Shown: positions 1-64,000, counted from the first letter of the stretch. The stretch: 64,000 bases of DNA from Blastocladiella emersonii ATCC 22665 (GCA_025594325.1 JANHCV010000008.1:992001-1056000); one strand, 5' to 3'. A program made the numbers and translations. The notes: generated by a model from the letters alone, not told the origin.

Positions 1-609
1 ATGCTGGGCGAGGAACTCGATCTTGTCCAGGAGCCTCGTCGCATTGACGCATGCCAGTTCAAGCGGATCTTCGTGGAGCGGGTACACGCCAAAATCAGCT
101 ATGCGCCCAACTCGATCCGATACCTCGTCTACAACAAGCGCACGTCGCTCGAGAATCTGGCCGCCGCGATCTCGGAGTGCGCAGGCGAGCGCGACATGCA
201 GGCAGCACGAAAGAGGCTAGCCGGGTGCGGGTTCTGCTTGAGAGTCCCGTACCTCCTCCTAAAGTGCACGAAGCACCCTCTCGAAGCATGCATGCAGCTG
301 GACAAAGTGAGCCTCCACTCACGCGTCATCCTTGACGCGCTCGACGAGACTAGGATCGCTCTTCCTCGCGCGGCGCTTGGCGCGGTGCAATCGGCCAGCT
401 GGGCCCAAGATTTGACTGTTCACTTACTCGAGCAGTTCCGTGACGCGGCGCTTCCCAAGAATATGGCTGCCCGCGACGTGATGGCTGTCAGGCATTCTCG
501 CGAGTTGCTTCGCGCCCTGACCTCAGCTGAACTCTTGCCAGCGAGGAAAGGGGTCGTGATGTATAACCTGCGGATTCGCGTAGAATCGATATGGCGTCCA
601 CGAGTGTAG
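1..609 (+). CDS. Family A (subtype A4) Gag-like protein, 3' part; 5' end lies outside the window
   Basis: LDLVQEP..ID..QFKRIF aligns with VDLDQEPGFLDSRQIKLVF of 36694. Has knuckle CGFC-x12-H-x4-C and a C-terminal IW. AATAAA near 685. The Gag label is inference. Confidence 0.7.
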   Translation: MLGEELDLVQEPRRIDACQFKRIFVERVHAKISYAPNSIRYLVYNKRTSLENLAAAISECAGERDMQAARKRLAGCGFCLRVPYLLLKCTKHPLEACMQLDKVSLHSRVILDALDETRIALPRAALGAVQSASWAQDLTVHLLEQFRDAALPKNMAARDVMAVRHSRELLRALTSAELLPARKGVVMYNLRIRVESIWRPRV

Positions 610-920
610 CGGTTTGTGGCCGTTTCTTCTCCGCCGCATGAGTTTCCTGAACAAGTTCGTGAGCGTTCCTCATTCAGATATCGAATAAAAACCTAACGCC
701 GTAAAGAATGACCTGGCGCGTCAGTTACAGCGGTGAGACCAGCGCGGTGGTCATGTCCACGTGCTGCATGTGATGCGGGTGGGCCTTGCCAGGGGTGGCC
801 TTGTGCCAGGGGTTTGGCTTCCCACGGACACGGCCGGCCCCGAGGCGCCCAACTCGGCCGCCCTCGCTCTCCATCTCCTCGCGCTATCACAGATGAACTG
901 CCCATGTAACTCGATGCAAG

Positions 921-2585
921 ATGGAACTTGATGCATCTAAATGCGATCTTTATGCTTCCGCGGACTCGCTCGTTAAGTCCGCCCTGGACGAAGGTCGGTT
1001 GCCCGACGACCGCAGCTTGGTCGAGCTCCGTTCCTCAACCTTGCTCAAGGCTATGAACTTGCGAATTGAGTTGATCCGCGCCGCCCTTGCGTCACGCTGC
1101 CCGCTATCCACTGGGGAGTCGGTGTCTGACCTGCAAGCCCGTGCACAAACCGCTGCCGCGTTGCTTCGCGAGATCGAAGCGCTCGGTGTCTCGATCGACG
1201 CACGGCTCTCGGCAACGAAATGTGATTCGAGCCGGCGACCAGAACCAGCGCCGCGTGCCGGCCGCTCCGCTACTACTGCGCAGTGCATTCCCAGCCCGCG
1301 AACGTCCCCTGAGCGACGCGCACCCGTCTCTTCTCCCACTTGCGACCTCGAAGCCCGCGATGAACGCGACGCGTTGTATTTTCGCTACCGCAGCACCGAC
1401 ATTCCAGAATCGCGGATCTGCTGGAACGCCGAACTTTTTGTTAAACGCCTGCGCGCCGTGGCGCCCGACGCGCCGCTTGCCGCGTTGCTGTTCGCGTCGC
1501 GGTCCCGCTTGCCGCCTGACTTGTACACGGTCCTCCTTGCGCTGTTGCGCCCTAGCATGCCCGACACCGAGGCCGAGCACGCGTTCCTCCGTGCCTCGCT
1601 ACCCGACTGGAACTGCCGGTGGGTCCGCGAGTGGCTCACTCTTGGGCCACGGTCGCGCAACGGGATCAGCGCGTTCCAGGCCGACTTCCGCTTCTGGCTC
1701 CGCCGGGTGACGCAGATCGTACCCGCGGTCGAGCGCGAGTTCCACCTCAAGATGCTGTTTATGCGGCGAATTGAGGAACGGCTCGCGTGGACCGCCGAGT
1801 CGGTGCGCCGCATCGTCGACGACGAGAGCGGCTCGATCGTCGATATTGTCGTAGAGTACAACCGGCTTCTGCGTGTGGAGCGGGGCGAGGAGACCGAGCC
1901 ACGTCCCCTCGGCTTGCGCGCACCGCCTGTTCCTCCAGCCCCGCAACCTCGGGCTTCGCCACCTTCACCACGACCGCGCCCACGTTCGAGTTCAAGATCG
2001 AGCGCATCCTCCCGTTCCCGTACGCGTTCCCGTTCGCGCGCGCGAACTCGCTCGCTCTCGAGCCCAAGTTTGAGCCCACGCTCTCGTACTCGCTCTTGGT
2101 CACGCTCACGTTCTCGTACACGCGCTCGGTCACGCTTACGACCGCGTTCTCGATCCCCACTTGGATCCCTCGAGCCCCGGACCTGCGTGCTGTGCATGGA
2201 CCCGGACGTACACCTCCCGCCGCGCAGCAGCAGCTACCCCCGCTCGCTCCGCGGGCACCGCGCCGACCACGCCACCGAGACCTGCCCGCTGCTCAGCTCT
2301 CCGGAGGATCTCGCGCGGCCGTTCGTTGTGGCGGCACGCACTTTTCATCTCGGCGATCCCGTGGCCCCACCGCCGCGCGCGGACGCGGCGCTGCTGGACC
2401 AGGCGACGGAGGAGTGGATGCATAAGTTCCGCAGGGCGAAGATCCCGCGCGGCACGATGCCCGAGATCGCGCAGGAGCTCAAGTGGTGCCGTGTCATGAC
2501 CAAGGTGTTGCTCGCACTGCCGCAAGCGAGGCGGGTGCAGGTGCTGCGCAGTTTGTGGGCCGAGGTCGCGAGGCGGGTTGAGTGA
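921..2585 (+). CDS. Family A (A1) Gag-like protein, 554 aa, Arg/Ser tract after the core
   Basis: Intact ORF: LLKAMNLRIELIRAAL module, core (WVREWLTLGPRSRNGISAFQADF), RS tract, CVLC-x22-H-x4-C, ending LRSLWAEV. Confidence 0.8.
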   Translation: MELDASKCDLYASADSLVKSALDEGRLPDDRSLVELRSSTLLKAMNLRIELIRAALASRCPLSTGESVSDLQARAQTAAALLREIEALGVSIDARLSATKCDSSRRPEPAPRAGRSATTAQCIPSPRTSPERRAPVSSPTCDLEARDERDALYFRYRSTDIPESRICWNAELFVKRLRAVAPDAPLAALLFASRSRLPPDLYTVLLALLRPSMPDTEAEHAFLRASLPDWNCRWVREWLTLGPRSRNGISAFQADFRFWLRRVTQIVPAVEREFHLKMLFMRRIEERLAWTAESVRRIVDDESGSIVDIVVEYNRLLRVERGEETEPRPLGLRAPPVPPAPQPRASPPSPRPRPRSSSRSSASSRSRTRSRSRARTRSLSSPSLSPRSRTRSWSRSRSRTRARSRLRPRSRSPLGSLEPRTCVLCMDPDVHLPPRSSSYPRSLRGHRADHATETCPLLSSPEDLARPFVVAARTFHLGDPVAPPPRADAALLDQATEEWMHKFRRAKIPRGTMPEIAQELKWCRVMTKVLLALPQARRVQVLRSLWAEVARRVE

Positions 2586-3052
2586 GATAGATTGATAAGG
2601 GCTCAGTAGTGGATTAGCTCTCACAGATCGGACTACAAATAAAGACTCTAATCGGTTGTCTGACCCAATCTCCATCTGGAAAATCCGTCTCTTGCCCAGG
2701 CGTGGACGCTTGTGAACGTGTCAGTGACGTGCTTTCGCGTCGCTCGACAGTGTGGAGCGGTTGCGGCGGGGAGGGCGAAGATATTTAGGCCGCAATAGAT
2801 GGAGCGTACACTCGTTCCTCCGCTGAAAATGCGTAAATGGTTGCGCCCTGCGCCGCTCAGACTCGCGAATCAGTCCAACGGCGCGCTCCATCAACCGGCC
2901 CATCAGACGCCAATGCGTCATTTAAGGGAGCAGACTGCCCATTCAATACGTTGCTGCAACATACATTCATCATTTTTCGAAAGACTTCGTCCAATTCAGC
3001 GGTCAGGAGCGAGAGCGAGACGTTCGAGTGCGGCGCAAGCGGGTCCCGTCAC

Positions 3053-4072
3053 ATGAGCGATCAGTGCATTCACGAGCCCCTGCGCAGGTACAAAAGGCTC
3101 GCCTTCCGCAACACGACATCGCTGCCCTCTCTCGAGATCACCGACGAAACGACGCATCGACCCCGTCCCCGACTTCTAGCACTGCCAACCTCGCGGCGCA
3201 GCAACATGCATACTCCGAACTCGAACCGCGCGAGCGAGACGCCCAGCCCCGCCTCGGGCTGCAATCGCCGAACCAACGAGAACAATGCTATGCGCCCGAC
3301 TGGCGCTGGTTCGTGCAGCACCAGCTCGCCGTCTGGTCAGTCCCGCCGCCTCGGCCGCATTGCACCCTACCCGCCCGTCCCACAGCGCTACGCTCATACT
3401 TGGCCGAGCACGGTCTATGTGATGCCCTTGTCGCCGTTCCGTATGGCGGCTGGCCTCGGCACGCGGCCGTCCTCCGCCGACCGCGCCCTTGACGCGGGGT
3501 TCCGGGCCGCTGGTCTCGGTGGACTCTCGCCGATTCGCGAGCGGGACCACGCCAAGCTGTTCCAAGTTCCCGGCCTCGGCTTCCGTGCTCACTCTGCCAA
3601 CCACAGCCGCACCTATCTGCACCATGGTGCACGTCTCGATCCTCAGCTGACTTTTATCGAGCTCGGCCGCACCGAACGACCGCATCGCATCGTCCCGGGC
3701 GCGCGCCCGCCACCGCTCGTCGAACAACGCAACGCTGGGCCGACGCAGCAGGGTGCCACCACACGCGCGCGTCCGCCGTCGGCCACCGCCAATGGCCGGG
3801 CAATCTGCAGAGGGTGTCAATTGGGCTGCTCGAGTAGGACGAGTTCAAGCACGAGCACGCTGGCGCGCTCAGCACGATCGCGCGCGGCGCAGGGTGCCCA
3901 TAGTGGGATCTGTTCGCTACTCGTTCCGACAATGAGAAGGTGGAACTTCTGCACTGCCGCGCGAAAAAAGCCGAACCGGTGTGGTTCCTCGACCCCGCGT
4001 GCGAGACGGGGCAGCGGCGGACGCGTCGTCCACGTCCGCGTGACGTCCGCGGCTGGTGGCCCACCGGGCTGA
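3053..4072 (+). CDS. Hypothetical low-complexity (S/P/R-rich) protein
   Basis: Long open frame (ATG at 3053) with no recognisable motif and no paralog in the window. Could be a GC-rich chance ORF. Confidence 0.25.
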   Translation: MSDQCIHEPLRRYKRLAFRNTTSLPSLEITDETTHRPRPRLLALPTSRRSNMHTPNSNRASETPSPASGCNRRTNENNAMRPTGAGSCSTSSPSGQSRRLGRIAPYPPVPQRYAHTWPSTVYVMPLSPFRMAAGLGTRPSSADRALDAGFRAAGLGGLSPIRERDHAKLFQVPGLGFRAHSANHSRTYLHHGARLDPQLTFIELGRTERPHRIVPGARPPPLVEQRNAGPTQQGATTRARPPSATANGRAICRGCQLGCSSRTSSSTSTLARSARSRAAQGAHSGICSLLVPTMRRWNFCTAARKKPNRCGSSTPRARRGSGGRVVHVRVTSAAGGPPG

Positions 4073-4145
4073 TCAGCTCGCGGGACAGCAAGCTCTCTTG
4101 ATCGTACCCTCTGCAACGCCTGAATCACATGTAACTCGATGCAAC

Positions 4146-5723
4146 ATGCTCTCAGCTACATTTATGTGTGATTCCGACGTTTCCGCGGGCACGGGCGCCA
4201 AAGTGAAGGGTCGGCCACCCGCTGACCGCGACGAGCTCGTCAAGCTCCGCACCGCGAACCTGCTCGAGACTATGAACTTGCGCACAAAAATGATCCGCAT
4301 CGCTCTCACGAACCGCCGTTTGCCAAGCGCTGAACGGTCCACGGCGGACCCGCAGGCGGGTGCTGAAGCTGTGGCCCGCAGGTTGCGCGAGCTCGAAGAG
4401 CAAGGCTTCCTTATCGACTTGCGGCTTGCAGCAATCGATGGGCAGCCTTGTCGAGCTGCTGAGCACCCGAACGCAGTTCCCGAGGTCGACGACCCGCGTG
4501 GCGGGCGCGACGACGGCGTGCTCCCGCCCGCGGCCGAGGCGCCTACAATTGACGCAGCTGAAGCCTTCTATCTGACGCCGAGTTCGGTCGAGCTACGCGC
4601 CTGCCGTAGCGATAACCCTCTGGAGTCATTGGCCCGATCGGCTGCACCGCGAACCACGGCTGCACCTTGCGAATCGCCCACGCTGCCGCCAAATTGTACC
4701 GCCGGAGTCGAACCGATCGTGCAACGACCGCTGCAGCACACAAACGAAGGGAAACCCGGGATTTTGCCGCGTGCGAGCTGGGACCTCGCGCATGCGCGGC
4801 ACTTCATCGCGCGCTATGCAACTCTGGCGATGCCGCTGCAAGAACCGCCTCAAGTGACGACGGTACCCGACGACCCGAATTCGCTTCTCTGTCCATGCCC
4901 GCCAGCGGGTCCCATGTCTGAAGGAGAACTCGCCGCGGTTGTTTCGGAGCACGGTCCCGTCTACCGCGCGCCCAGTGCGGTATCTATGCGCACGCCCGCC
5001 GCCATGACCTTGTCGCGCGCCTTTCTGGCCCAGCTCTCAAAACTCGTCCCGAGGGGCTCGCTCGCACGCGCGTTGCTCGTGTCGCGCGGGAAAGTAGATT
5101 GTAACACTTACATCGTGTACGCCGTGTTTCTCAACCCGCGCTCAACGGGCGACACGGCCGCCGCCCGCCACTTCCTCAACGCGACTGACGCCCGCTGGCA
5201 GCCCGCGTGGGTCGCCCGGTGGCGATCGCTTCGCGCACGGCCTGGTGTGCCTGTCGCCGCTTTCTACGAACAGTTCGCGAGCGCGCTCGACGACGCAGGC
5301 GTCAGTTTCGCGGCCGCGGGTCAGCTTGCCCACATCAAGGCGCTGTTCCTCGACATGGTGAGCGTGCTCCCGCACCATGTGCTTGCGCGGATCGCGGGCA
5401 TGGTCGACGATGCGGGCAAGTCGCTTGAAGATTACGTGGCGGCGATCGGCGAGGTCAAGTTCCCGGCCGTCGCGCGAGCTCTTGCTCCGCCCGTGACTTC
5501 TCCAGTGGTTGAGCCGCCATCGATTGCCCCGCGCGCCTCGCTGAGCAGTGTGCGGACCAACACCTCAACGAATTCAGCGCTGCCGCGTCGCCCGGTAAAG
5601 CCCACAGCTAACAGCGATGCGCTCAAGGGGCTCGCGGGCCCTGCTCGCCGCCCGACTGTGGGCGACGCGATGTGGAAGATGGGTCAATGGCAGCGAGCGG
5701 CCGCGCTCGAGCGGCTGCAGTAG
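4146..5723 (+). CDS. Family A (A1-like) protein lacking the zinc knuckle and tail domain
   Basis: LLETMNLRTKMIRIAL module and core (WVARWRSLRARPGVPVAAFYEQF...HIKALF) are present. No CxxC..H..C. Preceded by CATGTAACTCGATGCAAC-ATG. Confidence 0.7.
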   Translation: MLSATFMCDSDVSAGTGAKVKGRPPADRDELVKLRTANLLETMNLRTKMIRIALTNRRLPSAERSTADPQAGAEAVARRLRELEEQGFLIDLRLAAIDGQPCRAAEHPNAVPEVDDPRGGRDDGVLPPAAEAPTIDAAEAFYLTPSSVELRACRSDNPLESLARSAAPRTTAAPCESPTLPPNCTAGVEPIVQRPLQHTNEGKPGILPRASWDLAHARHFIARYATLAMPLQEPPQVTTVPDDPNSLLCPCPPAGPMSEGELAAVVSEHGPVYRAPSAVSMRTPAAMTLSRAFLAQLSKLVPRGSLARALLVSRGKVDCNTYIVYAVFLNPRSTGDTAAARHFLNATDARWQPAWVARWRSLRARPGVPVAAFYEQFASALDDAGVSFAAAGQLAHIKALFLDMVSVLPHHVLARIAGMVDDAGKSLEDYVAAIGEVKFPAVARALAPPVTSPVVEPPSIAPRASLSSVRTNTSTNSALPRRPVKPTANSDALKGLAGPARRPTVGDAMWKMGQWQRAAALERLQ

Positions 5724-5805
5724 TTAATCGAAGGATAGAATCGCTCTTTCGAACGATCGAGACTCAGAATGAACATGCTTTCGACAGGGAGACCGGATAT
5801 AATAC

Positions 5806-7257
5806 TTACGTCGCCCGTATCTCGCACATTCTCGCAATCTGGCTCCTCACGGTGATCAGCCGCGACTCGAGCCTCGATGCTGGGAACTCGGCCAGCCCAC
5901 GCAGGTTCAGCGCGCCGCGGCGGATCTTGGCCCGGTCTTGTTCGAGCGAGAACGAGAACTTGGCCCGCTCCAGCTTGTCCGCCCACTTGAGAGAAAGCGC
6001 GGCGAGATCGGCATACCACGTGCTGCGCATGACGGTGAACGAAGGGAACTTGCCAATCATGCGGAGTGCGAGCTCGATAGAACCAGCGATTTGGTCAACT
6101 TTCGAACCCGGCTGGCAGTTCAGGATCGAGTGGTTTCTGGCTTCCTGACGCAGCATGGGAAAGTGCTTGCAGTAGGTGCACGGCCGCAGGGCAGCGCGCT
6201 CCTCCTTGGGATCGCGTGGAGCGGGCAATAGGGCGGGCAGTGGGGTAGCGAGTGGGCGACACGTTGAAGAGTCGCGAAGTTGCAGCGGCGAAGGCTGTGC
6301 GAGCACATTGCTTCCCGCGGGAGCGGCGGGGATTTTGAAGTTGCCGAGCTCTTCAGCGATGTCTGCGATGGTAGCGTAGCTGCTCTTGACGAGTCGTTCC
6401 ATCCTTGGATCTCTCGCCTCGGGCAAGTTGCTAAGCTTCTCGAGAAACAGGACTTTGATGTTCGGCGAGCTTGCGAGTATCCTGAAGTTGCCCCAATCGC
6501 GGAACACCCCCCACACGCGTTGATGAAAAGTTGACACGAGCGTGCCGGGCGGCGGCACCATTTCAACCCAGCGCCGAACCCAAGTGGGCCGAGAGGGTGG
6601 GTCGGTAGCGTCAAGAAAGTTGACTCGCGCGTCTAAATCGTTCTGAGTTGCAAGGATGAGCACCGAAACGGCAAGGTAGTCGTCGTGCGGCATGTTATCC
6701 ATTGACGCGATCAGTGCGCGGGCAAGGCTACCCGGCGGCACGAGTTCGCAAAGACAGTCGATACAGTCTTGCGGGTCAACGGTGGACCACCGCCCGGGCG
6801 GAGCGGGGAGCCGAAGCAGCGGACCACGCTCGCGGATGAGAGATTCCAGGGGCCGGCCGCGGTCTTCGGCGCGTAGCGTGGGCTGTGTGGTCGTCGGTTC
6901 TTGCGTTGGAGTTGGTGTAAAAGAGACAGGAGCTGGTTTTGGGGGCAGTGAAGTCGATCGAATGACCAAGTAGCGCTCGAGCGCGTTGCAGTGGAGCTCG
7001 AGCTGGCTGAGCGCGGAAGCCAAATCGGCTGGCGACGACGCCGTCGCATTACCAAGTCGATGGTCGAGCAAAGATCGCAAGTGAGTAACCCGCGCTTCCA
7101 CTAGGCGGTGCAAGGACTCCTCGAGCAAGCGGCGGCGGCGGCTTTGATCGTCAACAAGAAGCAGCGGCACCTCACCGGGTTCGTTCGACGCGATGGGGTC
7201 GCAAGCGGCATCACAGATAGTAGATTGAGCTCTTTTAAGGACGTTGCATGAAGTCAT
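5806..7257 (-). CDS. Family A Gag-like protein, 483 aa
   Basis: MTSCN start, core (WVRRWVEMVPPPGTLVSTFHQRV..NIKVLF), CTYC-x12-H-x4-C. Confidence 0.8.
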   Translation of the reverse strand: MTSCNVLKRAQSTICDAACDPIASNEPGEVPLLLVDDQSRRRRLLEESLHRLVEARVTHLRSLLDHRLGNATASSPADLASALSQLELHCNALERYLVIRSTSLPPKPAPVSFTPTPTQEPTTTQPTLRAEDRGRPLESLIRERGPLLRLPAPPGRWSTVDPQDCIDCLCELVPPGSLARALIASMDNMPHDDYLAVSVLILATQNDLDARVNFLDATDPPSRPTWVRRWVEMVPPPGTLVSTFHQRVWGVFRDWGNFRILASSPNIKVLFLEKLSNLPEARDPRMERLVKSSYATIADIAEELGNFKIPAAPAGSNVLAQPSPLQLRDSSTCRPLATPLPALLPAPRDPKEERAALRPCTYCKHFPMLRQEARNHSILNCQPGSKVDQIAGSIELALRMIGKFPSFTVMRSTWYADLAALSLKWADKLERAKFSFSLEQDRAKIRRGALNLRGLAEFPASRLESRLITVRSQIARMCEIRAT

Positions 7258-7707
7258 GGTGGATACACATGAGTTTCCAGGTTGGTGCGAGAGAGGGGAG
7301 CTGCTGTTTGGGCGCGAGAGATGATCACGTTATTTTGCCTCGCGTCTCACGGTGGCTTGCGCACCGGCGCCCTTCCTCTGCTCGAATCGAGATCCTCGCA
7401 TACCAGCGCGACTCGGCCAGCTCAACCTGGACTTCAAGCACCAGTACGTCAAGAACTCGCATCGCAGCCCGCGTTGCTTGGTTTCGTTTGGCAGGCGGTT
7501 CGCCGATGCGCGCACCATGCTCTCGCCTTCATCGTTCGCTTGGTAGCGGGTGAAAGCAGCACCTGGTCGTCAGCTGCGACCGAACGGCGCCGTTCACCTG
7601 AGCGCGAGCTCACGTGAGGCTGAGCGGACTGTGTCAAGCCCACAAGTCGCCGGTCGGTCAGCGTCCCTCGTCTCTCCCGCGTCCCATGATTACTCCACAC
7701 CTTAGCC

Positions 7708-9165
7708 ATGAATACTCCATGCAACTTCAATGAGAAACCGTTCCCATCACACGGTGACTCTTCCCGCGCTGCGGAACAACCTCTTGCAGAGCCGTCCAAG
7801 CGGAGCAGTGGGAGCGAGTCGGAAACAATCTTGCGTGTTATGGAGTTGCGCATCGAAATTATACGGACCGCGCTTTCGATGGGTCTTGAAAGCTTCTCTA
7901 CCCCGTGGCAAGCGGATGCCGCCGCCGCCAAACTCGCCAAGCTCAAGGCGCAGCTCGCGAGCTTGACTGAGCCTAAGCTGCGTTTCAGTCCGGCTCGAGC
8001 CGAAGCAGGCCCCGCGTCGACCCAAACTAAAACCGACTCTGCTTGCGCCAGTCCAGCGCATAGTCGACGCGAGGTCGAGGTGGGTCGTCCGCACAGCTTG
8101 CCGTTTTCCATGCCGCCCGCAGCTTACCCAGTCGAGGCTATGGAGCCCTCCATTGACAACCCCGCTCGCTACTTCTACAACGACCACCTTCGCTTAAACC
8201 TCAAGGACTTTGGCCCACGGTTCCGTACAATGCCCAACGACGTCGAACAAGCGCTTCGTGCTGGCCGAGTGTTCCTTGATGAGCTCGGTCGCTTCGCGCC
8301 CGAAATCCCCCTTGCCGTGCTGCTGGTGCATTCATACCCAAACGTTCATCGCGCGGTTTATCGCACCTACGCCGTCTCCTTGAGCATGACCGCGTCCGAC
8401 GACGAGGCCAGACATCTCTTCCTTGACGCCCTCAGGCCGCAGGACGATCGGTCATCGTGGATCAACTGCTGGGCCCGCTTGAAGCCCCGACCGAGCACCA
8501 CTGTTGCAAAGTTCTACACGGATTTCGTAGACCTGCTCAGCGAAAAGATCCCGATCGACGCAGCCTTTCAGAGATCGTGGCACATGAAGAAACTGTTCGC
8601 GGACAAGCTGTTCATGTCGCTCGGGTACAACCCGCGGTCGTCGCGCAATCCGCGGTCATCGCTGGACATGATTGCTGATCCCGAATTCACCCTGTCTGAG
8701 ATGGCCGCCGCCCTCGGTGACATTGTGTTTCCCGCGGTTCTCTCGACCACGCCCGCACCACTGCATAGCGGCGACGCGTCGATCCGCAGCGGCGCTGGTA
8801 TCTGCATGTACTGCCGCTTACTTTGTCTAGCCCTCGATGTCATCCGCTCGCATACCACTCGCGACTGCCGCGCACTGCATGACACTCGTTCCGTCGCGAC
8901 GGCCATCGTGAGCGCAGCGCGAAGCATGGGAGTCCCAAGACCACCGCTTCGTGTGCCCGCTCCGCACGACCACGCCGCAATCACGACCGCGCGGCAGTGG
9001 ATCGAAGGTGTGACCCGCACGGGGATCCCAAAGGGCACGTCGCAGCGGAAGGCCGTTGAAATCAAGTCTGGGCGCATGGTCGCGCAGGCGATGATGATGC
9101 TTCCCATGATCGATTTTGACCGAGTCTTTCTCGGCATCTGGGCCGAGATTGTGGCGATGTGGTAG
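7708..9165 (+). CDS. Family A (A2-like) Gag-like protein, 485 aa
   Basis: MNTPCN start, VMELRIEIIRTAL, core (LKPRPSTTVAKFYTDFVDLL..FADKLFMSLGYNP), CMYC-x12-H-x4-C, ending IWAEI. Confidence 0.8.
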   Translation: MNTPCNFNEKPFPSHGDSSRAAEQPLAEPSKRSSGSESETILRVMELRIEIIRTALSMGLESFSTPWQADAAAAKLAKLKAQLASLTEPKLRFSPARAEAGPASTQTKTDSACASPAHSRREVEVGRPHSLPFSMPPAAYPVEAMEPSIDNPARYFYNDHLRLNLKDFGPRFRTMPNDVEQALRAGRVFLDELGRFAPEIPLAVLLVHSYPNVHRAVYRTYAVSLSMTASDDEARHLFLDALRPQDDRSSWINCWARLKPRPSTTVAKFYTDFVDLLSEKIPIDAAFQRSWHMKKLFADKLFMSLGYNPRSSRNPRSSLDMIADPEFTLSEMAAALGDIVFPAVLSTTPAPLHSGDASIRSGAGICMYCRLLCLALDVIRSHTTRDCRALHDTRSVATAIVSAARSMGVPRPPLRVPAPHDHAAITTARQWIEGVTRTGIPKGTSQRKAVEIKSGRMVAQAMMMLPMIDFDRVFLGIWAEIVAMW

Positions 9166-9327
9166 CTCAATACAATGTAGATTTTTGATGGTTCTAGTTT
9201 TCTGCTGATTTGAACAAATCCGCTCACAAAGTCGTGCCCACGTGAGTCGCGCAACAACGACGCGTTCAGCGACGCGTTCCCAAGAACCGTCACCGCTTCC
9301 TCAGACTCGAAATATCCACCCACTGCC

Positions 9328-11085
9328 ATGGATTCGCCGTCTTCTACTATATGCAATGAACTTCTTGCTCTATCGCAGCCGGATCGCAATGCAGATTTGA
9401 CGCCGGCCGTCGCTGCACTCGATCGCGTCACGGTTACTACGAGGCTTGAAGACGCGTCGAGCTACGACTTGGCTGTTCTCGAGCAAGGAGCGGTTTGTAA
9501 TCTCCTGTCGCGCCGACTTGGACTGCTCCGAGCCGCCTTATGTCCGCGCGTTGCACCGAGCAAGCCTTTTTCAGCGGAGGAGATATTCAGCGCGTCGCTT
9601 ACACTATTCCGTGCTCAATCGGTGTACAACGCGATCAAACAGCCATCTACCCTCGAAGCTCCTATCAAGGTCTCTCCCGTTGTCGCGACTGTCCAGCTTG
9701 CCGCCAATTTCGACCATTTACCGTCAGAGCTCCAACATGCGGAAGTCGCGCTTAGCGCCGAGCCTCCCGAAACGGTTGTCTCCGCGCCCGAGCCTGTTGA
9801 GTCTGAACCCGACTCCTTTACTGCCGAGCTCGAATTGATTTCATCCGCGCCAGGTTCGCCAGGTTCGAGGGTTGATGTTGTCATTCCCGAGGCCGAATCA
9901 GTGGCTCTTCCTTCGGTGTACGAGTCTCGTTCTCCTTCTCCCCTTGCAGTCGCCAAGCCAAACTCAAGCGTATTATCCTCGAGCCCAGCTCACGCGTCTG
10001 AACCGGCACACGTTGGGCCAACGACACTGCTCGCAGCGTGCTTGACACTTACAGCTCACATCAACAACATCTTTTGCTCCGTGGACTCAGCCAAGTTTGA
10101 CTACACCAAGGCTGCTTCTGCCGCCGAGTCGTTGCTTGAAATTCTCGCAAACGGGGTCGAGCCAGGTCATCTCGCCCGAGCTCTGATTGACTCGCACGAC
10201 CGCCTCCCGTCTCAAGTGTACCGCACCTACGCAATCGCTTTGTCGCCCGAAATGTCCGATGGCGCTGCGCGTGCCGCTGTTCGCTCTGTCTTTTCTCATC
10301 CTTGCCGGGACTGTGTTGCGCGCTGGATCAGGTTTTACATCAAGACTAGACCGAAAAACCAGATGAAAATGCGTCTACTCCTCGTCAGCGCCGATAAGAT
10401 CTTGATCGGATCTGCATCACGTTTTGTGGACCGTTCGAGACTTTCACACGTCAAGGGACTCTTCATTGACACGCTTGCGTGGATTGATCGTGCTTCGCTC
10501 TCCTCGCAGATTGATGATCCAAATGTCAAGGTCGCAGACATCTTGACCATCGCTTCCCAGCACTGCGCGTCGTCGACCAAGTCGCGCGCAGTTGAACAGC
10601 ACAGCTCATCCCGCCCGGCGAGCTTGTTAAACGCTCCCGCGCAACAGCGGCCATCCGCGATCGCTTATAACTCAGCTACTCGTCTCACTTATGACACTCC
10701 AACGTTTCAGCGACAGGCCGTCGGCTGCAGCTACTGCATGTCCGCCTTCGACTGCCACCAAATCGCTCCGCACACCGAGACCAACTGTCCCCGCCTCTTT
10801 GACGCCCCGGAGATCGGCGCCCAAGTAAGCAGAGCCATCGCTGCAATGTTCTACCCGGTCGCAATCATTCTTCCACAGTACGGCCACGAAGACTACGCAC
10901 TTGACGCGCTGAAGACGCGAATGAGCCACGACTTCGCGGGTCGGCGGGTGTGCGCTGACCATCGGCGTGCGCTTACAGCGCTCAACGCGCTCTTCCGCAT
11001 CCCGCAGTTCGAAACACGGCGTGATCGGATCCAACGGATTCTTGCGTGGACTCAGTTCATGCAGTCGGGCCGGCCGGCAGTTTGA
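9328..11085 (+). CDS. Family A (A5) Gag-like protein, 585 aa
   Basis: STICN motif and EQGAVCNLLSRRLGLLRAAL module shared with 31791, 38831 and 59383. Core present, CSYC-x11-H-x4-C. Confidence 0.8.
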   Translation: MDSPSSTICNELLALSQPDRNADLTPAVAALDRVTVTTRLEDASSYDLAVLEQGAVCNLLSRRLGLLRAALCPRVAPSKPFSAEEIFSASLTLFRAQSVYNAIKQPSTLEAPIKVSPVVATVQLAANFDHLPSELQHAEVALSAEPPETVVSAPEPVESEPDSFTAELELISSAPGSPGSRVDVVIPEAESVALPSVYESRSPSPLAVAKPNSSVLSSSPAHASEPAHVGPTTLLAACLTLTAHINNIFCSVDSAKFDYTKAASAAESLLEILANGVEPGHLARALIDSHDRLPSQVYRTYAIALSPEMSDGAARAAVRSVFSHPCRDCVARWIRFYIKTRPKNQMKMRLLLVSADKILIGSASRFVDRSRLSHVKGLFIDTLAWIDRASLSSQIDDPNVKVADILTIASQHCASSTKSRAVEQHSSSRPASLLNAPAQQRPSAIAYNSATRLTYDTPTFQRQAVGCSYCMSAFDCHQIAPHTETNCPRLFDAPEIGAQVSRAIAAMFYPVAIILPQYGHEDYALDALKTRMSHDFAGRRVCADHRRALTALNALFRIPQFETRRDRIQRILAWTQFMQSGRPAV

Positions 11086-11202
11086 GTGGAATCGGAGACG
11101 TGACGCGACGCGACGCGACGCGATGCGCCCGCGTCATGTGACGCGTCGCGAGGGGGTTCTCGCTTCACCTCCTCTGCGCCTCCTCCTACCATGTAATCGC
11201 TC

Positions 11203-11690
11203 ATGAAAACTCAATGCAACGTATATCTTGACAAGACATGATTCGCGTGGAGCACTCCCGTGAGCGCGTCGCAACAAACCCGATTGGCTCCGGGCGACAG
11301 TCGTGGCGGAGAGCGCCTGTTAGAGTCCCTAAAGCTTTGCTGCTTCATAGAGCCTCGGATTTCTTAAATCCGAAATCTGTCTCGTGACGTCCTTGACAGA
11401 ATTCGTTGGCGTCGGGTAGAGACTTCCTTGAGGAGCTTCATGAACTTTACGCACTCGGCGAAAGACAGATGGAGTACTCGTGCACGAGATGCGCAGGCCA
11501 CGCATCCGACGCACCCGGACTATCACAAGACGCTTGAGTCGAGCATACGATTTCGCGAGCGTTCCCGATCTCCCACACGCGCTATCACTCCATGCCGCGT
11601 GATTCGCACGCTCTGCAGTGGCCGGCCCTCGTCGCCCGACCGGCCCCGGTCGCATCGCTTCTCGCTTCGCTCGATGAGAGCGTATGCCGT
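11203..11690 (+). pseudogene. Family A (A2) N-terminal remnant
   Basis: My translation: MKTQCN...ERLLESLKLCCFIEPRIS*IRN aligns with RLLEAITLCSMQLRFEQIRS (16899). In-frame TGA at 11239 and TAA at 11365. Breaks off at the start of an RS tract. Confidence 0.65.
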
Positions 11691-12098
11691 TTCCTGCTCT
11701 TGTGCCTCAACGCGTGGCGGTCCACGCCCGACGCCGTTGACTCAGGTACCGAGGTCACGTGGCTGCACCTGCCGCTGAAGCTGGACAGCGGCGTGCAGGA
11801 GGTGGTGGCGCAGACGCGGCTCGTGTGCGATCTATCGCTGTCCAGCGACGAGCTCCAGTGGCTCGCCAACGACCTCGCCGCGCGCGGCCACGCGTCCACC
11901 GAGTCGCTCGTTGCGCAGGGCGCTGGTGACGTACGACGCGTCGTCGACCTGTCGCAGTCGCTCGTCGACTTGACGACGCCGCCCACCGCCACCGGCGCCA
12001 GGCAGCGAGCCACGTTGAGTCTCTGTCCGCGACGTCGCGCAGCTGCTCGCCGCCCTCGAGTACGCCGCCAACCACGCGTCCGACATGTCATTCAATGA
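11680..12098 (+). other. GC3-rich coding-like fragment of an unknown gene
   Basis: Strong G/C third-position bias (FLLLCLNAWRSTPDAVDSGTEVTWLHLPLKL...). No clear start; unrelated to family A. Confidence 0.3.
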
Positions 12099-13024
12099 CG
12101 AAGTAATGAGGGTCACGGATGGACCGGGGTGAATGTATTCGTCGTTCGACATGCTTCCCAAACTTGCAACCGGCACCCGCTGTGGACCGCAGGGGTGACT
12201 TGAGCGCCTTGGATTCCGCGAGCCGAGGTGGATAGATGGCGGCAGATCGGCTGTTACGTGCGCGCGCTGCTTGGGCATGGTCGACCGAGGCGGGAGCTTA
12301 ACGACGGCGGCGGCGCGATGCGAAAGGACGAGCGGATCGTGTGCTGCTGGTTGTAGTCGCCGAGACCGAGACCGAGACGAGACGATGTGCCCGCCATGGC
12401 CTCGTCGCCGACAGCACGCGCGCCTGAGCTTCTCAAAGGCGACGGACCGCCGAGTGAGGGCGCGCAAAGAGCGGCTCGACTTGATGAGGCGGCACGACAG
12501 CATGATCTTGTTGGGTACACTTGGAGACATTTTCTCCTTAGCACAGCCGTCACCGAAGATTTTGGAGGGGTTCGCCGACAGCGAAGCGGTTATTTTATGG
12601 CGGCGATGGACGACGCGTTGTAAACGACGCGCCGCAGTCCGCTCGGTCGCTCTCTCTCGAACCGCCACGACCTCTCCATGAATTGGTCTTTTGACCCACT
12701 GTAACTTGCTGCAACCTTATCTTCGAACGCACCATGTTCAACCTCGTACCAGTCCTGAGCAGTATTGCGCCAACGGCGGCGACCCGCACCGCGCCGAGCG
12801 AGCGGTACGCGCGTGCAACGCGATAACGTGCTTCGACGTGCTCGGTCAGTGTCATTGCACGGATTCCGTGGAAGAGGGAAGCTGAAGTAACGCCGTTCAG
12901 CTCGGTAGACGACGCCGTTTACCCAGCGATGCTCATGAGGATCGGCAGGCGGTCGCGACCGTCGCCGTCGCCTTCGCTCCAAACGCCTCGCTCCTCACCC
13001 CACCCTCACACACCAACCGAAACC

Positions 13025-13504
13025 ATGGAACACAACATGCAAAAGACCGTTCGGACCAAGACCAAGAAGCGTGCGCGGCGTAACCCCGCGGTCGCTGCGG
13101 CTGGGGCGGCGACGGCGGACTCGAGCGCTGCCAAAGTAGCACACGATGCGCGCCTCAAGGCAACATGCAATTCTGTCACCGCCGACCTCAAGATTTGTAT
13201 GACCGAGACCAATCGCATACTGTCACAAATTGGCGAGCGCCCGTCGCTCGAGGAAATCGCCGTTTTGCTCCCGATCTTGGAGACAACAAGCGCCCGCATG
13301 CAGGTCGTGGCGCAGCTCGTGGCCGCTTACTGCCCAACTTATCCCGACCTGCCTAAGATTTACACGTCGATTGCAATCACAAGTCACCAAATCCAATGCT
13401 TTCGGGAGGTCCTCGCGCACCGGGCCTTACCGTCGAGCAAGGACGATGCGAGTGGTTGTGTGAGTGGTGATGGCGAGACTGACCGCATCGAGGAGCTCGA
13501 TTAG
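13025..13504 (+). CDS. Family B small helical protein, 159 aa, basic N-terminus, C-terminal RIEELD
   Basis: MEHNMQK...KTKKRARR plus Ala tract. Clear paralog of 16020 and 41311. Confidence 0.8.
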   Translation: MEHNMQKTVRTKTKKRARRNPAVAAAGAATADSSAAKVAHDARLKATCNSVTADLKICMTETNRILSQIGERPSLEEIAVLLPILETTSARMQVVAQLVAAYCPTYPDLPKIYTSIAITSHQIQCFREVLAHRALPSSKDDASGCVSGDGETDRIEELD

Positions 13505-13877
13505 CTCGCTGGTCGGCGAGCTTTTCTCCGTACTTATGTATATATCGTTCGTTCGTTCGTTTGCCTATCTCCGCGTCCTCGCCCGTGAGGTCGCCGTGCT
13601 GAAGACGAGCTTGTGTGAAGCAGTCGTCAAGGCACGCCGCCGCGGTTTCCAACGCACGCTGAGGAGAGAAGACTACTTTGTAACGAACTCAGCAACACAA
13701 GCACGAACCAGCACGGACTCTACTGCGACGGCTTCGCCCGCGTCGCTGCCCACGTCGATGGACGCGACGCGACTCGATCACCTGACGTGGCGCCGAGCCG
13801 TTCGCATGCGAGGCGCCGCTTTTCCGATGGGCCCGACTCTCTGCTCCTCCCTGATCTCTCCCTCTACCTCAAATGCA

Positions 13878-15743
13878 ATGAATACTCCATGCAACTTCAT
13901 GAATCATCATGCTTCTTGCTCAGAATGGGCCGATCTGCTCGAAACACTGGCGTCGTTCAGGCTCACGCGCAGCGTCCCCGCCCACCCAGGCGCCCGAGCG
14001 CGCTTGCTGAAAGCTATTGTACTCTGCTCTATGGAAATCCGGCTTGAATGTATCCGACAGACGCTCGTCAGCCGCGTCCACGCGCACTTGCCGGCTGATG
14101 TGGCCCAAACTCGCACCATGTCAGCGTCTGTCATGCACTCGCTTGACGAGCACTCGACACTCCGCGGTCTGGTCGAATCATACGACTCACACAAACACAC
14201 GACTGGATCCCGGGAATATCCGACGCCGCCCGAGTCGTTCGCTTCTGATTCCCCTAAATCGCTACCTTCCGACTTGTACCGACCGCTTCAGTGTCTCTCG
14301 ACGGCTCTTACGCACTCTCAGCCACGATTAACTCGCCCATCTCGCTCTCGCTCACGCGGACGAGCACGTCAGCGCTCCCGCTCCATTTCGCGATCCCGCG
14401 CTCGCTTGCGCACCCGTCGGCGTTCGCGGTCCTTGTTCAGGACTCGCCGTTCACGTTCGCGGACCTACTCGCGGACTCGCCGGTCACGTTTGCGATCCTG
14501 CTCGCGCACTCGGCGGCGGTCGCGCACCTTTTCGCGCACTTGTCGGTCACGCTCGTGCTCCCACTCGCGGGCTTGCCGGCGTTCGCGTTCCTTTTCGCGC
14601 ACCTGTCGGTCACGCTCACGCTCGCGCTCCCACTCCCGAACTCGCCGGTCACGCTCTCGCTCCCCACAACGCCCTCGAGGCGTCGAGTGGTGTCCCACCG
14701 ATCGGCTTCGCTCGCCGTCCATACCCCGACTTGACCGATCAGGTTTCATTAGTCTCACTAGCAAGATTCGCAGGGCCGGACTGCATCACAAGCGACACTC
14801 GCTCACTTCCATCGGCAAGGCGCGTGAGTTTCTCCATCTTCTGCGGCAGGTCGCCCCAGGGGCGCCGCTCGCCCACCTTCTCACGGCAGCCTTCCGCGCC
14901 GTTCCGCGCGTCGTGTTTCACAACTACGGCGTTCACTTGCGCGATACGATCTCGGATGCGGAGGCCGAACGTCTTTTCCTCCTCGCCGCCGATCCGAAGC
15001 TCCGCCAATCTGGCTGGATGCGGAAATGGATCGACTTCTTACCCGAGCCTCACGAAACGGCTGCGTCGTACTTTGGCAAGTTTCGCGCCTTGCTTGCGGA
15101 GGCCATGGATATCGACGACCCGACGATTAGCTACGATCGCACTATCAAGCACCTTTTCTCGGACAAGGTGTACTTTGGGCTCGGGTACAACCCAGACGAG
15201 CTGTTCTCGGGCCCCTTGAGCGACCAGACGAAATCCGTTGCGGACATGGCGGCCGCCATCGGTCATCTCGTGTTCCCGTCGTTGCTGTTGAATCCGCTCC
15301 GCTCGTGCCTGAACGCCGTGTTCGAGCCAAGGCTAAGCGAGCCTTCCTCGCTGAGCAGCTCATGCGAAACTTGCACGTTCTGCGACCAGCTCGGCGAGCC
15401 TCACGCTCTCGCCCAGTCGCATGCGACCAGCGATTGCCCGTCGCTCAAGCAGTTGCGCGTTCTCTCGCAGATTCTCGTCACGGGCGCCAGCACCGTCGGT
15501 ATCGCTCCGCGCTGGCTGTCGCGTGCGAGCGTGAGCGACGAGGAGATCGACCGCGCGAACCAAGATTGTTTCGAGGTGCTCACCCGCGCGCCGATCCCGA
15601 GCTCCGCTTCCGTCCTGCAGAAAGAGTCGGTTCGCTGCGCCAAGAGCGCGATGTCCGGGCTCGCGGTGCTGCCGCGTGCGATCAAGACGCGCGTGCTTCG
15701 CGAGATGTGGCCGTACCTCCTGAAAGCTTGCCCGGATCGATAG
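13878..15743 (+). CDS. Family A (A2) Gag-like protein, 621 aa, Arg/Ser tract before the core
   Basis: MNTPCN start at 13878 (the ORF track starts further upstream). Core FLPEPHETAASYFGKFRALLAEA, FSDKVYFGLGYNP, CTFC-x12-H-x4-C. Confidence 0.8.
   Translation: MNTPCNFMNHHASCSEWADLLETLASFRLTRSVPAHPGARARLLKAIVLCSMEIRLECIRQTLVSRVHAHLPADVAQTRTMSASVMHSLDEHSTLRGLVESYDSHKHTTGSREYPTPPESFASDSPKSLPSDLYRPLQCLSTALTHSQPRLTRPSRSRSRGRARQRSRSISRSRARLRTRRRSRSLFRTRRSRSRTYSRTRRSRLRSCSRTRRRSRTFSRTCRSRSCSHSRACRRSRSFSRTCRSRSRSRSHSRTRRSRSRSPQRPRGVEWCPTDRLRSPSIPRLDRSGFISLTSKIRRAGLHHKRHSLTSIGKAREFLHLLRQVAPGAPLAHLLTAAFRAVPRVVFHNYGVHLRDTISDAEAERLFLLAADPKLRQSGWMRKWIDFLPEPHETAASYFGKFRALLAEAMDIDDPTISYDRTIKHLFSDKVYFGLGYNPDELFSGPLSDQTKSVADMAAAIGHLVFPSLLLNPLRSCLNAVFEPRLSEPSSLSSSCETCTFCDQLGEPHALAQSHATSDCPSLKQLRVLSQILVTGASTVGIAPRWLSRASVSDEEIDRANQDCFEVLTRAPIPSSASVLQKESVRCAKSAMSGLAVLPRAIKTRVLREMWPYLLKACPDR
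14330..14690 (+). repeat. Degenerate ~30-nt (10-aa) tandem repeat encoding an RS tract
   Basis: Repeated SRT[RC]RSRS units such as tcgcgcacctgtcggtcacgc. Confidence 0.7.
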
Positions 15744-16019
15744 ATTCAGACCCATTCAGCGCGTGCTCACGCATGGAGGGGAGGTGTCAACCATCCTAGG
15801 AAATAGATGCAAGTTCTGGCAGCGGCGAGAGTGCCCGTCTCTGGATGCGCGACACTCAGTGCACTTCGAAGTCGAGCGATGGTACGGGTGATCCGAGGTG
15901 GTCGAGTCACGCGCGCCGTTCAAGGCAACCACTCGTTTGCGGCGCCACGCGCGGCCGACCCGCGCTCCTTCGCTCCCACCGCTGCACACCCCACTCCCCT
16001 GCAACGTATCAACGAAATC

Positions 16020-16502
16020 ATGGGCCACAACGCGCAAAAGATTGCCCGCACCAAGAAGCGTATGCGGCACTCCTCGGCGGCCGCAGCGGCGGCGGCGACG
16101 GCGGCACCCGCGACGGACACGGCGAGTTCCGCAGATGCGCGCAGCTCGCACGTCGAGGCGTCGTACCGCGCCATCAACGAGGACATGAAGTCGTACGTGA
16201 ACGAAGTCAAGGCCATCTTCACGCACCTTCGGCCGTTCAAGTCGCTTGAGGAGGCCGCCCACATGCTGGCCATCGGGGAGTCCGCCCACGCGCGTGTGAA
16301 GGCCATGGTGCAGGTCATGTCACGCGCATCGCCCAACGACCCGAGCCTGATCATGTTCGCTGCCATGGAGAAGATGTTGGGTAGTAAGCTCGAGAAACTC
16401 CGCCTCATCGTCGAGCAGCGCGTCATCCCGACCAGTGACAGCGCTGATGCTCGCGCAGACGAGGGCGGCGAGGAGGGCGGCCGCATCGTCGAGCTCGAGT
16501 AG
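16020..16502 (+). CDS. Family B small helical protein, 160 aa, C-terminal RIVELE
   Basis: MGHNAQK..TKKRMR plus Ala tract; SLEE motif shared with 13025. Confidence 0.8.
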   Translation: MGHNAQKIARTKKRMRHSSAAAAAAATAAPATDTASSADARSSHVEASYRAINEDMKSYVNEVKAIFTHLRPFKSLEEAAHMLAIGESAHARVKAMVQVMSRASPNDPSLIMFAAMEKMLGSKLEKLRLIVEQRVIPTSDSADARADEGGEEGGRIVELE

Positions 16503-16898
16503 TTTGCTCGCTTTCGTTGTCGCGACTCGGCTGTGCTCATGTATATATATCTCGAACTCTCACTCCTGCATCGATCAATCTGAAAGGGCGAACATCTGTG
16601 ACTTGAAAGCGAGTCGCGACGACGACAGGACGTTGTCGCAGGCGACCACTGACCCAGTTCCCGTCCGATCTTCCGGCCATCCTGCTCTCGAACCGCGTCA
16701 CGAAGCAAGTTTTCGGAGCCTTCGAAACCAGGATCCCACGGTGAAGAGTTAGGGACGTGCGGCCGCCGAGCACTCGCGAAGCGCGAAACGCGTCTCCAGG
16801 CCGTCACATGATGTGGCGCGGGGCGCGGATCGCTCTCGAGGTCTCACGCCGTCCTGGTCGAACGCACTCCCCTCTACACACGATACACATGTAAACCC

Positions 16899-18992
16899 AT
16901 GCAAACTTCATGCAACAGTGATTCCGAGACGCTATCAATGGCCTGGCCCGACGCGCGCGCCACCGTCGCAGCATTCGTCCGAGCCCGACTGGCCCTGAGC
17001 AACAACGTCGAGAAATGCCGGCTGTTGGAGGCCATCACCTTGTGCTCTATGCAGCTTCGCTTCGAGCAGATTCGCTCGGTTGCCGCGCGACGGATCGATG
17101 CAGACGCGCCTCCTGAGGCCGCTGAGGGCCAGCGGGCCGGGTCGCTTTCGCTGGACGAGCTCACGGCTCTTCGGACTCTGATTGAATCTCCTATGCTTGC
17201 CGCGCCGACAGAGGACATTTTGATGGACACACCGTTCCTCGATCATGATTCCGATGGTCGCACTAACGCGCATGATACTTCGCTACGCCCTTTGGATTGT
17301 CCGTTACCAGATCCGCTTCTCAGCACATCCGCTCTACACGATTCTGCCGCCGAGCTTCCTGTTCTGCCACAATCGCATCCTCGCTCACGCTCGAGCTTGC
17401 GTTCCCGCTCGCTCTCCCGATCGTGCTTGCGCTCGTTGTCCCGATCATGCTCTCGCTCGTTGTCCCGATCATGCTCTCGCTCGCTGTCCAGATCGCGCAC
17501 TCGCTCGTTGTCCAGATCACGTCCGCGCTCGATATCTATATCTCGTTCGTGCTCGCGCTCGCTGTCTCGATCAAGTGGATCACCCTGTCGCCGCGGACGC
17601 TCGCTATCTCGGTCATGCTCACGCTCGATGACCCGATCCATTTCGCCATCATTGTCCCGATCACGCTCGCGCTCGTCTTCACGGTCACGTCTTCGCTCGG
17701 TATCCCGGTCACACTCGCGCTCGTCTTCACGACCGCGTTCTCGCTCGTATTCGCGACCGCGTTCTCGCTCGAGATCCCGGTCACGTTCGCGCTCGTACTC
17801 GCCGTACCGATCGAGTGAGTTATCCCGTCGGCGTTCGCGCTCGCCGCGACGGTCTCGATCCAGGTCGCCACTGCGTGAACGCTCTCCCCCTCGTCTGTCT
17901 TGCGGGCAGGACCCCACCGACCCGAGAGCTTTTACCAAGGCCCCCACGCTATCGCACACCGATTTCATGTCCATTTTTATTCGAGTTCGCGACTCCAACG
18001 TCCGGTTTGCGGGCAGCTCCGTCCTTAACGCAGACCGGATCGCCGAGGCACGGGACTTTCTCAGACGCCTTCGCAAGGTCGTTGTGCAAGCGCCGCTTGC
18101 TCATCTTCTCTCTGCCGCGTACCGAAACGTACCACGAACGGTATTCTACGTCTACGCTGTGTTTGTACGCGAGACTGCGTCAGACGCAGAGGCGGAGCGC
18201 GTCTTTTTGGATACTGTCGACCGAAACCGTCGCGTTAACTGGCGAGCGCGCTGGCTCTGGCTTGTCCCCACGCCGGGCGAATCGGTCACTGCGCATTACG
18301 CCAAATTCTGCGCGCTTCTTGCGGAGGTCGTTCCGGTTGACTCTGCGCTTGAACACGATCGGAATATCAAGCAGCTCTTTGCGAATTCGCTCTATGCTGG
18401 CCTCGGGTACAACCCGCCGGTCCTCTTTCCCATGCTGTCGGATCCGGTGAAATCGATTGCGGATATGGCGGCTGCGGTCTCGGACACCCGCTTCCCGTCA
18501 CGCCTGTTGAACCCGATTCCGTGGCACGGGCCGTCGGAGCCCGAGAGATCCACGGAATCGAATGCGGCGTCGAGCAGTCCCACGGCTGTTGACAATACCA
18601 CAACCGCGGCGTGCGTCTTTTGCACTCAAATCGGAGAACTGCGCGAGACGGCCGCGCTGCACACGACTGAGGAGTGTTTCTCGCTCAAGAACTCGCGCCT
18701 CCTCGCCCAACTCCTCGTCACTGCCCTGCATGCGATCCGCGCTCCCATGCCCCGATGCTTGGATGTCCATGCGACGGACCACGATCTCGAAGCAGCCATG
18801 CGACAGGCCTACGAAGCGCTCGCCCGCACTACGATTCCGCACCGCGCGACCACGGTTCAAAGGAACGCAATCCTTTGTGCACGCCGGGCATTCAGCGGTA
18901 TCTTCGTGCTGGATCCGGCGCTCGGGATGCAGGTCCTGCGCGACGTGCAGGTGCACCTCGGCCAGGTTCGGCCTGACGCCAAGGCCGCTTGA
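16899..18992 (+). CDS. Family A (A2) Gag-like protein, 697 aa, long Arg/Ser tract
   Basis: MQTSCN start, LVPTPGESVTAHYAKFCALLAEV, FANSLYAGLGYNP, CVFC-x12-H-x4-C. Confidence 0.8.
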   Translation: MQTSCNSDSETLSMAWPDARATVAAFVRARLALSNNVEKCRLLEAITLCSMQLRFEQIRSVAARRIDADAPPEAAEGQRAGSLSLDELTALRTLIESPMLAAPTEDILMDTPFLDHDSDGRTNAHDTSLRPLDCPLPDPLLSTSALHDSAAELPVLPQSHPRSRSSLRSRSLSRSCLRSLSRSCSRSLSRSCSRSLSRSRTRSLSRSRPRSISISRSCSRSLSRSSGSPCRRGRSLSRSCSRSMTRSISPSLSRSRSRSSSRSRLRSVSRSHSRSSSRPRSRSYSRPRSRSRSRSRSRSYSPYRSSELSRRRSRSPRRSRSRSPLRERSPPRLSCGQDPTDPRAFTKAPTLSHTDFMSIFIRVRDSNVRFAGSSVLNADRIAEARDFLRRLRKVVVQAPLAHLLSAAYRNVPRTVFYVYAVFVRETASDAEAERVFLDTVDRNRRVNWRARWLWLVPTPGESVTAHYAKFCALLAEVVPVDSALEHDRNIKQLFANSLYAGLGYNPPVLFPMLSDPVKSIADMAAAVSDTRFPSRLLNPIPWHGPSEPERSTESNAASSSPTAVDNTTTAACVFCTQIGELRETAALHTTEECFSLKNSRLLAQLLVTALHAIRAPMPRCLDVHATDHDLEAAMRQAYEALARTTIPHRATTVQRNAILCARRAFSGIFVLDPALGMQVLRDVQVHLGQVRPDAKAA
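17380..17870 (+). repeat. 24-nt (8-aa, RSLSRSCS) tandem repeat grading into RS dipeptides
   Basis: Two identical tcgttgtcccgatcatgctctcgc units followed by degenerate copies. Confidence 0.8.
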
Positions 18993-19169
18993 AGGCAGGA
19001 ATACATGACTCTTGAACACACGACCACACTAGACTTTACGGTGGTAGACCGACTTTGCGGGACGCACGCGTCGCTCATACTCACGTGGAGGGGTGGAGAC
19101 AAATTTGAAAAACCGATCGCGCGGAGAGAACGGGTCCGCCCACTCTCGCCAGGCAAACTATGCAATCCA

Positions 19170-20736
19170 ATGAATACTGCAGACTGCATAACTTATTGCA
19201 ACGTCGGTTTCTCATCCGCCGGGCCATGTTCCAAGCAGTTACTTGGCGCCCGGCCCGATTCAATGACGCCGGGTCGGCTGCGCGAGGAGCGAGCGCTGAT
19301 GCATGTCATCGACTGCCGCTTGGATCTGTTCAATTTCGCGCTTCGCGCGCGTAACCGTACCGGAGATCAAGGGCATCCACAGTCTTTCGCGCACTGGAAG
19401 CTTCAGCTCCAAGCTGCAGAACAAGCTCTTGACCAAGCTTGCTCGGCAAGCGCGTCTGCCTGTCAGCCGCGTGGCGCGGGCTCGGTCCAAGAGCCCGCAC
19501 CTGGAGCAACTGATCCCTCGCTCAACACACCTCGCCTTACACCGAATCCTACGCTCGGCACCATGCAGCGCGATCCCGGACATCAGTCGCGCCTCCCTGG
19601 TCCGTCCATGAGCCTAGCCGCAGCCGTGCATGCCGCTAGCTTCCATTTTTCGAACGTCGATCCGCTTTCCACATCGCTGCTAGCGAAGTCGATCTCATGC
19701 TCGCTGCGCTCTCCTCCGCGGGCGTTCCACCAGGTCAGCTCGCCCAAGCTCTTCTGCTGACCCGGTCGCGCGTCCCGAGCGACATTTACCGCGCGTTCGC
19801 TATCACCCTGCGCCCCGAAAAGTCGGACTCGACTGCGCGCGAATCCGTGCGTGCCGTCCTTCGCCCGAATCGACCCGCTTGGCTCCGCCGGTGGTTCGAT
19901 TTCCGCGCAAACTGTACTGCGGATCTCAACGTTATTCTCGAAGATGCGCGCTTGATTCTCCGCGACGCAAACGGCTGGCACGCGAATATCGGCCGGCTTG
20001 CGCATATCAAAGAGCTTTTCGCGGAGCGGTTCGATGGTGTGGATTTTGCGAGTACCTCGAGGACGAGCGGCAGTCGATCGAGGACGTCTTGAAGGCCAGC
20101 CTTCGCGCGGCCGAGCGGCGTAACAAGGGCGCATTGCGGCATTTTGGGCGCGCCTCGGCACCCGCAGCAGCCGGAATCGAGTTTGCGCATCAGCAGCGTG
20201 AGGCGTTACCCGCTTCTTCAGCCTACGCCCCTACTCAAACATCGACCTCTTTATGCATCGCCTTGGACCGCAAGGCCCCGATGCCTAGACTCACCTGCGT
20301 GCTCTGCATCGCCCAGTTATTCTTGAAGCCCAGTGCACGCAAGCTTCGTGAAATGTCCCCTCACAGCGAAGAAACGTGCAGCAACGTCACGAGCCCGCAC
20401 AACCTCGCTGGCATTATCTACCGAGCGCTCGTTTCGCTGCCCACGCACCAGCGTATCATGTTCGTGACGCCCTCGTTCAACGCGTCCAACTCTGCAATCA
20501 TGGACTTACTGAACCGGCTCGAGGGTGATCTCGCGTGCGTGAGCGTTACGCCCGACCATTGGCTTGGCCACGCCGCAATGGTGGCCCTCACACGGCTTCC
20601 AGCAAAGTGTCGCGTGAGCTCGACGCGCCGCGCGCTCTTGGTCGTCGAGGGCATGCTTTGGGCGCCGCGAGACGCTTCCATGAAAACTATAGCCGAGTGC
20701 GGGATGAAGCGGCTGCATAGTAGCAAATATAAATGA
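19170..20736 (+). pseudogene. Family A (A3) gene with two frameshifts (~19690, ~20050)
   Basis: The three ORF pieces (19005, 19697, 19879) align end to end with the reconstructed 48680-53493 paralog. The frameshifts could be sequencing errors. Confidence 0.75.
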
Positions 20737-21096
20737 GCAGTGAACTATCGGAAGTGACTGGTGCATGTGCTGTTGAGTTGATCGCTGACTCAAGCTTGGG
20801 TGCCACAGGTTTAAGGCCCGAATGAAGAAAAGTGTAACCTTCGCATGAGGACTAGCTGGTTTCACAAGTCACCAATCAGTTTATCGAGCCAGCCTTCGAG
20901 GTAAAATAAATGCGATACGCTGAAAATCAGACTCGCGACAAACGTACAACAGTTGAGCCTCGGTCGGGACGAGTGCGCGTCGCTCATCTGAAATGGTGCT
21001 CACGTGATGTGGCGACGGCAAGCCCAAAGCGACGCGTTGGGCGCGAAACGACGCGGGCTCCCCACGGCCACCGTGAAACACCTAAATGAAAGCACC

Positions 21097-22400
21097 ATGA
21101 AGCCTAAACCAATCTTGCACTTACCGCAACTCATTGAGCAAGTGCTCTGCTACGCCGTCCGAGCGCACGCGGACCCAGCTGACCTGGACGGGATGATGCA
21201 GTACGCGCGGGTCATGCGGCGCGCCGACATTCCGCGCGTCACCCGCACCATCCTGCTCACCTGTCCGCTGCTTTCTATGGACGAGGCGAGCAAGCGCGGC
21301 CGCCTATCTGCACTCGAGCTGTGGCGCGAATTGCGGCTTCCCCTGACGTTTTCGGCCAATGCTCTCATTGGAGCGGGCAAGAATCTTCACTATCGAGTTC
21401 TCGACTTTTGGCACGACTCTGGCCTCCCGCTCCCTTCGCTTGCCAGTCACAAGTGGACGGACGACATCAGCGTTGTGGAGGGCGCGTTTGGATCTCGCGT
21501 TACGACCGAGGGCGATATAGTACGTTCAGGAAACTTGTCTTTCAACTCGATCTATGTTGACAAACTCCTTTACCCCCAATCCAGACACCCTTAACCAATG
21601 ACGAGCCAAACGACAGAGTTGAACTGCTCGAGTCACCTAGCTATTACAATGGCGATTGCGTCATCATGAAATACGTTGGTGGCCGGCTGACTGCAGCTTC
21701 CATCGCCTTCTTGAACGATTAACTTGCAGATCCAAGCGACCTACCATTCATAGTATTGGAATTCGAGCCTTGAAACTTGAGCCCTGACTCGGTTTCCTCG
21801 ATCATCGTTCCACCGACGATCAAAAAGGTTGTGTTCGTGAGCATGCGACACGATCTTCCCGGCGAACCGCCCTCTCCTTCGCTGTCACTTCTTCCGGAGA
21901 CTGTTGAGGACCTGTGGTTCACGCGGTCCTGGGTCGGCCATGGCTGTGATGCTGCACTTGGCCAGCTGTTCCCATCCAAGCTTAAGGTTTTGAACTTCGA
22001 AGACTACGACTTCAGCCGCCTCGACGAGTCATCCACGCTGTTCAACTACCTTCCCGCGACGACGACGGTGATGGATTTCCAATGGAGCATGTTTAGGAAC
22101 GGCGCCAAGTCAAAGTTTGCGATTGAGCCCTCCCAGGTCGCACCCGCCTTTCAATTGCTCGTGCGCTCGATTCCGTGCACTCTCACTTGCTTGCTCCTCA
22201 ACGATTGCGAGCTTACACTCGCCGATGTTCAGGCGCTTGCGCCGTGCCTCACGCCCTCCCTTACCTTCCTCGAGCTTTTTGGTTTGCCCAGGGGTTCCAT
22301 GGCAGCCCTTGCGCCGCATTTGCCTCAATCGCTTTTGTTCTCAGCAGTAGGCTGAGTTTCTGTGGAGCTGAATTCGCGCTCAAGCTGGGCCATTTGGCAC
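21097..22400 (+). pseudogene. Ankyrin-like + LRR gene, decayed paralog of 46224
   Basis: N-terminus near-identical to 46224 (MDEASKRG..LELWRE.RLPL). Intron 21520-21584 (GTACGT..CAG) restores frame. In-frame TAA at 21720 and TGA at 21771; frameshift near 22335. Confidence 0.75.
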
Positions 22401-22799
22401 GCCTGACTTTTCTGCCACTCCCATCAACACGCGTCGCGACGCGTCTCGGTCGAGCTCGAATTATCTTCTCCTCAATTTTCTCCAAATCCTCTTAATAAAT
22501 CTACCCTCTAACTCTATGCAACTCAACTAAAATCGTCTGGGGCACAGTTCGACGTCGGAATACTCTCCGTGTACCTGACCTCTCACGCTTCCCGCTCCTC
22601 CCGCGGCCACTGTGCATATCCTCTACATTTCCTCCGTCCTTCATGTCCTACGTGGGCATCCACACGCTTCCCTGACGCTTTGATTTAATTCACCGCTTGC
22701 GCGTATTGTGTCTCGCGTTTTTTTGTCTCACGTCTCCTGTCTCGCACTCGTGGCGTGCGCGAGACACATCGCGTCTCTTGTGTCTCACTAGCACGAGAC

Positions 22800-24209
22800 G
22801 CGCACGAGATCTCCATGGTCGGCGCCGAGCTGTTCGCCGCAATGCACTTGCGCTTCGACGCGCTATACCCGAGCCGCGACCATCGTCCGTTTGGCGGCCT
22901 GCACGTCCTCGCGTTTGGCGACTTTTTCCAGTTCGAGCCCGTCATGGCCCGCTCGCTCACGGTTCCATCTGAGCAGCCGGTCGAACGCGCACCCGAACCC
23001 GAGGTGGATGCAGCTCATGATGGCGACTCGATGCGGGTCGACGGCGAGCCTCAGCAGCAGCAGCAGAAGAAGCGCGCGTCCAAGCGCAAGGAGCGGCCAG
23101 CGGTCAGCAGAACTCGAACTGACGCCAACATTGGTCGCGATCAGTGGCTCGCCTTCGACTCGGTCTTCTTCCTCGTGCAGCAGATGCGGCAGTCGGGCGA
23201 CGCGAGCTTCCTCAACGTGCTCCAGGACCTGCGCAACTGCATCGTCTCGCAGCGCGTGATCGAGTACCTCGGCTCGCGGCGAGCAGACGTCGTACTGGGC
23301 CAGCACCCAGGCCAGCTCGACGACTGGAGCGACCAGGTCCTCATCACGGGGCAGAACTCGGTGCGCGACGCGTGGAACTCGATGGCCGCCGCGAAACACG
23401 CGCGTCGCCTCGGTCTCCAACCCGACGAAATCTTTGACCTCGAGTGCGTCGATCTCGTCCGCAAGCCCTCCACAACCGGACCACTCCTTTGGCGGCAGCT
23501 CGTCATTGAGAGCAGCGGTCAGAGCCAGAGCGACCAGCGCATGCTCAACTTCGCAAAACTGCTTCCCTCGAGCAAGACGGACCACATCCCGTCTACCCTC
23601 AAGCTGTTTGCTGGCGCGCGTGTCATCGTGACGCGGAACATCAACACGCCGTACGTCTCCGCGTCATATTCGCCGGCCATTAGGCGCGTGGACTCACCAG
23701 CGCTTCCTCGCTTCGCATCGTGTAGTCGCGGCATCGTCAACGGCGTCATTGGCCGTGTTGAAGGCTTTGCCACCGACGCGAACAACGGCATTGATGCAGT
23801 CATCATCCGGCCCAACAGGGATCTGGGTCGCATCCCCAAGCTACCCGGGATCCCCGACGGCTGCTTCCCGCTGCGCCGCGAGATCACCTCGTTCCGCCTC
23901 AAGAACAAGGTGGCCGGCACATCCAAGACGATCCATCGAGCCTAGTTCCCGCTCGAGCTCGCGTACGCGCTGACGGCGCACAAGGCCCAAGGGATGACCC
24001 TCGAAAAGGTCATCGTTGATCTCGCCGACATGACGCGTGGATCGTTACCGTCGCGCTTCCTGTACATGATCCTATCGCGTGTACGGCGCGGTGACGACAT
24101 CCTGATCCTGCGTGATCCAGGTATCCAAGGCCTGAATCAAACACAGGATCAACATTTACTTGCCGAGTACGCTCGACTGCAAAGTCTGGCGGAGGCAACC
24201 ACTACCTAG
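22800..24209 (+). pseudogene. PIF1-family (Helitron-type) helicase, 5'-truncated
   Basis: Motifs (H)EISM, FGGLHVLAFGDFFQFEPV, QQMRQ..D, RNINTP/RGIVNG (75-nt intron 23651-23725), RA*FPLELAYALTAHKAQGMTL. TAG at 23943 replaces the conserved Gln. No Walker A in the window. Confidence 0.8.
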
Positions 24210-24262
24210 TCCTTAGCTCATTAATACATAGCGATTTTGACACGTCATTCACTACTCGCCTT

Positions 24263-25417
24263 TCAACGCGGACGGAACTTGACGTCCAGCATATTTTCAA
24301 GCCAGCCTAGTCGCCTACTGCTGAGACAGAGTGTGCAAAGCACACACCCGTCGTCGCTCCATTTCGCGTCGCCGTCATCCTCAACCGCGTCGTCAGGGAC
24401 GCGTCCGCCCGTCCGCGAGCCAAGCTCGGAGCCCGAGATTTCACAGTGACACATGGCCAGCGGATGCGCGCTGCCGCCCTCGTCGAAAATTAGTTCCTGG
24501 TCGGCATCGCCATCGTACGCGTTCCACACGGCTCAAGTATGACGAACGCGAAATACGACTACGCGAGATCGCGTCGTTCCAGGTCGCACGGCGCGGCCAA
24601 GCGTGCGAATCGCGCGGTCAGCCTTGCTCCCAAGCACGAGCAGCGGTTGTGGAATAAGTTGCCTGGGTCAGGTCCTTGATCTCAATCGACCTGTGCGGTG
24701 CCATGGAGACGATGAAGTGGTAGGCGACGACCGCGTCAAGCGCGCTGCGCGAAATCGTAACCTGCGAAAGAAATTAGGCCGGCGCCGGCGTCGCATCATG
24801 CCTGATGTGGGTTGTTTGAGGCGAAGCAGGACATGCTTGGACGGTCAACAGCCACGGAACGCATATGCCGGCGTCAGCTTCTTCACCCGGGTCGCGCTGT
24901 TGAGTGCCAACGAGAAACTGATACCAGCAGCGATGGGTGAGCGGCCAGGATCGTCCAGCAGGGTGGCCGACTTGGGCGGCGGTCGGTAGCGGCGCCGCAA
25001 TTCAAGAACAACGATACGGCGAGCATCCGTGGCGACCGAGTCGTACTCGCAAAGAACGTCGGTCGGGTCGTCGGGCGCGGCAAACTCGATGCGCAAGACA
25101 GAGGAATGACCCTTGACCCAAGTTCGGTGGCAGCGGGCCTGGTCGCGCACGGTGGCCCACCAGTAAATGGACAGATCGGCAATGCGCGGTGTGCTGCCAG
25201 CCGAATCAAAAGTAAGACATCCGTTACGGGCAAGAAAAACGGCGTGACCGACGCTTTCGTCGCAAACGAGCAAGTGCACAGCGCGACTCGCCGGCGTGCA
25301 CGCGGCCACGTCGCGCGGGTGCCCAACCGCCGCGAGGTGAACGAGCACGGCGATCCACAAGTCGGGCGAGAGGTCCGCGCGTTCCATTCGTTGCATCGAC
25401 TTTGATCTGCCGTACAT
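24263..25417 (-). CDS. F-box-like protein, probably spliced or decayed at the 3' end
   Basis: N-terminal DLSPDLWIAVLVHL...RDVAAC..ASRAVHLLVCDE fits an F-box pattern. ORF ends at 24845; further coding-like segments follow a TTTCGCAG acceptor. Confidence 0.45.
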
Positions 25418-25536
25418 GCGTTGAAGGTAAGGGGGAGGGAGCAAAGCTGGCAGCGCTTCACGCCAGGTCTCACGTCCGCGACCGCGTCGCGTGACGGGCG
25501 GCGCCACAGTGAAAAAGGGGGCCGGGCGCCAAGTCT

Positions 25537-25777
25537 CCTAAGCGTCCGCAAAGCCACTTTGAGGCGGACTTAGGGCCAACCTTAGCGTTGAACACTTAAG
25601 GGACCCTTTGCGACGCTTAGCGCGACTAAGTTGCTTTGGAGACTTTGCTGCGGACAGGCCTAAGTGCCTTTGGGCCCTTTGCGAGCAAAGTCGCTTAGCT
25701 TCACTTAGCGCTGGTCGCGCGCAAAGGGCCCTAGCGCGTCGCTAAGGGTCGGTGCAAAGTTTGACAAAGACGCTTTG
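25537..25777. repeat. Array of ~20 CTTWG/CWAAG motifs with nested inverted repeats
   Basis: GGGCCCTTTGCG (~25672) is the reverse complement of CGCAAAGGGCCC (~25720). GACCCTTTGCGACGC (~25602) pairs imperfectly with GCGTCGCTAAGGGTC (~25736). Confidence 0.55.
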
Positions 25778-27255
25778 TATCGAAATCACGGGACGCAAAA
25801 AAAAGCGGGGGCGGCGCCGGGATCCGGGCCGCACGCTTGCGCGCACGCACCCTGCACCCCAGCACCGCCCCCGCACCCGCCCACATCGCCGTGACCATGG
25901 CCATGGCCGTCTTGAGGATCTTGGCCAGCTTGGGCCGCGACTACACTGAGGCAAGCGATGGAGAGCGATTTGAGTGAAGGGGATCGAGCAAGTCGATGTG
26001 CAGGACGAGTGAGAAGAGCGAGGACGTACCCGCGTCGCGAGCGCCTTGGCCGATCCGGCTTGTCACTCGATCAGCTAGCTATACAGGGCGCGCCGCGGTG
26101 TGCACCAGGTTAGCTGCCGCCGAAATGGGCGAGTCGGAGAGAGAGACCGTACCGGGACCGCGTGCGGCCGTCTGTACGAGAGAATGGTGGACAGCGCGAT
26201 GATGGCCTACGCGCATTTATCGTCGCAAGGTCAGTGCTGGTCGAGTCAGAGTCGGCGAGGAGGTGAGTCGAGGCGTGGCGAGGGTGGCGGGAGAGCTGAA
26301 GCGTTGCCTTGTCGCGAGGGCAGTGTCGTGAGGAGAGAAACGTATCGATAGACTTGGCCGCTTGTGCGCCTTGGACATCGACTTGACCGACGATGCGGTG
26401 CGACTAGAGGGGCGGCGGCGGCGAGTGCGGCGGTGCGGGAGTGAGAAGGCGAGATGGAGCCCGACTCGCAGACGTACCCGCTCGGGGTGGTCGTGGCGGC
26501 GGCCGCAGCGGGAGCGACGGCGGCGCTGGCTCTGGTGCTGGTTCGGGTGCGCATGCAGGGCGCGCGAGCTGAGGAAGGGCAGCGGGAGCGTGTCGAGAGC
26601 GGGGTGAGACTCACTGGACAGGGTGCGGATGCGCGAGAGACGGCGAGCGGGACGACGGTGGAGGGGACACCCGCATTGCGACGGGCGCTGTGACGAGCGG
26701 GTTGCGAGGTCGGGAGGCTGCGCACCGAGGTGGAGCCGGGCGAACGAGCGCGTGTCGATCTGCGTGCCGTCGTGCGGGTCGGTCAGCGCCGGGCTCGTGT
26801 GGCGCGGCGTGGGGAGGGCGACGAGCGTGTGTAGAGAGGGCGGCGGACGTGTGAGAAGCGGGCGGCGGGCGACGGGCGTGTGTGAGGGGAGCGGCGGTCG
26901 GTGCGAGGGGCCCCGCCGGCTTATGTAAGGCCGGCGGCAGCGAGCGGGGGGCAGCGGGGAAGGGCAGAGTCCCTCACCGAAGCGGCGAAGCGGCCAACGC
27001 GCAACGCGGCGCGCCGATCCAAACGCGCATCACGTGATATCGCGACGCGTCTCGCACTGTCTCGCGCGTCCGCCCCGAGCCGCCCCCAACCCCGACGCTC
27101 CCGCACGACCCGCGACCGACCACACACGATACAGAAAAACACTCGAAATCAACTCAAACCTCCGGTCCTCGCGACCGTAAGCACACAGAACGCTCCGCCG
27201 TCCAAACTCGCCGCTCACCGCGTCACGGCGGCGCGGCTTCGCACACCAGCTCGGC

Positions 27256-28703
27256 CTACTCATCGCCCGGTGCGACACCACCTTCGCCGCCCGCAGCGCC
27301 GCATGTCGCGCCGCCCGCCGCACCGCCCGCGCCACCTGCAGCTGCATCGCCGCCGCCGGCCGGCGCCACGCGCGGAGGATAGAAGAAGGCGTCGAGCGGG
27401 TCGCCTTGGTGGAACTCGGCGAGCTCGCGGATGCGCTCCTGCGCCCGGTCCGACGTGCCCACCGTGTCGGGGACCTGGATGTTGGGCGCGAAATCGGCCG
27501 GAATGTAATCGGCCAGGTCACTCGTCGGCAGCGGCACGTCGACCTCGCCCGCTACACCTTGCGCCGGCATAACGAACCGAACGGCCGAGCGCCGCTTAGC
27601 GCTGGCCCCCGTCGCCGGGTGCTCGCTCTCGTACCGGTGGCAGTGCCACACCGCCGAGGCGAACTAGAGGCGCCAAGCGAGTGGACGACGTGAGCAGGGT
27701 GGTCGAGCAGCGAAAGAGCGGGTGAGTAGTAGAAACGCACCGAGGCCGATATCCATGGGGCGAACTGCGCCTCCACTGTCTCCCCAACTTGAGACGTCGG
27801 GATCGCGACAAACGACTTGCCCTCCGTGGTCCCAAGGACCTTGGCGAGGTGCGCGAGAGTCGCCTTGGGCAGGCGCGACGCGGGGACGGCGCGGCCGCCA
27901 CCCACCTTGTGCACCATGCCGCCGCCGCCCTGGGTCAGGTGCAGCAGGCCCTCGACGCCCGCCTTCATGCGCGTCACGAGCGCGGGACCGTGGTGCGATC
28001 CCCGCGACTTGGCGCTCGCCGCCTCGCGAGGCGCCGCGTCCGAGTACTTCTTGGCGCGGCGCTCCACCTTGGTCTTGAGCGTCTGTTTGTGCCGCTCGTC
28101 CGCCTCGGCGCCGGTGCGCTCCACGACGCGATCCAGGACGCGCGACTCAAAGGACTTGAGTTCTTCCGCGTCGAACTGAGTGAACTCGAGCGCCTGGACG
28201 CCCGCAGCGGCCGCAGCTTGGGCGCGCTCGTTGGCCATCTCGGCCAGGATCTCGGTCTCGGACGTGTTGATAATTCGCTAGATTGATGCGGGCGGAGGTG
28301 CGCGCGTTAGTTTACGATGAGAGGGCTCGAAACGCGTGGATCATACGTCTTCGTCGGGCACGCGGTTGCGCCGCTTGGGCGGCGTGGGCTGCGGGGCCGT
28401 GGCGCCACCTTGGGCACCTTGGCCGCCCCCAGCGTGGAAGGCCTGTAGCTGTTCCATCACGAGCCGCATCTGCTGCACCTAGACAAGAGTTGTAGCGCGC
28501 AGGCGTTGGCGTCAGCGAAGCGCAAACCACTGGTTCGAGTCAACGGCTGAGATGCGGACCTGCTCCTTGAGCGGTGCGACGGCGTCGTCCACCGCTTCGG
28601 CGATGGAAGCGGCGACAAGAGGCGGCAGCTCGTCGCGCATGACGTCGCGGACGATCGCGGGCGTCACACGCTTGGCAATGTCGACGAAGGCCTGTTCGGC
28701 CAT
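27256..28703 (-). CDS. Four-exon hypothetical protein
   Basis: Three canonical introns join MAEQAF..LKEQ / VQQMRL..VPDED / RIINTSETEILAEM..WISAS / FASAVWHCHRYE..GDE* in frame. GC3-rich; no recognised domain. Confidence 0.6.
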
Positions 28704-29016
28704 GGTTGGTCCAGTCGCTGGTGCGTGTGCGGCGTGCGTTGCGTGAAGTGGGAGGGTGCCGATACGTGGCTACGTGGTGTGCGTTGCCGCGACGGGGGAG
28801 CGCGAGTCGGCGGACGGCCGAGGGCGCGGCGAAAACGGCAGAGTCCCCAGGGACTTCGCGTTGGCGCGGCCCCGAAACGCAGCGCGCCGCTCACCTCGCG
28901 CGCGTCTCGCCCGCCGAGCCCGCCGGCCTGCCGCCTCTCCCCCACCGATTCCTCCGCTGACGGCACACTTCTCGATCAATTCCACTACCACTTGCTGCAA
29001 ACGACGCATCAACACC

Positions 29017-29090
29017 ATGAACAAACCCAAGGGCGCCGGGAAGCGCAGGGTCCCGTGCGGCTGCATCTACTGCAGGCTGCCGAGGGCGAG
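29017..29090 (+). other. Orphan first exon (MNKPKGAGKRRVPCGCIYCRLPRA) of a truncated gene
   Basis: ATG with a CxCxxC motif followed by a GTGAG donor; divergent from 28703. No following exon found. Confidence 0.35.
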
Positions 29091-29244
29091 GTGAGGACGC
29101 GTTTAGATGTCACGTGAGGGACACATCGGGCAAAAAAATGTCTCGCGCGCGTGTCTCGCGCGAGGAACGCACTGCGGACCGAGGTCTGGATCCGAAACCT
29201 CGTCCATAATGCTTCACTCGCTCCAAATTTGAACGAATCACTTA

Positions 29245-29571
29245 ATGCAACAAACCATGGCATCGACAACCGATCCGCCTGCTACAGCGAGCATGGAGTC
29301 AGCGCTCGCGGATGTCGCGGCCTACTCGAAGTCGCGTCCCGAGAACTCGCGGAACTCGGTCTCGCTCGACACGGCGCTCATTTATGGATCGATGAACTTG
29401 CGGCTGGGCATGATCCACACGGCCCTGCGCGACCGCGCGATGCAACCTTATCACGTCCATTCCGCGCTGGCCGCCGGCGCCCCGGAGCCAGACCAACGAG
29501 TACTCCACACGCTGTCTATACAATATATATTCACGCAACGTCAAACGTTCGGCGGCGACCCGAGCAGGTGA
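29245..29571 (+). pseudogene. Family A N-terminal module only
   Basis: ALIYGSMNLRLGMIHTALRDR matches the family N-module. Ends against the 3' end of the opposite-strand gene. Confidence 0.55.
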
Positions 29572-31791
29572 ATCCATGCCACGAACTCGCTCCAGTTGCA
29601 GGGGCCCTCGCCCGGGCGGATCTCAGACGCCGCAGCGGCCGTGTTCGCGTCGCGGATGGCCGCGGCCACGCGCATCGCCTCGACCTTGTCGCTCGGAAGC
29701 TTCTTGCGGTGGCGATTGACGCCCGCGACGGCGGTGCGAGCGCTCGCGGGCTGCGGTCGCGCCAAGCTGGAGCACGCGGACTTTCGCTCGCGGAGCCAGT
29801 CCAGTACGCCCGCGACAATCGGCGGACGCGCGGCTACTACACGTCGGTGGGGCGAGGGTCAGTCCAATCCGCCGCGACGCTGCCGCCGCGACGCGCTAAA
29901 CCGTACCGTCGGCGTTGACGAAGATGACGTTGGCCGCGTCGGGCCCGTCCTAATACACGAGCTTGAGGTGGGCGGGCGAGACGCAGGCGACGAGAGTGAG
30001 CTCGAGCACGATCTCGTGCAGCGGGTCCGCGACGTTGACGATCACCTCGCGCACCAGGTCGACCATCTTCTGCCGCGTCTCGGGAACACGGAGGCCGAGC
30101 ATCGGGATGGCGCGGCTGCAGTCCTTGATCATGGACGGCGGAATGTCGACGCTGCGCCCGAGTAGGTCACCGGGCCTGCACGCGGCCGCGGCGTCGAGCA
30201 CGCCCTGGATCGTGGGGTAGATGTTCTTGGCGTTGGTGCGCGCGCCGGAATCCGCGTCGTGGCGCCCGCCCGCCATGCCGTCCCGCCGCATGAAGAACAG
30301 CAGCGGCGTCACCTTGGCGTACATGGCGAGGCGCTTCCACGCCGCGGACTTGGACCCGTCGTCAGCGAGCCACGCCGGGTAGTCCTTGTCGTCGTACACG
30401 AGGGCGCGGTACCACCGGCGCGCGCGCGTCATGAGCGAGTGGTTGGTGGTGTGGATGAGCGCGGACACGATCTCGGCCTTGGTCGCCTCGGGATGGATGA
30501 ACACGCCGCCGCAGCCGAACGCTTCCTTGACGTTGTCGGCGACGGCCGCGAGAAAGAGCGAGAAGCGGGCCTGCTCGTGGATCTCGATCTCGCGCGCCAG
30601 CGCGGTCCGACCAGTGGGAGGCCCGCCGAGCTCGCGCGCCCACCGCACGTGGTCGTCGGCGGACCCAGCCGTGCGCATCACCGTTTCGAGGACGCGGGCC
30701 GACTGCCGAGACGCGTCGCGGACCCGATCGAGGTAGTGGGACCGCAGGGACATGCTGTTGAGAAGGTTGAGGATGCGGTACAGCACGTACGCGCCGAGCA
30801 GGTGCGCGAGCGACTCGCCGCCACTCGCGCCCACCTTGCCAAAGAGCGAGTCGACGTGGGGACGGATCACGACGGCGGGCGGAGAAGCCGGCGCGGACCG
30901 GTCGTCAGCGATCTCGTCGGCCTCGTCCTTTTCGACGTCGCTGAGGTCGTCAGCGGCGGCGGCAAACTCCTCGTTGGTCATGGCGGGACGAGCGGGCGCG
31001 GGTACGGGCACGGCGGCGGGTGCGGAGGACGAGGGCAAAGGCGCAGCGACGGGCGACGACACGGCGGCGGGCTCGGGCCGCGCGGGAGGGGACACGGGGA
31101 CGGGCAGAAGAGGTGGGGGTGGTGCGGTACTGGCGACCGTGTCGGGCGGCGACGACGAGGCGATCAAGGGAAGGAAGGGCGGTCTTGGAAGGAAGGCGAT
31201 CGGCGGCGCGGCGAGCGCATCGGGCGCAGGTGTCGTTGGCGGCGGCGTGGCCAGCGACTCGGCGCAATCGTCGGCGGTCGGCGTTACAATTGGGTTTGCT
31301 GTCATTTCGAGGGCCGAAGAAGCCGAGGGACGTGTTCCCGACGCGGATTGTTCAGTAAACTGCGGAGCGGCGACAAGCGTAGGTTCGGCGAATGCCCCGA
31401 CTCGCGGTGCCGCGGAAATAAGCGTTGATGCAGCCATGGCAGTTTGAGCTGAAGGCGGGGCGTGCGCGGAAAGCTCTGTAAGTTTAGCGAGAGCGCCTTC
31501 TGCTCGGGAGAGGTCAACGGCGGCTGCACAGATGGGGCCGGCGACAAACGAGGAACCAGGTGCGCAGCGCAGCGCGAGGGCCGTGTGCATAAGCTTTAAG
31601 CGCATATTCAGGACATTGCACAAGGCGCCTTTGTGGGCAGTGGATGCTCCATCGGCGTCGGTAGTCGGAAGTGTCCCCGCGGCCTCAAAGTGGGCGAAGG
31701 AGGCAGCCGCGCGGCGCAGGTCGTTGGGCGCGGGACGGGTCGCTCCGGGTTCCATAAACGCATTGCAGGAAGTCTCCATGGCTGAATTCAT
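29541..31791 (-). CDS. Chimera: family A (A5) N-module + Pro-rich linker + unrelated GC3-rich domain; one in-frame TAG
   Basis: METSCN..KGALCNVLNMRLKLMHTAL, then non-family sequence. The frame continues past TAG 29950 (DGPDAANVIFVNAD), then an intron (GTACGG..TAG) joins to ORF 29541-29765. Confidence 0.6.
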
Positions 31792-32418
31792 CGCATAGTT
31801 GGTGGACTCGCAAGCGAGGGGAGACAGAGTGCTAGCGTGGCGAGCCGGTCGAGTGACTCCGCCACATCCGAGGCGTCACATGATGTCTCGCGGCGATTTT
31901 CGAGACGCGTCGCATTTGCCGGTGCAATGCGACTGCGCAGCCATCACTTGAATCGACGCAAATTTGATTCGCCTTACACCAGAAGCACGACTTGTTCGTG
32001 ACGGAGCTCGCTACGATGCAGCTGGGGTACGCGTGGGGGAAGCGTGATGTGTCAAGAGCCGCTCAGGACCAAGCTTTGCTACTCCCACATTTTAAACGTC
32101 ATCAGCGAGAGCCCCGAAAGCGCGTCGCGGGGGATGATTCGTCTTATGAGTGCGTCTTGGGAACAACGAGCCAATCGGGCATACTTTCGAGGTAGTCGGT
32201 GCAGCAGTGCTTGTCAAGAAACTCACGAACCAGAAACGTCTCATAAATGAGCACGCATGTGCGCCTCCTTCGCTCGCATCGCGATTGTCATTATCATCAT
32301 CGACCACAGTCGTGTGCCGTTCGTTGTATCGCTGCTTCGCCGAGGCATATTACAAACGAGTATATTATTTTCTACGCGATGTTCGCCCCACCTTAGCCTC
32401 TGGCCGAGCCTTGCGAAG

Positions 32419-33090
32419 TTATGGCCAAATTTCACGGAGTATGCGCGTCCTAATGGTTGCTGGAAGCGCCAGAAGCGCGCGGAAACCGCGTTGTGCACAC
32501 AATAGGGACTCTGTTTGCAACATCAACGAAGTGCCCGAGACCTTTGCGTTCGGGAGTGCAGTACAAAAGTTACGGACGGCCTGCATCAGCTCGTCATCGC
32601 TGATGTTTGCCCGGGTAAGCCAGGGCAGGGCGATTCTTGCCGAATGTGCGCTCGTGACAAAGAGCTGGGCAAACGACCGTGGGTTCTTGAGCGAGAGACT
32701 TTCGTTGGTGGCGTGCGAGTTGGCAAGGTCGGGGTGCTCGCCGAGCTCCGTACAGGAGGTACATGGCCCACCGGAAGCCACGGGGACAGCGGAGCCCGTT
32801 CCTGGAAGTGACGGGATATTGTAAACCGGGGCGTGCGGATTCAGCAGAGCGGACGGAAAAATGAGATCGCCAAGCGCGGACGTCATGTCTGCGATCGACT
32901 TGGTTCCGTCTTGAAGAAGCCTGTCGAAAATCACATCGGGATTGTAGCCCAGGCCAAAGTAAATCTTGGTCACGAAAATGTGTTTCAGAGAGCGATCCAG
33001 CTGAACTTCTGCGTCCACGCGCACAGTCTCGGCAAGGAGCGGACAAAACCTGGTGTAGAAGGAAGGGACAGTTTCGACCATCCAAGCGCG
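32419..33090 (-). pseudogene. Family A (A2) 3' half
   Basis: ETVPSFYTRFCPLLAETV, FVTKIYFGLGYNP, CTSC-x12-H-x4-S (last Cys lost). Begins abruptly at a junction with an A1 copy. Confidence 0.7.
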
Positions 33091-34421
33091 GGATTCACGC
33101 ACAGCGTGCACGATTGCCCGCGAAGCGGGAGTGCGCGACGGTCTGACGAGCGCGAGTTTGGGTCGCGGCAAAGCTCAGAGTCCCAAGGCGCGATGGAAAT
33201 TGGAAAAGATGGATGATGCGCGCGATGCCGCGAAATGGAGCGAGAGCGGGATCGCAAGCGGGTACAGGATATTGAACGGTTATAGGCACGGGACCGTGAG
33301 CGAGTGCGGGGCCGCGACCGTGATCTTGATTTCGATGAGAGTCCGCGCGACGAGGTTGGTGATTGGGAACGCGCACGTGGCTGGTGGGGAACCGCATAAT
33401 CCGTTGGTCGAGCCGGAGCAAGCGGTGGCTTGTCACGAGGCTGCTTAGGATCTACATTGCCGGCGTGCTCCATACGCAACAGCCGGTAGTATTCATTAAC
33501 GATGTCACCAAGCGAGGCCTTGTCGTCATCCACGATTCGCCAAACTGTCGGCGAAGTCCGCGCAAAAGCTCGTTTGAGTTTCTCGGCGAAGATAAGCTTA
33601 ACGAAGCGTTCCCGCTCGAGCTCGGGCGTCACCTGCGTCACCTCGGCGAGCACGTCGCGGAAAATCGCGAAAAACGAGCGGATCTTGGTGCGAGACCGTG
33701 GAGCGAGTAGCGGCCGTTTTTGAAACCACCTCGCATTCCAGCCGCAGGTTGCCACACGATTGAAAGTGGTCTCGGCTTCGTCGTTGGAAATGAAGGTGCG
33801 TAGCAGGACTCCATAAACGGTGTAAAGGTCGGGCGCGACTCGGCTTCGCGCCGCGAGTAACAGTTTCGCGAGCGGTGCACGCGGAGCAATACATTGCAGG
33901 CGCTTCGCGAACGCACGCGGGGTTCGCTCAATCATGGAGGGGTTCCACTCGCGGAAGAAGGGAGCTTTGCGGTCGGCAAGAGTGGTAAGCGCAGCAAAGT
34001 TGGAGGTGGAGCTGTTGGCCGACCATAGCTACGCGCTCTCGTAGGGCGACGCGGTGAAGGCGAGCGCAAACGGCAAAACTGTGATGCTGGGCCGGGGGCG
34101 CCATTAGTATTGAGTGCTCGACTCGCGGTTGCAGCCAGGCGTATGTCAAGCGAGGTGCCGAGCCGCTCGATACGGGGCAAGGACTCGACTGCGACACGGG
34201 CGCGCTCCCCTTCGATTTTTGCTTCAGGGCGAGAAGCAGGCAGACATCGAGACGCCAGAGTGCCGCGGATAATATCTATCCGCAGTCGCATGACAGTGAT
34301 AAGAGCAGCGGCACGGAGTTCGGCGAGGTCGCGGTGGCTCTTGGGCAGCCGGTTGTCCCGCAGTGCGGACGTGTGCATCGGCCAACTCCAAGATATCGGT
34401 TCCGGCTCTGTCCATGTGCAT
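33090..34421 (-). pseudogene. Family A (A1) 5' part, frameshifted, truncated in the zinc knuckle
   Basis: Close paralog of 921 (VMRLRIDIIRG; IVDDDKASLGDIVNEYYRLL; RS tract; CTLC). Frameshifts near 34375 and ~33940. Confidence 0.7.
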
Positions 34422-34689
34422 GTTGCATGAAGTTACGTGGTGGTTGAATGCATTGCAAGTTCGGGGTGAAGACCGTCGTCAGGTCCCGAGCCAACGGAGT
34501 TGACAGCTTGGTCGGCTACGTCACGCGGACGTGTTCACCGCGTTAAACATTTTCATTTGTGTGTTCCCAGGGCTTCGGAACAGCACAATTTATTTGAAGT
34601 CAATCACCGGCAACATCCGAGCAAATATCGTATCGTGCCCAAAAAAAAATTCCCGTATCAGGTATCGCGTCTACGATACCGGGAGCGCG

Positions 34690-35525
34690 GCAACTCTACG
34701 CTGGTATGTGCACTTCCGGCCACCGTTGTGGATTTGAACCTGTACGGCAACAACATGACGGGGTCGGGATTTTCGGTTGCAAGTCCACACCTTCCACCGC
34801 GGCTCCGAGTCATCGATTTATCATGCAATCAGCTCGGCCTATCGCAAGCCGATGCCGAGCTTGACTGGCGCTTTCCTGTGGGCCTGCGGAAGCTCTGTAT
34901 CAACCATTCAGACCTTGGCGAACATGGCACACGCGCGCTGGTGCGTGCACTTCCTCAAGGTCTCGAAGTCCTAAGGGCGTCTAATGCAAGATTCACGAAC
35001 AATGGCGTGGCCAGGTTGGCTCAGAAATCCTGCCCGAACCTTAAAACGCTTGTTCTGACTTTAAACCAAATCGACGATGAACACCTCGTCGCCCTCTTCC
35101 AGCAGCTTCCTGAGGGGTTCGAATCGCTGACGCTTGGCGAGTATGATTGGTCACCAGAAACGATCGTGCTTTTCGCACCCTATTTTCCGCGCTCGCTCCG
35201 TGCTCTCAACCTCAGCGACGGATGCGAGTTGGACTTCCACAGCGTCCAGGCTCTTGCCGAGCATATGCCGCCCCGCCTCGAGTGGTGTGAGCTCGATGAC
35301 GCTGCTTCTTGAGCCCTCTTGGCGGTTTTACCGTAGACCTTGACCCATCTCGACCTGTGTTACAACGAACGAATCACGGACGCATCCATCACCAGTCTCG
35401 CCAAGCGGTTCCCGCCCAGTTTATCTCATGTTGATTTCGAGGGGACAAGCGTGACACAGGAGGCCATAGCCGCATTGAAAGCAGTTGCGCCAGAGGGCAC
35501 AACTGTACTCTTCCATTCCTTCTGA
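34690..35525 (+). pseudogene. RNI-like leucine-rich-repeat protein, 5'-truncated
   Basis: Repeats LPxxLxxLxLxxNx[LI]. In-frame TGA 35310 and TAG 35334 separate two same-frame ORFs. Confidence 0.7.
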
Positions 35526-35571
35526 CGAATGGCTCACTGATAGCATAACAATATATAACTTGCGCTCTCGA

Positions 35572-36350
35572 CTATTCCGCTAACAAGAGGCACTGAAACT
35601 CTTTTCTCAACCGCTTCATCGCGTACTCGAGTGCCTGGTTATTGGAGCTGTTTGGCGCCCGAGATATCCAGTACACCAAGACCAGCGTCTTGTACACGCG
35701 CAACGACCGAAAATAGGCGGGCGTAAGGGTCTGCAGCTCACAGAGCATGGCTTGGCCGAGGCAAGGCTCGGAGTCTCGACACAGTGGCTCGAAATCGCGC
35801 GCGAGCTGGCGGAGGCTGTTGCTCAGCTCGCAATTCAGCTTTGAAACCTCTTCTCTGGAGCGAACATGTGGCGGCAGCCGAACCTTTGGTCGCGCCAACC
35901 CCGGTACCGCTTGCAGCGCGATGTAGATGGTCATGGCCGCATTGGCCGGACTGGCCACGCGATCGCAGTGTCTGAGGGAGTGCGGAACTGGCTTGGTGCG
36001 CGGCTTGTCGCGGGACAGGCGCAGAAGGACCCGACAGTACCCGTAGTTCGAGCTCATGGTCGCGACTGAACTGGAGCGGCGGTGAGAGTGGCTGGTGTTC
36101 GTGTCATAGGGATTCTCCGAAGCGCAATCAAATCGATGAGAGCGAGATTCCGTGGCAAAGCCGTCAAGTTCAAGGCCACCTTCCACATCTGGTTGCAGAA
36201 CGAGACGCTTGGGTGCAAGTCTCACCGGTGAGACCGGCACCCGCGACGTATTCGGTCCACAGAGTCGGTGGCGCAGCTCGACGTGTACTGCATCGAGCCG
36301 ATTCATCAAGGCGGTAAGCGTCGCGTTGCGCTCATGCGCTCATCCGAGCA
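35572..36350 (-). pseudogene. Family A (A3-like) copy lacking the central core
   Basis: YGYC..HSLRHCDRVASPANAAMTIYIAL aligns with CVYC..HSEAECSRVTNAHNLAIVIYKAL (52927). First Cys lost. Confidence 0.55.
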
Positions 36351-36569
36351 AGCGAAGTCACCTGCTGCGGAGGAACTCAAGGCGGAGCCGCTGGCATTCG
36401 CGGAACAATTTCCAGCGACCGTCTCGAAAACGGTTGCAGGAAGTCGTTAGGTGATTTGTCGAGGGCCTTGAGATTGCGCGCATCACATTTTCTCAAGACA
36501 AGTATAATCTGACGTTCATAACTTTGCTCGAGCCAGGTGAATCGTCCGTGGCCCAAACGTGGCGGTTTG

Positions 36570-36606
36570 GAGACGCGTTCCGATATCATGTGGCGTCAGC
36601 TGACGC
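36570..36606 (+). promoter_or_regulatory. Conserved 37-bp upstream block of A4 genes
   Basis: GAGACGCGTTCCGATATCATGTGGCGTCAGCTGACGC; 35/37 identical to 54103-54139; ~88 nt upstream of the ATG. Confidence 0.6.
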
Positions 36607-36693
36607 TTGGCTGGGGTCGCCTCCGCGAGCGCTGCAGCTGCGACGCTGCTCTGCTGATGGAGTTCAGCAACCACCTGAGACACATGTATCGCG

Positions 36694-38193
36694 ATGACCA
36701 CTCCATGCAAAGCGCTTTTCGAAATGAATACTTCGGCACCGCTGCCTGGCAACAGCCATGAACAAAGGGCTCACCTCACAGCCGTGTGTCAGCAGGCGTT
36801 GAACTTGCGTTTATCCCTCATCAAGCTTAAGCTCGCCGCTCGTGATTGTACTTCGCTGACAGAGTCTCAAAATATCGCAAAACAGTTGTCTATCCTTACG
36901 GCGCAACTTCAGGACTTGGATCGAACGCGCGAGACGCTCGATCGTCCAAACGGCTACGGTGTGGAATCTCAGGTTGGCGACCAGAACCCTGTTGTAACTT
37001 ATCGTCGACCTGCTTCGGACTCGCAAGTCAAGTCCCGCTCCGACACGGATTTCTCAGCCAAACCATCAAAACCGACGGATTTGCCTGTAGCCTTGGGCTT
37101 TAGTGCACCGCGTCCACTTAAGGAGACCCCCGACCTCGTGTTACTCGCGCCTGCCGTCCGATCGCCCCGCGATCCGTTGCTTCCGCGTCCGCGGGGACCG
37201 TCGCCACCGGGCTCCAACCGCAAGGGCGCTTTCGACGTCACGCTTTACGAAACGCTCCGCCGCCGAGGCCTCGAGCTCCGGCTCACTGTTCTCATGGACA
37301 GCGAGGAAGTGAAACGCGCAAGTCTCGCATTTCTCGCCGAGCTGCACAAAATTGCACCAGGCTTTAACCTGGCGAGCAAGCTCCTTACGTCGGGAAGGCA
37401 CATGCCCCGTTCCGTCTACCACATTCTCGCTGTCTTTCTGCGGGATGATACGTCGAACTTCGATGCTCAGCAACTTTTTATGAATATCATCCGCCCCGCT
37501 TGGAAACGCGACTGGGTCGGTCGGTGGCTCTCGCTGTCTCCGCGGCCAGGCGAACCAGTTTGGCGATTGTATGACGCGTTCCGCGCGTTGCTTTCCGAGG
37601 CCGTCGACCTGGATCAAGAACCTGGATTCCTCGACTCGCGCCAAATCAAACTGGTCTTTGCTCAAAAGCTATTCCCTGGGCGAGGGAACTCGGCCGGTCC
37701 CGTGGTGAGCGCGGCTTCTCATTCGCTCACGACGCTCAAGGATGTGGCAGTAGCGTTCACACGCATCACGCTGTCAAAGACTGACATTAAGAATTTGGCC
37801 GTGACGTCCACCAAGTGCCCGTTCTGCGCCCACCTCCCGTTTATTCACGCGGCTGGCACGTTGCATCCGCTCAACGGCTGTCGGAAGCTGGGCGACAAGT
37901 GCTTACAGGCGCAGATCATCGTTGACGCCCTTGCCCATGAAGGGATCGTACTCGAGTACTCGCGTCCTGGCGAAAACTTAAGCAACTCTACAGCCATGAA
38001 ACTGGCCGAGCAAGTACAACAGCGACTTTGCAAAGCGCTAGCTTCAACGAATCCCTCGAGTCGCGCATGGAGCCTGCTCGAAGACGCGCGTTGTCTGTTG
38101 CAGGCCCTCACTTCTCTCACGAGCGGGAGCAAATGGCGCGCGATGAGAGACCTTTGGATTCATGTGCAAGTTCTGTCGTCGCGCAAGAGATGA
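36694..38193 (+). CDS. Family A (A4) Gag-like protein, 499 aa
   Basis: MTTPCK start, QQALNLRLSLIKLKL, LSPRPGEPVWRLYDAFRALLSEA, CPFC-x12-H-x4-C, ending MRDLW. Confidence 0.8.
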   Translation: MTTPCKALFEMNTSAPLPGNSHEQRAHLTAVCQQALNLRLSLIKLKLAARDCTSLTESQNIAKQLSILTAQLQDLDRTRETLDRPNGYGVESQVGDQNPVVTYRRPASDSQVKSRSDTDFSAKPSKPTDLPVALGFSAPRPLKETPDLVLLAPAVRSPRDPLLPRPRGPSPPGSNRKGAFDVTLYETLRRRGLELRLTVLMDSEEVKRASLAFLAELHKIAPGFNLASKLLTSGRHMPRSVYHILAVFLRDDTSNFDAQQLFMNIIRPAWKRDWVGRWLSLSPRPGEPVWRLYDAFRALLSEAVDLDQEPGFLDSRQIKLVFAQKLFPGRGNSAGPVVSAASHSLTTLKDVAVAFTRITLSKTDIKNLAVTSTKCPFCAHLPFIHAAGTLHPLNGCRKLGDKCLQAQIIVDALAHEGIVLEYSRPGENLSNSTAMKLAEQVQQRLCKALASTNPSSRAWSLLEDARCLLQALTSLTSGSKWRAMRDLWIHVQVLSSRKR

Positions 38194-38229
38194 ACGCCTG
38201 TGTAGAGTTGGATATATCGAATTGTTGTT

Positions 38230-38440
38230 GCGTCCCTCCTTGAAACAACTGAACATCAAGAGGCTGTTCGCGGAACGGTTCGACGGCGTTCAACTCGCTG
38301 ATATACACGCTTCTCTTTCCGACCCGCGGCTTTCGCTGGAAGGTGTGCTTGTGGAATGTTTTCGCTTGACCAAACGGGACGTCAAGGTCAAAAGCCGCCG
38401 TACCAAAGATTCTTTTAACTCCGCTTCAGCCGCGGCAGAT
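38230..38440 (+). pseudogene. Family A (A3) internal fragment
   Basis: NIKRLFAERFDGVQLADI..LSDPRLSLEGVLVECFRL matches HIKQLLAERFDGVDLLDV..IDDPEQSFEDVLKMCFRL of 48680. Confidence 0.6.
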
Positions 38441-38830
38441 TTCACGCAGCACCCCCGTCGCACTCCGTCTACTTTACAGCTTACCCCTGTTGCTCCTTTG
38501 GTCGGCGGCATGATGTAATAAACTACACGGTGCGGTCGATGTGGAAGGCCCCATCAGCCGTCGATGCTCACGTTTATTGAGCGTACGCACGTCAGCGAGT
38601 GAATAAACCAAGTCCACGCCGAGATCAACTTCTTAACAAGGGCGAGTCTTGATTGGACAACCCGAGGAGCGCGTGTAAAGCTTGGGCATCTATTGCGACG
38701 CGCTGCGCCACAGCGTGGCAGGACGGCATTGCTCGGCCCTCACGTGATTGGAGCGAGCGGCGCGGGATGAACGCTTCGCGCGCGCGTTGCAGTCGCGCTC
38801 CCTGAACGACTCAGGTCTAATGCGATACGA

Positions 38831-39715
38831 ATGGATTTTGCTTCGAGAACCTACTGCAACGCCGTCTCCGGTCCATCCCCAACCCCTGGCCAGGGCTCGC
38901 GATTTCCAAGGCCGACTATGGCTTGCGGCTCCAGCTTGGCCATTGAGCCAAACACGACTTCCGGATACGGAGACTTGACTGCTGAGCAGAATGCCTTGTG
39001 CAACGTCGTCAACAGACGGTTCGATCTGCTTCGCGTTACTCTTTCGATGCGCATCACGCCCGGCCGCTCTTTCGACGCGGCGCTGCTCAATGCAGCCATT
39101 CTCGAGCTCGGCAGAGCGGACTTCTACCTCGAGAGCCTTACTGGTGTGTCTGCTCGAGCGAACGATTCTCCACTCATCGCGGCAAGCACGACTTCACCTT
39201 CGACTGTCACCTCCGAATCTGTTCCTATCTCGCATGCTAGCGACCAGTCGCTGCTCCACGAACTCTACCTCTACCCCTCGTACTTGTCAGCAGCTTCTGT
39301 TACAGTTCAAGCCAAGCCCATTGGTCATGCCAAAGCTTTCGTTCGCGGCGATTCAGCGGTAAATCTCGCCACGATCTCGAAACCAAACGTGACCCCCGGC
39401 CTTTCCAACCACTACCGAACCGAATCCGATCTCGCTTTTCTGTTCAATGACCGTCTCGTACCCCGCCTCGACCCGCGCCACCGCTACCGAACTGACGCGA
39501 CGCTCTCTACCGCCAAGCGTGCGAGTTCCATCGGCGCCCGTCATCGGCAACGCGGATCCCGTCGCTGTCGCTCAGCTGGTCGAATTCCCTGCAGATGTTG
39601 CCGGTCCTGTCGTAGCAGTACCAGAAGCGGCGACGCCCAACGCGGCTGTACCAGAAGTGGCGGCAGTTGGTAAATCTCCAAAGACTCGCAGCAGCTTGAA
39701 GCCGTCGCACACGCA
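38831..39715 (+). pseudogene. Family A (A5) N-module and linker, frameshifted near 39450-39500
   Basis: TYCN..AEQNALCNVVNRRFDLLRVTL..FDAALLNAAILELGRA. No core or knuckle. Confidence 0.6.
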
Positions 39716-40544
39716 GCCGCAGCTGGAGGAGGGCGAGATTGCCCGGCCTGTGGTCCGCGATACAGGCATTGACTTGATCGACGCCTCCGAGTGCATTCAT
39801 CCGACGCCGCGCTCGTGCCGCGACTTGCTGTCGCACGACCCGCTCGACACCGAGCTCACGCCGGCGCAGCTGCGCAAGATTCTCAGCCACGTCAAGTGGC
39901 AAAAGCTGTTCACCCCGCCCGAGCTGCAGGAGCCCATCCGCGACTGCCTCGCGGCACTCGGCAAGGAAGTTCAGCCTGATCGCCGCTTGCGCGAGAAAAG
40001 CAGGTTGCTGACGGCCGTGATCAACCTCGTGTACGAGGGCATCGAGGGCGCCGTCACGGTTCGCCGCCAGGCCGTTGCATCGGGCGGCAAGCAGCCGTCC
40101 ATGGAGCCGTGTTACCGGCCCCTGCGGGACGCGGCGCGCCTGCTCGCCCACATGATGCATCTCGAACATGTGGCGGAGCGCAAGCGCATCATCAAGGCGC
40201 TGGGCGTCAGTGACTTCGTCGACCTGACCACCATCAAGGTCGCCCGCAAGTCGATGTCGGAGGTGCCGCAGCTCATGGGCAGCGGCTTCGTCGAGCAGGT
40301 GCGTGACAGGCTCGCGCACGTCAAGCGCCCCGACGAGCGCAAGACCAACAAGGGCGGCAAGCGCAACGCGACGGCGGCGGGGCTCGACGCGCCGGCCGCC
40401 AAGCGTGGCAAGGGCAAGGCGGTGCCGAATACGTCGTCCTCGTCGTGCGCTGGCTCGAGCTCGAAGCAGGCCAAGCCCGCGTCGAAATCGGCGTCCAAGG
40501 CGAAGCGCAAGGGCAAGAACAACAAGTCGAGTCGCGCCTCATGA
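39716..40544 (+). mobile_element. DIRS-type (tyrosine-recombinase retrotransposon) Gag-like fragment
   Basis: Abrupt GC3 rise. F.PP.L, DRRL, DAARLL....ERKRIIKAL, LMG..F followed by a basic tail, a pattern I recall from DIRS Gag. No RT or recombinase follows. Confidence 0.45.
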
Positions 40545-40783
40545 CCTCCTCCTTTTCTCCCCTTACATATAGCATCGTTTTTGTTGCTGATCGACCTGCT
40601 CTCGCTAGCTTGTTCTGAACGAATGCGAGGTTTCCCGGATCGTCCAAGATCAATCGACACTTCTCTCGATTTGAACACGATGTTAGTAATCTTGGGCACA
40701 CTTAATGTAGAACGAGCTCTCAAGGTTGCGGAGTCAGGGGCGAAACAGACAACGTGTATTGAATCGGCTATCATCGCCCAAGC

Positions 40784-41311
40784 TCAATCGAGCTCCACAA
40801 TGCGCGAATCGCCACCACTCGCGGCGAGGTCCGCGGTCGTGTCCTGCTCGCGTTCGAGCGCGCGACGTGCGGCGAGCTCTTCGTGCAGCAAGTCGACCTT
40901 GGCGCGCATACTAGCTGCTTTTTCCGTCGCCACGGCCAAGGAGTCGTTGTACTCGGTCTCGGACATGCCTTCCGATGATACAACAAGCGACCGCATCCCG
41001 AGAATCGCCTGTTGCACCGACTCCATGTGCGTCGCGACAGCTTCCATGTGCGGGATCGCGGCGATGAGCTCTTTGGTGGTCGCGGTGCGGCCCTGGGGCT
41101 TGTTCGCCCGCACGACCGCCATGTGCCGTTCCATGCCGGCCGTTCCAGTTTCCAGAGCAGCGATGTGTCGATGCATGCTGGCCATGGTCGAGTCCGCTGT
41201 CATGAGCTCAAACGGCGCCGCGAACGAAGGAGGCGGCGCCGTTGGCGCAGCGACCTTGCTGCGCGGAGCGCGCCGCTTGCGGGCGGATGCCTTTTGCGCG
41301 TTGTAGCCCAT
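40784..41311 (-). CDS. Family B small helical protein, 175 aa, C-terminal RIVELD
   Basis: MGYNAQK..RKRR start and RIVELD* end shared with 13025 and 16020. Confidence 0.75.
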   Translation of the reverse strand: MGYNAQKASARKRRAPRSKVAAPTAPPPSFAAPFELMTADSTMASMHRHIAALETGTAGMERHMAVVRANKPQGRTATTKELIAAIPHMEAVATHMESVQQAILGMRSLVVSSEGMSETEYNDSLAVATEKAASMRAKVDLLHEELAARRALEREQDTTADLAASGGDSRIVELD

Positions 41312-43186
41312 GGTCTGTCTCAGTTGGTTGCGATAAGTGTTTGCATGGAATGTCGTGCTTGATTCAGCTCATTGAGGGGGAAGGGAGCAAAGGGTGAGAG
41401 AGCGGGGAGTTCGTTCGCAACGAAGATGCCCACGTGGGCGGTGCAACCGCTCGCTTCAACGCGCGGACCGCGTCGCTCGTGTTGGCGTGACTTGAAGCGG
41501 TTGGGGAGTTTCGTTTCGAGACGGTCTCACTCTCGCACCGTCCCGCACCAATGCAATACTACAATGTAACTTGATGCAACATGCTCTCAAACGATCACGC
41601 TGCTTATTCTCGGCTGTGGCCTGAAAACGACGGGGTCTCAAATAGTCGTCCTGAACACGGGGGCAAGCTCGGCGACTTTCACGTCGTTGCAGTGTTACAG
41701 TCTCTGCGCCCCGTCCGCCAAATCCGCCTCCTCCTCGCACGGGTTCATTGTCGCTGATTCGAGAGCCAGGGCGGTCAACCGAACCGTCTCCCGCGACAGC
41801 TAGTTCAAGTACCGTGTCGAATTGCTGTTTGGGAGCCCCGCCACCCGTGTGACGCCACGAGCGCTCCTCCGTTTCTTCGTCACAAACCTCTTCTGAACTC
41901 GCAGGCTTGATTGAGCGTAAAGCACCGTTCTTTCGATTTTTGCGCAGCGATGTGCTGCTACTCTCCATGGTCGAGCAGAACCCGTCCGTGTTTATCGCGC
42001 AACTCAGAGCGCCGGTTCGACGCAGCATTCGTCTCGTAGATGGACGCCGAGAGAGTGAGGGTGCGCGTCGCGCGATTGATAACAGCACGTGCCGATGTTT
42101 CAGCCGCGGCGGGCGCTACGTTCGCGCCGAACGCCGGCCCTCGCCCTCTCTCGCCCACTCACCCCCATGCACTCGTATGAACTATGAACATTCTATGCAA
42201 CGGAATGGGAGACACATTACCTGTAAGCTTGGACGCTGTTCGTCGCCTCGTCGCGGCATTTGCGCGGACCCGAGCTGTGCCCGCATCCGAGTCGAGCAAG
42301 CGGGCGCTTTACGAGTCAATCTTGCTATGTACCATGGACGTTCGTTGTCAACTCATGCGACTCGCGCTGTCTACATACCAGCAGTGTTCCAAGCCTTTTC
42401 TTGAAACCTCCTTGCAACACGACCAACGGGCTCATTACGAGCAGCTTCAGGAGTTGGCGGAACTTCGAAAACTTATGGACGCGGATGTTTCCTTTCTGCA
42501 TGTGCAGCCCTTGGTATTGGCCCCGCCAGAATCGGTGTTGGACCTCCCAGAATCGCGCACCGGTGAGCTCGAGCGGAACCGTTTGCCGCCTAGCGGCGCA
42601 AGTGCTTCGGCTGCGAAACGTTTGTCCCAGCAACCTCGCTCCAGCCCTCGTTCAAATGCCAGATCTCGATCCCGCTCTCGCTCGCGCACCAGCGCCCGTA
42701 ACCGGTACACTTTGAACCGACGCTCACGATCGCGATCGCTTGTCCGCGAAGCAGATCGCGACCAGGCCAGCCCAAGCTCGCAAATCTCCGCACGATTTCG
42801 CCGTCGATCCAGGCCACGCTAGCACGAAAGGTCAAAACGGTCGCGTCACCGCTCCCAATCGCCAAGAACGCGCCGTCGCTCCCAATTTTTGTCTAGCGAG
42901 GGAGCTTCGCAAAGTTCCAACGACAGCCCTCAATCTCAGTCGCAAAGTTCTGATGCTCTCTACCGCTTAGGGCCCGTTTGGTTCAGATCAGGTGGATCAG
43001 CTGAAAAGGTTGCCACGTTTCACCTCACCCCCGTTCATCTCAGCGGCCGTGCGAACCAAACGCCCCGCTGGATGAACGCCCCTCCCCCCCCCCGCAATAA
43101 AATCTTTCCCACCTCTTTGCAGCCGCACTTATTGCAACGAATCAACACCTAACCTCACGCATCGTGTTCTCGAGCCCTCAAACAAC

Positions 43187-44504
43187 ATGGGCAAGGGATA
43201 CAACCGCAAGCTGTGCGGCCTCATGCTCACGGCCGCCCTCGCTCTCCTGCGACGTCTCGCTGCGCGCAACGAGCGCCGCTCGTGGGAGCCTATCCGCACG
43301 TCCACGCTTTCCGGCGAGTCGTGGGTTCAAGAGCTGCTGACGTGCAACAGCGAAACGCGTTTTTCGGAAATCGCCCGTATGTCCCGCGAGACCTTCAAGG
43401 CCATCTGCCGCCTGTTCCGCGACCGTGGCCTTCTCGCCGACGGCCGCGAGCTGTCCGTCGAGGCGCGCTTCATGGTTTTTCTTGTCATGGCCGGCGAGGG
43501 CAGCACCAACCGCAACCTCAGGGAGCGGTTCCAAATCTCTGGCGAGACCGCGTCCAGGGTTCTGAAGCAAGTGCTCGACGCTCTGTACCGCCTGATGCCC
43601 GAGTTCATTGTCCAGCCGTCCGATTCTACGCCCGTGCATGAGCGCATCGCCCACGACCCGAAATACGCTCCGTTCCAGAACGCGGTCGGCGCGCTTGACG
43701 GAACGCACATCCCGTTTGTTGTGCCCACTAAGCTTCACGACTCGTTCCGAAACCGCAAGGGGACCATATACTCAAATGTCCTCGCTGCCTGCGACTTTGA
43801 CTTGAACTTCACCTACGTTCTCGCAGGGTGGGAGGGCAAGGCGCACGACTCGCGCGTGCTCTCGGACGCCTTCGCCCGTGGGTTCAAGATCCCCGCCGGC
43901 CGCTTCTACCTCGCCGACGGCGGCTACGCAAACCGCACGTCCATCATCGTGCCCTTCCGCGGTACCCGCTATCATCTTCGCGAGTTTGCCCGCGGCAAGG
44001 ATGGGTACGTTCTCACTGCCATGACCATCACGTTGGCGCCATCTCATCCGCTTCATCAACGTACGTAGAGTTAAGAACCGCGAGGAGCTTTTCAATCTGC
44101 GTCACGCGTCGCTCCGCAACTCTGTTGAGCGTATCTTTGGCGTGCTCAAGAAGCGGTTCCGCGTCCTCTCGATTGGCGCGGCCTACCCAATCAAGACTCA
44201 AGTCAAGCTTGTGTACGCGCTCTGCACGCTGCACAACATGATCAACAAGTGGAACCAAGGCGGCGACGCCTTCTTTCGCGACGCCGAGACGGAGCTCCGG
44301 CGCGCGCGGGACGCGGCGCGTGAGGCGCCAGTGCGTGGGCGCGAGCCCCTGGACGACGAGAACGAGGAGGACGACGAGGCCGCTGTCCTCGAGGCCTCGC
44401 TGGACGGAGCTCGTCAGCGCGGTATCTCGCTTCGGAACCGCGTCGCAAATGTTCTTTGGACCGAGTACAGGCGCGTCATGGCCGCTCGTGGGACCCGTCT
44501 TTGA
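43187..44504 (+). CDS. Harbinger DDE transposase, 417 aa after splicing
   Basis: ALDGTH, AHDSRV, YLADGGY, FNLRHASLRNSVERIFGVLKKRF. Intron 44005-44068 restores the frame. Confidence 0.92.
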
Positions 44505-44817
44505 AGGCGCGAAATAATTGTTGTACCCGCATGCATGCTGTAATATACTGATTTGTCAAGTACTATAATGTTATATAAGCGATTCCAGATGATTTGACGC
44601 GTCGCTGAGGTCAGAACGCATCGGTGGAGACGCGTCGATCAATCACGTGACGTGTGAGACACTTTGCGAACCACGCGTTTCTCAACGAGTCGCGTCATTT
44701 TCGAGCCAAGGGTAACGATTGAAGATACGATGGACACAAAGCCAGATGTATTGGACACAAATGGGCGAGAACAAGGCCAGGAAGCAACGCGAGGGGAGGG
44801 GGACATGTGCGAGAGAG

Positions 44818-45190
44818 CTACTGAATGAAAAACTCGAGGACGCGCTTGCGCTTCGATTCGGACACGGCCATGACGCGAAGCGCTTGATCCTCGGTCAGGC
44901 GGGTGGCGACGTCGATCTGGTACTCTTCATTGTCGTTGTACGCGTCCTGGACCCATTCAAGTGCGGCGGTCAGGACGGGCTTGGGGTCGGCGGTCGCGAC
45001 GCTCTGGAACACCTCCTTGATGCCCAGGAGGAATTCCGAGTCCGAGAGGCGACGCGAGCTGCTGTCCGAAGTGCGGCTGCGCTTGCTGGCGGGGGCCGCG
45101 TCGTCTTGACCATCGACACCTTCCACGTCACCAGACTCCTTGCCGTCCTGCTCGAGGTGCGAGTACTCGCCGGTGGTGGTCGAGCCGCCC
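44818..45190 (-). pseudogene. 3' remnant of the Harbinger Myb/SANT-like gene
   Basis: Nearly identical to 50700-51073. About 0.8 kb including the start codon is deleted at 45190. Confidence 0.85.
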
Positions 45191-46223
45191 CACGAAGGAA
45201 AACAGCGTTTATATAGGCCGGGAAGCACAGCCTGAAGGTTTCGGGGGCGAGCAGACGGGCAATTCAGCGACGAGGGTTCCATTCAGCTCATCCGGGGGTC
45301 GACCCAAACGCCGCGATGAACGCGACGGGGTGAAAATGCCACGTTTCAGCTGGGTGAACACCGGACCGTGTAAAATCGATTGATCCACCTGATTCACCCC
45401 GGAACCAAACGGGCCCTTACTCAAGACCCGAGGCCCACAACTCGAGCGACCGTTCGGTCAGCGACATTTTACGCGCAGGGACACGGAACAGTTTCTCGTT
45501 GCTCTCCGCCGAATGTCGACGCATGCAAGCCTGGTGCAACTATTGCTTCTGGCCTACCGCAACGTCCCGAGTAACATATACGAGGCCTACGCCGTGTTCT
45601 TACGCGATTTTGCTTCGGATCAGGAGGCGCGGTGTCACTTTATCGCTTCTGTTGATTCCCCCGACAACCGTCGCTGGATCATTCGCTGGAGGAGGCTGGC
45701 TCCGACGACTGGCGAAACCGTGGCCCAGTTCTACGTCAAATTCCGCGCGCTACTGGAAGAAGCGATCACTGTGACCGCGGACATTGAGCGCGAGCGCCAC
45801 GTCAAGAAACTGTTTGCCGACAAGATATACCGCGGATTTGGTTTCAACCACGAAACCATCTTGCAACTTGTCGCCGATCCAAGAGTCTCCCTTACTGATA
45901 TCGTCGCAGCTGTTGGACATCTTGTATTCTCGACGGTTGTTCCGCTGGGTCCGCGTGCACCGCCTTCTCCCTGATAAATCTGCAGGAGCCTCGCACATCC
46001 CGCCAATTTCTGAATAGAATGCGCATCGCTGTACTACGGCAGATTGCTTAAAATGAGGAGTGAATTGTGGGGGCGGGACAGGGCACGCAAAGTTCTCCCG
46101 AGCGGGAGGCGAGATGAAAGAACGCGTTTAGCGATCACGAGATGCCCGGGTCCAAAGCACCAACCGCATGCCGCTTCGGTTTCCGCTCCCTCGCACACCA
46201 CGAAGCAACCGAATGACAGCGCC

Positions 46224-47983
46224 ATGAAGCCTAGACCAACCTTGCACTTACCGCAACTTATTGAGCGAGCCTTGTGCTATGCTGTCCAGGCGCACGAGGA
46301 CCCAAACGACCTGGCCGGACTCGCACAGTATTCGCGGCTCATGCGCCGCGCCGATATCCCGGGCGTCACGCGCGCCATTTTGCTCCGTTGCCCGCTGCTT
46401 TCCATGGACGAAGCTAGCAAGCGCGGCAACATATTTGTACTTGAGCTGTGGCGCGAGTCGCGGCTTCCTCTGAAGTATTCGGCCAACGCGCTCCTTGACG
46501 CCGGCCAGAATCTTCACTACCGAGTTCTCGACTTTTGGCACGACTCCGGCCTCCCACTTCCTTCGCTTGCTGGTCGTGAGGCTGGGTCGGCGTCCACGTT
46601 GTGCGAGGCGTGCTTGGATCTCGCCTTGTAACCCAGCCAGAAGGATCACGCTCTGTACGTCACGTTTACTCTATTTTTGAATGGAACAGTGCACTAAGGC
46701 ATACATTCTCGACGCTGTTGTAGTCGCTGTCCATTGAACAGAACTTGACTGCAGAAGACTTTCTTGAAGTAGGTGGAGAGTCCTGCGACGAGGGGGATGA
46801 CTGGGACAACTACATCTCCGACGATGAAGGTGACTTGTACAACGAGGACGGGATTGGATACGTCGAGTTCCAAGGAGGACGGCTTACCTTTTCGGGCATC
46901 TCCTTCCTAAACGATGCTTTCGAATCCCCCGACTTTCACAGACACGTCGAGCTCCTGCGCTTCATGCCATGCAATCTGACTCCCGACTCATTTGAATTCA
47001 TCAACGTTCCGTCGAGTGTAACAACAATTGAAATCCAGAGCATGCGCCACGACCTTCCTTGCGGGATACCCGCGCTCGTCTTTGGCCAGCTTCTTCCCGG
47101 CACCATTGAAAAACTCGAGTTCAAGGAGTCCTGGATCGAGAAGGGTTGTGATGCGGCGCTTGGGCAGTTTTTGCCCTCCATGCTCAACCGTCTCAGCTTT
47201 ACTGACTACGACTTCAGCCGCCTTGACGAATCGGCCACGCTCTTCTCCTTGCTTCCATTGACGCTCAAGAAACTTGTTTTCCAACGGTGCAAGTTTGGGA
47301 GTGGCCTCACGGCCATGGCCAAATCAAACCAGAGTCAGTTGCGTACCGCACCCGCCTTTGTCTCGCTCGTGCGCTTCCTCCCCTCAACGATTACCTCACT
47401 CCAGCTTATCTCGTGTGGACTCACGCTTGCAGAGGTTAAATTGCTCGCTTCACAGATCCCTCCGTCCCTCACGCATCTCGATCTTTCAGGCCTTCCCAGC
47501 GGCTCGATGCTGGCTCTCGCTTCACAGCTCCCTTCAACACTGCTGTGCTTCCACCTTTGGGATTGTTCGTTTGAAAATAATGACCTTGCGAGCTTAGCGG
47601 AGGGGCTTCCAATGCAACTCATAAAATTCCAGCTCTCGAACGTGCCAGGCGGCGTTAGTTGGTTCGCCCATGACTACGATTTTGGCCGCATCCAACTCAT
47701 CCAGGCCATCGGAAAGCTCTCGCGACTCAGCTTCCTGTGCTTTGAGGCGTTTGGTCTCAACGATTCCGAGCTTGCTCTGCTGTTGGAGTTTCTGCCCAAG
47801 TCCGTGGAACAGTTGGTTTTGGGCGGAAACCCGATGATCACCAATGCGAGTCTGGTCCCCTTGACTCGATTTGGCAGCAGTCTGACCCGTGAAGTGCTCG
47901 TGTCTTTGCACAAAACGCGCTTGACTAACGAGGCGTTTCGTGTGCTGACCTCTTGCGTGCGCCTCATAGTTTTCCAAGAGTAG
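46224..47983 (+). CDS. Ankyrin-like N-terminus + RNI-like LRR protein, 541 aa if spliced
   Basis: Exons 46224-46575, 46641-46654 and 46724-47983 join in frame through GTGAG..CAG and GTACGT..TAG introns. LPxxLxxLxL repeats. Confidence 0.7.
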
Positions 47984-49874
47984 GCTCAAAGCCCTTGAGC
48001 CTGAATAAGACGGGTAACGCAAATAGTTGACCTCTAGCAATACACCGAATCGCCGAACATTGTCAATTTGCCTCGCATGGTTGGTTGGAGATCAGAGAGG
48101 CCCAAGCCGACCTTGATCAGGAATCCACGTCACAACTTGTTAGCCTTGTATTCAGCGCCAGCAGAACTGTAATAAATATTCGGCTCTCGGGCCCAGGCGT
48201 ACCTGGCAACGCAGCTGCGCGGCTGCCGCTGCACGTCGATTTCGCAAAGCGATCAACTTTTGTTGGCGACCCTTGCAATCGCCCAATGATCATCAAGCCC
48301 AAACCCATCGGGAGTGCCTGTGAGCACCTTCCACGGTCAGCTGTTGGAGGTTTCAGAGGATTTAGGTATACGGGTAGCGGCAACCGCCAGCCGACTCGCC
48401 CGTATCTACCAAATGGCCCTCAGATGGTTGGAGCTGTTCCGCGACGCATACTCGTTTATACCTTCGTGTAACCAAGACTAAATAAACCGGGTACCGTTGT
48501 ATGCGAGCCACTACCCGATTGCAGCTCCCCCGAACGTCCGATTGATGCGCCGCGCAAACGCGAGACAGTCACGCCTGAATCACGTGCAAGGCTTGAGACA
48601 CTTTTTTACGTTTCGGGGTGGCTGAGCGGGGGCGAGTTTGCCTTCTCGCGCTCACTCCACACTCCAAAGAACGAAGCCCATGAATGATACAGACTTCTTA
48701 ACTCAGTGCACTTGCATTTTTGATGTCGTAGGACCATGTCCAGCCCATCCGGGGGGCGTCAAAGCGGGAACTTTATCAGCGACTCGAATGCGCGAACAGC
48801 GGGCACTGTTGCATGTCATGAACTGCCGCTTGCAGGTTATAAGCCAGGCTCTGCGTTCTCGCCTCTCTCCCTCGGAGTCAAATCAACCCGAGCTCGCCGC
48901 CACCCTTGCGCGCGCTCTACTCGCCGCGGAACATGCCCTTGAAACGGCTCGCGCCGACGCTCCTGCTCCTCACGGCACACTGGAGGCCGATACATCACCG
49001 CTACCAGCATTAGAGCCTGCTTTGTCTCTGGCGACACCGCGTGCGACGCCGCGTGCAAAGCCCGATACCAGGCCCCGCGATCCGCCACCCTGCTCGACCC
49101 CATCAGCCCCGCCCGTCGACCTAGTCGCCACTGTTGATGCCGCCAACTTTCAGTTTACTGCTGTCAACCCGCTCGCCGAAAAGGCTGGTGGTCAAGTGGA
49201 GCGTATGCTTGCTGCGCTCACAGATGCTGGCGTCCCGCCTGGACAGCTTGCGGAAGCCCTTCTTTTGACCCGCGCGCGTGTCCCGCGCAACATCTACCGC
49301 TCGTTTGCCATCACCTTGCGCCCAAACATGCCCGACTCGGATGCGCGCGATGTGGTACGCGCCGTTTTCCGCCCGCAACGACCCGCTTGGTTTTCACGGT
49401 GGCTCGAGTTTCGCGCAAGCAGTCGAATGGGCCTTGACGACATACTTCACGATGCGCGCCTCATACTTCGTGACGCAAACGGCTGGCACCCACCGATTGG
49501 ACGGCTCGCGCACATCAAGCAGCTTTTAGCGGAGCGATTCGACGGCGTGGATCTCCTTGACGTTCGCAAGAATATCGACGACCCGGAGCAGTCGTTTGAA
49601 GACGTCCTGAAGATGTGCTTCCGCCTCGCCAAATGGGGCCGAGTACGTCGCGACGAGGACTTTTCTTCACTAAGGGCCCGTTTGGTTCCGGGGTGAATCA
49701 GGTGGATCAATCGATTTTACACGGTCCGGTGTTCACCCAGCTGAAACGTGGGATTTTCACCCCGTCGCGTTCATCGCGGCGTTTGGTTCAACCCCCGGGT
49801 GAGCTGAATGGAACCCTCGTCGCTGAATCGCCCGTCTGCTCGCCCCCGAAACCTTCAGGCTGTGCTCCCCGGCC

Positions 49875-49882
49875 TATATAAA
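49875..49882 (+). promoter_or_regulatory. TATA box of the Harbinger Myb gene
   Basis: TATATAAA about 60 nt upstream of ATG 49944; retained in copy 1. Confidence 0.5.
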
Positions 49883-49943
49883 CGCCGTTTTCCTCCAAAG
49901 TAACTCGCTCTCTCTCCCCCGTCCTCCCTCAAAGCCGAAAAGA

Positions 49944-51073
49944 ATGGCTCCCCCGTCAAGCAAAAAGCGCGCTGGCCGTACGGCCATGTCCATCGAGGAG
50001 ATCGTCAAGAACGTGCCCGAAATCCCGCCGCCGCCCGCCGATAGCGACGAGGATGCAGATGACGACGCTGCTGGGAGCGACGGCAACGCTGCTGTCACGC
50101 CGACCAACCCGCTGCCGCCCGTGACCATCGCCAAGCCAAGCAAGCGCAAGGCCAGTGGCAGCAAGGCCAGCAGCGGCAAGGCCAGCGGCGGCAAGGCCAC
50201 CTTCTGCTCCGCGTCGACCAACTTCCTCCTCGACCACTTCTGCAACCTCGCTGACGACGGCGTGCTCGGCGACAGCAACACGCTCAAGGCCCAGCACCGT
50301 GTGTCGATTGCCCAGGCCCTGTCGGACGAGTTCAACATGCAGTTTACGGCGGAGCAGGTCAAGAACCGCGTGACATACGTACGCTTTGTCTTGCGGACAC
50401 GCGTCAACCGTAGCGCTAACAACGTCAGCGTTCGGCTCCAGCTTCGCACTTGTTTTCGCGCCGTAAAACGGCTTCTGTCGTACTCGGGCAACGGCTGCAC
50501 CTGGAATGAGGGTGAGTGCACGGTCGACGTGCCAGAGGAGTTCTGGAACGATCTCTCGGTACGTTTGTTCAATATCGTTACGCGTCAACTCGCGGCGAGC
50601 TAACAGCGCCTGGCCTGCTTCAATTGTAGGCAGAGCTCAAGGAGGAGCTGACTGCGGGCTGCAAGCCCTTCCCGTACTACAAGAAGGCCAACATGCTGTG
50701 GGGCAGCTCGACCGCCACCGGCGAGTACTCGCACCTCGAGCAGGACGGCAAGGAGTCTGGTGACGTGGAAGGTGTCGATGGTCAAGACGACGCGGCCCCC
50801 GCCAGCAAGCGCAGCCGCACTTCGGACAGCAGCTCGCGTCGCCTCTCGGACTCGGAATTCCTCCTGGGCATCAAGGAGGTGTTCCAGAGCGTCGCGACCG
50901 CCGACCCCAAGCCCGTCCTGACCGCCGCACTTGAATGGGTCCAGGACGCGTACAACGACAATGAAGAGTACCAGATCGACGTCGCCACCCGCCTGACCGA
51001 GGATCAAGCGCTTCGCGTCATGGCCGTGTCCGAATCGAAGCGCAAGCGCGTCCTCGAGTTTTTCATTCAGTAG
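49944..51073 (+). CDS. Harbinger Myb/SANT-like DNA-binding protein, 331 aa after splicing
   Basis: Exons 49944-50378, 50442-50558, 50630-51073. QVKNR..L...LLSYSGNGCTWNE and PFPYY..ANMLWG...ATG motifs; convergent with the transposase. Confidence 0.85.
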
Positions 51074-51386
51074 CTCTCTCGCACATGTCCCCCTCCCCTC
51101 GCGTTGCTTCCTGGCCTTGTTCTCGCCCATTTGTGTCCAATACATCTGGCTTTGTGTCCATCGTATCTTCAATCGTTACCCTTGGCTCGAAAATGACGCG
51201 ACTCGTTGAGAAACGCGTGGTTCGCAAAGTGTCTCACACGTCACGTGATTGATCGACGCGTCTCCACCGATGCGTTCTGACCTCAGCGACGCGTCAAATC
51301 ATCTGGAATCGCTTATATAACATTATAGTACTTGACAAATCAGTATATTACAGCATGCATGCGGGTACAACAATTATTTCGCGCCT

Positions 51387-52703
51387 TCAAAGACGGGTCC
51401 CACGAGCGGCCATGACGCGCCTGTACTCGGTCCAAAGAACATTTGCGACGCGGTTCCGAAGCGAGATACCGCGCTGACGAGCTCCGTCCAGCGAGGCCTC
51501 GAGGACAGCGGCCTCGTCGTCCTCCTCGTTCTCGTCGTCCAGGGGCTCGCGCCCACGCACTGGCGCCTCACGCGCCGCGTCCCGCGCGCGCCGGAGCTCC
51601 GTCTCGGCGTCGCGAAAGAAGGCGTCGCCGCCTTGGTTCCACTTGTTGATCATGTTGTGCAGCGTGCAGAGCGCGTACACAAGCTTGACTTGAGTCTTGA
51701 TTGGGTAGGCCGCGCCAATCGAGAGGACGCGGAACCGCTTCTTGAGCACGCCAAAGATACGCTCAACAGAGTTGCGGAGCGACGCGTGACGCAGATTGAA
51801 AAGCTCCTCGCGGTTCTTAACTCTACGTACGTTGATGAAGCGGATGAGATGGCGCCAACGTGATGGTCATGGCAGTGAGAACGTACCCATCCTTGCCGCG
51901 GGCAAACTCGCGAAGATGATAGCGGGTACCGCGGAAGGGCACGATGATGGACGTGCGGTTTGCGTAGCCGCCGTCGGCGAGGTAGAAGCGGCCGGCGGGG
52001 ATCTTGAACCCACGGGCGAAGGCGTCCGAGAGCACGCGCGAGTCGTGCGCCTTGCCCTCCCACCCTGCGAGAACGTAGGTGAAGTTCAAGTCAAAGTCGC
52101 AGGCAGCGAGGACATTTGAGTATATGGTCCCCTTGCGGTTTCGGAACGAGTCGTGAAGCTTAGTGGGCACAACAAACGGGATGTGCGTTCCGTCAAGCGC
52201 GCCGACCGCGTTCTGGAACGGAGCGTATTTCGGGTCGTGGGCGATGCGCTCATGCACGGGCGTAGAATCGGACGGCTGGACAATGAACTCGGGCATCAGG
52301 CGGTACAGAGCGTCGAGCACTTGCTTCAGAACCCTGGACGCGGTCTCGCCAGAGATTTGGAACCGCTCCCTGAGGTTGCGGTTGGTGCTGCCCTCGCCGG
52401 CCATGACAAGAAAAACCATGAAGCGCGCCTCGACGGACAGCTCGCGGCCGTCGGCGAGAAGGCCACGGTCGCGGAACAGGCGGCAGATGGCCTTGAAGGT
52501 CTCGCGGGGCATACGGGCGATTTCCGAAAAACGCGTTTCGCTGTTGCACGTCAGCAGCTCTTGAACCCACGACTCGCCGGAAGCGTGGACGTGCGGATAG
52601 GCTCCCACGAGCGGCGCTCGTTGCGAGCAGCGAGACGTCGCAGGAGAGCGAGGGCGGCTGTGAGCATTAGGCCGCGCAGCTTGCGGTTGTATCCCTTGCC
52701 CAT
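51387..52703 (-). pseudogene. Harbinger transposase with a 1-bp deletion
   Basis: 1317 bp versus 1318 bp in copy 1. CACGCTTTCCGG became CACGCTTCCGG near 52581, a frameshift at about codon 41. May be a homopolymer sequencing error. Confidence 0.8.
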
Positions 52704-54102
52704 GTTGTTTGAGGGCTCGAGAACACGATGCGTGAGGTTAGGTGTTGATTCGTTGCAATAAGTGCGGCTGCAAAGAGGTGGGAAAGATTTTATTGCGGGG
52801 GGGGGGCGTTCATCCAGCGGGGCGTTTGGTTCGCACGGCCGCTGAGATGAACGGGGGTGAGGTGAAACGTGGCAACTTTTTCAGCTGATCCACCTGATCT
52901 GAACCAAACGGGCCCTAAGCTCGGGCGTGATCGGGTCAAAGCGGCGCCGACAAGACTCGCCAGCGCCACTGTCTCGCGCCGCCGCTACTTCTGCTTCCGC
53001 TTCCGTGGTCGCCGAAACCTCCGCTTCCAGCTGCGTCGCCTTGCAGCGCAAGTCACCGCTCCCGGGCCTCACCTGTGTGTACTGCATCGCTTTCATGACG
53101 TTCAATCAACCCAAGTCGAGACGAACGCGTCCACACAGCGAAGCAGAGTGTAGTCGAGTGACCAACGCACATAACCTCGCCATCGTCATCTACAAGGCGC
53201 TTGACTCGCTTCCTGCGCACACACAAATCAAGCTTTCCATGCCTTCACGCAGCGAACCCGCCTCGGCGATCATGACTTCGCTACGTCAGCTCGAGCGCGA
53301 TCTCGCGCGCGAAAGCAAGGCAACCGCGCAGTGGCTCGGTCACGCCGCTGTGGTGGCCTTGGCGCGGCTTCCACCCGATGGTCGAGTGCGCTCGGTCCAG
53401 CGCACATTGCTCGTTCTGGAAGGCATGCTGAAAGCGCCCACGAATGCTACTTGGGAAGAGGTGGTCGAGAACGGAATGAGAGCGATACGCTAAAGCTAAA
53501 TATACGTGAGCTGAGGTTGTTCCGGATTATTTGGTTGTAGTGAGTTGTTTTGATCAAATCGACTCAGCGCATGCCTAAATCGAGCGCCCATGACGTGGCT
53601 AAGGTCAAGAACTACACGGCGACCTTGGCGATGCAGATGCTTTGGCGCAAGGAAGTGGGCACTGCGCTCTAGTCGACTCTGTGTATGCTTCTCGCCCAAT
53701 CCGATCTCAAGGTGTACAGATTCACACTGTGCTCACCGTGTCTAACACAGCCCTCGTTCATGGGCCAGTCTGATTCATGTTACAGGGCCACGAGCGCAAC
53801 AGCTACAAGGACCTGTTCAAAGTCCGCCTCACCGCGTTCCGCTCGACCACACGCAACCCGCTGCGAGACGATCCCTCTAACGAGTAGCGCTAAACACTTG
53901 GCATCTCAACGCACTCGACTATACAGCATCTGTCAGATAAAATCCCGCCGCTCGCTAACGTTCTTGATACCGATATTGCTCGAAACAAAGGCGGCCGCGC
54001 TCTGTGCCAGGGCGAAGCTGTCAACGGTCGACGCGTCCCTGAAGCCCGGCTGACTGATCAAGCTGGTGGCCAGCCCCAATCGCAACCTGCGCCGCACAAT
54101 GT

Positions 54103-54139
54103 GAGACGCGTTTCGATATCATGTGGCGTCAGGTGACGC
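54103..54139 (+). promoter_or_regulatory. Conserved 37-bp upstream block of A4 genes
   Basis: GAGACGCGTTTCGATATCATGTGGCGTCAGGTGACGC; ~84 nt upstream of ATG 54223. Confidence 0.6.
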
Positions 54140-54222
54140 CTGAATGCCGCGGCGAGACCCAAAGGCGCGCCGCTGCTCCGCAGTGACCTTCCCCCCAGTG
54201 TGCCAGGAATCTATGAAACGCC

Positions 54223-55692
54223 ATGAACACTCGATGCAATAGTCTTTTTGACGCTCATGTACCAACGTGGAAACCTGAAATCGACCGTGAGCGACAAATC
54301 CTCCTTGCGACTATGCACCAGCAGGCGATGTCCTTGCGCTTATCTCATATCCAGCTCGCCCTTGCCGCTCGCCGCGGCTCCAACCCACCCGGTCAAGACA
54401 CCGCTTCCGAACAGTCGGCTTCCTTGACAACGGAGCTTCGGAACTTGGAACAATCGCGCGAGGCCCTCGAAAGTCGTTGCAACCCAACTGCGGTTTCTCA
54501 TGCAGGATCTCGGCTTCCACTCACAGATCTCTCTGTCCTTGCAAATGAGCCGTCTTGGGGTCCGCCAAGCCGGGCTGTCCCCTCGCAACGCGAGCCGCAG
54601 CTTCCGCCAGAGGAAGATATTTCTCGACCAAGCTTGACTGCCGCTCTTCCAACTCCATTCGCTTCGCCGCAATAACGGACTCAGACTAGGGCACCAGCTT
54701 CGCAAAATCGCGGGTGCGCTTATGATTACCAGTTGTATGAAGTCCTTTGCCACCGTGGCCCGAAACTCAAGCTTGCAACGACAATGGATCACGATACGGC
54801 AGTTCACACCACCTCCATGTTTCTGGACGATTTGCGAAAGCTTTTCCCACAATACCCCTTGGCGAGCGTGCTCCTGACGGCGACAAGGTTCATGCCTCGC
54901 CCGGCCTACCACGTTCTTGCAGTTTTCCTACACGCCGACGCTTCGGACTTTGCTGGCCAGCAGCTTTTGCTTGACGTCCTTGCCCCCTAATGGAATCGCG
55001 ACTGGGTGCTTCGGTGGCTCGCAAGTAGTCCACAGGCGAAAAAATCCGTGTGGCGATTTTATGATGACTTGTGCGCGCTGCTTCGCGAAGCTGTCAATCC
55101 GGACGAAGAGCCTGGATTTCAGGACTGCCGACGAGTGAAGCTGGTTTTTGCACAAAAGCTGTACCCTGGGCAAGGAAACACGGCTGGACCGGCCATGGGC
55201 ATTGTATCCAATCCGCAAGCGACGCTTATGGATCTTGCGCCAGCTTACTACTCTCAGCTGAATAGCAGTCCAGCCGCCCCGCCCAAGCGATTCCCTTGGT
55301 GCTCATTCTGCACTCAGCTTCCTTTCATACACGCCGCGGGCACCATGCATCCGCTCGCCGCGTGCTGGAATCTGCGCGAGTATGGCGAGCATGCACGAAT
55401 CGTTGTCAAGGCCCTCGGTCATGCTGCCTTCGCGGTCCCGGATCTGCGTTCGAGCGGACCATTCCGGGATTGGCAAGCCGTGCAAATGACCAGAACAATC
55501 CTCAAGCAGCTTCGCGAAGTGCCGATTCCGACGGGTTCTCCTAGCCTGGTTCGCAAAGCTAACGCCGACGCGTGTGGACTGCTGAGCGCCCTTCTCTCGC
55601 TGCCACACGGGAACGCGCAGCACGCGATGAAGACCTTGTGGGCTCAAGCAGCTGGTTATGTGCAACCAGTAGCGTTAGGGCACGTAGTATGA
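54223..55692 (+). pseudogene. Family A (A4) gene with two in-frame TAA stops
   Basis: ORFs 54223, 54733 and 55006 are in one frame, separated only by TAA 54673 and TAA 54988. Colinear with 36694. Confidence 0.85.
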
Positions 55693-55849
55693 TGTGATGT
55701 GCCGATACCAATTAGTATCTTTCGTGTGCCGCGAGCGGAGTAAGAGCACTCTGCACTTTACTTATGAGAGAGTCGAGTCGATCAACGGCACAAAGACAGG
55801 CATTAGGTCATCGATCCTGCTGCGCATCGCGTCCCACAGTTATTGAATC

Positions 55850-56330
55850 ACATACAACCACGTAGCAGCGGGAAGCGGCAAGCTCTCGCAAAGCGGGAAG
55901 CTCTCGCGACGCGCCTATTACAGATAGCGCATGATCTACATCGGAGGCATCCCCAAGCGCGATTGCAGGGTATGCGCGAGAAGAGTGAGCCGTTCGATCC
56001 GCTTGATAACCTCGCGGTCAATGATCGCGCCAGTGACCAGGTTCAACCGAAGCAGGGACCGCACCAGTGATTATCAGGTTGACCCCAAGCTTCTGTGCCA
56101 TCGTGACAAGCAGCCGCGCATGAGTGATAGGCTGATGCAGGAGCGGTTCAGCACCATAGAAGTTGCCCGAGCTTGCTCTTCAATTCTGGTTCGTGGTCGG
56201 CATACACCAACAGCGAGCTTGAGGTAGTGGGAAAAGGGTGGGTACTGACTGATTGCAACAGTGACATTCATGTATTGAAGGTGAGAAAAGGGAGTAATCA
56301 ACGTGCTTGATTTGCGAGGCGGCCGTGTGC
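55850..56330 (-). pseudogene. Family A 3' remnant (58209 type)
   Basis: My translation: CHCCNQSVP..LLHQPITHARLLVTMAQKLGVNL..REVIKRIERLT..GDASDVDHAL, matching the 58209-59093 copy, with frameshifts. Confidence 0.55.
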
Positions 56331-56407
56331 AACGCGCTAGGTGATTAATCACGGAAGGATTCAACCAGGCGCGGACTGGAGCTGGACTAGCGAAGACGCG
56401 AGTCGGC

Positions 56408-57838
56408 TCATGGAAAGTGGGGAACGCGAGGCGTGTAGCCGAGCCAATGAATAACTTGGGGATCGGATATAGGCCGTTCCAAGGGCGGCAAAGACACGCG
56501 CTCGCGCGGGAAGTCTGGCGGGGTGACAAAACAATAGGAAAGCTTGCTTGTGTGCCACCATTTCGCAACCGCAGTCTGCCCCCGATTAAGAGCGCGAGTC
56601 CCGATTCCAGGAACGTACTTGAGAGGAAGCCCATGGCTCAGGAACCATTCGAGCGAGCTGGTCCATCCGAACTTGGTCATACGCTCCATGGCCGCGATCG
56701 TGTACTTGATCTCACACCCGTGCTTGTGAAACCAGTCGAGGACTGGCACCGAGCAATGAAACGGCGAGACTGCGTCGATGGCCTGTTCCGTGTATGTGAG
56801 GGCCGGAGGCGGAAGGTTCGCGACAAACCAGTCCAAGGCGACGATATTTCCAGCGGCGCAAGCGCGGTCGATGACTGACGGGGTCATGATCCATTGCGGG
56901 TCACCGACAGGGATGACACTCGAAGCAAGCCAAGCGAGGAAATTTGAGTCTGGCGCACCGATGCCTGCAACGATGAGAGCGTCGCGAGGAAGGGTATCAA
57001 TCCAGCTTTTGCCCGCTTCGAGAATCCAGTCCAGCGTGACGCGCGGGAGGCGGTGTAGATGGTGATGGAGCAGAATGAGATCGATGGGGCCGTTGTGGTC
57101 CATCCACCAGCGCAAGATGTGAACGTGGCCGCCCTGGCACGCCTTGAGAAAAGCGCTGTGCTGTTTGACTTCGAATTTGCCAGCGCGCCACCACTCGAGC
57201 GAGCAGAGATGACCCGCGGCGGCTGCACCTTCGAAGGCCGAGTGCGAGTAAGGGAAGGGAGCTCCGCGGTCGACGAGCCACTGAAGCACTGCGACATGGC
57301 CGTTGGCCGAAGCGCGGTCGGCGGCCTGGGTGGAGAGCTTGAATTCGAGTCCGCTTGTCGACCACCAATCGAGAGTTTCAAGTTTACCCGTAGCAGCAGC
57401 CTCCTCGATCGAGAAGTAGTCGTATGCGAACGGGACGCCAGAAGTACGCCAAAACTCGAGAATCCGCACGTCAGTCGAGTGAGAATGGTCAACGTGTCCG
57501 GTCACCCGAAGTCCCGAAGCCAGCCACCACGAGATGAGATCAAGCCGGTTGGATAGACACGGTGCGACAAGAACATCGTCGGCAACTTTGAAAGAAGCTG
57601 CACCGCGGTGTCGAACGTACTCGCGGAGCAGCGGCAGGTTCATCGATTTCACGGCGTCCTCGAACTTCGGGAGGGTCATCTTGTGAAAGACGACGGTTTG
57701 AAGCTTTGGCATGCCCGGCGCGACGTACAGGTACGGGAGGGGCTTGAACCCGCGCCTTTCGCGAAGAACGGCGAGGATTAGGATGTCCTCGAGGAGCTCG
57801 ACTGGGAACCATTTGCTGCAAGTTTCATTTGAGTCCAT
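56408..57838 (-). CDS. Ankyrin-repeat protein with a possible N-terminal F-box-like motif, ~476 aa
   Basis: FPVELLEDILILAV, then repeats A...G[HK]..[LV]L.WW..SG[LV].F.Y (e.g. ADRASANGHVAVLQWLVDRG). Confidence 0.8.
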   Translation of the reverse strand: MDSNETCSKWFPVELLEDILILAVLRERRGFKPLPYLYVAPGMPKLQTVVFHKMTLPKFEDAVKSMNLPLLREYVRHRGAASFKVADDVLVAPCLSNRLDLISWWLASGLRVTGHVDHSHSTDVRILEFWRTSGVPFAYDYFSIEEAAATGKLETLDWWSTSGLEFKLSTQAADRASANGHVAVLQWLVDRGAPFPYSHSAFEGAAAAGHLCSLEWWRAGKFEVKQHSAFLKACQGGHVHILRWWMDHNGPIDLILLHHHLHRLPRVTLDWILEAGKSWIDTLPRDALIVAGIGAPDSNFLAWLASSVIPVGDPQWIMTPSVIDRACAAGNIVALDWFVANLPPPALTYTEQAIDAVSPFHCSVPVLDWFHKHGCEIKYTIAAMERMTKFGWTSSLEWFLSHGLPLKYVPGIGTRALNRGQTAVAKWWHTSKLSYCFVTPPDFPRERVSLPPLERPISDPQVIHWLGYTPRVPHFP

Positions 57839-58208
57839 GGCTATAAAGCGTGCCTTTGCGGTGAGTGCGACATCATTGGTGTCCTCTCTCGCAGTTATGG
57901 CGGCGCAGATGGGCTCCCGCGGCGCATCGCGCGGGTGGGAATCCGCTCGCAACACGTGACCGAAACGCGTTCTTTCTCCACTCCTCCGGCGCCGAGTCAC
58001 CTCTCTATCTCTATCGCGATCTCGCAACCGTGTGACTTTCTTGATCACCGTTGACTCGAACTCGCGTATATGATGTTCCCTCGGACAGAACCGTGCCGTG
58101 TTGATGCCATTCTTGATGGGGCGGGAGAGGAGTAGTCATGGATGTTTCTGCCTTCGGTCCTGAACCCAACGCGGGTTGCGAAGAGATAGGATAATAAACC
58201 AGGAGTAT

Positions 58209-59160
58209 TTATTGATTCTCGATCTCGTCGCGCATCTCATCCCACAACACTCGAACCGCACGCACTCGAACATCCGCGGGAAGCTGTCGCAACGCTTGTA
58301 GAACATGAAGCGCCCGCTTGATATCGTAGGCATCGCCAAATGCGGTCCCAGGGCTTTGAGCGACAGGGGTGAGACGTTAGATCCACTAGGCCACCTCGCG
58401 ATTGGCATCAGCTTCAGCCTTCAGCTCAGATGCATGGACCAGGTCAGTGAGCAAGTCGATTCCATGCTTTCGCGCGGTGGTGACAAACAGCTGCACATGA
58501 GCAATTGGCTGACGCAGGAGCGGGCAGGACTCGGGCGAGTGTTTCCTGAGCAGCGTGAGAGCCTTTCCGGGAAGCGCTCGATTGCAGTAGTCGCAAGGGC
58601 TCAATCCAAGCGACGTGTGTGACACGGACCCCGAAAATGAGCAATCGGTCGCTCGATTCGGCGATTGCGACCAAGCGCGCGAGCACGAGGGGGAGCTTGA
58701 GGGCAAACGAGAGTACAGCGAGCTCCGCGGTGAGTTATGGACGCTGGATGGTGTCAGTGACCTCCGCCACGCGCGCGATGGCGAGCGACCGCGCGGTTTT
58801 CTGTCGTATAGATTGCGAGAGGGAGAAGGCGAAGGTCTTGGCGGCAGGGCAAGGGCAAGTAGGTGCGATAGCGGTGAGCGAGCCGTAGGCATTGCGTCCG
58901 TCCCCTTGACTGAAGCGGCTCGATGCCTGTGTCCAGAGTTGCCCCACTTCTTGCTCAGCTGGACATACGTTTGCGCAACATTGGAAAGCGAAGCGTTGGG
59001 ATCGCACACGAGCTGCCTGATCGGGCGCGGGCTCCACTCGAAGCTGCGGTAGACGCGAATATTGTAAGCGCGCTTGACGTGCTCCTCGGACAAAATAGCG
59101 GGGTCAGCTCAACCCGTTCGGAAAGCAGCGGGATGCCGCGAAGATCTCAACTTTGGCGGG
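58209..59160 (-). pseudogene. Family A (A1-like) 5'-truncated copy
   Basis: End of core, CDYC-x14-H-x4-C, then in-frame TAG 58386 and TAA 58377, continuing to LRQLPADVRVRAVRVLWDEM. Confidence 0.7.
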
Positions 59161-59382
59161 CGGCGGCGGCAGGCCGGGGCTCGCGGTGGACAAGTTGCAT
59201 GGAGTTGTGAAGTCTTGAACGACAGAGGGAGGTAAGTGCAAGATGGAGCGAGAGCGAGAAGCAAAAGTCGAGTCTCGCCGCCGCCACGCCTCCCGTCATG
59301 TGGTGTGGCGCATCGAGCACTTTTGCTGCAGCCGTCCGCCCGGCCCTCGCTCTCCAACCACTTGCAGCCCATGTAATGCACA

Positions 59383-61241
59383 ATGAATGAACCTCCAACG
59401 ACTTGCTGCAATCAAGTTTATGGGCCCGAAAGTCCAGCCTCCACCGCTTCCGCGGCCGATTTTCAGGAGGCGGTCGCAACGTTCCACCGCTTCGAATCCA
59501 CCGGAGAGCTGCCTCGGAACGAAGTCTCTGCAGCAGAGCAAGGCGCCCTTTGTAACCTCATGAACATGCGCTTGAATCTCATCCATGCTGGGTTGCAGCT
59601 CCGCAACGGACACGGTCCGCCCTTCAGCCCTGCCCCACTCAGTAGAGCGGCTATTGCGGTCGGTAACGCGGAAGCGAACCTTGCCAAATTTACTGCGCTT
59701 CGTACTCGAACCCCGGAACCATCCCAAACTACAACTGCGGGAAGCCCGGCGCATCCTTTGTCCGTTCTTGCGCATTCTCCGTCTGTGGAATGCTCGCCCG
59801 TTGTTCTGCTGAAGCAGGGTATCGACTTGGACCAGCTTGGCAACTCAATCGACGTTGACGAAGACCAAGGTTCTTACATTGCCGCTCCCACTGCGGACGA
59901 GTCTCATCCCAGTGACACCATGGCCGTTCCCGATTGCGACGACACAGCAGCCTTGACTGTTGCTGCACCCGAAATTCGCTCATACGTGCCGCAACACGTC
60001 ATTCCGCCGAGCGTATTGACCCATATGGGACTCGTTGCTGGCGATCCGGACCTCGCTGCTGCCGTTCGCAGTATCCAGTTTCCTGCACACGTCTTGGATC
60101 CGTTCTTGCCCGATGCATCGCGTGCGATCGCCAATTTGCTGGACGCACTTTTGCAAACGAATCTACCGCACGGCAAACTCGCCTCAGCCTTGCTACTCCT
60201 GCACGACCGCCTACCTTACGCAATCTACCGGGCCTATGCCATAGCTCTCACACCCGACATGTCCGATGCGCTTGCAAAGGACACGATCACTGCAGTGTTC
60301 TGCGATCCCCCCCTGGGATGGCTCAAAACATGGAACAGGCTTCGCTTTGGGGCAAGGACTGCTAGCTTAAAGAAAGTTGTTGCCCAGTCTCGTAATCTTG
60401 TTCTTGCGGCGGGCCGCGGGAATCACGTCCACCTAACTTTGCCGCACATCAGAGGCCTTGTCCTCGAGCGGTTTGACTGGATTGATTGGCCTGCACTAGC
60501 CCTGCTTGTCGCTGATCGTACTTGCTCCTTCACTGTTATGCTAAGCCGCGCATTTGACATGCTTCCATCACGCACGGTGGACCTTCCTCCGTGTCCGCCA
60601 GGTCAAAACGCGATCCTTCCGTCTCCTACAGATTCTCCGGCTCGCTCATCTTCCCCTACTTTGCCCTCATTGGCTCCGATGGACGCCTTAATTGAACAGC
60701 CAGTTGCCAAAGGCATACACGACTCTTGCACGGCTTCCGTTCCACTTCGCTCGCCTGTAGCAGCTCGAACGCGTCGAACTCCTTAAACGATGACTGCGTC
60801 TATTGCAAGGCTCTCAGGACTACGCCACCAGTTAAATTAACTTACTTCCTTGCGCCGCCTCACACAGAGGACAAGTGTGAACCTCTTTGCAACGTGCAGG
60901 AAGTCTCAAAGCGCGTTGCGGCCGTGATGTCTGGAAGCTTGCCAGTCGAACTTCCGCCCAAGAACGAGACAAGCGACGCGCTCGTGACGCGTGTCATTGC
61001 CGTGATCGCCCAAATCAAGTCTTTGCAGGTGGATTCGGTCATCTTAGCCAAAGCTTCCCTATGCGCGCTCACACGGATCAAGGATCGCGAGGTGCGTGAC
61101 AAACGGATCCGCAAGTTTCTCGTTTGGCTTCATTGCACGCAGCGGTGGAATCTTGGGTATAAGCAGATCGATGTGAGCAAGGCGGTCACCATGATTCTTA
61201 CCAAGCAACCCAAGAAGCAAGCCCAAACTGTGCCTGCGTAG
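59383..61241 (+). pseudogene. Family A (A5) gene with one frameshift near 60750
   Basis: TTCCN, EQGALCNLMNMRLNLI and core in ORF 59383; CVYC-x18-H-x4-C and tail in ORF 60726. The frameshift may be a sequencing error. Confidence 0.75.
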
Positions 61242-61579
61242 GATGTATCGCCAGCCATTTTTCCACGCTCTGTAACGTATTCTTGTCGTGAACAAAGATT
61301 CGACTATTCGCGAGTGCGTAATGGTGTGTAAGTGATTCAGCTGAGCACGTGAGGCGGATCCGGCTCGCTGTCATGCAGCGGGCTTGCGTGAACGACGCGC
61401 TGCGTTTCAGGATGAAAGCGTGCGCGCGCGCGCTGTTCTGCAACAGGCAAGTGAACGCCAAGTTCATGCTGTGCCACAGCAAACCAAGCGCGCACTCGCT
61501 CGCCGCCGGCGCCACTATAAAGCTGCAGCCCGCCCCCGCGGCATCCCCGCTCTCTTCCTCAACCTAGACTCGACTTCAC

Positions 61580-62710
61580 ATGAAGCTCCAGCTCCTGGTC
61601 CTACTCATTGCAGCTCTCCTCGCTGCGGCGTCCGTTCACGCGGCGCCGACCGCCACCAAGCGCGGCCGCCGTCGCTTGCCGCTTGAGCTGCCCAAGCAGC
61701 GCAACATGGCCACTCTGCCGTACTCGTTCGGCCAGGAGAACATCACCGTAAGGCGAGCGCCAGCTCATGTTCTCCCAGACGATCGACCTGGGCAAGATCG
61801 ACCCGAAGCGCGGCAACGTGCAGTGTTCGCGCCTCGTCATTGACGCGGAGCGTACCAACCTGCGCAAGGACCTGTTCGCGCACCACGGCGCCGGCGAGGA
61901 GCAGACGGGCGACGTGCTCAAGATCACCAACCTCGTCGACGGCTCGGTGCAGTGGCTCAACGCCTTCGCGCTCAAGCACTGGAACTACCGCTCAGCCTTC
62001 TTCAACGGCGGCAAGCTCAAGGTCGAGCTGCTCATCAGCGCCAAGCTCCCGGTTCCGGACCGCGTGTCGGTCGTCGTGACCTCGGTCATCGTCAACCACG
62101 AGCGCGGGAACGTCGGCGACCCGATCCCGCTGCCGCTGCCGGCGTCGCTGTGCAACGCCGTCGACTCGCGCAAGGCGTCAACCAATCCGCGAGTCGCGCG
62201 TCTGTTTCCGTCCGGATGCACGGCTCATTAACGACGCTAAGGGGTGTATGCTGACGGCCGGCCACTACCGAGGACTGGGCCTACTTTGGCACCCGCGCCA
62301 ACCCGAACACGGGGCTCTCGTTCAAGGCCGCGGCGGGCGGACGCGCTTTCTCGCTCGCTGCCCTTGACGCGGCGACGGACACGATCAAGGGTGTCGACGC
62401 GGGCGCGGCCGTCACGCTGACGGGCTACGGGATCGTGCGCGACGCGAACAGCAAGCAGTTCGAGCAGGTGCAGCAGTCGTCGACGGGCAAGCTCGTTGCG
62501 TTCGAGGGCGCCGAGCACGTTCACCACCGATTTGACTGCGATTCAGGCAGCTCGGGCTCGCCGCTCGTCGTCGGCGACGTCGCCATCGGGATCCACACGA
62601 ACGGCGGGTGTGACGCGCGCGACGGCGGGTCGGCCAACTACGGGTCGACGGTCGCGATGCGCGGCCTGCGCGAGGCGCTGGCCAACCCGAAGGGCGTGTG
62701 CAAGGGTTAG
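61580..62710 (+). pseudogene. Secreted trypsin-fold (S1, lysyl/glutamyl endopeptidase-like) serine protease, decayed
   Basis: Signal peptide MKLQLLVLLIAALLAAASVHA; LTAGH (62251-65), DWAYF (62273), GSSGSP (62546-63), GIHTNGGC. Frameshifts at ~62222 and 62266. Confidence 0.8.
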
Positions 62711-62999
62711 TCGCGTCGCGTGAATTGCCAATACACACTTGTGGCTCCTCATACTTGATGTCTAACCGTCTCACTTGAGAGATACGAGGGCAATCATGTC
62801 GCTGATCGTCGCTGATCGGGCGCGGTCGACTGCCGAAGCAATGGCATTTGATCACGCGTTGCGATATCACGTGAAGGCGCGGCGAGGGCGTCTCGCGCTT
62901 CGCTTTTTCGTCGGCGCGCCTGACTACGTTCTTCGCGTATATCACCCATACAGCAATGAATTGCTTACGAACTTCATACAATCCATTCGCCGAAGGCAG

Positions 63000-64000
63000 G
63001 CCGAGTACCGAACGCGTCGCCGCTGAGGAGATGGCTGAGGCCGCAGGGCCGCCGCGTGCACCGACCCCGCTTGAGGTCAACGAGTGCGTCCTAGTTGGGC
63101 TGCCCGAGTCGGTCGGCCGCGCACCCACGTCGATCACAGCGTCGGTGCGACTACTCGTGTGCACCGAGCGCCTGATCGGCAACCCGTCCGCGCTGCGCGA
63201 GCTCGTGTCCCACATCAACGGCGGCGACACGAACGAGGCCATCAACATGGTCCTCAACGGCCGCCATGCTGTGGACGAGTACTGCGCGACGTGGCACCAG
63301 CTCTCGTGTAGCGCGATTGTCGGCGTCGGCAGCCCGTGGCTCAATTCGACCGTCGAGCAGGCGATCCCGCTCATCGTCATGCTCGCGTGCATCACGGACC
63401 ACCTCGCCGCCGCGTTTGGGACCAACGTGACGCTCCCACACGGCGTGAGCAAGATCGAGTGCATGGTGGCCGTCCTGCGCGTCGATCTGGCCTCGTGGCG
63501 CAAGGCCGTCGACTGGTTCATGAAGAAGCTCGCGGAAAACCCGCGTCGCGACGGCGGTACGGCCGTCACCGAGGCGTACAAGTCGGACGACCTCAACCGG
63601 CTCCGACTCGTCGCGGACGCGGGACCCATGGCCATGCTGTGTCTCGCGATCCCCGATCCGCGGCTCAAGGCGAACCAGGGCTACCTGAACCTCGCCACGT
63701 GCCACCCGGCCGGCGCGACGCGCACGAAACCGTGCCGCGCGCTGTTCGTCCCGACCGCGTACAACTTGGACTACCGCGCCGCGACTATCAGCACGACCCT
63801 CGCCCTGCTCGCCAAGCTCAACAACTACCCATTGCGGGTCGTCGTCCTCTTCTGCCTCTCCTCTTTTGCGTCCAACGCGCACTTTGTCCTGCATCTCGGC
63901 CAGCTCGTCCTCGTCCATGCAGCGGGTACGACGACTTGCTCTCATTCTCGCTACGCACGACTCACCGCGAGCCACGTCTGTAGTGACCGTGCGGCCGCCG
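63000..64000 (+). CDS. Hypothetical GC3-rich protein running off the window end (missed by the ORF track)
   Basis: No stop from the CAG acceptor at 62997-99 (ATG 63031: MAEAAGPPRAPTPLEVNECVLVGLPE...) to 64000. Probable intron donor near 63925. Confidence 0.55.

What the first reader, a model, noticed from the sequence alone, without database searches (positions are those of the whole stretch)
1..61241. Dense array of ~24 intronless Gag/capsid-like genes with no pol or LTRs
Seen: one family recurs throughout the window in at least five diverged subtypes. Members share an N-module, a ~150-aa core, a zinc knuckle and a helical tail. At least seven copies are intact ORFs despite heavy divergence. 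They are intronless and less GC3-biased than neighbouring spliced genes. Known: the retroviral/Ty3 capsid major homology region looks like [23 protein letters not shown] (HIV-1); compare LVPTPGESVTAHYAKFCALLAEV (16899), LSPRPGEPVWRLYDAFRALLSEA (36694) and FLPEPHETAASYFGKFRALLAEA (13878). Capsid followed by a CCHC knuckle is Gag order. Inference: a domesticated, tandemly expanded Gag family evolving by birth and death, analogous to animal Arc/PNMA/Fv1. Possible roles are RNA-carrying capsids or restriction of retroelements or viruses. I know of no such array described in early-diverging fungi.
Basis: partly seen in the sequence, partly recalled or inferred. Interest (0 to 1): 0.85.

Follow-up and report, generated by a model that had tools for sequence, protein, structure and literature searches.

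The report
Tandem orphan gene array, possibly capsid-like
A water mould-like fungus, Blastocladiella emersonii, carries a large and mostly unannotated tandem array of fast-diverging intronless genes found in no other organism searched; they are real, selected genes with their own shared promoter motif, but their likeness to retrovirus capsid (Gag) proteins is only a weak hint.

Summary
The window is Blastocladiella emersonii ATCC 22665, contig JANHCV010000008.1, about 992,001-1,056,000. It holds about 22 loci of one family covering 46% of the bases. Seven are intact ORFs with all three modules. There is no pol and there are no LTRs.

What the tools added:
- The array runs far beyond the window: about 57 core-bearing loci in 249 kb sampled, between 0.19 and 1.30 Mb of the contig.
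- In 1.84 billion protein representatives, the only relatives are B. emersonii hypothetical proteins.
- The core folds with high confidence (pLDDT 96) into an 11-helix domain.
- The closest copies show dN/dS of 0.25-0.36.
- GC3 is 0.55-0.73, against 0.83-0.93 in housekeeping genes.
- The copies share an upstream element: ACGCGT, then CAYGTG, about 90-125 nt before the start codon.

The Gag reading is only hinted at. Retroviral capsids rank first in both Foldseek libraries, but with E of 0.2 or worse and TM of 0.32 or less. Pfam Retrotrans_gag and PNMA hits stay below threshold and look like noise. The zinc motif is C-x2-C-x12-H-x4-C, never the retroviral knuckle.

Verdict: a new species-restricted tandem gene family. 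A capsid origin is plausible (about 45%) but unproven.

The parts
1..609 (+). 3' part (end of core, zinc motif, tail) of a copy cut by the window start; the rest lies upstream in L001
897..2582 (+). Three-module ORF (ATG 921). It has an Arg/Ser-rich tandem-repeat insert between core and tail. It lacks the conserved N-terminal start motif. The public model P0002 covers only 1557-2585, spliced.
4056..5720 (+). Open ORF with N-module and core; the tail is short and has no CCHC motif
5809..7257 (-). Intact three-module gene
7708..9162 (+). Intact three-module gene. Its core plus tail (8158-9162) was modelled: pLDDT 84.8.
9328..11082 (+). Intact three-module gene, only 166 nt downstream of the previous one
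13878..15740 (+). Intact three-module gene with a 202-aa Arg/Ser-rich linker built from tandem repeats
16899..18989 (+). Intact three-module gene with a 270-aa Arg/Ser-rich linker. Its core (17937-18500) was modelled: pLDDT 96, pTM 0.90.
18993..20733 (+). Broken copy (core and divergent tail): at least 1 frame change
29299..29439 (+). N-module fragment
29953..31791 (-). Open 613-aa ORF. It has a family N-module (hhalign probability 99.5%) and the shared upstream element. Its C-terminal 450 aa are unrelated to core or tail. GC3 is 0.80.
32422..34432 (-). Broken copy with all three modules: at least 2 frame changes
35575..36339 (-). Fragment related to the divergent tail type of 19684-20733 and 52903-53490
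36694..38190 (+). Intact three-module gene
38147..38515 (+). Short core fragment
38837..39670 (+). ORF with the N-module and upstream element but no core or tail
42193..42819 (+). ORF with the N-module and upstream element but no core or tail
45393..45971 (+). Core-only fragment at the inner edge of the left Harbinger repeat arm
48626..49693 (+). ORF with a partial N-module and a core but no tail. It is 70% identical to the core of 19640-20089.
52903..53490 (+). Tail-only fragment (divergent tail type)
54217..55689 (+). Broken copy with all three modules: at least 2 in-frame stop interruptions
58233..59108 (-). Fragment: end of core plus tail remnants
59383..61142 (+). Copy with N-module and core in one ORF (59383-60783). 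The tail lies outside that ORF: at least 1 interruption.
16788..16825 (+). Example of the shared upstream element (ACGCGT, then CAYGTG, then TGTGGCGC), 70-105 nt before the ATG of 16899
36573..36600 (+). The same upstream element before the gene at 36694
31870..31910 (-). The same upstream element before the N-module-only gene 29953-31791
9239..9277 (+). Upstream element before 9328, with the order reversed: CACGTG, then two ACGCGT

Best explanation
SHOWN. The window is a slice of a much larger, species-restricted array of independent, intronless genes in a lower-GC, gene-poor, transposon-bearing stretch of one B. emersonii contig.

Each unit has these parts, in order:
- an upstream element about 125 to 80 nt before the ATG (ACGCGT, about 10 nt, CAYGTG, often TGTGGCGC);
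- a start that usually reads M-x-T-x-C-N;
- an ~80-aa helical N-module;
- a variable disordered Ser/Pro/Arg-rich linker, expanded to Arg/Ser repeats in three copies;
- a 188-aa, 11-helix core;
- a CCHC zinc site that opens a four-helix tail.

The proteins are basic (pI 9-11 in six of the seven intact copies; 6.8 in the seventh). The copies diverge to 17-46% identity. Yet the closest pairs keep dN/dS at 0.25-0.36, and intact genes sit among fragments and broken copies. That is evolution by local duplication, divergence and loss, not by transposition.

INFERRED, about 45%. The core descends from a retroelement capsid (CA-like, two-lobed, all-helical) that lost pol and LTRs long ago. The proteins act as self-associating, nucleic-acid-binding proteins. 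They are switched on together through the MCB-like/E-box-like promoter element.
For: Family and architecture.

Source and extent.

Only 25 hits in 1.84e9 representatives. Twenty-four are B. emersonii proteins, none is longer than 575 aa and none carries pol.

Purifying selection: omega is 0.25-0.36 at dS 0.7-1.0, and pN<pS in 401 of 406 pairs.

Shared promoter element: CAYGTG lies at -88 to -110 in 11 of 18 copies (binomial 2e-14). ACGCGT lies at -101 to -125 in 7 of 18 (1e-7).

Capsid hint:
- In BFVD, ranks 1, 3, 4, 5, 7 and 9 are deltaretroviral or epsilonretroviral Gag; the best probability is 0.75.
- In the PDB search with the core-only model of a different paralogue, BLV capsid is rank 1 and about 16 of the top 50 are BLV, RSV, HIV or MLV capsid, aligned over nearly the whole core.
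- Two distant members hit the same segment (43-79 of 97) of Pfam Retrotrans_gag with the same conserved motif of the core.
Against: - No capsid match is significant: Foldseek E is 0.2 or worse, TM is 0.22-0.32 and rmsd is 12-19 A.
- Pfam hits are below threshold: 13.5-15.7 bits for Retrotrans_gag and 14.2 for PNMA on genomic translations, against cut-offs of 24-25. The 22.4-bit PNMA hit rests on a chimeric public gene model.
- His_Phos_1, which cannot be homologous, hits the same motif in six members.
- Profile searches against PDB sequences find no capsid, Arc or PNMA.
- The zinc motif is not a retroviral knuckle.
- The N-module and the four-helix tail have no Gag counterpart.
- No relative linked to RT or integrase was found.
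- Expression was not tested.
- The same compartment holds at least one other orphan tandem family. Orphan arrays arise there without any need for a viral origin.
Confidence: 0.45

Rival explanations
1. An orphan family unrelated to Gag. On this reading it is a lineage-specific, all-helical, zinc-binding, basic protein family. It could be chromatin-, DNA- or RNA-binding regulators, or members of an arms-race family. It arose in, or diverged beyond recognition within, blastoclad fungi. It expanded by tandem duplication in a fast-evolving genome compartment. The likeness to capsids is the generic likeness of small helical bundles.
For: - No significant sequence or structure match to anything.
- The zinc motif has the classical C-x2-C-x12-H-x4-C spacing. 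Its only weak PDB profile hits are a C2H2 finger protein (SNAI1, E 0.035) and Nanos.
- pTM 0.90 indicates one compact domain rather than two flexibly linked lobes.
- The N-module and promoter cassette is also joined to unrelated C-terminal parts.
- A second orphan tandem family lies in the same compartment.
Against: Retroviral capsids are repeatedly the top-ranked structures, in two libraries and with two paralogue models. A generic helical bundle would not be expected to do this. The Retrotrans_gag hits from two distant members fall on the same profile segment.
Confidence: 0.38
2. A gene of an unrecognised mobile or viral element. Candidates are a multigene family of an endogenised large DNA virus or a novel transposon. 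On this reading the selection acts for the element, not the host.
For: - Lower GC3 than host genes.
- The compartment carries Harbinger transposases, PIF1-type helicase fragments, a Herpes_ori_bp-type helicase gene and one weak integrase-core hit.
- Large DNA viruses are known to carry tandem multigene families (my own knowledge, not tested).
Against: - Copies cluster on one contig over more than 1 Mb, interleaved with ordinary genes such as chitin synthase and P450.
- Two diverged copies lie on another contig among housekeeping genes.
- There are no near-identical dispersed copies and no terminal repeats around the units.
- No viral hallmark domains were seen in any ORF scanned.
- No hit in the viral structure library is significant.
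Confidence: 0.12
3. Decaying repeats without function: long open frames kept only by GC-rich composition and recent duplication.
For: About half of the loci in the window are fragments or broken copies. Most copies are absent from the public annotation.
Against: - Seven 480-700-codon ORFs stay open although their sequences are only 17-46% identical.
- pN<pS in 401 of 406 pairs, and omega is 0.25-0.36.
- AlphaFold confidence of 96 from family covariation alone.
- A conserved upstream element at a fixed distance.
Confidence: 0.04

Closest known systems
Co-opted LTR-retrotransposon gag gene families of animals (PNMA, RTL/SIRH, Arc) and the fungal Crtg12-14 genes (PMC8321522)
   Same: - Gag-only genes without pol or LTRs.
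- No introns.
- Under purifying selection.
- Some are tandemly duplicated.
- The best, though weak, sequence and structure hits of this family point to this group.
   Different: - Membership is not shown: every Pfam hit is below threshold.
- The three fungal cases are single-copy and in Dikarya (PMC8321522). Here there are dozens of copies in a blastoclad.
- This family has an extra N-module and a four-helix tail.
- The zinc motif does not have knuckle spacing.
Orthoretroviral capsid protein (CA; deltaretrovirus-type structures top the Foldseek lists)
   Same: - An all-helical domain of about 190 aa with 11 helices.
- The Foldseek alignment is co-linear over 180-230 columns.
- A conserved loop-helix motif sits about two thirds of the way along, followed by three to four short helices.
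   Different: - TM is only 0.22-0.32 and E is 0.4 or worse.
- The model is one compact domain (pTM 0.90).
- There is no neighbouring MA, protease or pol.
SCAN-domain zinc-finger proteins of vertebrates (a capsid C-terminal domain fused to C2H2 fingers, as summarised in PMC8321522)
   Same: A helical, possibly capsid-derived domain followed by a zinc site with classical finger spacing; large, fast-evolving, clustered gene families.
   Different: SCAN is about 80 aa and is followed by many C2H2 fingers. Here there is one CCHC site embedded in a helical domain. No sequence match was found.
Lineage-specific tandem multigene families in fast-evolving genome compartments of fungi and oomycetes (my own knowledge)
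   Same: - A gene-poor, transposon-bearing, lower-GC compartment.
- Birth-and-death dynamics.
- No homologues outside the species.
- A second orphan family lies alongside.
   Different: No signal peptide or effector-like features were looked for. The proteins are basic, zinc-binding and share a fixed promoter element.

Membership tests
Retrotransposon/retroviral Gag (Pfam Retrotrans_gag PF03732, PNMA PF14893) | Sequence match to a Gag/capsid profile at or above the curated threshold | tested here: not met
   54 family sequences were scanned. The best scores on genomic translations are 15.7 bits for Retrotrans_gag (cut-off 24.1) and 14.2 bits for PNMA (cut-off 25). The 22.4-bit PNMA score comes only from a chimeric public model.
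Retrotransposon/retroviral Gag | Two-lobed all-helical capsid fold with a significant structural match | tested here: inconclusive
   Capsids rank first in BFVD and PDB. The best values are E 0.22, probability 0.75 and TM 0.32.
Retrotransposon/retroviral Gag | Nucleocapsid knuckle C-x2-C-x4-H-x4-C after the capsid domain | tested here: not met
   0 of 32 tails, and no ORF piece of the window in any frame, has this spacing. The motif is C-x2-C-x(10-24, mode 12)-H-x4-C.
Retrotransposon/retroviral Gag | Present or traceable linkage to protease, RT or integrase, and to LTRs | tested here: not met
   - No such domain in 64 window ORFs.
- No LTR-like repeats.
- No pol-bearing relative among 1.84e9 proteins.
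- One weak, unlocated rve hit among 50 ORFs of the flanking loci.
Retrotransposon/retroviral Gag | Self-assembly and nucleic-acid packaging | not testable with these tools
   Only indirect evidence: basic pI (9-11 in six of the seven intact copies, 6.8 in the seventh) and Arg/Ser-rich linkers.
Co-opted (domesticated) gag genes | Immobile, and kept under purifying selection | tested here: met
   Copies are confined to one contig region, plus one small cluster elsewhere. Omega is 0.25-0.36.
Co-opted (domesticated) gag genes | Phylogenetic nesting within retrotransposon gag genes | not tested
   No retrotransposon gag alignable with the family could be obtained with the tools.
Co-opted (domesticated) gag genes | Expression | not testable with these tools
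   ESTs exist for the species (PMC9730499), but they cannot be searched here.
Classical (C2H2/FOG-type CCHC) zinc finger | C-x2-4-C-x12-H-x3-5-H/C spacing | tested here: met
   18 of 32 tails have exactly x12 and x4.
Classical (C2H2/FOG-type CCHC) zinc finger | Profile match to zinc-finger families | tested here: inconclusive
   No Pfam zinc-finger hit. The PDB profile search gives SNAI1 at E 0.035 and Nanos at E 1.9.
Active transposable element | Dispersed near-identical copies with terminal repeats | tested here: not met
   The highest core identity among sampled copies is 72%. Copies lie head to tail on one contig, with no repeats flanking the units.

The most novel reading that the evidence does not exclude
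A megabase-scale chromosome compartment of an early-diverging fungus is filled with dozens to hundreds of co-regulated genes for a strongly diverged capsid-type protein. That would be the largest expansion of a Gag-derived host gene family known outside animals. It may be tied to handling of nucleic acids during the zoospore/sporangium cycle. The link to the life cycle is pure speculation.
Probability: 0.2. Interest if true: 0.85.

Novelty: new variant of a known kind. Interest (0 to 1): 0.6.

Why it matters
If the capsid origin is confirmed, this would be the first multi-copy case of gag co-option in fungi. It would show that capsid-derived host gene families arose well outside animals and plants.

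Even if the capsid origin fails, several points stand:
- The array is a large, nearly unannotated part of the genome of an optogenetics and phototaxis model fungus.
- It has a confidently predicted fold that matches no solved structure.
- It has a shared promoter element that offers a direct handle on its regulation.
- The public gene models in this region are truncated or chimeric and need correction.

Tried and rejected
- Word-based protein searches, with one member and with a 37-sequence core alignment at E up to 10, returned nothing.
- Exact look-ups of six window proteins failed, because the public models differ from the ORFs.
- PHROGs returned nothing.
- Profile searches against PDB sequences returned no capsid.
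- tRNA and Rfam scans were empty.
- Four PDB phmmer searches failed to locate the ORF behind the weak rve hit.
- The PNMA hit of P0001 (E 9e-5) looked promising. It fell to E 0.03 on the unspliced genomic piece, so I discounted it.
- The ORFs 12827-13501 and 15807-16499, which sit just upstream of two copies, were tested as possible extra modules. They are unrelated to N, core or tail.
- I rejected the retrotransposon reading (no pol, no LTR, not dispersed).
- I rejected the junk reading (selection, conserved promoter, confident fold).


Full report
OBSERVATION. An all-against-all comparison of stop-to-stop ORFs gives one cluster of 24 ORF pieces. An alignment of ten long members shows three conserved modules separated by variable linkers. 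HMMs of the modules map 16 N-module, 17 core and 15 tail hits. These resolve into about 22 loci between 1 and 61142, covering 46% of the window. Seven ORFs of 483-697 codons carry all three modules in one open frame. Others are open but aberrant, and about half are fragments or broken. Counts of breaks (and for the last copy):
- 18993-20733: at least 1 frame change.
- 32422-34432: at least 2 frame changes.
- 54217-55689: at least 2 in-frame stops.
- 59383-61142: at least 1 interruption.

The corrections concern the size of the core and the nature of the zinc motif.

SOURCE AND EXTENT. A profile search of 1.84 billion protein representatives with the core-plus-tail alignment found only 25 proteins. 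Twenty-four are hypothetical proteins of Blastocladiella emersonii ATCC 22665. Twenty-three of those lie on contig JANHCV010000008.1 and one on JANHCV010000006.1. The 25th is a TPR protein matched through a short repeat.

Locus L001 overlaps the window at 100% identity. This places the window at about 992,001-1,056,000 of the 1.80-Mb contig.

Eight further loci were fetched around annotated members. They show the same modules at 186-207, 334-354, 554-576, 851-872, 948-969, 1153-1177 and 1277-1302 kb of the contig, and in a small cluster on the other contig among ABC-transporter and aminotransferase genes. In all there are about 57 core-bearing loci in 249 kb sampled.

The public annotation misses most copies. 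In the first 12.6 kb of the window, one of six copies is called, and that one is truncated. Other models fuse neighbouring copies: P0001 joins three cores over 3.4 kb. The spliced models I used are the public ones as returned by the tools.

ANATOMY. The ORF usually begins M-x-T-x-C-N and continues with an ~80-aa helical N-module. A linker of 46-270 aa follows, rich in Ser, Pro and Arg. In three copies the linker or another spacer has grown into Arg/Ser repeats by tandem duplication.

The core is about 188 aa. AlphaFold2, given only family sequences, models it at pLDDT 96 and pTM 0.90 as 11 helices.

After a short spacer comes C-x2-C-x(10-24, mode 12)-H-x4-C in 30 of 32 tails. It opens a well-predicted four-helix domain. 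Six of the seven intact proteins are basic (pI 9.0-11.2); the seventh has pI 6.8.

The N-module also heads three ORFs that have no core or tail: 29953-31791-, 38837-39670+ and 42193-42819+.

A SHARED UPSTREAM ELEMENT (new). Aligning the 200 nt before the start codons and counting motifs gives these results:
- CAYGTG lies at -88 to -110 in 11 of 18 copies. The chance per copy is 0.022, and the binomial probability is 2e-14.
- ACGCGT lies at -101 to -125 in 7 of 18 copies (1e-7).
- TGTGGCGC often follows directly.

The position windows were chosen after seeing the data, so the probabilities are optimistic, but the effect is large. The element is kept between copies whose proteins are under 30% identical, and it is also present before the N-module-only ORFs. 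ACGCGT is the MluI cell-cycle box and CACGTG is an E-box in yeasts (my own knowledge). Whether the same factors act here is unknown. The element argues that each unit is its own transcription unit and that the family is co-regulated.

SELECTION AND COMPOSITION. I ran Nei-Gojobori estimates on single-frame core segments of 29 copies. The closest pairs give omega 0.25-0.36 at dS 0.7-1.0, and pN<pS in 401 of 406 pairs. Most pairs are saturated at synonymous sites.

GC3 is 0.55-0.73 in the family, against 0.83-0.93 in ABC-transporter and chitin-synthase ORFs. The compartment has 60-62% GC, against 67.5% at the gene-dense locus on the other contig.

IS IT GAG?

Sequence. None of 54 family sequences reaches a Pfam threshold. 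Two distant members hit Retrotrans_gag at E 0.017-0.033. Both hits fall on profile positions 43-79, and both use the same conserved motif of the core. One member hits PNMA at E 0.03 on the genomic piece. The E of 9e-5 for that family depends on a chimeric public model. The unrelated His_Phos_1 family hits the same motif in six members, so these scores are at noise level. PDB profile searches find no capsid.

Structure. No Foldseek hit is significant. Even so, retroviral Gag/CA entries lead both lists:
- In BFVD they hold ranks 1, 3, 4, 5, 7 and 9, with a best probability of 0.75.
- In the PDB search with the core-only model of another paralogue, rank 1 and about 16 of the top 50 are retroviral capsids.

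TM is only 0.22-0.32.

Zinc motif. It has classical finger spacing, never the retroviral knuckle spacing.

Pol and LTRs. Both are absent from the window. One weak integrase-core hit (E 1.4e-4) occurs among 50 non-family ORFs of the flanking loci.

I rate the capsid origin at about 45%.

MECHANISM. Shown: local duplication, divergence and loss of independent, selected genes that share a promoter element. Inferred: the basic charge, the Arg/Ser linkers, the zinc site and the possibly capsid-like core point to self-associating, nucleic-acid-binding proteins. Nothing here shows what they bind or when.

The rivals are:
- an orphan zinc-binding family with no viral ancestry (0.38);
- a gene family of an unrecognised mobile or viral element (0.12);
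- decaying repeats without function (0.04).

COMPARISON AND NOVELTY. Gag co-option in fungi has been reported as three single-copy events in Dikarya (PMC8321522). The genome paper for this species does not mention transposable elements or this family (PMC9730499). Membership of the Gag families fails the sequence, knuckle and pol-linkage tests and is inconclusive on fold. I therefore do not file it as a member. It works, at most, like one.

- While reading, I also worked out in my reasoning where the start region of one copy is disrupted. I do not repeat it here.
- I fetched no sequence of an animal virus.
- No contig looked human.

Noticed in passing
window 42965-45426 and 49664-52920: Two inverted copies of a PIF/Harbinger-type transposon (DDE_Tnp_4 transposase plus a Myb/SANT-like ORF). 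They are 100% complementary over 1885 nt and 96-98% at the edges. The right arm carries an extra ~800 nt with a 15-nt tandem repeat. The arms enclose 4.2 kb that holds two family fragments. This is either very recent transposition or gene conversion, or an assembly artefact.
   Followed up: partly
window 40787-41164 (-); L007 2995-15136 (-); L009 407-940 (-): A second, unrelated tandem family of intronless genes of about 140-180 aa with no Pfam match lies in the same compartment. There are eight annotated copies, 24-81% identical to one another, and one relative in the window (43% identity).
   Followed up: partly
window 19676-22352 versus 45393-47980: An old segmental duplication (72-79% nucleotide identity). 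It carries a family copy together with two neighbouring ORFs (20992-21591 / 46014-46628 and 21774-22352 / 46724-47980; the last has a weak FNIP-repeat hit). Duplication therefore moves blocks larger than one gene.
   Followed up: no
window 12827-13501 (+) and 15807-16499 (+): Two related ORFs of about 225-231 aa. Each lies directly upstream of one of the two Arg/Ser-rich copies. They are unrelated to the N, core or tail modules. They may be a co-duplicated partner gene or a non-coding remnant.
   Followed up: partly
window 22689-23942 (+); L002 20736-21826; L009 20328-20942: PIF1-type helicase fragments recur in the compartment. They may be remnants of Helitron-like elements.
   Followed up: no
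L003 3927-6917 (+): An annotated 996-aa gene matches the Herpes_ori_bp (origin-binding helicase) family (E 4e-16 on the ORF). It lies next to family copies and a chitin synthase gene. Its origin (host, transposon or viral) is unknown.
   Followed up: no
one of 50 non-family ORFs in L001-L004 and L006 (not located): A weak integrase-core (rve) hit, E 1.4e-4. It could be a remnant of a retroelement or a DNA transposon near the array.
   Followed up: partly
window 26000-32000: A stretch of higher GC (0.66-0.70) with overlapping long ORFs on both strands and no Pfam match. It includes the aberrant N-module gene 29953-31791, whose GC3 is 0.80.
   Followed up: no
window 34470-35309 (+) and 56411-58135 (-): A leucine-rich-repeat ORF and an ankyrin-repeat ORF sit among the family copies. 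Their GC3 (0.57 and 0.67) is as low as the family's.
   Followed up: no
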